NCBI RefSeq assembly: GCF_003704095.1
Contig: NW_020846166.1
Coordinates: 124,001 to 188,000 of the forward strand
Length of the DNA stretch: 64,000 nt
DNA from: Pocillopora damicornis
Taxonomy: Eukaryota
Direction: 5' to 3'
The notes below the pieces were generated by a model that ran no database searches, was not told the DNA's origin, and saw only the letters and a program-made list of their open reading frames with translations. How positions within the stretch are numbered: position 1 is the first letter of the stretch; every line of letters begins with the position of its first letter. Below are positions 1-64,000 of this stretch, piece by piece. The position numbers were made by a program, and so were the translations under genes.

Positions 1-13900: not shown

Positions 13901-16900
13901 TGTGGCCTCTGCTAAACTCCACTTATCCCATGTTGAACATTTCTGCAACCATCACCAAATGGTTGCAAATTCGTTTCGATGGATAAATGTTGAATGCGAT
14001 ATAAAACATAGGCAAATCCACGAAAAATTAAAACGTAAGATATAAACACGTCATTGAAAACTTTGAATCGTAAGCGCCACCAAAATCATAAAAAAGGAAA
14101 AATGCACACGAAAGGAAGTTCTTTGATCTGAAAAAATGAAAACTATTTTCTGTTTTCCAGTCCCTACTGCAAGGCCGAGTTAGTTGAAGGGCTTTCTGTC
14201 CGCCTACGAAGCCCTCTTAGAACTGGCTGGGCCTCTCAGAGACTCGATTATTTTTCTTTTCCTCGCCTGTGAGAATTGGTTGACATATTTCTTAATTTTG
14301 TTTTCATTGGTTTTCTAGTTTCACCTAGATGTGCTGTGGTGATATTGCGGGCTTTAGAGGGAAGCCCAAACCCTTTTGAAGTCACGCGTACGGTCCAAAT
14401 TGTGTACGTGGTACCAGGTTGTAGTTTTGATATTTTAACTTCTGATTGGTTATCATTCACTATGACAGAGCGTGTAATGTTATCAGCGGCTTTGTAAGTG
14501 ACCCTTAGTCCCCAGTTCTCTATCATCTGTTGTATTCTCTCAGATGACCATGACACATGAAGCACCGTTGACCCTCCTACGGTGACGTTTATTTTCCTGG
14601 GCGGCTTTCCTGGAACTGGAAGAGGAAATGATCGTCTTGTTATTTATTGATGCAATCACCTATTTAACGCTGTATAATTATCAAAAAACATGGAAATTTA
14701 TAGTAATTTTCCTCACCAATTGAAACTTGCTTTGTAATGGGCTAATGAGACTTTTCTTGATATTTAACTTACTTGTATCATTGATGACACTTATTGGCAT
14801 TGACCCTAAGCGTTCATTTTCGGAGAGGAAACTGTAAAAATAGTTCGTATGACGGATGTGGAACTGCTCTGAAAACGTTAGACGAATATCTGCGGAAACC
14901 AGGCCACTTGAATTCCTATTCAGGAAGAAAAAGAGAAAAAATTTTTCTTGAATTAACATATTCAACCTGGTTAAAATGATATCTCAACAAAATGAATGAG
15001 GATGTAGGTAGAATGATATAATGATGGCGCCCTTGATACTAATTTATAGTCGTTAAATTTTTCTATCTTAGCGAAAATTTGTAGTTTTGTTTTCTTTTAT
15101 TTTTGACAATAACCCATTGGGTAATGCATTTATTAAGTTAATTGTTTTCGTTTAAAAAATATATATAAATAAAAAATTAAATACTCTTAAAGAACAAACG
15201 GAAACAATTATACAATCATGCTTTTCCTTGGATTGAAAAAGAATAAATATTCGCGAAACCTCTCAGGGAGAGAAATATACCTTTTTTTTTTTACTAAGGT
15301 TCATATTTTGTAATCATTTGATATCTTTTACCTTAGTTGAAGAACTAATACTTGCAGAATGGAAGAAGCATTGCCCAAAGTCAGCAAGACCTGCAACCCA
15401 AGAAAGAGATTTACGAAAAACATATTCATTCAATGAGTTAGTCACGATTATGAATCACATATTTTACCATTGAAAAAATCTTTAAAATTGTAGATAAACA
15501 AGAGGCGAGATAAGAAATGTCAGCTTAGCGCTAAATTAAAGGTATCTAATTTTTTATCTTACTGTTAAAAAGACGTCTTACACATACACCGCATAGGCTT
15601 GTATCAACACACCTGAACTGACGAAATTTTGATTTAAATCAATAGTAAATAGCTCAGTTTTTATTCTTTGGACAGTTCTAGACGTTTTGCAGCTTATTTG
15701 CACAGCTTACTGTTTAAAAACATGTGCATGAAATAACTTACGTTTTGCTTCACGGTAGAAGATATGTCCATGAACATATCACTGCTTCTGTTTTCATAAC
15801 AAACTCTCCAAGACTCATTTTTCAGTAGCAGCTTTACTTGAAAATATAGATTATTGCTTCCTAGAATTTAATTTCGTTGTTAGCGTTAGAAGTAATCTAT
15901 TTCTTTGCTATAACATAGTTTAACGAAGTATCAGGCTTATTTTTGACAGCACGACCTACATGTATAAATATTTCAGGAGGAGGTAACCCTTTTAGTTTGG
16001 AAAACGTTGCAAAGCAATCCATTCTTTGTTTACATACTTTAGAGTTGGAAGGAATCTTTACTCCTCTCTTTGGGAAAAGTAAGTCTACGTTCACGACACA
16101 GACTTTTAAATTTCATCACAAGTTTTTGTTTTATTTGATTGATGCAATTTTTTGTGTAATGAAACAAAAGATTCGTTGAATTTCATAAACACATGATAAC
16201 TGTGGTAGTTAACTTGTGAAAGCAAAGGTGAAGTAAATAGCTGTACAGGAGGACCTTCAATGTACTAGCAGCCCTGAAATCTTAGACATTAAGCAGGAAA
16301 AATGAACTTTTTCTGTGATGAAACAAAAGATTGTTGAATTTCACAAACACGTAGTAACTGTGGACGTAGGCTTGTGAAAGTGAAATGGAAGGAAATAGCC
16401 GTATAGGTAGATATATAACCTTACTAGCACTCCTAGAAGCTCCCAGTATATTACGGAGGAAAAATTATCTTACCGTTCTTTAACTTAGGTGTATCCTGAA
16501 AAGTCGCTACTGTGCTGGTAAGAGACGCGATTTGAGAAGCTGTGGATGGTCGAATGAAGCTTGTAGACAAAGAAGTCGAGGAGAGAACCGCTATACAGGA
16601 CATTGTCTCATTTGGGCCTAGGAAATATGCAAATTATATACAGTAGACATTTGGGATCGGGCGAGTACAACACTAATAGGCCAAGAGAATTCCTTTTCAA
16701 TTGCCAAAATCATTTTCGACTTTTTCTCCTTTCACCCTCCTTCTTCTTTCGTAATCAGATTTTGCGTTTTTTTAGAAAGAGATATGATGGGTAAGCTCCT
16801 TTTTTTTTTTTTTTTTATCAAAAACTAGGGGCCAACTGCTAGATATACCAAATCACACGCGAAATTGAAACTTTGGGTTAAGGTTTGAAGTGTCGCGAGA

Positions 16901-17794
16901 AATAGATTTTTTCCTTTTAGCGACGCCGGTCAGAAGTGTACAATAAGTAAAATGAACTTATTAACCAACGTTAAGTAAGCACCGTCCTTTGGAATCGGAG
17001 AAAAGTTCTTTGGCACTCACTTTGTAACAATTCTGTGGGATGACTGCATAACCTTTAATTTTTTTTTTGGCAATATGTTTTTTGTAGCTGTACTACCTAA
17101 CAAAAAACAAAAACTACCTTTCAGTTGATAAAAGGATCTTGAGTTATCGATCAGCAGTTCACGATCTTTACAGGAGAGCTTCATCAAAAGACAATCACGT
17201 GTAGCTGTTATGTGTTCAAAGGAACTACAGTTGTAGATATTTTGTCGAGCCACTTGAAGACATAGCTGCGCACACTCCCCGACAGACAACTGCTGAAAAG
17301 ATATTTTGTGGTGACCAGAGAGACGAAGGTCAGGATAAGGAAGAAACTTCGCCAGAGAGTCATTGAGGTTGGATGGTGATGTAGCTTCGTCTGAATAACA
17401 CAGAAGGTCTTCTAAATATTTTAATCAATATTATTATGTAATTCTGTGTTTAATGAATGAATAAATGATACAATTTTGTTGCCATAAATAACAGTCAATT
17501 GTTTCAACGCGCCAAGTCATTGACGATGATACAAGCACGACTTGGTTGCTAGGAAACCAAGTTACCAAGGAATGCAATTTAAAAGAAATTGACAAAAATG
17601 TGATATAAAAAAATAGCATTAATCCATCTCATTATGACTTTGCATTAACGCGAATAGTGAAAACAGTGGTAAAACTACTTAAATGACCCAAGCAAAGCAA
17701 AATTAAATACAGTATATGCAGTAAATAGATTACCTTGAACAAAAAGAACGCAAAACGAATAGAATAAAATGCTCATGCAAAACAAAACTGTCAT
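142..17794 (-). CDS. Large secreted or cell-surface modular protein, 3'-partial: signal peptide - PAN/apple - S/T linker - (SEA-FN3)x4 - FN3x8
   Basis: Hand-spliced exons, phases consistent and no stops: 17734-17794 (MTVLFCMSILFYSFCVLFVQ), 17118-17390 (PAN), 16474-16617 (S/T), SEA1 15742-15860/15332-15390/14773-14915, FN3 14325-14615, SEA2 13509-13627/12926-12984/12307-12449, FN3 11239-11541, SEA3 10797-10906/10629-10687/10023-10165, FN3 9583-9876, SEA4 9212-9321/8608-8669/8159-8295, FN3 7673-7966, 6707-7000, 5780-6076, 4913-5203, 3876-4175, 2596-2898, 1838-2140, 865-1167, 142-453. The last exon ends at a GT donor, so the gene continues left of the window. Confidence 0.9.
471..695. other. Assembly gap (N run) inside an FN3-array intron
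   Basis: Run of N. Confidence 1.
3184..3370 (-). mobile_element. Short Penelope-like (PLE-type) insertion with a 13-bp target site duplication and a minimal hammerhead-like core
   Basis: TATTCTACAAATG is repeated at 3171-3183 and 3371-3383. There is an internal partial inverted repeat. The minus strand reads GCT-CTGACGA-AGGGCTAACGCTC-GAAAC-TTC-AGC. Related copies lie at 3653-3810 and 58022-58195. The PLE assignment is inferred from this structure. Confidence 0.7.
3618..3640. repeat. (GATT)n microsatellite
   Basis: gattgattgattgattgattgat. Confidence 0.85.
3653..3810 (-). repeat. Diverged copy of the 3184-3370 element
   Basis: Shares aaggggt.aagttt.taaagaaactgtggtgct.cgtc...aaattggc...aagctgac.tt..gagcgtta...tcagagc. 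Confidence 0.75.
5425..5575. mobile_element. Palindromic MITE (about 150 bp, long imperfect terminal inverted repeats)
   Basis: Left end CCAGGTCCCGGTTGGTCGAAGGGTGGATAATGCTATCC matches the reverse complement of the right end, CCTGGCCCAGTTGTTCGAAGGGAGGATAACGCTATCC. Confidence 0.75.
8159..9321 (-). CDS. SEA domain 4 (three exons), retains the G-S-V motif
   Basis: VPINLTVRFTSMKWNVNLSNPESDNFNNLSKIIRES / VFVLYGQESSYLRDVRCHRF / TNGSVLADMTIVY; exons 110/62/137 nt. Confidence 0.8.
10023..10906 (-). CDS. SEA domain 3 (three exons)
   Basis: VPINASVRLINKEWTDELLNSTSIFFMNLTKQLQTQ / VAGLYPNEIHLRDIVIHRF / RNYSGEVVVDIVITF; exons 110/59/143 nt. Confidence 0.8.
11640..11765 (-). mobile_element. Degenerate tRNA-derived SINE-like repeat
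   Basis: The minus strand has B-box-like GGGTTTCAATCC followed by the palindromic AGCCTGAATTTTTCAGGCT. The family is recognised from memory of anthozoan repeats. Confidence 0.5.
12307..13627 (-). CDS. SEA domain 2 (three exons)
   Basis: IHFRVLLINVSWETQLGNKSSETFRNLSSFIENS / VRVLHQNDSFYNNVSSVSF / RNYRGETMVSIEALY; exons 119/59/143 nt. Confidence 0.75.
14773..15860 (-). CDS. SEA domain 1 (three exons)
   Basis: LYFQVKLLLKNESWRVCYENRSSDMFMDISSTVKQN / VLLTLGNASSILQVLVLQL / RNSSGLVSADIRLTF; exons 119/59/143 nt, phases 1-0-2-1. Confidence 0.7.
16153..16466. repeat. Diverged tandem duplication, two units of about 160 bp, intronic
   Basis: Both units read atgaaacaaaagatt.gttgaatttca.aaacac...taactgtgg...cttgtgaaag...aaatagc.gta.agg...tactagca...ggaaaaat. 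Confidence 0.8.
17118..17390 (-). CDS. PAN/apple domain exon of the modular protein
   Basis: Phase 1-1 exon of 273 nt: FLPYPDLRLSGHHKISFQQLSVGECAQLCLQVARQNIYNCSSFEHITATRDCLLMKLSC, with the PAN pattern eC-x3-C...CxSF...CxL. Confidence 0.8.
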
Positions 17795-20700
17795 GTGTGA
17801 CCTGTAGACATGTAATGCATTTTTTCTAGGAGAACAACCGTAACAAATAAAAATGTGTGTTTTAGTGAAATTATTAACTTATTCTTATTTTTTTGGTTTT
17901 TTTTGTATCCGACTAGATTCTTGTGTAGAGTCAACGTTAGTGTCATCTGCAGTGGTATGATGCTGAAAACGAGTTTACAATGCTGTCACTAAATTCTAAG
18001 GAGTCGTTTCCAGGCTCCTTTGATAGGTGCTTTGTAGCTCGGACTTGTTATTATCACATGGCCTGTTTTAATAACGTTTTTTTAAAACTAACTGCAATGG
18101 GCTGCTAAGTAACCAGGACATCCAAACTCCTCTTCAAAATATTTTTCCTTTTAAAAGTTTCCTTTTGTTTGAAGAGGATTTCCGGAGGTAGCAATATTTT
18201 AATTTTGTTCACCCGTAAACTAACTCGGTGTAGGTGAGAGGCAATCCAGTATATAATAAACTTACTGTATTTTTATTTTTGAGCTCCTATTTCGGAGGTG
18301 AGGGGGGAAATTGGACCTCGTCCTTCGGGGGGTAGGGAAGGCGGTTGGCAAGGCATTGCCTTGCGTGAATACGTTAATCGCGCATTTTACATTTCCGTGT
18401 GATTATTAAGTCCATGAAGTATTCCTTAAGCCACGGTACAAAATTTCAAGTAAGGTCTCCTTCCAGCTCAGATAAATATTTTGATCTAAGATATAAACTG
18501 ATGAAGACTTAGATGTGGAAATGCATCATTTATATCGAAAGATCTCGAATAACAAAATAATTAGATGATTGCCAACCTTGTAATTCATACGATATTGACG
18601 CTTGAGCGATATTTATTGTCAGTTCGTTCCAATATTCCCTTTGATAAATTTCTTCAGGGGCTTCCTTTGAGAAATCGTTTAACTTGGGTTTGATAGTGTC
18701 AAATCATTTACAAGTATTTTCCACTGAGCAGCATTTAAGACAGGTCTCTCACTGACTTAACCGCACAGGACAGACAGTTAAGTTTTTTTTATCTTCAAAA
18801 TTTGACTTTTTTAATTTGATTCATGTCGTTTACAACGAAAACAAGGTTTAAAAATCAGAACTGTTTCCTCTTTTAACCCCAATTTTAGGTTCAATTAAAC
18901 CTCTGAATTGTATTCCTTGAAAGTATACGAAAGAGCTAGATTCAAATTGTGGTTTCCGTGGTTCATTCACAGAAACAGAGAATGTATACTTTTTGACATG
19001 CAAATCACGCCTACGGCAGGTACCAGGCGATTATAATGAAGAGTGTACTCATTGGAAATCGTTTCAACCTCGAGGCGCCTTAGAAGTAAACAATTATTCC
19101 ATTCCATAGGTTGTGAATGAATTCACAACTTCAAACAACACTAGATTGCCTATTATTATGTGATAAATTAATAATATCAGCGTAGTTTTATTGTGATTTC
19201 GTTTTCTCGCATGAAAAATTGTATTTATACTGAAAAATTACGCACTCTATATAAAAACTTCAATTTCACTTTTTAAACAAAAATCGGCTTTTTATTTTTA
19301 AAACAAACACTATTCGAACGATTTTTGTTTATCCAACTTGCCATATTTATTTTTCTCTTATAAAGAAATCCGTACATCTGTTTTGGCGAAGTTCTTTCCA
19401 ACATTACCTTCATTAGACGATTTCTAATTAAAAAAGCTAGCTTCAGTTCAGGCTACTATGCGACGATCCTAAACCTGGTGTTTTGACAATTTTCAAAAAA
19501 ATATTTACAAAAGGGCGAACAAGACATTATAGAACCTCAAAGAAGAAAAATTAGAACAGCCGAAAAAGTATTATATGCCTTCCTTTCCATTCAGAATAAA
19601 TGCATTATTCACTGGAAGTTGTATCGATTTGGAATTCAATTTGCCTTCTCAACGTCGCAATATCGCAGGTTCCCGCGGCGCGAGAAAGCCCTTCGACAAT
19701 ACCTGTTGGGTATATGTGAGGGAAGAACTCCTTTATTCCGATTTTAGAAAGATTCCTCAATTCTTTCATCAGCAATCCGGCTTAAAAAAGGTAATATATC
19801 CCAGTTCATGCAGCATGCAGCCTTCCGACTAAAAGCCGTACATTTTTACGAGTGTGTTAACTAAAGGGTATTTTGTTACCATTTCAGATTAACAAAATTG
19901 TACAAATCAAAACAATTGCTGAAAAATTATCTCAGAATGAAAACTTACATTCGCAGAGTAAGGACTTTTGCTCCCGGACCAAACTCAAACAAAGGACCAG
20001 ACATAAAATCTGTCGCAAAAGACAAACAAAAGGTATATTTCCTTCAGTTGTGACTCTTCGGACAAACTTAACGATGAGCTGTACACGAACCTGTTTCACC
20101 ATTTGAGGAACAGACATCCTCAATCCATCTGCACTGGTCCGGCAATTCGTTGTGAGAACATTTATGCGCAAATTTATGTGCGCCTTTTTAAATTCCAATT
20201 CAAAGTGTCAATCTGTCGGGCACATTGCACTCTGACTTAAGAGGTTGTCTGCTGAAGCAACATCTACTATGCGGCTCAATTAAATATTTAAGATTATCCT
20301 GAGTCGAATTTTTCCAGTTGTGCATATTGTGTGTACAACCGGGGAGCACAAATTTACCCGCCAGCGAGAAGTACTTTCAAAACATCCTCATCAATCTTCT
20401 TGTGCAACAATACAATTCTTTGGCACCTAAAGCCAAATGCTCCTTTCTCACAAAGATTCTATCGTGCTCACAGTTAGCTGTTTAGTAGCTTCAGACTGTC
20501 AGCTGTTATAAGTATCGGCTGCTTTGTTTACGTTTAAAGGTGGTTTCTGGGGGACTTACAGATGTGTTGTCCATAATTAGTTGATACGATATACCTGTCA
20601 CAAATCTCATTTTTAGGCCCTCAAAATTTGATAACTAAGTGACAGGAGCCGATGGCTTTAAACCTCTGATGTGCTTATGGATACGCGAGAAAAAAAAAAG

Positions 20701-21689
20701 AATTCAGAATGCTAAGAATAAGCACTGATAATTACAATCAGTTACGACACCCAAGAGATTATTTCCTTCAATTTACATATTCCTATTAAAATACAATATA
20801 CAATATTTAATAAACTATACGACAAACCGCTATTTTCCTATTGTTTAGATAAAATGAGGAGACCGATTATTTGAGTTTGAAATATTCTCGTCACGATTTA
20901 CCGACTGTTCAAGCTTGGCGTGCTTACAATGAGATATGGATAAACGCGTGAAGGCTGGAGAGCTCGAGATAAGCGTTAAAAGTTGCTAGAGGCGAAGCCG
21001 AGAGCAATTCTGGCTTCTTGAGCTAGTTTCGTTTTTTAAGAGCTGTGTGTTCATTGTTTTTCGAATCGGGTATTATTTAGCGTATTTACTTTTTGTTTTG
21101 AGCTCTAGAAGGTTTATCTCAACAGGGTTGGAGCGGAAAACAATCTTATAAAATTTAAAACATCGATGCTAACCTGGACGGGAACTTTGCAGCTGAAGTG
21201 AAACTGCACACGTCATGTAATGTTTGTGCAACATTTTATGCGTAGAGACTTACACTAGAATGGCTCATTAGGACTTAGATAAGAATAATAATTCTCCAAA
21301 ACAGATAGATTAGTTATGTGTTCCGGCTTAGTCTCTCCCCTTTGATGTACAGCCTGAGGGCAACTTGTGTGATATCTAAACAGTGGTCATTTGGTTGACG
21401 TTATTTAAGAAAATATTTCTCTGTTGGATGTTAAATAATCTCAGTTGAAAAAATCTGAGAGTCTAGAATTAAAATGAAATAATCGCGCATTCTTTATCTC
21501 TCGTTTCTTATAATCATCTCTCAACATTTTTGCAAAGGATACTTAGTGGGGCTTGTCTGACCCTGCCAAAACTGTTCTTAATTTAGATGGAAATTCTTTG
21601 CTATTTTGGCTATGATGTTATGAGCAACTCAATACTTTTAATTATTGAAGTGTCACGTTTATGAGATAAAAGGAAATGCTGGTCTGTAA

Positions 21690-22165
21690 TTGGGTTTTTC
21701 CCACCCATAAATAAGAATATCGCATTGTTGATAAGTTCTGGTGAGCGAGCAGTTTGACAACGGTTTCGTAGGGAGCTTCTTTACTCTTCCTCTATTCTAC
21801 ATTCATGGAGAATTTTTCTTGAACAGGGATCGATGACTATCTATCGCCNNNNNNNNNNNNNNNNNNNNNNNNNNNNNNNNNNNNNNNNNNNNNNNNNNNN
21901 NNNNNGATTTGCAGTCAATTTCTGTAATCCCCCATTTTTGTTCTGTTTGCGACGACTAACCTGTTCCCCCCGAAAACCATGTGATCGGGGGGATCACCTA
22001 CGACCTGAACCCCCTGCCAAATTCTCCGACCCTCCCAAGGGATAGATAATGACCATTCGTTGATGGGGCTGTGCCCACCCATAAATAAGAAGATTGGATC
22101 GTTACCAAGTTCCGCTGAACGAACAGTTTCACAGTGTTTTTGTAGAGAGCTTCTTTGCCCTCCCG
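21690..22165. repeat. Diverged direct repeat (about 100 bp twice) straddling an N gap
   Basis: cccacccataaataagaa...aagttc...cagttt.aca...gtag.gagcttcttt.c.ct.cc occurs near 21700 and near 22074. Confidence 0.7.
21849..21905. other. Assembly gap (N run)
   Basis: Run of N. Confidence 1.
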
Positions 22166-22374
22166 CTATCACACAGTCGGGAAAATAATTCATGTAGAAT
22201 TTATTTTTGTACGGAAAACCAGGTGCTCAAAATAATGCTTTTAATATTTGCACATGAAATTAAAAAAACTGAAATGAAGACCACATAAAAATTGAATAAC
22301 AAAAAATGATAATGAAATGGAAAAAATAAAAAAAGATACTATCACTTAGAGTGCGCCTTACGTTTTGTTTCGAC

Positions 22375-22440
22375 TTATCCGCAAGAAAGCGATTAATCCG
22401 TTGGATAGCGTTATCTGCCCTTTGAACAACTGAACCTTGG
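22375..22440. repeat. Right-arm fragment of the 5425-5575 MITE family
   Basis: atccgttggatagcgttatctgccctttgaacaactg matches ggatagcgttatcctcccttcgaacaactgg. Confidence 0.6.
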
Positions 22441-25400
22441 CTCTTAAGCGAGGGGAATTTAACTGTACTGAAAAAAGAACTGCATTCACAGTGTGCCTTC
22501 ATTAACTTTGCTTCCTCTTTTTAAGCAACATTACTATTCAGGGAAATTTTTGAAGGGTATCCTTCGATCGGAAGCCATGAGTCCTTCTGCAATCTCTTAC
22601 CAAAATGCATACATAGCATTTTTCGTGTTCGTGAGAAATGTCTTTCTTGTCTTTCCTCTTCAGTTTTAGTTCCAAAGGAACTAACTACATTACACATGTA
22701 GTCATTAAGAATGTCACCGAGGAGTACTTTCGCGGAGCCAATCGGAAAAATTTTAAAATTATGATGATGAACTGAACCTTTAAGTTTAACGTTGTGTAGT
22801 TGAAGATCGCGGGAAATTCTATCCCCTGAAAATATGAATGGCCTTTACATCCACAGGCGATATAAATCATTCGATCAGTTATATTGTAAATCTAATTTGA
22901 AGGCCCTGAAGAAGAAATGTGAGACAAAAAACGACTTTTCGATGCATTTTTGAAAATATCTCCTCCACGTGCGACTCTCCGGTTTTAGAACCGAATAGGG
23001 CTAAACTTTGAGTATACAACCTCAGCAGCGGTGTATCAGCGAGCAAATAGGGTAACCTCACAGACATTTGATTACTTTTGTTGCAATTGGTGAGTGTTTC
23101 GTTGTACTTCTGTATGTGAGTAGTATAGTGGCACAGGTGAACATTACGCATCCATGAAACGGTGACATGTAATTTGTTACCAGAAGATAAATTCCCTCCT
23201 TCATGACGAGAGTATACCAGTGACAGAGTGCGCTTAAACCTGATATCAGAAGAAAACGAAAAAATAAAAGTGAAAAACAACAACAACAAACAAACAAACA
23301 AAAAAATAATAAAAAAACTTAAGTATAGGGAAAATATAATCTTGAATTTTCATTTGTGTTTCTTTGATCATGTGTTTGACTTTGCTCCGAGAACTACCGA
23401 GTTTTCGACAAATTTCATGCCGCCATGCAGTGACGCAAGTTTCCTTGATGAACTCAAGGACAAAACAGTGTCTGGAAAACGATCAAATCAATTTATTCCG
23501 AGTGTTCACCACGAAGAATCAATTGTTTTAAACGGGCGTCTATATACAAACAACATTTTGAAATCTGTTCGCATCAATTCATTTTAATTTTTTTTTTATA
23601 TGTTTATTTTGTTTTTTTTTTGTTAGCAAAACGTGTTGAAAGGAATTGTGTTATTGAAATGGAAACTAACCTAATCAACATGCTTAGTTATATTGTGCTT
23701 TGAGACACTTTGCCTTGTTATCAGCAGCTTTTATCTCAAGCAGCATCGGCTGAAATGTGATAAAATTTGAATTCTGTTATCAAAGATATTTTTTCTATTG
23801 GAACGGTGATGTGCACGCAAAATAAAACAAAAAACGAATTGGTGCATCTTAAAAAATTTACCAGAACAGGTGGAAGTTAATGTACTTGATACAATCCACT
23901 GTATAAAAAACGCAATTTAACCGCTATTATCATCACCTCAATCTTATTTGGACATTTCAAAAATAGCAAGGGAAATTTGGAAGCCTTTGAAAAAATGAAA
24001 TATTTCGTTAAATCCCTCGTCTTCTCAAAAAACGCCCACAAGTTATAAAAACTTGTCGCGAGATCCCGAGAATAAATCCCTACAATTTGTGAGAGAAGCA
24101 TATTTTCAATATTTTTTTTAGGCCGTTGCGGGCGAATGAATTATTAACAACTAAAGTTCTGTAGTTCGTGCAGAAGACTGTTATCTTTATCATGTTCTAT
24201 CGTGATTGGCAGCATGGAACTGTTTTTGTCTTTATGATCCAGGTGATTGTAGCGTGTTATTGTTTAGCTGAGATTTCGGTGGGATGCAACAAAAGATTCT
24301 GTTGTATGCTAACGCTTTCGACAGCAATAACTTAAAAAGTATTCATAAAAGAATTAGGAGTTTCGCTGTTACGCAAGGAACGGTAAGATCATTTTATTTT
24401 ACTACTTTAATAAGTTTCACTTTCGTATGAGGGGAAATGCAAAGCTGTAATATTAATTATGAATTCTCATCTATTTCTGTTGATATCTCACTTTTTCTCC
24501 GTATCGACCTAAAACGTTTCCGTACTTATTTGAAATTGAATTTTCGATGAATGCTTAAAACTGTCAGGATTTTATTACTCTAGAATAGTTTGTAAAGAAA
24601 TCTGGAAATTTCCTTCGTAAACGTACATGTAGCAGTAACTGGTATTGGGTAATATGCATTTCTCTCGTATAAGTACATAGAGTTTACTTTTAATCTCATA
24701 AGTGTACAAAGTAATATATTATTTGGAGAGAAAAGTTTGTCGGTGGTACCGAGTGTGTAATTCAGCTTTGCTCCAATCTACTTTCATTTCTGACTTCAGC
24801 CGAATACTCGAAGCGTTTGACCGTTAATAAGTGTATTGTTAGTAAACAATCCACAAATGAGAAAGTCAAAACGTATCCTATAATTGGCCCAATTTACAAA
24901 TAAAGCTCATCTCAATGCGGATTTAAAAGTGATACTTTTGAAAGACGGTAATGTTTGATCGCAAAACTGCTTAATAAAACTCATCTTCATGGCCTGCTCC
25001 TCGGGAAAATGTTGTTGAAAATGTTCGGTTGTACAGTAATTTTGCTATCCTAATTTCATTTTCCTCTCCATTATTGATGACTTTTCTAGAACGCAATACT
25101 TCAAACGTTTCTTTAAAGAACCATTCCATCATTAAAGGATTTTCATCAGTCGAGCGAGTCCCTACCATGCACTGAAGCTTATCAATAAAAAGTTCGACAT
25201 CTGAACAAACTTTATCGTCACTTGGTTTGCTATTGAAAAGTAAAACCGGTTGGAAACTAGTATACCTGAGTAAGAACTGCATCACACAGTTTGCATTTCA
25301 TATTCTTTCACGTACCCGAGTAACGTTGAAAGTTTGAGTGCCAAAGAAACAGTGGCGATTATTCCAAGCTTTACGACGTTTCCCCTTCTAAACGAAGAAA

Positions 25401-26092
25401 TCAGAAGTATGAAAATTAACTTGAAATTTCTAAAAATTTTTTCGTCAAGATCTATGTTTTTTTTTCAACTATATCAGTCAGTTTTATATGCATTAATTGG
25501 AACAGAAAAGTACTCTGATTGCAGTCAAATTAGTTTTAAATCTTATTAACACGCAGTGGAGTTCTCCGTAAATTTTTCATGCTTTAAGGGAAAGCCTGAT
25601 GATTTCTTCCTTATACTTAAAGACACTTGGTAGACAAAATCGGGGCGCAGTTTCAATCTTACAAGTTATTTCCATTTAGTTGAACAAGAGGAACAAAAGT
25701 TTCTCTTTGTTATACACACTTCAATGTGGGAAAAGTGAAGTGTATCTTTGTGAGAAGGAATGTCATTCCAATTTTGAATCTAATTTGTTATCGTTTTTTC
25801 AATTATTTCAGAAAATTTCAAGGCGTACACCTCGGTTTGTTGGATGATTATAGAGTCTTTATTAAGGAACTTGCTCTTTGATAATTGATTAAGCAGCAAG
25901 AGGTAAAGTCATTTGAGGTTACAGAGAAACCATATGACACACCTTACTATGCAGAATCGAGCTTTATAGGTCTTGTACACAAACAGGGTGGACATATGAA
26001 TGATCACCTTTAGCTCTCGTAGCAGGTGAGACCCATGACTTGTAGCTCGTTCACTTTTAGCTCTCCTTCCTAGATATTATATACCTGTTATA

Positions 26093-29000
26093 ATGGAATT
26101 CAGACCAACCTTGTTAGCCGCCTTCAGTCTTGCCTTAATGTTGGATTTCGTCAAGAGCGAGGATCCAATGTAAGTATTTTTTTGATGTCTTACATATTAA
26201 ACCTCATCTGCTTTGAGAGGTTTATTTCATTCAAATGTTTTACTTTGCATTTCAGTTGTAAAAACATGATAAGTGTTTCACTTACAAATCCCCTTAACAG
26301 TGTGCGTGCACGCTAGTTTTTGAACATAGTAACTCGTCACAGAAAACCCGTCAAGAAAGAAATTTTATCAGCGCACATACGTCTGAGTGTCTGTTTGTTA
26401 GTCCACGATCGTTATCTTTCCTTTAGACCAAGGGTAGAAGTGCACTTTGATTCTTCGAAAAAGCGCTTTATCCTTGCAGTTATCATCTCGATCGGGGAAG
26501 TTTACAAAATTTTCGTACAGCTGCCGCTCGAAGCAATGCAAGGATTGTGCAAGTTTAGAATAGTCTTGTGCTTAGCTAATTTCTCTACTTCAATCGAGGT
26601 GATGAAAACACCCTACATATAACACCACGCCTTCTCTTGTATCTGTTTCAGTTCAAAATAAATCAGCCACCTGCACTCCAAATAAAATAGTTTTTTAAAC
26701 AGAGAAAACAGCATCTATCTTTAAACGAAAAACCGTAGTCGTCTTCTTTTGGTATTCGTTACAACAATATAAAGTATAAAACCCGATGGATATTTTGTTA
26801 AGTGCCATTATCGATAAGAAATTTCGAAAACGCATTTTCCACATATTAAACCTTTTTGCTTTTGTGCGAGGTATTGAATTAACCTATGAGCAAACGGAAT
26901 TATTTCTCTCAGGGAAAAGTACAAGAAAACGATGGAAGAGGCATACAATTTATCGGTGGCGATCAACAACAATTTGAAGAATTACGATAGAAAGTTGCGG
27001 CCTAATGCTGGGGGTAAGCGTTGAATTTGTATTTGAATTTTTAACTTTGAATTAGTACATGGTAGTTTACTTCACCTCGAATATATTCAACCATGCATGC
27101 ATTTCTCATCTTGTATCTTCGCCCTCTTATTGAAGCTTTCTTGATTTACAAACTGCTGAGAATACAGACAAGTCTTTTGTAAGATTTTAACTCCACATAT
27201 CATCTGAATTGAGAATAAAATTTATCATTTGCTAAATATTCGTGCAGGAGAGCCGGTCATGGTCCAAGTAGAGTTCAAAGTTATTTCATTCGGTGAAATT
27301 AAGGAGGTGAACATGGTGAGTTGTTGTTGACTTTAAAGTTTCTCCATTGAGGATAAGATAGTCTGTTCTGATTGCTACGCGTTGCAATGTCAGTATTATA
27401 TTTCTGTAGCATTTATCTTCCGCGCCTTTATTTTGCCCTTCCGCCATTTTTGAACTCAGTGGTTCGTCTTTCATAGCATCGGATTACATTGTAAGCAAAT
27501 CACCGGTCAATGGATATTTTCTAGTATACAACCCAAACTTAAAAATATGCATGAACCACTTTTGTAAAACAGCCTTGAGATAACGTACCTGTATGGTACA
27601 AGTTCTTGAGGGTCGGCACAACTTGGGATATCGACTCGTATCGATTTCTTCGACGTAGGATATTCTTTGTTGGTAAGTGGATACCAGTGGAAATCCTGAG
27701 CCGTGGAATTTGCTAGTAAAGACAGTTCGTCGCGAAAACATACACAATGCGAGATATACATACCATAAGCAAAAGCAACTTGGTAAGAATTGTCCTCAGA
27801 AAGAGATCCATAAGGGGCACTTCTTCTCTCAGCTTTGGTCTCTCTCACTTTCAAGTCATAAAGCAAACAGGCAAACAGAAACTATGTTACACTCCGTTTA
27901 TTGACCGGCTGTAAGAGAGCACATCAAGAGCTAAAAAACTATATCATGTTTAAGTAATATAGGGCCGAATGACATGTACAAAGGAACTAAACAACGAAAA
28001 GTTGATAGAATCAGTAGGTCATTTGACTGAAAATGAAAAAAAAAGGTTAAATAGAATATGATTTTAAAATAGCATCCAAATGTTAATTTATTTTCTATAA
28101 ATTTTATCAAAGAGGAGCGGTTTCACTTCAAACTACTGATGGTGGTGTTTATAACAAATTTTAGGAGTACAGCATGGACATATTCTTCCGCCAGTGGTGG
28201 AAAGATCCCCGAATGAGGCATAATTCTACTACTCCATTTAACATGGCGTTTGACCCAACAAATGTCTTCTGGACACCGGATACTTATTTCTGGAATGTTA
28301 AACATGCAAAATATCACTACGTTACCAGAGAAAACATGCGGGTCAGAATTTCTGCAGATGGAGAGATATACTTCAGTACGAGGTGCACATAGAGTTTTTG
28401 TTCATTATTTATCAGAACACGTGTTTTTTGTTAAGGGCTATACGTATACATTGTCAAAATTAATTTTGAATTTTTTTGGAAGGCAGTTATTATCGTGTCG
28501 AAGGAAGAAGGCAAAGTCTGTTCTTAAGCCCGGTGGCCCTCACTACGTAGCAGCTAATTCCTGTTACCATCGCATGAAGCGGCTGGGATTATTTTTTTCC
28601 CAGTGGATAGTGTGCTAGTCCATACATCGAAGCTAAGCCCCTCACGCGGTTTTTTTTTAAGGAGGGGGAGGGAGGGGGTAGATAGGGTTTTTGCAGTTGA
28701 CTGGTTGTGGGATAATCACAATTTATCCTCAGAGTTGTGTCAGGTTTTCCTGAAAATTTACCAGCATTTTGTTACGCTCTTTATTCACCCTGGGTGAATA
28801 AAGTATCTTTCTCAAGAACACAACTTTACGACTTATTAAATTGCAAAGGGCGATTGAAAAGTGACAACATGACGATCTCAGCCAAGGCTTGATGATGTCA
28901 ATACTTCCAAGACGAGGAGTAGGAAGAGAAAAGTCCAAATTAAAGAAACACGTTTTTCATCACACAAAGGTTCAACTGATGAGATGAAAAGTTGGCTTTT

Positions 29001-31529
29001 GAGCGCTCTCAGTATAGTCGGTCGGAGCGCAGGAAAACTTTTTATATCCACGTCCAACAAACTCCTTTTTTATTTTCTCTAATATTATGTTCTGTTGCAA
29101 CACCCAGAGGAAAAAGTTTACTTGGTACAATATCTATGTTATTTGTTTTGTTAGGATAACGATTGTGGCTCAATGTGACATGGATCTGCGCCTGTATCCA
29201 ATGGATACCCAACACTGTGCATTGAGACTCGAGAGCTGTAAGTATGGAAATGGACCAGGTGCAGAGTAGCGGAAAATTTGCTCCTTAACTTTCGCTACTG
29301 CGAAGTGTTTAATTTTTTCCATTTGACAGTCAGACTATTGTTACAGTGCTGAGTTTCTTCTGATGATTTATGTGAATTTTTTTTTTTTACTATTTTGTCC
29401 CTTATGGGGCTTATAGCAAACTTCGGGTCGAAATATCAAAGGTAATCACGTAAGATAATTAAGCAAAATGAGTCAGATAGTGAGGAATCGAAAAAATTAT
29501 AAAAGATAACATTAGACTGCCTTAATCTTAAGGAAACGCGCACACCAGATAGCAAGTGGTTTTCTTTTGTTTCTAAATTGATGAAAGTGTATTCACGAGG
29601 CTCAAGCGAAACATATGCAAAAATGCAGTACGAATCTTCCTTTCACCGATTGCAGTTCTCGCCGATTGTGGTTCTAAAAAAATTACCCGGCCAATCCTGT
29701 TTCTCTGTTTCTCCTCAGATGCCCACACAGTGGCAGACGTAGACTATAAGTGGAAAATTGGTAAAAATAAAGGGATCGAGATTGTCTCCTCAGAGTTGGC
29801 TCAGTTTGATCTTCTTCGCGTTGTGACTGAGAATAAAGCAAGCACTAATAGCAAAGGTGAGATAACACATGTATTCTTGGCGCATATCCCCTTATTACCT
29901 TAACTTTTCCCAGTGAGGACCGAGGGGAAGGGGAGGGGGAGGGAGGGTCTAGCCTTCTCAGCTTATCATTGCATCCTCTGCGTGAAATACCCAGCCAGGA
30001 AGTCTGCTTCTACCATATGCGAGACAGTGGCTTCTCTTTACCCACCCAAAAATCTCTTTTAGTGCTAAGCTCTAATCTATGACAAACCATTTTCCACTGT
30101 TTAACTTATAAAGAAACTAAACTTGTGATATTTGCTCTCTATCCTTAAAAATCTTGAATCGGTATATTGGAATTTTATCAATGGCCGCATGGTTACTTAA
30201 CGCATATTTGACTCATTCGAATAGGTCTCTATAGTGCCTCACGTATTCCACGAGTAACAAAGTTACTGATCCTCTGTTATTCCTTTTCCACTTCAAACAA
30301 CTCTGTTATTTCTAACTATTTTAAGTATTTTAAGTATAAAACAGAAGTACACTTAAATGGCGTCCATGGTTTTCTTCGCTCAGGTTCATTTGCCAAATTA
30401 GTAGCGGTGTTCTCCTTCAGACGTCGTCTTGATTATTACATTTCATCCGTGTACGTACCGGAAGTCATCTTGGTAGTGTTGTCATGGTGCACGTTTTTCA
30501 TCACACCCTCAGCTGTTCCGGCAAGAATATCTCTCAGTATCACAACTATTCTGACCACCATCCTACTATCCAGCACCTTAAATTCAAATATTCCAAAGGT
30601 AAAACGCACGGAAATTGCTTACTCGGGGCTGTTATTTAACCGTGTTCTGACCCATGCTCATCGAGACGTTGATTTTTACCAACAATGTCAAGTATGCTTA
30701 TCGCTAGCACGAGAAAAGAATGATTCATCTCAAAAAGATATGCATAAAACATTTCTATGACAATCGTACATCTTTAAATAAACCTCGTTCAATAACTGGC
30801 CTTTAGCATCTAGAAGTTAAGCCCTAGAAAATGTTAGATCATACGACCAAGGGTGTGTGTCGGACGAAAGTCGTTCCCAGGCTGTAGTAATTGTTAAACT
30901 GTTACTTTTAAATTTTAGGTCAGTTACATGAAAGCCGTAGACTACTTTATGCTAACGTCCTTCGGCTTTATCTTCACGGCTCTGGTGGAATATATTATTG
31001 TGCTGAACACCCCTGAGGCATTTTCAGATAGTTTCAACTGCTTCGAGAAAAAGCAGAAGAATGAACCAGTTCAAGTTCAGGTAACTTCTGTTCAATGCTG
31101 TCCTTGAAATAACACCAACGAGTTAACTCATTGGCATAAATTCGGGGTCAGACAGTTTTATTGTGATCTTGCGTTACAAACTTCGTCTTACGCAAGCTAG
31201 ATCCCCGGATTCTTCTTTTGCTGCCGTTTTGAAAAAAGCTTTTATCTAGCACGTGTAAGGAGGAAGGATTGGCACATTTTGTCCTTGTGCATAGTTTATG
31301 ACCTGTTTAGTAAAAATTGTGCTTATTGCAGGACGGACCAGAGGAGTTGATTCTTAAAATCAATGCCTCCCCGAAGATGCTGGACCTGAGCAAGCCCAGG
31401 AAACCTCCTGAAACTAAACCGAGCCCTCCCAAGGATCACTGGGTCGACAAATGTTCCCGTATCCTTTTCCCCGCGTTTTACGCTCTCTTCCTCATGGCAT
31501 ATGTCATACATTACAAGAGAAAAGAGTGA
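26093..31529 (+). CDS. Cys-loop ligand-gated anion channel subunit A (GABA-A/glycine receptor-like, putative glutamate-gated chloride channel), about 419 aa
   Basis: Nine GT-AG exons: 26093-26169, 26913-27013, 27248-27315, 28165-28382, 29155-29237, 29719-29856, 30384-30598, 30919-31080, 31332-31529. Signal peptide, YDRKLRP, WTPDTYF, Cys-loop CDMDLRLYPMDTQHC, M2 PARISLSITTILT, PKVSYMKAVD, M4 VDKCSRILFP. Confidence 0.93.
28520..28825 (+). mobile_element. Degenerate SINE-like interspersed repeat in an intron of subunit A
   Basis: catgaagcggctggga...gtgctagtccat...caccctgggtg...aagtatctttctcaagaacacaac resembles a common anthozoan SINE body (recognition only). Confidence 0.4.
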
Positions 31530-33703
31530 GGGAAGGCTCCTGGGACTGGTCGTCTAATGGAATGTTGTCAGTCCAGGAGTAATTCGTGGTTATCTGTCTT
31601 CATAACTATACGGAGTACTCTTTAATTATTTAAACAAATCAGCATTACTTTGCAGTCATATTCGAATCTTACAGCTTACAGTCTTCGCGACGTAAAATGA
31701 CGCGAAGAATCATTACTGCTACGCGAAAGTTTGAAAGTTTGCATTATCTGTTCATATACATATGATATGCAATATTTATTTTGGTAGCTGAATTGAATTG
31801 CGTCGAGGCTTGCGCTCTTGTATGAAAAACTCAGGTAAAAATTGTACGTGCTCTGATGACAAACTGCAGCCTTTGCAAGTGCAAGTGCGACAATGCTAAT
31901 ACAGTGTACAATGAATATATAATTATTGTAATAAAATGATTAGAGTAATATTACTCCTATCAATAAGGAGAAATGTTCGGGAAATCGGCCAGAAAAACTT
32001 GAAAATGATGGTTATGGCCGCCGTGAATAGATTATGCAAATTTCAGCTGATCTTAATTAGGCGAGAATGCGACCTTTGGAATCAACGTAAAAAGAGCTGT
32101 CGAAGATCTTATTCCTCTCGCAAAGCAACGTTGAAATCCTCCGTTCGTCTTCAATCATAAATATCTTAAATTCAACAACGAACTGCTTCTTTTAAGAGCT
32201 TCGAAAAAACCTCTGCCTTTTGGAGAGTGGGAGTTGAAACAATTTTTTTTTCAGTAGCTTAACATATATTTAACACTAGTCTTGGTTTCTCTCGACATTC
32301 GTAAAACAGCTTTAAGCCCTTCAATATATTGAAGGACCTCTCCCAAATCAATAGCTCCAAAATAAGCATATACTCCATATACGTAACACTAAATTTACCT
32401 ACTGAGTGGGTTTATGTGTCCATCGTAATGATGCGGTAAGAACCAAATAAACTAAATTCATATCTGTTATTATCGCTGCCCAAACTCTCCTTATCATGTT
32501 ATCAATAAGGACTATTTAAACCAAATGATATTTAAAACTTCATCAATCGCAAATCTACTGACTATTGTCGTATTTACAAACCAAGACCGTTGGCTGGCAA
32601 ATCAATTTTTATTAATGTCATGTTTTTTTTTTTGTTAACATGATAAGAATTCGTGCGCTTTTCTTCAACTGAGCATACTGTAATAATTACATCAGGAAGA
32701 AGCCATCTATTTATCATGAATACATATCTTGATTAATGATTCATCTTATAAAGAGTAGAAAGTCTAGGATAGATACTTATTGAAATTGTTTATAAAAGGG
32801 TTAAAAAGGCAGGAACAATAATGTCAATTCCTTTACTCGAGGAGATGATTTGGTATTTTATCTTTGCTCTTTTTAAGCTTATCCAGAACACCGTGAACTA
32901 AGTGAAACCCCTTTCATCATCTTTCTTCCAGGATGACAATCTACACCATACGTAGAGAGTCTTTTTATCAGCAATGAACTTTTCGGGTACTTTTTTATCA
33001 TTTAAAGATACGTTTGTCACCAATGATTATTCAAAAAAGAGCTCAGGAGGTAGGATCTATAACATTAATCGCTTTTCTTGAGAAACCCAATTTTCTTTTA
33101 CATTGAATGAAAAAAATTGGATTCCTTAAGTTAGCCCTGCATCATAAATTATCAGTCCAGGCCCCCTACATCAAAATTGCCTTTTTCTATCAATCCCCCA
33201 ATATTCTTCTATAAACCATATCAGATTCTCCGTGTTAGACACTAAATTTAAAGTAGGACACTCATCACACGCAAAGAAACTCTTTGTCCCTCGCTTTTAA
33301 GAGTTCTAATTGTCTTATCAATTGTAGTGGAAAGAAAGGTAGACGAGCGGATTGGCTAATATCAGTATGATAACTATTCTGATTCCCAATAGAAACCTTA
33401 GCCAGGGTGACCAGGGATTTGCTTCGAAATCCAGATGGGAATCTAAGTTTTTCTCAAGAGTGTTTTACCCTAAATTCGTGCTTTTTGAAACTGCATCGTA
33501 AAACTCGTTTTTCAAAATCGGCATTGTTTTAATCGGTTGGTTTTTGTGCTTTGTACGTCAAAGTGGGCCGATTCTGATACAGAAGGAATTATCGACTTTT
33601 ATCTCATATCTACAGTTGTTCAAAAATGAATGGAAAGAAATTTCTTCACATTTTATAGATAAATATCGTTGAAGACTCCACCGTAACTTTCTTGTTGAAT
33701 TCT

Positions 33704-36700
33704 CTAGTCCAACACATGTCCCTTGGAGTCGCTCTCCTCCCTGAGCGCACTGTAGTATATGGTGTACGCGACGAGAAATGTGACGTACAAAGTTGGGAAG
33801 AGGAATCTTGACAATCGGTCGATCCAGTGCGCCTTAGTTTTTGTTGCTACTGGCGGCGTTAAGGGAAGTTGCTGTTTTGGTTGTGGCTTCAGCTTGATAT
33901 TTCCCTTGTTATTCCTGATTCTACAAACTCCTTCATCCATCACTTGCACAATCAGATCAACACTTCCCTTGCTGTGTGCCTACAAAGAAGAGAAATCTTT
34001 CTTTACACTTTGATCACCGGGATTTTTGGTCATTGGGATTATCACAACCAGGAAATGTGGTGTCAGCTTATATAAAGTGATACATAAAGCGCTATGATTG
34101 GATTATATGAGGAAAAAAAACATTTGACGGCCAGAAATACATCGACATGACCAAGCTTTGAAAGCCTTCAAGGCTAGCTCAAGAGTTTCCTTCTACTATT
34201 CTTTTAATCCCTTCATAAGGAAATTGTTTCCAGCCACCTGATTGATAAACAGAGCTCATTAGAGACCAAAAAAGCCCACAAATTACTTCAACAAAAAAGT
34301 CCACGTTGGAAAGTCTGGGAGTAAAATTACAAAATATTTGAAACTTCCGACAACCTGATCTTACGTAACGAATGATAATAGGAATCCTCTGTACATCTGC
34401 CAAACTGAGGGCAATTACAAATTATTCAGCCGTGCCGTAACCGTTCAATAGAGAGATAAGAGAAAATAGTCGTTTTTAAATGATTAAAGTTGAGGATAAT
34501 CTTTTCTCTCTACCACTTACTTCACATTCCATTGCAATTTCCTTTTTGTCTCCTCTTTTGTCCTTCTTGAACCAGGAAGGTGGAGAAAACACTGGACTGG
34601 TGTTGAGGACGATGATGAATTCGATTAAGGCGGCGAAGATGAAGCCAAAAGAGGTCAGCAAGAAATAATCAACGGCTTTCATGTAGCTGACCTTAGGCAT
34701 GTCTCTGTTAACGTTGCCTTTGAGTAGAATGGAGGTTAAAATAGTGGTGATACTCAAAGCCACTCTGGCAGGAACAGCTGAAGGGGAGATGAAGAAGCAA
34801 CACCACGACAAAACAACCAGGACTACTGCTGGGACAAATATGGCAGAAACAAAGCTCTCTGTGCGCCGTCGAAATGAAAACACCGCCTTGAGACTTGCGA
34901 AGGAACCTAAGAATGTTTGTAGGAAAGAGAGTCGTTTGATACACACTCGGGCTTCGCTACAATTCTCTAAAATTGGTGCATTTCTTCGTTTGGTCTTTAG
35001 TCTGTTAGCTAGCATTATTTGGCACAGTGAAGAGAGCCAAACTTAATTACTTAAGCCTCGCCCTCCTATTCAAAGTACTTTTTTTTATCTCCTCATGTCG
35101 TTCTCCTCAGGGAACTCGTTGGTGAAATAAACGTTCCAAAGAATAGTTGTTAAACTTGAATTTCTACTTTTCAATTTCTCAAGCGCAAATCAACGTTTTA
35201 TCTCAACTTTTGCGAATTGGATCACTCCTCGGTCCAGTTCTGAGGATGATCCTATATTTATGTCTTGAAAAGCCCCCTTATCTGTATCATTTTTCGTCCA
35301 GTTATGTAAAAGATGTTGTAAGAAAGAATTTGTGAGAGATAAAGTACGGTTAGTCTCACCTTGTTGCCTCGAGTATTATTTATACTATCTAAAAATTACA
35401 TTAGCCTCAAAATAAAACGAAAAAGAAAACTCTGTACAACGAAGAAAAAGTACAGGAAGAAAGTTTCTAGAGAAACCTCATTATTACACTGGTTTGATAC
35501 CAAGTGAAGCTCGTTGCTTTTGTTCGTACAGATATGAGAATTACGGCCATTCCACTAAGTTATACCGTCCACTAAATTTTGCTCATGATTTTATCCGCTT
35601 TATTTTTAAAACTCACCTTTACTGTTCGTCTGCGACTTGGTGTAAGTTTTAACATCAGTCAGATCAAACTGAGCCATTTCCTTCGACACTATCTCTACAC
35701 TTTGTTTATCTCCTCCCTTCCAGCGGTAATCAACATCTGCTGTCGTATACGCATCTAGAATGAGACGAAATAAAAAAAAAGTAAAAAGAATCACAGTGGA
35801 CTTTGGCACAGTCCAGTTGATCTGTACGGATTCGATTCGTATCAGAAGAACTGTAGGACAAATTTCCACATATAACAATTGTCATAAAGAGAGAAATGGC
35901 TCGGGAAGCCGCACTAGCATGCAGGAAGTTGCATGTGTTCCAAAATTACTTCGGATTATGTGGTTTGTTAACAAAAAATCTTGTCTTTGGTTGCTGTGCC
36001 GTTGAATACTTACAGCTTTCTATGATAAGAGGACAATACTGAGTGTCCATTGGGTAAAGGTGCAAATCCATATCACATTGAGCTGTTAGTGTTATCCTGG
36101 GAGAACAATAACAGAAAAGGTCTCAAATAACAATGTTGATCCTTCTGCTCTAAGGAGCGACCCAAAAGTACTTTCTCCTTACAAAATCAGTACAAGTTTA
36201 TGTAAAAGAGAACTGAGGGGAAAAGAAAGGTATTGACACGGGGACATCATTCGATTAAACTCCAAACTTAAAGGCTAAAATAAAAGTTAATGAAGAGGTT
36301 TGGCAGATAGAGCGGGAGTTGAAAGAGTGTATTTAGATCTTGCGATTAAAATTGAGGCGGACATAGAATGAACTTTTTCAAGACTGAAATGAAATAGTTT
36401 TGAAACTTTCTCTAAGAAAAAGATGCAGAATCGTCAGATCATCGTTGCTGCGAGTTGGAATTATTTTTCTTTTGTTTTTATTAGTGCAAATTTACCTTGT
36501 GCTGTAATAAATCTCCCCATCGGGCGATATTTTCACTCTCATATTCTCTCGGGTGACGAAATGATATTTAGCATCTTTTACATTCCAGAAGTACGTATCT
36601 GGAGTCCAGAAAAGCTTTGTGGGATCCGCTGCCATATTGAACGGTTTACTATAATTATTCTTAAACCTTGGATCATGCCACCATTGTCGCATAAAAATGT

Positions 36701-37767
36701 CCATCGAGTACTCCTAAAAGACAAAGAACGTACACTTCACTTTTCAATCAAGACTTTTTGGGAGCAAGATTTTCTTATTCCCATAAATCATGCTTTTGTT
36801 GTATCGAAAAAGCATAAATTGTTCCTTGATTTAAATCAGGAGTGGCTGATGTCATGGTTAGTTACCTGGGGATTTAGTCGCTTTTAGCTTCCTCGGCTTA
36901 GGTTTACTTGTTTACTCGGTAAAATGGTGATCAGTTTTCTTCACCTACAGGAATACGTTATATTATAAACTTAACTTAAATGCACGATCTTTGGATCTGC
37001 TGTTATGTAATTTAGGCCCTTAAGTCAAAATATGCGACCCTAGTGAGGATAATACAGGCATACCATATTAGCTTCCTTGATTTCTCCAAAGGATATGACT
37101 TTAAATTCTATCTTCACGATGACAGGAGGTCCCCCTGCATTTGGCCTGACTTTCTTGTCATAACCGGTTAGACTACGGTTTATCGAGCGCGACAAGTTAT
37201 AAGCTTCAATCATGCTACTTCTCACTTCGCTTGTAATTCTGAAATCAATAAAAAATAATTTTTCAGGAACATTCTTACCTACGAAGGTAACAATTTATTA
37301 CACCTGGTCTCAGTGAACCTGATAAAGGACCAAATCCTCTGAGAACTTCAATAATATTTTCCGTAAGCACTGTAGCAAATTTTATAATCCCAAATAGCCT
37401 CTAGGAAAGTGTTCTTGTACATTCTGATGATAAATAACTATTAGTTGCGTACATTTCCGTGTTAAGAGAATCAATATTCATTATGCTAATATGCTTAAAC
37501 TTATTCTTTTAAATAATTGAGTTTGGTATTTTTCATAAGCCTACAGTGTACTATTTAGCTGCTAAACTAATTTTGAGGCGGTGTGGTACTCTGCAAGCAT
37601 ATTTATCTTTGTCATAAAAGCTAATAGAAAACTATTTTATTTTCAAAAACGAGAATTATAGGACGAGGTAGATTCATCCTTAAGACTTACTCTTTACCAA
37701 GCCCGTAAGCAACAAGACTGAGGCACATCAGAAGAGCTGCAGCTATTCGAAGACATGAGGTTGCCAT
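33704..37767 (-). CDS. Cys-loop ligand-gated anion channel subunit B, about 450 aa
   Basis: Seven exons: 37691-37767, 37064-37238, 36496-36713, 36014-36096, 35617-35754, 34521-34906, 33704-33979. Cys-loop CDMDLHLYPMDTQYC, M2 PARVALSITTILT, M4 IDRLSRFLFP. Confidence 0.93.
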
Positions 37768-39169
37768 CACGGATATGTCACTGCAATGAGTAGAAAGATG
37801 TGAACAACCTTTTCTATCAAGCAAATTGTTTGCGTTCGAAATTTCGTTTGTTCAAGTTATATATTAGTTAACTACCTATTTTGGTTATTTTGAAACTTTT
37901 CTCATTAGTTTGAAACTCCTAAAAATATTCTTCAGATGGATGAAATGTATTTTCTCGTGTGTAAGCCATTTTTTAACCTTTGTCTTGGCTACGGAGGCAG
38001 CTAATGAGCCACTTCGTATGATAGCGTCCCAAATTTTTTCTTTTTGTATTCTGTGGTATTGGGACGAGGGAAATAACTTTTAAGTTTCTTCTTATTTTTC
38101 TTTATATAATCCTGAAATTACTTCTAATACTTACATAATTGATTGAACCAGAAAATCAGTCAAGATTTACGGTAACTGTAACAGCAAAGCTTTCCTCATC
38201 TATGATTTCTCGGACTAAAAACTATCGATGAATGGGGTATTTTCGTCGTTTCTTCTAATTCTAAATGTTGCCAATTATCAAGGTGAGTATATCCCCTGGA
38301 GATATATTTACGTTTTTGTATTTATCTGGAAATTTCCACCTGCTTTTAACCCGCAGCAACGCGGATGGGGTATCTGTGGTCTCCCTTTGAAAACAACTTC
38401 CTTTCTTTAACACTTTTGTTGATAATATTGCTTTGTGTTAGATAAGGTATGGTTATAATCGAGCGTTTGGGTGCTGCAGTAATAAATTTAAAATTTATTT
38501 TGCTAATGTTATCTTTATTTCTGTCTATGGATATCTTGATAAGAGATAAAACAAAATCGCGGCTACAGGTTTTGAATACGATGCGGGTTTGCGGGATATC
38601 AAACAATAACTGTGAGCTTCAGTGTTATTGTTTGGCAATCATGCTAAATGTTTCGTGCACGTCTTGAAAGCGTCTGCTGCGTCTTTTGCTAAAAAAATTG
38701 ATTTAACGCCAAAAAAAAAAAAAAACATAAAGGCAATTTTAATGACAAGACAAGAACTAACGTGGGGCTAAAAGGTAACATCGATTTCAAGCTGAAAGAC
38801 AGTGAAGATGAAATATGAAATCAAAGTTCAAAGCCTTTATTAAATACCTGTGAACTTGCTTCTCTCTTTCAGTTCCAAAAACTCATTTCATTTGTTTACA
38901 ACTCTTTATCAGGCTGGCAACCGTGCTCAGTGCCCGCACAATCCACTATACATTCCAAAACGAAAATAATAGAAAATGACATATCTATCTAAGATTGTTT
39001 CTTTCGAATTGAGCACAAAATTACCTCTGTTCTTGATTATGTCAGCTAACTTTAAAACTTGTGCATTTTTTGCTTTTAATTTACTTATATAACACAAGAT
39101 GAGCCGTTCCATCATTTTTTCATCACAACCTCATCTCAAAAGTGTCCTACATTTGCATCTCCACATCCC

Positions 39170-39228
39170 CAGCCACACCATGCTGATAAGGCCTAATATG
39201 GCCGAAAGAAACGGTTGTCTCTGGCTGC
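39170..39228 (+). ncRNA. Degenerate hammerhead-ribozyme-like motif
   Basis: CAGCCA...CTGATAA-GGCC-TAATAT-GGCC-GAAA...GTC-TCTGGCTG. Stem II is perfect and the flanks pair (CAGCCA/TGGCTG), but core G8 is mutated to A and GAAA is duplicated. Confidence 0.5.
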
Positions 39229-40869
39229 GAACTTGGTGCCTTACGTTGTATATCTCACTCTTTTAAATAGCGGCGTTGAAATACCACCAGCATTGTGGCG
39301 TTTCTGTGCATTTTATGGCTCGTCATCATCATCATTTTGTACTTTTTACTTTGGAATAGCTCATGGAGATCTATTTGTTTGGAAGTTTTTAATGATACTA
39401 AAAATAAATCCTCTTTGTTTCTCTATTTTCAATCCTTTTTTAACTTCTAGCGCACTCTTTAATAGCTTAATATATATTCTGCGTGAAACTATCTCTAAAA
39501 TGTAAACCACTTCATTAAAGAAGGGAATTCAATCGATTGACATAAAACAAACACAATAAATTCAACATTGAGAGTTTTCTTCATATATGCAAATTACAAT
39601 TGTAAGGAAATCTGTTTTCTAGCAAACACAAACCGATTAAATAACTGAAAACACGCTTTAATGTCACATTATGTTCCTGTTGTAAACTGATGACAAATTA
39701 TTTTTATCTAAATCAAGAAGAAAATAATGCTCAACACAATGAGGCATACTCATTCCGCGAGATTAGCATTTCTGTGCAAAAAGTCTGATACCCAACAGAG
39801 ACGAAAAAGTTCCAGAAAAATGGATATTTTGAAATGAAAACACTGAAAGTTAGTAGCAAACCTAAGAGTCTTTTAATCGGTGCGTAAATACCTTGACGAA
39901 GTCTTAGGCAGATAGAGATGTACCTTATATTCTCAATGCAAGGTTTGCCTCTAGTAAAAATAAGCGTTTTTGGCATAGAAGGTATCCGCAAAATATATTT
40001 TGTCTATTTTTAACCTGTCTATTTTAATACGTGTAATGGTTCGGCCACATATATATATGTATAATTCAAACGGTTTTTAACTTGCCTCAGAAATTAGAAT
40101 ATAGTTACTTCTATGTTGGCTAAGCACTGAGGAAACTTAAACGAAGAAATCAAGCAAGTATTTGGCCGCGTACGTTCAGCAATCGCTATGTGGCCCTTGG
40201 TTATCTCGGTCGCGAGAAAACATGTCAGTAGTCGTTTGCACCTACATTGCAGATAAATGAAGCAAAATCTACCAAACCATTTAATAGATTTTTAAGAGGA
40301 TACCGTCATTATTTTCAGTTCTATGTAGAGCCTACTCGCTTATGTTGTTGAATATTCTATCAAATACCGGCTGATTGAAAACAGATTTTAATCAAAGGGG
40401 TTGGATTTTTTATTGATAGAGATGAGAACCGACGACGAAAAACATTATATCTAAGGTAATACCCTAAATTAATATTATAGCTTGAAGTTTTGAGATGCGT
40501 CTTATATTGTAAACGAACAAAGCAATTATTCATGAAATCCTTACCTCGGTTTCAAGCGCTCAGAGATTTCCTTTTGTAAACCAAAATCTCGCTTCAGTCC
40601 GCTTGTGCCAGTCTTTACCGTTTCAAACCATTACTATACAGTTGGACATGATTAACTAATTTCATTTTACCCGAGGAACAGTTTGAGAAGAGCTGTTTGT
40701 TGATAAATCTCGTAGAACACTATTAAGCTGGAAGCATCGATAGTGTAGTCTCAGGAGACAGTGAATAATTTATGCGATTCGATAATCGACTCAGCCTACA
40801 TGATACAAATTCCCCTATCACCTGCAGCTGCTACCGAGTAATACCAATTGGTCTGATATCAAAAATTAT

Positions 40870-41175
40870 TTGTTGGCACGGTGTTATTAAAGTAGAGGGA
40901 ATGATCCGCAACTTTTTGAGATTATTCAAGTAGCATGAAATAAACTAATTTCAGAAGATTAAAAAGTTTGGTTCACCCATCGTGGCGTTAAACTTTAAGA
41001 TACTTGTTTCTCAGATGAAGAATGTTTGTCAGCACGGCGTTATCGAAGCAAATAGAAAATGTTTTTTGCAGTTCTTTTAAATATGTTAAGAACGAGAAAA
41101 TAAATCAATTTCAGAAGATAGAAAATGTTTAAGCTCACCCACCGTGGTGTTAAACCTTAGGACTTTAGTTTCTCA
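40870..41175. repeat. Diverged tandem duplication, two units of about 150 bp, between subunits B and C
   Basis: Both units read gcacgg.gttat..aag...aaataaa..aatttcagaagat...tcaccca.cgtgg.gttaaac.tta.ga...gtttctca. Confidence 0.8.
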
Positions 41176-44100
41176 ACGATTTCCATTGCTACTGAAGCAA
41201 TCATTGTTGGTTTCGAACAAACTGGCATGAAATCCATGTATTCATGAAAATTCTCTCGAAAAATTTCTCATTTGTTTAGACGTTGATCGAGCTCAGAGTT
41301 TTACTCGAACAATGCACAAAATTAAACGACGCAGCACCATGTGGCTAAAGAGTCTCACGTCATTGTACACACAACGAAACCAAATATATATCAACGTAAT
41401 CACATGCAAATGAGGTTCGCACACAAAGTCAAGTTTAGTCGGTGCGATCAGGCCTAAATTCTTCAACCAAAAAGATTGATATTACTCTCTTTAAAATTTA
41501 AGGAGGTATTTTTCATTAGTTCTCACAAATAAATGTAACAATTTTGCTTACATATGAAGTCAGTTAGGAAGTAAGTCCGTTTTTGAAGAAAAAGAAACGG
41601 CGCGGAAATCAATTTTAAGATAATTTATTGTTTTCCACACTTTTTCAGTACATAATTTCTGATTAAAAACTGCAGAATAATTTACAACCTAATTTATATA
41701 GAGGAGAAGAAACATTTTCATGTTTTCTTGAATCACTCTGACATTGTGAAAATTGTCAATCGAGTTTAGGTTTTTTTTCCAAATATAAAAATAATATTGT
41801 TAAATTTTCAATGCCCTCAACAGTCTTTGTTTCAGTTCAAACCTTACGGCAGTCTACCAGTTCTTAATTGTTATAGATCACATCTTAGCCAAACTGCAAT
41901 TCAGAAACAGGAGACATGCAGAAAATACGTCGTTTGATTTTGCATAGTCGTGTCTCTTATAGACTGAAATTTCGGGTTAATCAGAAAAATGAAATGAAAA
42001 CCAATTACATAATAAGCCAAAACAATTTAAATTTTAGAGCAATTATTTTGCAGGTCATATATTACAAAATTCCTGGTATTTTGAGACTAATCAGCCGAAT
42101 CATATCAAAAATAAACAACTTTCTGAAATTCAAAAAAAAAAAAGGAAAAAAATAAAAACTTAAAGGAAGTTCAGAGTGAGGAATTTGTAAATATTTCTGG
42201 TATTAACAGTACTTTTATGCATTTTGTGTTCAGCTACGTAAGAAATGGTTTGTTGCCTAGCGACGCTTTTTTAGTGTTTTATTTCCAAAAACATGTAGAT
42301 TTGGAAGTCCATTTTTTCAACCTCTGTGTTATCACCAAATATGTATTTTATAGTTTATATTCTTATCATGCATCAAAATTTTTTTGTCCAAATATTCCTT
42401 GGAAAGGTACCTTCCAAAGTCAAATAAACGATTTTCACATCAACGACGTAGATAATCGATCTTAAGAAAACGCCAGAAATCATTTTTGTTATTAGCAATC
42501 ATCTAGCTTGTAAATCATGTTTTAGATAATAATCAATTTATCTCGCTAATAAAAGTATGCCATAACAAACTGTTTTGAATTTTCAGCTTACCTTCGGAGA
42601 ATTTGAATTGAGCTACATGTAGAGGTCGGCTGTACTTAAAATTTAAAGACGAATGCAAAAAAAAATTTGGTTTCTTTGGTTACTACTCATAATTTTTGGT
42701 CAGGTTCATTTGGTGACCAGTAGATATTGAACACTAATTTTTTATGACCCTGTGTCGGACAACAAGTGTTAAGTATTATCAATCATTTAATGGTCACGGT
42801 ACCAAAAGAGGTCATTCTGCTCTAAAATATACTATTAAGAGAGAAGTTTTTGTTGAAGAAGCTGTTTTAATTTGTTTGCGAAGAAGAGAATGCATATTAA
42901 ATTGCTTGTAAAAACAATTTCTAAATTTCAACTTTTTTTTGCGGTTTTGTGCTTGTTTTCAACGCACCTGATAAAGGGTTATGTCGAATGAGTTATCTGA
43001 TCATTGTGCAGGCGTTCTTTATCGTTAGCGTTCAAAGACTTATCTCTGCAAAGGTGAGTGATTCAATCACTCCTTTCACTGACTCCCATCCTGAAGTGAT
43101 CTCTTTTTTAGTGCTGTGAGCAATGGACCAATCCAAGCTAATCACGGCAAGATTTGAACTTTGGTTAAATATTTACAGCGATGAAATATTTCTTTTTAAA
43201 CCGAAACAAAACCACTAAAGGAGATAATTTTTCAAATAGTTTGTTTACGTTTAAGTAGAGTGCCTTTAGATCTGCGACAAGATGCTGACGTCGTTTAGCC
43301 GATGGAAAACCTGTAAATTTATCGCCTCTTGCTGTGTGTCAAATTAAACCGTATAGCACCTCATTCAATATTTAGTAATACAGAATGCGTTTTAATTTCT
43401 TTGGGTCATCATGAAGTAAGTATTTGACACCTTATTTCTTCACTTTACTTGCTCGAGAGAACAACATTTAGTAAGATCACTGTCCTTTTTAAAGTAACTT
43501 TATGTGGCACTTCTTATTCATCGGGGGTCCGACAACAGATGTAAGTTATCTTCACTTGTACATTATATTTATTTCAAGGTCTTAAATTCATAAAAAACCA
43601 TAATATCAACTTGACACTCTAACATCAAAAACTTCACTATTTTGGTTTTTAATATAAGCAATCAATTTTGTACGAAACTCTTGGACCAAATTCTTTATTA
43701 AATGATGTCAATGATATGCTCAGACTGAGAATTTGATCGAGCGGAATTTTCTGAATCGATCTAACACGTGACAGGTGGTCTGATTTCAAAAGCTTTTTGT
43801 TTGTTGAGATCTGTTTTTAAACTCCGAGATCTGAATGCGGATAATCAGAGTAACAATAATGAATAACGAGACAAAAGATCGGTCATAATCAACTGGCCTT
43901 GTCGTGTGTGTATTACCAGCGTGAGACAGTAGCCTTAGCTTTGAACAAACCGAAGTGTTCTTTCTTCCACGTTTGTGTTTTTACCTCTGAACCATTTTTT
44001 TAAACCTTTGTATTAGAAGGTGGAAATCTGAAGAAGAGGTACATGTTTTAGGGTAGAGTAAGTGGGGATGGAAATTTATAATCCCCTTTCATAAGCGTTT

Positions 44101-47100
44101 CCAGAATTTTTGTTGACTTGACGTGTGTTTTCTTCTCTTAGGGACGACAGTGCATCGTACTCAACAAGATTCCTTTGATCAGACGAGACATTGAGCCTTT
44201 AGGGAAACACAGGTATATTAAAATATCACTTTTTTCAGTTTTTCTCGTGAAGTAATAAAATAATTTTCTTTTCCATGAAGCTAGCCATGTGAGACAAAAA
44301 CAAAGTTTTAAGCGGTTTCTTTATCCTTAATTTCTAATCAATTAAATTACATTTTCAAAAAAAGCAAAACAGCGCAGTAAATAACCATTTGGATAATTCC
44401 GAATTTGTTGAAGTAGTGGAACCAGTAAGGAAGAAGATATCATTTTTGCACTTACTATTGTATAGAAAAAACAAAATATCTTAGCACACTTTACGAGGAA
44501 GCTTTTCCTGTGTGCGATTACCTCATCGTTGAAAAGTGAACGAGAGAAGGTGAAGTATTTGATTACCTCCGGTTCATGGTGATCACATCAACTTGCGTTT
44601 TGTTAGAACAAACCTCAATCCGTGATTTGAGACATTTAGGGGTAGTGACAATTCTGTACAGTATTGGATCAAGCTTAAGCACTATGGCGCCTCAATTAAT
44701 TAACATAAAGGACTTTAGATTTGGAATTATTTTCAACTTTTGAGTCTAGCCGTCGGATAACTTAACATGTTTGTCGTGCTTGTGTTTGATAGACCCTCAA
44801 AAAGTTGTGGGTGGGTCGACTCGTTTGAAACATCTGCCTTAGGAGATCTTAGCCAAATTCTTCATGGGGGTAACAGATGAAACTTTATCGACCACGGACC
44901 AGGAATTGATTTGAAGTTAATAGAAGTGATAATTCAGGAACAATTGATTTTTGTAAAAGCTTTCAAATTTATTGCAAATTATCTTAGGACCAACAAACCA
45001 TACGCAGAAAGAAAATTTAAACTTTTGACCTTTTAAAGATAGGTGAGAGATCACGTTCAACAACACTTTACAGGATTAGGAAAAATATAAACCAGGACAA
45101 TTTATGAAAATCTCTCAACTGAACATACATTTAATTACGATGTAAACCAAGTTAGAAGAATTTTATGAATTTAGCACGAACAATTTCAATTTCAGAAGCC
45201 TAACGAATAGTTTCTTATTTTCCATCGCGAGTAATTTATGCAACTCATTTCAAAAGGATTTTTTTTTATCTTCAAGGCCACTATTTGCTACACAGTCACC
45301 TTTGACCACTTTATTGGTATAATTTTTGAGTGGCTATCTTATTGTAGTCTGTCGCAAAAATGTTGGGAAAAATCAAAAAAGTTGTTTTCAGAACTTTTCA
45401 TTCATGGGCTATAGAACCACGAGCACTTTAAATGGTTGAGTTTTGTTTCATTTTGGTACCTGTGCTGTTAAAGGACTAATGTTACAAAAATGATGAAGTG
45501 TCTTTTTTCAGTTTTCTTAGCTAAGAGAGAGTCTGCCTTGCTCCTAAATTTAGATTCAGAAGTGCATTGGGTCACAAAACAGCTTCAGTTTTTAAAAATT
45601 ATCTTGCAAAGTAATTGATTAAAAAAGATTGATGGCTGTCGTCGTCCACCCCCATTTTTAAAAATAATTTTCTTGCCTTCGTCGAAGCGTAGCCAACTTT
45701 CCCTTAGAGGAAAGATAGCGACCTTCCAACCACGCAAATGTTTCATATAAAAGATAACAACCTAACCAATCCGATTTTTGGATATTTTAGATTTAACCAA
45801 GTCTAAAGTTTCGAAAATTTTTGCGGTATTCTTTGTACTTACTGAATCGATCATAACGCAGTAGCTCTAGATTTTACTTAACTACAAAATTTAACAAATA
45901 TACGTGGCTAGTTAGGCAAGAATGAGTTAGGAGCAAAGTAAAGTAAAAACTAGAATACCAGGTGTTAGAAGTAAAGCCAAACTTTATAGGCAGTTAGAAA
46001 CAATTACACAGCAATCTACGAGTTATGACTTTTGCAAAGATTTGAACTTGCTAGGTAAAAAAATTCCACATCATCTTTTCAATTTAAAAACTTAGAATTA
46101 AAGCAGTCAAAACAATTAATTATTCTTTGATTTTCATCCACTGCAAAATGTTATTTTTGTGTGGTTTCTGTGGCCGTTGCACAAACTTTCTTCTTTCTTT
46201 ATCTCTACTTATGGACATTATTTACTGGCTCTGCTGTATCCAATCATACTCTCAAGTCAGTTGAACCTTAAAAAAGGGAGATGCTTACAGCTTTCACAAA
46301 CACGCTGATATCGACTCAGAACAAGGAGTGGTTAATATTTTGCTTTGTAATAAGGGAGACAAAAAATTAACTGTGTTTCTCCCTGGTTGAGTTTTGAACT
46401 GAGAATTTTATTTCTTATTTAACTTCTAAATAAATTAAAAATGTCGCATCGAAGAAAAATTAATGCGAAAAAAAAATGGAAAAAAATTCATGTGATCAGA
46501 TAAGAATTCCTCATAAAAGAGTACTTGACATCAAAAACTATGTTTACTTACTATTTCTCACCTGAATTTAGAGTGCAAGATCTTCCTCTTACGTATTCTT
46601 CAAGACGTCAAACCGTTGCTCAAAAAGGAAGCTCTAACTTTGTTGTTGTTCTGAATCCAGCTGGCTATTTTTTTTTGGCACAGCCGTTGTTGTACGGTAA
46701 CATACATTCAACCTAGGACCACAATACCGCAACTCACTCGCAAAACGTAAACTTAAGACATTCCGCTTCAGTCTCTGTTGCAGAAGGGTAAAGGTGAACT
46801 TGGATTGTTATTCGGCCGTCGGCCACAGTATAACTGTAAAGTGTAACGAGGAAGTTTTAAGAATTAAACCAGAGATAATTTTCGACTTATCTTAATGGAA
46901 TCTACTCAGAAAGTTGCGATGAAACGATATTGATTTACATCTTCGCTCAGGTCTCAAACCTTTCAGACGGTATGCGGTTTTCACCAAGTAGATGACGGTT
47001 ATATCAGATCAGAAAAACATTTTCGTAAAATATCCATCAAACCAACTGGGATATTTAGTTAGAGGCCTTATGTTGTCGGGTTCTGGTTATACGGCTTAAT

Positions 47101-50100
47101 TTTCATATTTTTTGTCAAAGTTTCCCTTGCTCTCAATAGGGGAGCCCCTTTTTTGGTCATCATACGATAATAGTCTCTGCATGCCGTCTTGTTTGGTGGT
47201 TTCATTTAATTCACAAATCGTTTCTAACATCCCAGAGCGGTAAATTATTTATTTTCCAAAATATCCTTGTGGAACAATGTTCTAATTTCGCGTTGAAATC
47301 AGAGCATCACGCAGTTTAAAATCTGAACCTTGATTCTAATCAACCAAGAGGGTCAAGTCTATCCTTAAAATATCCATCAAACCGATTGCAACCGGATGTT
47401 TCGTCGACACGTTGTACATTTAATATTGAAGTACACGTCTAAATGTTTTGATTCGCCGTTCGTACTGATTAGAAGTAACTTAATTTTACCGAGAATAGAT
47501 GCAAAAGAAAATTTTGTTGTACTGTGGGGCGAGAGAGTATTTTGGAAAGATTACACGCTTATCAGTTTCAAAATTGACGCATCTCCTAGAGTCTCTGTAT
47601 AACTTTATCACTCATATTAGTCATTATTGCAATGCTAGAAAAACTCCTTATAAATTTAGTTGCGGAAATATCCTTTAATTCTCTCTTACTAAAAGTATTT
47701 CATAGGAATTATCATCCCTAATAAAAACCTTCCAGTTTATTCTAAGAAGCCGTCCGCAACGACGTGAGAGCTCTTAATTTATGCTAATTCTTCACCGCGA
47801 AAGTTTCGGCCGCTGTCCAAGTCGTATAATTAACGGTGTGCTCGAACACTCTCTGTAGTTTCCGTAAACTCAAAGCTGTTTGTAATGCGCGTAGTTAAAT
47901 GCAACAATGATACTACATGAAAACTGTCAATTTCAGATCGCCTAAGGGTTGAATCTAATTGATGTAATTTCAAGAAATGCTTTTCGCATAAAAATCAGCG
48001 TCTACACGCAAACTCGCAGCATTGGTGAGTATTGTTTGATATCTTTTGTGGTATTTGTAGAGAAACATTCTTTATTCTATTTAATCCACGAAATCAATAT
48101 CACAATAACATGGAACATTTTGTAAATGCAAGTCAGAGTTTATGCTTGGTTTTAAGTCAGTCGTCATAAGGTAGATGTGCCGTTTGAAATTGCTTTTACT
48201 GGGTTTTTTCTAAGCCTTTTTCACTTCAGTGTACCTAATTATGTAGTTAGGGTAGAGCTCTACTGTCGCGTTGGATTAGGATAACGTGACTAAACAACTC
48301 TTCGGGAATAGTGTCGTTAAGCTTCTTTACTTAAATGTTTATCCAAATAAAGCTAGACTATCCTCGTAGCAGTTTGCATTTTGTGCAGTGTATTCGAATT
48401 CACCTAACGTGATTAATATTTTAAAACAATTCAAAAGGCTTTTAAAAGAAAGTCACTCGTGCCGTGTTGTTGTTATGCTTGGGAAGACCAGTCTTCATGA
48501 AGTAATCTATTCTTGAGTATTCGACAGATCTTCTCCTATAGAATCTAAGTTATTCTTTTACGATTTCTCATGCAAGAGAGAGCTTTTGTTGCTAGCTCAT
48601 GGAAATAACATTTTGCTCTCGAAACAAGAATTAAAGTAAAGCTTTAGGCGATATTATTCCTAACTCGAGCTGCTATGGAAAAGGTTGTGTTTGCTGAGAA
48701 TTTAGTCCACATAAATAATGCACATTTTAAAGCGGATGTGACTGAACGGTTATTTGGTGAAGCAGTTACGAATAAGAATAGGAAGTAGCTGACAAAAAAG
48801 GATTCCCTTGTGGCAAACAGCCTTCCATTGTCTCTTTCTGCCAGATACCTTGAGTCTATCATTAATTTTTGTAAAGAATTCCACAGGGTTCCTAATCCCA
48901 CCTGCCAAAAGAAATGTTCAGTTTTTGTCATATAATATCGGTTTGAAATGATGAAATATAATTTTCTCTGCCTTAACGACAGGTTGCATTTAATGTGTTT
49001 TTGAAAAAGGTTGGTTAAAATTAGGTAATGGTACTTCTTTAAGAAATACACTTCTGTGCTTGTCTGGTGTATTTTACTATGATAATTGCAAAAATAACGT
49101 AATTTGTTTGGTAAAATTCTAGAATCATTCTTCAAATAACAAACATCATCTTTTTTGCTGCTACTCTACCGGTTTTCGGAAATCACCATGCATTACAGTC
49201 CGTGCAGCTCTGGTTGATTGGAAATCTTTTAGGAAGTGTCGCCAACAAAGAAAAAAAAAATTAGCCAATTGAGGACCACCTTACTGCTGGTCGCATACAT
49301 GTTAAAATGGGAAAACAATGTTTAATTTCCAAAAGCCCTTTCTGTAGAGAGGTTGGGTAGTAGCATTATAAAAGTATCAAACGATCTTGCATCTTGAAAA
49401 CAGTTATAATTCAAACAACACATGGCGCTCTCGTTTGCCATTTCCAACTTGAGATTGCGAATTTGCTTATGATTTGAGTGTTTACAACGGATGTTTAGGA
49501 GGTAACATTTGTTTTGCCGCACTAAACCCTTCTAACTGCCATAATGTCTGCGGTTAAGGCCTTACATGTTTACAAGCACTGATAACTCAATTTTCTGGTA
49601 CGATTTTAATTTTTGTTGTTTATAAAATGAGGTTATTTTAAGATTTCGTTGATGTAAGAAATGTTTGGAAAGAACTTAGTAGATACAAGGCTTGAATTAT
49701 CTAATGAAAGTTCGAAAGCCGGAACTCTCTGTAGTGAAGATGGTTTAAATCTTTAAAAAAAGCTTCATGTCCAAGGCAAACTGCCGAATTTTATCAGTCT
49801 TGTATGAGTAGAACGGATTGTAAAGCAGTCAAATAATGTAATTCCCCTGTAACTTGGATCTTGTATTGTTTTTCGATCACACTGCCAGAAACCCTTTTGT
49901 TTACTCAGATTTGTTAGGAAGATCAGGTTTATTGTGATACCTATATTGTAAATAAAGACCCAACTAGCTTAATAAATAATACCATATGGCATAGGAATAT
50001 AAGGGTGTTCTACCCAAACCTCTCTGAGCGGCAGGCCAAAGAAAAGCAAAATAATGCTTAAGCTGCGAGAACCGATTTGTATTTTGACTGTTTCACGTGT

Positions 50101-51600
50101 TTGCGTGCTGGAGCCTACTTTACAAACCACTGAATATATCATAGTTATAACTGGACTTTCCAATTGCCTTGTAGAATCGATTTGAATTTTATTTATCGAT
50201 TTCGAGTCATTTTCTTTTGAGGAATAAAAGCAACTTCGTTTAAGATGTAGTTTAACGTCATTTGTGTTTTCTGGCAAAAACCCGTTTCTTTAACTACAAA
50301 AGACGATTGGGTAAAACTGCCTCAACAATTGCTTGAAAACAATTCCGGATGCCTAGAAGACTCGGTATTAAATTTACTGTGTTGAAAAAGCAGATATCCA
50401 TTGATCCCAACGAATACGAATGAAATGATTTGCAGTCTTATTTAATATAATAGAGAAATGATCACAATGTTAAGAAAGAAAACACTTCCAAGATGTGTTT
50501 CTTAGACCATTAACATTTTACGGAAACCTCTGCGAATCAAGACTCGACACGCTAAGCTGGTGAAAATTTAAAGCCTTTAGTTTAACCACCAAATTCATTA
50601 CATTGAAAAATTCATCAAGTCGTGGTAAGTTTAATTTTTCAGATTTGCAACCACAGCAAAGAAACCCAAATGCAAACTTGAACTCAAATATTGTATTTTG
50701 TCAACATATTCGTTTCACAAAACAGCTTAGCTTTAATCTGAAAAGACAAATCTCGTAAAAGATTCTTCCTTAGATTGGCTTTTTACCAGCAAAGCGATGT
50801 TTTAAAAGATCTTCGATCTGCGAGGAAATAAGTTTAAAACTGTATTGGTTCGCTTGCTATTTACTATACTGATTGAGGTAAATCGCTTAGCGCCTTAGGC
50901 GTTCGAAACAATGGTTGTGGTGGTGGAAGACACGATTTTCTATCTTCTCTTACGGTGAATAGGAATTACATCTCAATGATACATTACAGATATCGTAGTT
51001 ATACGCAGTTGGTAAAACGGCCCGTATTTTGTCGTCGTTCCCTACCGTCTAAGTTCGTCAAGGTTTACTGAAAACAGAAAATATGACTCAGGAGGATATT
51101 TGCATAATGTGGCAAACAGAAAAGAAGCCAAAACTATCTCGCTGTCGGTCAGACTGTGGTATCTTTCAAAACATTTGAATCATATGGCTTTGAATGCTAT
51201 TTTTCGACTAAACAGTATAAAAATTCTGTCCAGTGAGCATTTGGGCAATGTCTTTTGTTGACATTCTAGCTTTAAGAAACCTGGTTACCAAGAAGTATAC
51301 CGCGATATTTTTTTTGCAGTCTCTTAGTGGAATTGCTGTGATGATCCGCTGTGTGTGATGACAATTTTCTTTAACGTTTTGTTATCAAAGCAGGAGTAAT
51401 TTGCATTTAAGGGTTATCAACAATTTTGCCAATTATGCATGGGTGCTTTTCGCGGTCATCGTGTAAATAAATCGCCAATTGATTTGCGTAAGAAAAATAA
51501 GGTTTTTCTACCGTTTTTCCCTCTATTCTTTCTTAAAACATCCTCGTGTTATTTCTTTATGTTAACAGGTCTTTGAAGTCAGGACTTAACATCGACAAAC

Positions 51601-54600
51601 ATGAGGTTTCCGTCGACAATATTATTCTGGATGACTTTAGGAAACGCTATTTGGAGATTGGCTGAAGCAGAAGAAGAAAAGTAAGATATTATTTCATTCC
51701 GTTAAACTTTTCACACGAGCCCTTACGAAAAGTTATTTTCAAACAGTATTATGTGTAGGAAAATGTTCTGTGTTCCCTGCTGGTATATGATAAGAAAATA
51801 ACCGACTTATTCGGCCATACATACTTCGCCATTGGGGATAAGAAGGAAAACATAGAGTTATGATATTTCCTCATATCTGATCTGTAAGGAGTACGTTGAT
51901 TAGCTCTATTGTAAGTAATCACAACCAGTTCCTCTTTTTGCCGACCTCTGCCACAGTTTGCCTTCTCAAGTGCGATGATCTGTTCTTCGTAAATAATATA
52001 TGTTTGAACGGCATGCAGTATTGATCTTTTTCAAGCTGATATTGTTGTACAGAAAGCCACTAATATTAACCATAGCAAGTGAACAGCAATGCCAGTAAAG
52101 GGCAAGACAAATAAAAGTTTTAATGAAGATGAGTTCAAGCGGCTCGGAAAAAACCCTTTATTCTCCTCTCTCACATCGCAACAGGGAATCCAGGCCCTAC
52201 TTTAAATAAACGAGTTGCACTTAATAGGATAGGAAGTGCAGACGTTTTTAGACGCCGATGGCGATCAAAGTCCCCTTACAGCAATAATACGGGAAGTTCC
52301 TGTTTTTGCATTTAAAACGAAATAGCACAAACAAAAGATACCTGTCATGTCCCTGGAAAAGAAAATTTGAACTTCCTGTTACCCTTCTCCTCTCAAAAAC
52401 ATCGTCACAGAAATTCAGTTTCATAATATCCTGCCCACCTACGACTTCAGCCCGATGGCAATTCATATAAAAACGACCGATGCACTAATTAGATGCACCT
52501 GATGTCGGCAAAAGATCATTGTCGTGTGCTTACATATGCTGCCATTAAAACAAGATGAAATAGAATAAGTTAAAATCATGTAAAATGAAATAGTATAACA
52601 AAATCAGTTAAAAAAAAATGGAGTTGGCATCACCCTTAAAACTTATTTAGATCCAAGAACATTTTATCTCTGTCCTTAACTCTACTATGTGCTGTGATTT
52701 AATTTCAAATATGTTGTAAAATTTACCATCTGAATGAGCAAATTAATAATTTGATCGATAATTAGATAGATCCATGAATGATTAAAGGCAAAGTTTTTTA
52801 AGGAGCCTTTATTCTTTGTCAAGGGCTCTTATGAGAAATAAATGAATTAAATGATTTTCCGACCTGTTGATGCAACCACAGGCGTCCCAAGCTCACGTGG
52901 TGATGCTACCAAATGAGGCATTGATCCTCAAAGGTAAACTTCATTTGACGGAATTACCGAAGAGAAAACGAAGCTTGAAAAAACTGTGGCCTCGATGGAA
53001 CACCAATAACGTTTACCTTGTCATCATTATGTGTCCAGGTGTTCGAAACACATCTAAGCATGAATTTACTTCAGACTTTTCTTTATGTAATTTCGTAATT
53101 GCATTGCCCCTGAAGGGAAAACTTTTTAATTCATTATTTTTACATTTACATATTGAAAGTGACCTCGAGGAGCAACGCATGTTTATGATTTTTTCGCGTT
53201 TTCCATGATAGGTCCCTTAAATATTATGAAAAGTCGATGGAAGAGGCCTTACAGCTTGCCAACAAGATAAATGCTGCTTTAGCTGTGCATGACAAGAAGG
53301 TTCGACCAAACGCTGGAGGTAAGAAGATAAATCAGGAGACATGTTAATCTTTAAACGAAAATCACTGATAAAATAGATAAGAAAAAAAAAACCCTTCAAA
53401 CTAGACAGAAGTCGGGGATGCTTCCATAGGCTGTAGTGATTTTTTCCTCCAATCCCGATAAGGGAATGGATGAGCTTATTGATTCAGATGAATAACTCTT
53501 AAATTGTAAGACATAGTAACCGATGTTTCTCCATTATACTCTACTGCACACTAAGACTTTCACTGAGCCACATGGACTAATTCTCTCTCTCAGGTCCTCC
53601 TGTAATGGTTGATGTAGAATTCAAGATCATTTCGATTGGTGAGATTAAAGAGGCTAGCATGGTAAGAGATAAATCTACTATAGGATGGAAAGGTTTTTGA
53701 TATCAAAAGAGTGAATTAAGAATTTAGAATATGTAAATTGACGAATAAATTATTTTATCCCCTCTGAAAGGAATACACAATGGATATCTTCTTTCGTCAA
53801 TGGTGGGTTGATCCAAGGCTGGCGCACAATTTCAGCACTCCTTTCAACATGGCAGGGGACGCTACCAAGTTGATTTGGACACCAGATACATTTTTTTGGA
53901 ATGTAAAAGCTGCCAAATACCACAAAGTAACAAGGGAGAACATGAGAATCAAAATCCACGGCGATGGAAAAGTGTATTTCAGTACGAGGTAAGACTAAGT
54001 TCCGGGCTCAAACAAGTTTCCCAAGAAGGTTATTGGTTTTTTAATATTTCAGTGCTAAAGCTGGTTTTCCTTGTTTTGAATGCAGGATTACCTTTACGGC
54101 TCAGTGTGATATGAATCTTCGCTTGTATCCAATGGATATTCAAGTTTGTCCATTGACCATTGAAAGCTGTGAGTAGGATGTTTCAATCTCTAACGACCAG
54201 GATGACTTCATCAGTTGCTTTTAATGAATTCTGATTCTCTTAAGAGAAGTGACTGCAATTAAGAACCCGATTGTTGAATAGATGTTGATACACCAATTGT
54301 TACTCACCTTTCACTATTCATCACTAGATGCACATACCACAGCTGATGTTGATTATCGATGGAAAGGAGGAAAGTCACAGGGTGTTGAAATCGTCTCTAA
54401 AGAAATGGCCCAGTTTGAGTTTGTTGGTGCGAAAACCTCAACCAAAGCAAACACCAATAGTAAAGGTAAGATAGGAAAAGCTAAATATTTTGCGAAATAT
54501 CGTTGAACCATGAAAATAATCCACATGAAAATTAACATTCTTGGCTTTACGATGAAACTGAGTATTTTGATTTTAGCAGTGATATTTTTTGTTCAAAGAC

Positions 54601-56433
54601 CGGAGGCAAATCCGATGTATTACATTCCTTTCCTCTTCAAACTTGAAATGTATTTAAAAAATTTTGAGAGTACTCCATAGAAAAATAAAATAGGAGAGTT
54701 ATTGATTCATTGAAAACTGTGCTATCCTTTGTTTTAAGGTTCTTTTGCCAGCCTGCGGGCATTTTTCACATTCAAGCGTCGCGTGTCGTACTTCATCACA
54801 GCGACCTACATGCCTGCTATGGTCCTTGTGATCCTCAGCTGGTGTTGCTTCTGGATCACCCGCGCTGCTGTACCAGCCCGAGTCACCCTCTCCATAACAA
54901 CAATTTTAACCACCATACTACTCTACGGTTCGGTCAATTCTAATATGCCTAAGGTAGTTACTCAGTTGTCAGACAAGTGAATGAATTTGCATCTTCAGCC
55001 TAAGGAATGTCGAGGGCGTTAAGCTGTGCCATTGTATTTTAAATACTATCGAATTCAGTATCTTTTTGAAAGTCCTCTTGTTGGAATCAGAAATATTTTT
55101 TGTTGTTAACAAGGAAGGGTGTGGTTTGGGTGGTAATCTTGGGTCTGATTTATGAAGGTTAGGCTTGTCGCTGTCTCACCATAGCTCAGATTCTTTTTCT
55201 TCTTTTTCTGGATTATTCCGTTTTTCTTTCCCAAAAATAATTCAAAGTGTCAAATTCTAGTTCAACCTTGCTTCAAACAAGCGTTAAAAGCTTTTCAGCT
55301 CTTAAGCTCTTCAGTGAGTGAAAAAGCTACTTTATTTTGTGCTTGACAGAAAAATAAAAAACTCTGATGCATACTTCGATAATTTGTTCCAAATTTTATT
55401 CCAATTTTTCAACAGGTGAGCTACAGTAAAGCCATTGACTACTTCCTCATGACATCATTGGGATTTATCTTTATGTCACTTCTGGAGTTCATTCTCGTCC
55501 TCAACACGGATCCACGCTTCTGGACTCAAAAGCGAAGAGAGCAAAAGGCTGAAAAATTGAAGTCACTTTACAAAGTAATGACCTAAGACAGCTTGTCAAT
55601 ACTGCATTCTGTAAGGCATTGTTAAGTGCTCGGAGGCCATCCATAAGGCCGCCCTATTTGCACCTACTTTAGAGACATACGCTTTAGAGAAATTTGCTCT
55701 TTTTTCTTAACCCTTTCACCTGTCAGCTGGAAACGAACGGCATGAAAAAGTTTGAAAGATGAACAAAAGGGTAATTGTAATGCTATACGAATCATTAAAA
55801 ACGTTAAGTGGAAACTGGAAATAACTGTTTTTAAAAGGATTTGAAATCTTTCACAAAAAGGGACTTGTAGGAAAGCATTTGGGATTGTACATACAGCTAA
55901 TTGACGCGGTTACTGGTATTTTCGATGGATAGCAGTGCCAACCATGGCAAATGGACAACCACAATTCATTTATTATCATTTAGTCTACTCAGTTTGTCAG
56001 AGCTTAATGATGCAAAAGCTAAAACATGGTAAAATGCCAAACCTGACGGCGGCGTCGTGCAAACTATTGCTTCTTCATTTCATTTTTACTTGGCAGAAAA
56101 ATAACGTAGAAAAGAAAAAATTGGTAATGCAATATCGTTTTATTTATCACTCAGGAAACTCCAGCCGAGACTGTTGTCACGCTCATGGACGGCAAGGCTA
56201 AACCAACCGATATTCTTAAGGAAAGCACAGACATGACTCCTCTTAATGGCCCAACCAAAGAACGTGAGAAGGATCCACCAAAGGCACCAGAAGCACCACC
56301 AGCTGCCAAGACCCATTGGATCGATTACGTCGCTCGTATTCTTTTCCCCATTGTGTACTTTTCCTTTGTAACCTTCTATTGGATATACTACATTAACCAT
56401 CCTGAGTCAGCCATGGGTGGAGTTACTGAGTGA
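51601..56433 (+). CDS. Cys-loop ligand-gated anion channel subunit C, about 448 aa
   Basis: Nine exons: 51601-51680, 53212-53318, 53594-53661, 53771-53988, 54086-54168, 54328-54465, 54739-54953, 55416-55574, 56155-56433. Cys-loop CDMNLRLYPMDIQVC, M2 PARVTLSITTILT, M4 IDYVARILFP. Confidence 0.93.
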
Positions 56434-58021
56434 TGCTCAATCAGTACCTTGTCGGAAGTTGACTTAAAGTTTGTGAGCGTATTATAAACTACATATGGTG
56501 TTGTAGCTTTTCTTCTTTCGCTATAACTCATATTAATTCTTTTAGCTGGACTCCGTCACATGAGAAAAGTGCTTAATAATTTGTAAAAAAAGAAAAAACC
56601 AATAAGAGCTCTCAAAATATTAGTTCTAACTTCTCTTCAGCCTCAAATTGATTACTAAAAGCAATGTGTTAAATACTAAGCTCAAGGTGAATTTTCACGT
56701 TGATATGTGTTTGTAAGGGTGGACTAAAATCACTGGAAAAGAGGGTTATTTGAGGGAGTACGGTCATCTTATCGGTGCGTAATTCAGACTCATATTTGGA
56801 GGCAAGTATAAAAGTAGTGGTATGGTCTTTTTTGATAATTTTGGGAAAATTTTGTTTCATAATATGCATATCAAAAGCTGCTTTACGAAGAGGAAATCTG
56901 TCTTGCTCTAAGCAATTATCCCAAGAAATTACTTAAGCTTCTCTGTTGTATTTTTCGAGAACTTGAATTCTCCTTGGGGTCGTAGAAACAAAATAAAACA
57001 GAAAAGGTCAGCTAAGTCGCGTTTTGTAACTGTTCAGCGCGCGCCTTCCTTATGAATGAACACGCACACACGCTAGAACACAACCTATTTCACTTAGCTT
57101 ATGTAACAGAACACCTACAGTAGTTACATGACGGTTCCGGATTCTAATAATTTGGTAAACTAATTTTTTTCGCGGTCTATCGAAAGGGAAAATAACACCC
57201 ACACAAAGACAAACAAGAGTGAAAAACTTGTGGATGCAGCGTGGTATGTTTTCCTTACCAGAAAATAATTTATCATTTGATCACAAGCCTCAGAGGTCGC
57301 TAACTCATTCCATGGAATTTTCATTTATAGTACAGCAGAATGATGTCCGGTCGATTGCTAATTTAAGAGGCAAGAAATACAAATCGAGCATTTATAATTA
57401 GTGAAGTGGATGTTTTCACATCTTGTCCTTGTTCTGCAAATAGCACGCGTCACTTTAAAAAGAGAGATAGAAAAAGTCAGAGTCTGAGTTAGTGTCAAAT
57501 TTGGTATTTAATTTAAGTATAATTTATCAAAATGAATCATTTTTAAATATACACGACCGCGATAATATTATTATTAAACGTTAAACGTATTGAATTCGTG
57601 GCAATTATTACAGATGTTAAGCTTACAACTTGCAATAAGCGTCATTGTAAAACATTTCCAAACAATTGTTTAATGATTTCAAGAGGAACTTCTAAGGAGA
57701 AAAGAAGTCATCTTCGAATTTCCTATTTGGAAAAACTTATTGATCGTTTTAATATTAATGTAAGGACAAAATTCTCACGTTCTTGAACTTTATTAAGAAG
57801 ACATCGACGTCTGTTCTCTGAAATTGTTAATATGGCAATGTCTTCTTGATAATATGTAAATAAAAAGCTCTTTATTAACAGCTAATAAAAGCTGCGTGAC
57901 ATTTGGTGAATTAAATTGAGAATCTCATTTGAGTGCATCTTATTAAGTACCTAGAAGAAACGACGCAGTTTCATGTTATGTGCATAACGATATTCCTACA
58001 GCGTACATGACAAGCATAAAT

Positions 58022-58195
58022 GGGTAAATTTCTGAAGAAACTTTGGTGCTGCGTCGGTGGTAGAGTATAACAAGGTAATTTCGTAAATTGGCCACCGAAA
58101 AGAGTTTCAAAGCTCACCTTTCGAGCGTTAGCCCTTTGTAAGAGCGAATGTTACGTTATCAACTAAGTCGATAATACCAAATTACCTTGTTATTA
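58022..58195 (-). repeat. Diverged copy of the same element with an internal inverted repeat
   Basis: gaagaaactttggtgctgcgtcggtgg...ttcgagcgttagccctt; ataacaaggtaattt is mirrored by aaattaccttgttat. Confidence 0.75.
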
Positions 58196-60422
58196 GACAA
58201 GCAGTCGATGTTTTTTCAGTGGGGATAGCCTACGGTTGAATTCTCTTAACTTTTCATGCGTTTTTCTCGGGATGTAATAAAATCTCCACACACTGATAAA
58301 TTGTGGATAAACATCCTGAAAGACCATAAAATCTCGGGGTTATCAAGAAATCCAGATGATCTGGAACAAAATAAAACAAGCGTAGGATGACGCACTAGGA
58401 ATGCGGAGTAGTAATGCCACAGTGTGCATTGGGAAGCCCCCTCCCCCCTGATTTTGACTTCCTCATTTGGTGTTTAAAGAACGTCGATACGCAGCGACCC
58501 TACTGAGTCTTAAGGAATGACCTCAACCTCGTTTTTGTTGCGAGGTTGACTCTGCAAGAACAAAACTCTGCCACCGCGTGATAAAACTATATGAGGTAAG
58601 AAACGTGCCAAATCTTGACCTCAGTTATGTAGTAGAGAAAGGTGCCATTTTATTAATCACGAGCATGGGAAAAAAGGGAGCTCTGATCCACCCATGAAAA
58701 ATCGATATTTTGATCTCTAGCTTCGGTGCTCAAGACTACCAGGTACTCTATGGTGACCTTGGCCAAAACTGGGTTCATATGTCCTTACCAAGCTGGTTTC
58801 TGCTCTTCGTCCCTGCTTCAAAGTAATTCAGATTTCAACAAGAGGCACAAACAGTGGACAAAGAACCATGTCGTGGATGTTGTACTGTGCGAAACTAAAA
58901 TGTTTTCAATTGTCGTATGACCTATGAAGGTCAGAGGAGAATATTCAATACTAGTGATCTAAAAAATCATTTAAAATTGCTCTGTGCTTCAATAAATCTA
59001 AAAGGTTAAATGAAGTGGTCGAAAGATAATAATTTTGTGATTAAAAATTTTCAATTCCTCAAAAACTCACAACTGGCTTTTTATTTCCTTTTATGGTAGA
59101 TGCATTATTATGCGTCTAATTACCTTATGGCATAAATCATAGGTTACACATGTAAACAGCAATAGGTCTTGCATGAAAAATCCATGGGTCATCTATCCTG
59201 ATGTTCTCGTCAATCCTCTCAGACTACGTTATCTCAGTTCTAAAACTCTAAGAATTACACGCTTACCTTGTTAGTAAGTTACTTTGTTATACTTAAGACG
59301 ATGACTTGTTGAAGAAGCTCAGACGTGTGGTGAGGGACTTATCAGTGAGCGAACTCGTTAATTTGTTGATACGCGTGTGAGTGCGGGTGTCAACGAGTTA
59401 CTGAGTCAGTCGGTAAGTTGGTGAGTCAGTGAGTTACAGTTCCGTCAAGTTCCGTGATTGAGTCATTGAGTGACTCAGTGAGCCAATCGGTATGTCAGTG
59501 TTTGATTATGTACGAGTATAATTGGTTAGTCAGCCTGTTCTTCAGCTAGTTAGTTAGTTGGCTTATTACTTAGTTATTTGGCTTTTTGATAAAAGTTTGT
59601 TATTAAGAGTTATTTTGTGAATTTTCCATTAAATGACAAGTTGATTACTTCACTCTTGGTGAACTACTTCATTACTTTTCTCGTTATTCCCTTAATTAGT
59701 AAGCCTGAACAAGTTTGTTAGTTAGTGGGTAATTAAACTTGCTCAGATGTAAGCTGGCAGGATAGAAATTGCAATTAGTCAAAGAAGCTCGGTAGTAAGT
59801 TTTTATTCTGTTATCTATAATGCTTGCTATTTTACACATATGGCGTGCACTCAGATGGCTAAAAAGAAGACTTTCGAATTGAATCGTTCAGAATAAATAT
59901 TTGGGTGCTTCAATTTAGTCCTCTTATGAATAATACTCCTATTGATGGTATTCTGAGTTGGTTTTCGATCATTTGTGTGCAGCTTTCGGACTAAGAATAT
60001 TTGGGTGGTCACTGCGTTTTTTTTTTTTTTTTTTTCTGTTGAGCTAAGTAACTTGTGAAATTTTAATATGTCGAACGAAGACGCCCATTTTTCACTGAAC
60101 ATTTTCGATTCCTTTGTTATCAGTCCCTGTTCCCAAAAGCAATAAATAATCACTACTGTTAAGAATTAGTCTCAGTTCTAACGAAACATGATTCGGGAGC
60201 TCAGCTACAAAATTACTTCATAAAACTCAGCGTTTACTGATCATGAAAGATTACTTGCAATTTTATGCTTTGTTTAAACATTCAGAGAACTTATATTACT
60301 TAACAGCGCTTATCGATTAAGAGTGCCCCCAAATTTTCCATGCAAAAAATCATTGTTTAAAAAAAAAAAAACTTGCATCAAATAAATTATGATTAAAAAA
60401 AAAAATCTTAAGTCGGTGATTT

Positions 60423-63400
60423 TTAGAATGGTGCTTGATCTACAAAGTTACGCCAAAACAAAACAAGGAAGGCAATGTAACTGGCTGGGAAGATAATTCG
60501 GGAAATTATGTCGACCCAGTGGGAGCTGATTTTTTTCCTCTTTTTAGGCGGGTCTTTATTGATAGGTTTGACCTGAATCTTGCCTTGATGCATTGCACCC
60601 GTGTTATCGAATAACATCACTGTAGCTCCTTGGCCTCCGTTAGAGACCACTACTCGCTGAGTAAGTGTGTGACCACACCCTCCCACGTGGCTATTTACTG
60701 CGGGTGTACTAGTTTCAGGGGAGTGGCTGATCTCAGCGTCGATGAGTTCTGTATCTGGCTCAGTATTGGAGCTATTCTGTGAAGAAATTGAAAGATTACT
60801 TTTTTAAGAAACAAAATTAAGAAAAATACTGTACAATCACATTTAAAAGACTCCCCCTATGGGTTTCAAGCTAGTGATAAACTTGCAAACTAATCAAAGT
60901 TCGATGTGCTCGTGTTTGAACGAGGGAAATTAACTAGCTAACTAACATACCAATTAAGCATCTAAACAAACACATAATCAGCCAAGTGACCTAATGAATG
61001 ACTAACTCAGAACTCAACAAATGCTTAGTTAGTTTACTTTATAATTAACTGATTGACTGACATACTGACGAGCTTACTAATTTACTGAATGGCTAACTAA
61101 TTAATTATCTAACCTATTGACTTACAAACTGAGAGATTGACTGATAGGTTAACTTACCTTTGAGGTTCGTGAGGCACGAAAATACAAAGGAAATATCACA
61201 ACATAAGATATATACAGATATATTTTTACCAAAAGGTGATGCTCGACTGAGTCTGACTAGTGGAGAATGGAGATGCAGGTTATTATGCATTTGTTTCCAA
61301 TCTTACTATGAGAAGAGATCGATTAGAATAAGGCTGCAGCGCCAGTGGCTAAGAAACTACAGACTAATGCATACCTCAAAGATACCAGTCACAACAAGAA
61401 TCTAATAAAGATTTTTACCTCTTTCTCGCGTACGACATCCATAAGTTTTAGTGGCTGTTTTCCTCTCTATTTGTAAAAAAATATAAGGTATTGTGGTAAA
61501 CAAAAACATAACTTTTATGTAGTTCGCCGGTAAAAAAAGAACACTTCCAGAAATGAATAAAGTACATGATTAAGAGCAAGAAAACTAGTTGAGTTGATAT
61601 AAAAATTTGGTGATATTACCTTTTTGGGTCGTAATCTCAGGCACACCAAGAGACATTGTAGCCATTTAGGGTCAGGATCAGTGTTCAATACAATCACAAA
61701 CTCCAGAAATGAAAGGAAAATGAACCCAAAGCTGACTAGTAAGAAATAGTCTTGAGCCTTACTGTAACTGACTGGTGGCATGGCTTCGTTCACTGAGCCG
61801 CAAAGCACGATGGCTGTAAGAATTATTGTGATACCCAGTGACGCACGTGCGGGAACAGCATCACGGGAAATCCAGAAACAGCACCATGAGAGCATGACAA
61901 GAGTCACTCCTGGAGAGAAAACCGAAGAAACGAAATATTCCAGACGGCGTTTGAACGAGAATATAACGCTCAGACCGGCGAACGAACCTGCATGTCAAAA
62001 TGGAAAAAATACCACACGATGTAGTAAGAATTACGCATTCAAAATCAATGATTTCAAATGCAAACGAGGGATCACCGTGATTTTGTTTTCATAGCTGTTC
62101 AGAGGGGGATCTACGAGTCTCTTGTGATCCGCCATTGTTACGTCACACCACCTCGTCAATTCGAGGAAATTTATCCGAAAGAAAGGAGAGGAACTTAACT
62201 AAAAATTCATCAGCTTGATACCTTTGCTGTTCTTTGTGTCTCTTAGTTTCGTGTCTATGCCAGCCAACTCAAACTGAGCCATCTCTTGGGAAACAATTTC
62301 GATCCCTTTTCCTTTGTTTGCGACAGTTTTTCTCCATTTATAATCCACGTCATCAGTAGTATGAGCATCTGAAATGATAAGTAAATCAGTCAAACGATGA
62401 GGCATACTCATTAATTTCTCCAGCATTGCAAATTGTACTATTTCTAGAGTGTGATTGGTTAAGCAAAGAGAAACTGGAGAAAGATAATTACAATTTTAAA
62501 AAACGCAAGAGGGAGTCCTCGGTAAATATTTGGACTTCAAACCTCAAATCTCTCGATAGGATTCACCCTAAAAACATTGCGGTGAAGAGGGCTTGTTAGA
62601 AGCCTGGCTGTAAAATTATGCTGAGTTCTCAAACGATGTTACTTCTCCGAAATCGAAGTGAATATTCTCTAAAGAAGTAAATTTCAGAAAGAATAGGGCA
62701 TTCTTCTGCTTTTTATTCATTTCTCAGTTTGACTGAAAAAAAATTGAAGTAATCTGTAAATAATCTTTGTAATGTTTGCAAAACAAGATCAGACCACTCC
62801 AACTTTGATATCGAGTTACAGACGTACTCACAGCTTTCAATGATCAGAGGACAGTGTTGGGTATCCATTGGGTAAAGTCGGAAGTCCATGTCACATTGCG
62901 CCGTCAAGGTTATTCTGCAAAGAAAATGGAAACAGATATCACCAAAAGGTATTGAGAATATTTTGTTTGTCATTTTAGTTGCTTTGGCTAATAGAACATT
63001 GCATCTGAGGGCTCAAAATAATTTCTAAGAACATATCACTTTTGGCCTCCGTGAGGTACGTACTGGAGCGGAAGAAATATCCCCTTACATAATTATTCCG
63101 TATGTCGTATTGTAGCTATTATCACAATTTACCCCACTTTACTCTTCAAAAATTCAATAATTATTCAAAATATTTCCTGAAATTAGAAGTACTAGACTAA
63201 ATTACTCCTTCGCTTCCACCAGTTGGAATTTATTCGCCAAAATTTAAGCCTGCCCATCATTATTCTCGTGAATATCATATAGCTTCTAAGGTTCAAGTTT
63301 ACGGACGAAAAACATTTGCATCACCTTGCGCTGAAGTATATTTTCCCTGTGGAGTAAATCATGACTCGCATGTTCTCGCGAGTGACATAATGGTACTTTA

Positions 63401-63542
63401 TTCTTTTTACATTAAAGAAATATGTGTCCGGAGTCCAGAAGAGCTTGGAAGGATCTCCTGCCATGTTAAATGGTGTGCTAGAATTATGCCTGAACCTTGG
63501 ATCGTACCACCACTGGCGGAAGAAAATGTCCATCGAATAATC
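60423..63542 (-). CDS. Cys-loop ligand-gated anion channel subunit D, 5'-partial (first exons lie beyond the window)
   Basis: Exons 63325-63542, 62832-62914, 62222-62368, 61620-61987, probable 61419-61466, possible 61230-61256, and 60423-60776. Cys-loop CDMDFRLYPMDTQHC, M2 PARASLGITIILT, M4 VDIISRIIFP. Confidence 0.9.
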
Positions 63543-64000
63543 CTGGTTTTTAAAGAAATGAAAGCTAATCAGAAGTCCAAGTAAAATTGGTTTACTACTA
63601 TGGCAATGATGTAGCTATGAGTTGTCGCTAGTAATTGCGTGAACATTGGGTTTGTCAAGGAAAGGTGACTATGATTATTAATAGAAACATCTTTGCATGG
63701 GCTCAGTTGTCACTGCTATACTGGAGTAGAGCACCCTGGGGAATATTCTCTACGCCTAGTTGTATGTCTTCTCCCGATTAACAATGATCTTCAATCTTCA
63801 TTGTAGAATCTCCATAAGGTGTGAGTTGATAGATTTTTAATTTAGATGACTCAGCGTCGGTTGATTGAGTTACTATTCACTTATCTTCACTCTTCGTTGT
63901 CACTCAAAAACTATCTCAGTAAAACAACTGAGGTAGGCTACTGCATGCTATAAAGTGCAATCCCTTGGGACTTGCCATGGAAGACAGCACTCAACAGATA

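Follow-up and report, generated by a model that had tools for sequence, protein, structure and literature searches.

The closest described systems are three receptors of the sea anemone Nematostella, nvGluCl-1, -2 and -3, which are glutamate-gated chloride channels (Ojha et al. 2026, PMC13335744; preprint July 2025). According to the main text of that paper, they respond to glutamate with EC50 values of 7–102 μM and give no response to GABA or glycine, and their chloride selectivity is indicated by the shift of the reversal potential with gluconate. The reported pocket contains K74 in loop G and N227-S228-K229 in loop C, with the Asn at the position of GABA-A beta F200. The mutations K229T, K229R and K229M abolish the glutamate response, meaning that K229 is necessary in nvGluCl-2. 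K74 and N227/S228 touch glutamate in docking and MD. The role of K74 comes from docking, and K229 was bonded to E72, not to the ligand, during the MD run. All three tested receptors with both Lys residues are glutamate-responsive homomers; pLGIC-1 was shown directly as a homopentamer, and nvpLGIC-2 was also analysed on blue-native gels (PMC13335744). This bears out the mention of a sea anemone pocket lysine in the preliminary description of our locus.

Glutamate-gated chloride channels are also known from ecdysozoans (C. elegans GLC-1/GluCl alpha, H. contortus AVR-14B) and from lophotrochozoans (Schistosoma SmGluCl-2, Aplysia GluCl). The preliminary description attributed both to a loop G Arg at two different positions. 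As described by Lynagh et al. (2015, PMC4338433), the ecdysozoan channels use a loop G Arg, which sits at a GlyR Asn position (AVR-14B R76N), and in the lophotrochozoan channels the Arg belongs to loop A, on the opposite, principal face.

The DNA analysed here is a stretch of 64,000 nucleotides from the stony coral Pocillopora damicornis (contig NW_020846166.1, positions 124,001 to 188,000), hereafter the window. All-versus-all blastp of its 2133 stop-to-stop frames gave four paralogous gene sets, A–D, with exon 4 frames 70–78% identical. The intact Cys-loop receptor genes lie in the order A (+), B (−), C (+) and D (−), in a tandem array spanning about 40 kb. The stretch of interest begins with the ATG of A at 26093 and ends at 63542, the first base of D exon 4.

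Gene A (26093–31529, + strand; 9 coding exons, 419 aa) is recorded as RefSeq XP_027049650.1, "GABA receptor subunit beta-2-like" (pdam_00012376). Its complete-codon blocks are 26093–26167, 26914–27012, 27250–27315, 28165–28380, 29156–29236, 29721–29855, 30386–30598, 30919–31080 and 31326–31526. The ATG at 26093 lies in an exon with a GTAAGT donor, the splice sites are GT..AG, and eight of the nine exon peptides are exact substrings of protein P0206; the last one matches in 66 of 67 residues, differing at a split codon. Gene B (33704–37782, − strand; 7 coding exons, 450 aa; XP_027049644.1, pdam_00012377) has exons at 37691–37782 (ATG at 37767), 37063–37238, 36495–36712, 36014–36095, 35615–35754, 34520–34904 and 33704–33978, as defined by RNA joints. 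Its coding exons total 1350 nt, all seven exon peptides are exact in P0219, and it lacks introns 2/3 and 7/8, which A and C possess. Gene C (51601–56433, + strand) has 9 coding exons and about 448 aa, with exon 1 at 51601 being a candidate. Among named proteins the closest is P. verrucosa XP_058958901.2, "GABA receptor subunit alpha-3"; six of nine exon peptides are exact in P0175 and seven of nine in P. meandrina P0234, and the rest differ by 1–2 residues. Gene D enters the window with its 3' part, from exon 4 to the stop codon (60423–64000, − strand). The whole protein has 496 aa (XP_027049638.1, "gamma-3-like", pdam_00012379), and coding exons 1–3 lie past the window end at window-equivalent positions 65992–66078, 64455–64574 and 64046–64111 (−). 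The D exon peptides are exact in P0250 except for the last (117 of 118, at a split codon).

RNA contigs were placed on the window for gene B, where contigs from four runs in four studies contain the six splice joints, each reading CT..AC on the + strand. For A, C and D, full-length proteins can be read from many transcriptome-assembly contigs of about 2–5 kb; most of these, including every one listed for C and D, fall short of the gene spans of 4.8–5.7 kb. Pseudogenes are frequent in tandem arrays and the RNA placed here concerns B only, so one might suppose that at least one copy is a decaying, functionless duplicate. This is hardly credible, because every exon is open, the splice sites are canonical, the annotated proteins are matched exactly or nearly, full-length A, C and D products appear on so many contigs, and each copy has orthologues in Scleractinia and Actiniaria that keep the residue signature described below.

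The domain content identifies the four products. Pfam PF02931 (Neur_chan_LBD) matched six of seven ligand-binding-domain pieces, with 41.9–49.9 bits for the four exon 4 pieces and 27.7 bits for exon 5; the exon 2+3 piece scored 24.1 bits, below the cut-off of 26. PF02932 (Neur_chan_memb) matched both M1–M3 exons with 76.2 and 81.4 bits, and the exon 6 and exon 9 pieces searched alone against Pfam gave no match. Precomputed Pfam lists both domains for full-length P0175, and P0206 and P0219 sit in clusters whose representatives (P0178 and P0169) have both. The Cys-loop pair is present in all four genes as C-x13-C, QCDM(D/N)(L/F)(R/H)LYPMD(T/I)Q(H/Y/V)C. A–D are Cys-loop pentameric ligand-gated ion channels. 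M2 starts with AVPAR in each of them, with P-A-R (−2' to 0') at 30518–30526 in A (+), 34764–34772 in B (−), 54873–54881 in C (+) and 61845–61853 in D (−), and 6' Thr and 9' Leu are kept. By the −2' Pro, −1' Ala and 0' Arg, A–D fit the GABA-A/GlyR-type branch and are predicted to be anion-selective.

Codon views located the pocket residues. Loop G reads EFKVISFGEI in A (E-F-K at 27271–27279, +; Lys codon 27277–27279) and in B (37100–37108, −; Lys codon 37100–37102), and EFKIISIGEI in C (53617–53625, +; Lys codon 53623–53625). The D loop G exon, which the preliminary description had placed outside the window, was found 46–114 bases beyond the window end (G000:C2801:188046-188114); it reads VEIKVVSFGEL, so the motif is E-I-K and the Lys is kept. 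Loop D RQWW and loop E TRENMR are located at 28189–28200 and 28324–28341 in A (+), 36678–36689 and 36537–36554 in B (−), 53795–53806 and 53930–53947 in C (+), and 63507–63518 and 63366–63383 in D (−). The core of B exon 4 (36537–36689, −) runs from loop D through loop A DTYFWN to loop E. Loop C N-S-K is at 29847–29855 in A (+; the end of exon 6), 35618–35626 in B (−), 54456–54464 in C (+) and 62223–62231 in D (−). In all four genes an intron interrupts the Gly codon that comes after NSK (G|GT), SF comes next, and the codon views of A, B, C and D contain no loop C Cys pair for a GlyR-type disulfide. The motifs given beforehand for loops D, E, C and M2 were thus all recovered in A–D.

The best solved relatives of A–D are human GABA-A beta-2/beta-3 and GlyR alpha chains, with GABA-A beta-2 as the best for the B protein (E 9.5e-74). 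The HMMER alignment to GlyR alpha-1 (8dn2_D) places the loop G Lys gap-free at the F of NIFINSFG, residue 44, as had been claimed for A, B and C, the loop D Arg at R65, and the second loop E Arg at L117. Exons 2–4 align gap-free or nearly, and the equivalents of GlyR F63 and R65 are kept, whereas F44 is replaced by Lys and L117 by Arg. N-S-K-G-S-F aligns to F-S-T-G-S-Y of GABA-A beta-2, residues 200–205 counted from a Y159 anchor, with N-S-K of B at F200-S201-T202. The loss of the first loop C aromatic and the Lys at the conserved Thr, both proposed earlier, are therefore borne out. Common to beta-2/beta-3 and A–D are the Cys-loop, loop B E-S-Y-x-Y/H-T, loop A Tyr, loop C Gly and the final aromatic. 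The M2 Ala-Arg (−1', 0') is also common, but −2' is Ala in beta-2 and Pro in A–D, and from beta-2 to A–D the loop G Asp becomes Lys.

Given these relatives, and the aromatic box, loop B Glu and loop D Arg retained in A–D, the RefSeq annotation of GABA-A or glycine receptor subunits could be taken literally. We regard this as highly improbable. Asn and Lys occupy the positions of beta F200 and T202, the GlyR-type loop C disulfide is missing, and A–D fall in a clade apart from a deuterostome GlyR-like row and the other outgroups. In the paper's main text, all seven cloned nvpLGICs, receptors of the same cnidarian radiation, were silent to GABA and glycine up to 1 mM, so the anemone kin of A–D differ from GABA-A beta in this respect (PMC13335744).

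An NCBI-named glycine-receptor-like row, P0203, has Y-W-T-G at the N-S-K-G columns. Its Y and T are presumably GlyR alpha-1 Y202 and T204. With Asn and Lys in these columns and no loop C Cys, GlyR alpha identity was rejected for A–D. Ecdysozoan GluCl identity was also rejected by the loop G Arg, since the AVR-14B R76 column is Ile in A, B and C and Val in D, with the Lys found two residues upstream of that column within the same strand. Both groups are anion-selective-type Cys-loop receptors with a complementary-face loop G basic residue proposed to hold the glutamate carboxylate, but the ecdysozoan channels lack the loop C Lys. Because they fall in a different clade, the A–D solution would be convergent. 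The lophotrochozoan channels and A–D would likewise be independent glutamate-gated chloride channels within the GABA-A/GlyR superfamily. The loop A of A–D, WTPDTYF(W/F)N, contains no Arg, where the exact column of the lophotrochozoan loop A Arg on A–D is our assumption; D has an Arg three residues past this motif (NVKR).

A tree of 45 proteins (32 clade rows and 13 outgroup rows) was built with Nematostella proteins. The tie to the nvGluCls runs through RefSeq proteins and residue numbering. A–D fall inside a Lys/Lys clade (support 99/97) that separates from the deuterostome GlyR-like row and the remaining outgroups. The orthogroups are supported with 100/99 (A), 100/98 (B), 100/100 (C) and 92/94 (D), each consisting of a coral subclade and a Nematostella/Exaiptasia subclade, and A, B, C and D are one-to-one orthologues of four Nematostella genes. 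By this topology, the four paralogue types are older than the coral/anemone split, and the placement assigns A–D to the cnidarian clade XIII/nvGluCl family. Among the clade rows, loop G E-x-K was found in 32/32, loop C NSKG[SA]F in 29/32, loop E T[RK]xxxR in 32/32 and PAR in 32/32, and the three loop motifs were found in 0/13 outgroup rows. An exon 4 search of the P. damicornis genome gave 29 places, five of which are A–D and a fifth Lys/Lys paralogue elsewhere in the genome. The loop G exon was readable in 13 of the other 24, with Lys in none of the 13, which speaks against a chance occurrence of the signature in the superfamily.

The B orthologue XP_001635156.2 (P0174) has E72, K74, Y155, N227, S228 and K229, matching six of seven nvGluCl-2 residue numbers; the mismatch is S159 in the paper versus R159 in P0174. 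By this numbering, with one position failing, P0174 is a candidate for nvGluCl-2. Like the nvGluCls, A–D have the loop G Lys (K74) with a Glu two residues before it (E72), the loop C Lys at beta Thr202 and the Asn at beta F200. They also share N-S-K-G-x-F, the loop D Arg, the aromatic box except for that Asn, the PAR filter, 6' Thr and 9' Leu. The host differs, being a stony coral rather than a sea anemone, and A–D are known from sequence.

Since these pocket residues equal those of the glutamate-opened anemone receptors, A–D are probably glutamate receptors, and we consider it likely that they form an array of coral glutamate-gated chloride channels of the nvGluCl kind. The shared signature and the orthology or paralogy to the tested Nematostella receptors thus favour the glutamate-gated chloride channel proposed in the preliminary description. 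Its wider wording, glutamate or another dicarboxylate, holds for glutamate; for close kin a different dicarboxylate is less probable, as nvpLGICs passed no current with aspartate according to the main text of PMC13335744. The gene structures, B's expression and splicing, the signature residues and the orthology to anemone genes were directly observed, and from residue identity and the anemone work we infer ligand, ion selectivity and stoichiometry. Five subunits would form a pentamer with glutamate at the subunit interfaces. The amine would sit in the kept aromatic box (Tyr of loops A and B, Phe of loop C) beside the loop B Glu, with Asn replacing the first loop C aromatic. The two carboxylates may be held by the loop D Arg, the loop C Lys in place of GABA-A beta Thr202 and the loop G Lys from the adjacent subunit, and two clade-wide loop E arginines could provide extra positive charge. 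Binding would open the pore, and the Pro-Ala-Arg filter would pass chloride; 6' Thr and 9' Leu are as in picrotoxin-sensitive channels.

The four members may not be equivalent. A, B and D are 55.6–63.7% identical to their Nematostella orthologues; for C the value is 82.9%, over a partial protein of 269 aa. With B at 63.7% (to P0174) and D at 55.6%, potency or ligand could differ. At the second loop B aromatic, B has Tyr and the other three have His; loop A has Trp in A–C and Phe in D, and loop E reads R, K, K and M at its third position. In the D-type proteins of anemones, loop C is altered (DSKTTF, PKSTSF, PKKTSF) and the NSKG motif is lost. The electrophysiology covers three of the six Nematostella clade members, and four of the seven cloned nvpLGICs were silent to every agonist tried (PMC13335744, main text). 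Some of A–D, likeliest D and perhaps A or C, might therefore belong to the nvGluCl clade without being homomeric glutamate receptors, using another acidic or zwitterionic ligand or acting only as partners in heteropentamers; the age of the paralogue types and the conserved array order, which would suit co-regulation, agree with this. We consider it unlikely, because all three tested double-Lys receptors responded to glutamate as homomers, coral D retains the whole E-x-K and NSKGSF signature, and none of the compounds aspartate, glutamine, histamine and beta-alanine evoked a current at nvpLGICs in the same text (PMC13335744).

Oculina has the same A-B-C-D order, as does Stylophora judging from consecutive accession numbers. 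Whereas the four types lie in one tight array in corals, the accession numbers of the Nematostella A- and B-type gene models differ by 3, and the C-type comes about 56 further on, on the same 1.18 Mb scaffold. We tentatively suggest, as a rather doubtful extension, that stony corals have kept the array from the coral/anemone split onwards because the types cooperate, as heteropentamers or as a co-regulated set with differing potencies or acidic ligands, that the loop E arginines add to a pocket of up to five basic residues, and that the D-type ligand or role is distinct from that of the nvGluCls. The searchable main text of PMC13335744 makes no mention of these two arginines.

These receptors belong to a family described before (Ojha et al. 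2026, PMC13335744), and the additions here are small: an array conserved in stony corals, paralogues predating the split and the two clade-wide loop E arginines. No recordings from any coral receptor of the clade were found in the literature searched. The analysis extends a newly described inhibitory glutamate receptor class from one sea anemone to reef-building corals, and supplies exact gene models for four coral members, plus a fifth elsewhere in the genome. The clade includes Acropora, Montipora, Porites, Oculina, Stylophora, Pocillopora, Exaiptasia, Actinia and a scyphozoan. As predicted, every named relative carries the name of a GABA-A or glycine receptor subunit, and RefSeq/UniRef names such as "GABA receptor subunit beta-2-like", "alpha-3", "gamma-3-like" and "glycine receptor subunit beta-like" are misleading clade-wide, so that transcriptome studies taking such genes as coral GABAergic signalling should be re-read. 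The A–D-type channels are also candidate chloride-channel pesticide targets; for Acropora larvae, fipronil is reported as the most toxic among three insecticides, with coral chloride channels proposed as its target (PMC7394062).

The window occupies positions 124001–188000 of contig C2801 in the searched P. damicornis genome. Its 64 kb of eukaryotic sequence are AT-rich (GC 0.33–0.40) and contain two N runs (471–695 and 21849–21905). When 2133 stop-to-stop frames were compared with one another, four groups of related frames stood out between 26 and 64 kb, corresponding to four neighbouring Cys-loop receptor genes, A to D. According to codon views and splice sites, gene A (26093–31529, plus strand) and gene C (51601–56433, plus strand) have nine coding exons each, and gene B (33704–37782, minus strand) has seven, with two introns missing. 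Gene D lies on the minus strand from 60423 to past the window end, and its first three coding exons are outside the window. Pfam assigned Neur_chan_LBD to exons 2–5 and Neur_chan_memb to the M1–M3 exons. The joint piece of exons 2 and 3 scored 24.1 bits, below the Pfam cut-off of 26, and no Pfam match was obtained for exon 6 alone or exon 9 alone.

Searches with window sequence used single exons, and full-length comparisons were made with database proteins rather than joined exons. Gene A corresponds to XP_027049650.1 (419 aa, pdam_00012376), with eight of nine peptide blocks exact and the last matching at 66 of 67 residues, the difference being at a split codon. Gene B corresponds to XP_027049644.1 and its isoforms (450 aa, pdam_00012377), and all seven blocks are exact. 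Gene D corresponds to XP_027049638.1/RMX41273.1 (496 aa, pdam_00012379), with seven of eight blocks exact and the last at 117 of 118. For gene C, six of nine blocks were exact against P. verrucosa and seven of nine against P. meandrina, and the others were one or two residues off.

The preliminary description had listed motifs in loops G, D, E and C and in the anion filter. All of them were found in the codon views, and the observation was correct in every particular that was tested. Loop G reads EFKVISFGEI in A and B, and EFKIISIGEI in C. The loop G exon of D, which had been placed outside the window, is located 46–114 bases past its end and reads VEIKVVSFGEL. Loop D is RQWW, loop E is TRENMR, and loop B is E-S-Y-A-(H/Y)-T with an intron splitting the Tyr codon. 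Loop C consists of N-S-K, a split Gly codon and then S-F; the codon views contain no Cys in loop C of A–D. M2 starts with AVPAR.

Alignment to solved chains placed the loop G Lys, without gaps, on residue 44 of GlyR alpha-1 (8dn2_D), the Phe in the glycine-receptor sequence NIFINSFG. The loop D Arg fell on R65, and L117 was the partner of the second of the two loop E arginines. In full-length B, N-S-K-G-S-F corresponds to F-S-T-G-S-Y of GABA-A beta-2 (residues 200–205, numbered from the Y159 anchor). In the numbering of B itself, the loop G Lys is K72, the loop E arginines are R139 and R143, and the loop C Lys is K230. The position of the ecdysozoan GluCl Arg, which is Asn in GlyR (Lynagh et al. 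2015, PMC4338433), is Ile or Val in the window genes, and the window Lys is therefore two residues earlier on the same strand. The description had also assigned a loop G Arg to the lophotrochozoan GluCls, which was wrong: according to the same paper, that Arg belongs to loop A, on the principal face.

The E-x-K of loop G and N-S-K of loop C (the Lys/Lys signature) are exactly the pattern reported for the Nematostella glutamate-gated chloride channels nvGluCl-1, -2 and -3 (Ojha et al., Adv Sci 2026, PMC13335744; bioRxiv version July 2025). In that paper, most cnidarian GABA-A-like genes fall in one cnidarian-specific radiation, and neither GABA nor glycine elicited a response from any of the seven Nematostella subunits that were expressed in oocytes. 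nvGluCl-1, -2 and -3 gave desensitising, chloride-carried glutamate currents with EC50 of 16, 102 and 7 μM, respectively, and picrotoxin blocked the current of nvGluCl-2, on which it was tested. In the nvGluCl pocket, the loop D Arg is retained, as is the aromatic box apart from an Asn at beta-F200. The K229T, K229R and K229M mutations in loop C abolished the response. Docking put the second glutamate carboxylate on loop G K74, and in one MD run K229 bonded with E72 while the ligand contacted N227 and S228. Both lysines were also present in three further genes of clade XIII, the clade of cnidarian GABA-A-like receptors that includes the three nvGluCls.

The shared E-x-K/N-S-K pattern thus bears out the statement, in the preliminary description, that sea anemone receptors respond to glutamate through a pocket lysine. 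The window genes are almost certainly coral members of the nvGluCl clade. By analogy with the anemone channels, B is probably a glutamate-gated chloride channel, and the same function for all four of A–D would be less likely than for B. The interpretation offered at first was right in substance and, as PMC13335744 indicates, had already been published for the sister lineage. Stylophora orthologues of A–D may already be included within clade XIII in Fig. 2, S1 and S3 of that paper. In its main text, the terms 'tandem', 'gene cluster' and 'loop E' have zero occurrences. Relative to that main text, the orthogroups, the array, the loop E arginines, the scyphozoan member and the scale of misnaming are incremental additions.

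The specificity of the signature was examined across the P. damicornis genome (234.35 Mb, 4393 contigs). B exon 4 matched 29 places, and the Lys/Lys signature was observed at five of them, namely genes A–D and one more, a fifth gene located on another contig (C2713, 274962–279421, plus strand; 4962–9421 of the fetched stretch L031). The fifth gene has IEFKLMAFGKI in loop G, VSRDNMR in loop E and ANTNSK in loop C. Among the other 24 loci, the loop G exon was readable within the 3.2 kb fetched in 13, and the residue in the Lys column of these 13 is T, S, L, F, F, Y, Y, S, A, L, A, E or L, never Lys.

Relatives outside this genome were collected by a protein search with B exon 4, which gave 1749 matches at E ≤ 0.001 and 67 at 1e-10. 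The 150 matches listed were mostly short fragments, and four full-length ones were used as bridges. A word search with the bridge from Acropora millepora (P0008) returned 57 proteins. The expectation that these receptors would be mislabelled was borne out, as all descriptively named proteins among the 57 are called GABA-A or glycine receptor subunits.

In a 64-row alignment and a 45-row set, the signature coincided with a single clade. All 32 clade rows have loop G E-x-K, loop E T[RK]xxxR and PAR, and 29 of the 32 have loop C NSKG[SA]F; the three loop motifs were found in none of the 13 outgroup rows. The loop C exceptions are three anemone members of the D group, with DSKTTF (P0159), PKSTSF (P0270/P0158) and PKKTSF (P0163). 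Unlike these, the coral D-type proteins retain NSKGSF. Judged from loop C, the anemone D-type receptors may have a shifted ligand or role. The partial Nematostella protein P0189 (EDO41538.1) seemed at first to lack the loop C NSK with its Lys. NNSKGSF is present, however, in P0267, the full RefSeq model from that cluster, and the gap in P0189 is therefore likely a splice-site error in the old model.

A quick tree was built from 59 of the 64 alignment rows, leaving out P0186, P0194, P0195, P0196 and P0201 as isoforms or near-duplicates. For the careful tree (IQ-TREE, LG+C20, 45 rows), unnamed Logan and JGI rows were removed, full-length cluster members took the place of partial proteins, and five cluster members were added, two from Stylophora and three from Oculina. 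The phylogeny proposed earlier as a check put A–D in one clade with the Nematostella Lys/Lys proteins (99/97), and the quick trees agree. The orthogroups were supported at 100/99 (A), 100/98 (B), 100/100 (C) and 92/94 (D), with A and B as sisters (98/95). Within every orthogroup, stony corals form one subclade and Nematostella/Exaiptasia (and Actinia) the other, and the four duplications therefore predate the coral/anemone split. Two further lineages of the clade lie outside A–D. One is the group of the fifth Pocillopora gene, with Nematostella XP_032238689.2 ('GABA receptor subunit pi') and Exaiptasia XP_020897107.1, and the other is an Exaiptasia/Actinia pair. The scyphozoan Sanderia malayensis protein P0026 (EukProt), with ELK in loop G, TKDTMR in loop E and NSKGSF in loop C, falls within the clade, although its branch is very long. 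Its placement suggests that the signature may be older than the Anthozoa/Medusozoa split.

The B orthologue of Nematostella, XP_001635156.2 (P0174), has E72, K74, Y155, N227, S228 and K229. It matches six of seven nvGluCl-2 residue numbers given in PMC13335744, and the seventh fails, S159 being R159. By this numbering, P0174 would be nvGluCl-2 or a near-identical isoform. B and P0174 are 63.7% identical.

In the window, the order A, B, C, D forms two tail-to-tail pairs over about 40 kb. The B–C interval is 13.7–13.8 kb (37900–51600), and frame comparison found in it no pLGIC remnant or receptor-like frame and no open frame longer than 173 aa. The locus tags in P. damicornis run 12376, 12377, (12378) and 12379. 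Linkage outside this genome was read indirectly, from accession numbers or locus tags that follow one another and from matching scaffold lengths. By this reading, the A, C and D genes of Oculina patagonica are ACROYT_G005241, G005243 and G005244, the A, B and D genes of Stylophora are PFX29235, PFX29234 and PFX29232 from a single scaffold, and the P. meandrina series is CAH3153384, 381, 378 and 375. The Nematostella models of types A, B and C (EDO43090, EDO43093 and EDO43149) share one 1.18 Mb scaffold, and the five types found there all lie on one 18,096,078-base record.

Expression of B was followed with contigs from four RNA runs of four studies; such contigs show that a transcript occurs and how it is spliced, but not its abundance. 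RNA runs contained 28–41% of the words sampled from the 4.3 kb B locus. Contigs matching 33600–37900 have six joints, all with GT..AG ends on the minus strand, and every joint occurs in at least three of the four runs. Contigs of 1592–1595 nt spanned the whole B coding region, whose exons total 1350 nt (450 codons). Many transcriptome-assembly contigs encode the full-length products of A, C and D. The contigs listed for C and D (about 2.0–3.4 kb) are all shorter than the gene span of 4.8–5.7 kb. Most A contigs likewise fall short of the gene length, and the longest of those listed (5404 nt) is about equal to the 5.4 kb gene span. In Nematostella, expression of the related receptors is seen in cnidocytes, tentacle neurons and retractor muscle. 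Upstream of the first coding exon of B (37780–37783), the RNA contigs diverge into at least four different continuations, which suggests alternative 5' UTR exons. Such exons fit the several RefSeq isoforms sharing one protein.

Elsewhere in the window, a tandem series of frames of about 100 aa, with mutual identity of 30–60%, was seen at 140–14643 on the minus strand and also at 17020–17424, with a PAN/apple-like frame upstream. This series is unrelated to the receptor cluster. At 21613–22226, the frames flanking the N run at 21849–21905 are 55–60% identical to each other, which indicates a local duplication or repeat across this assembly gap.
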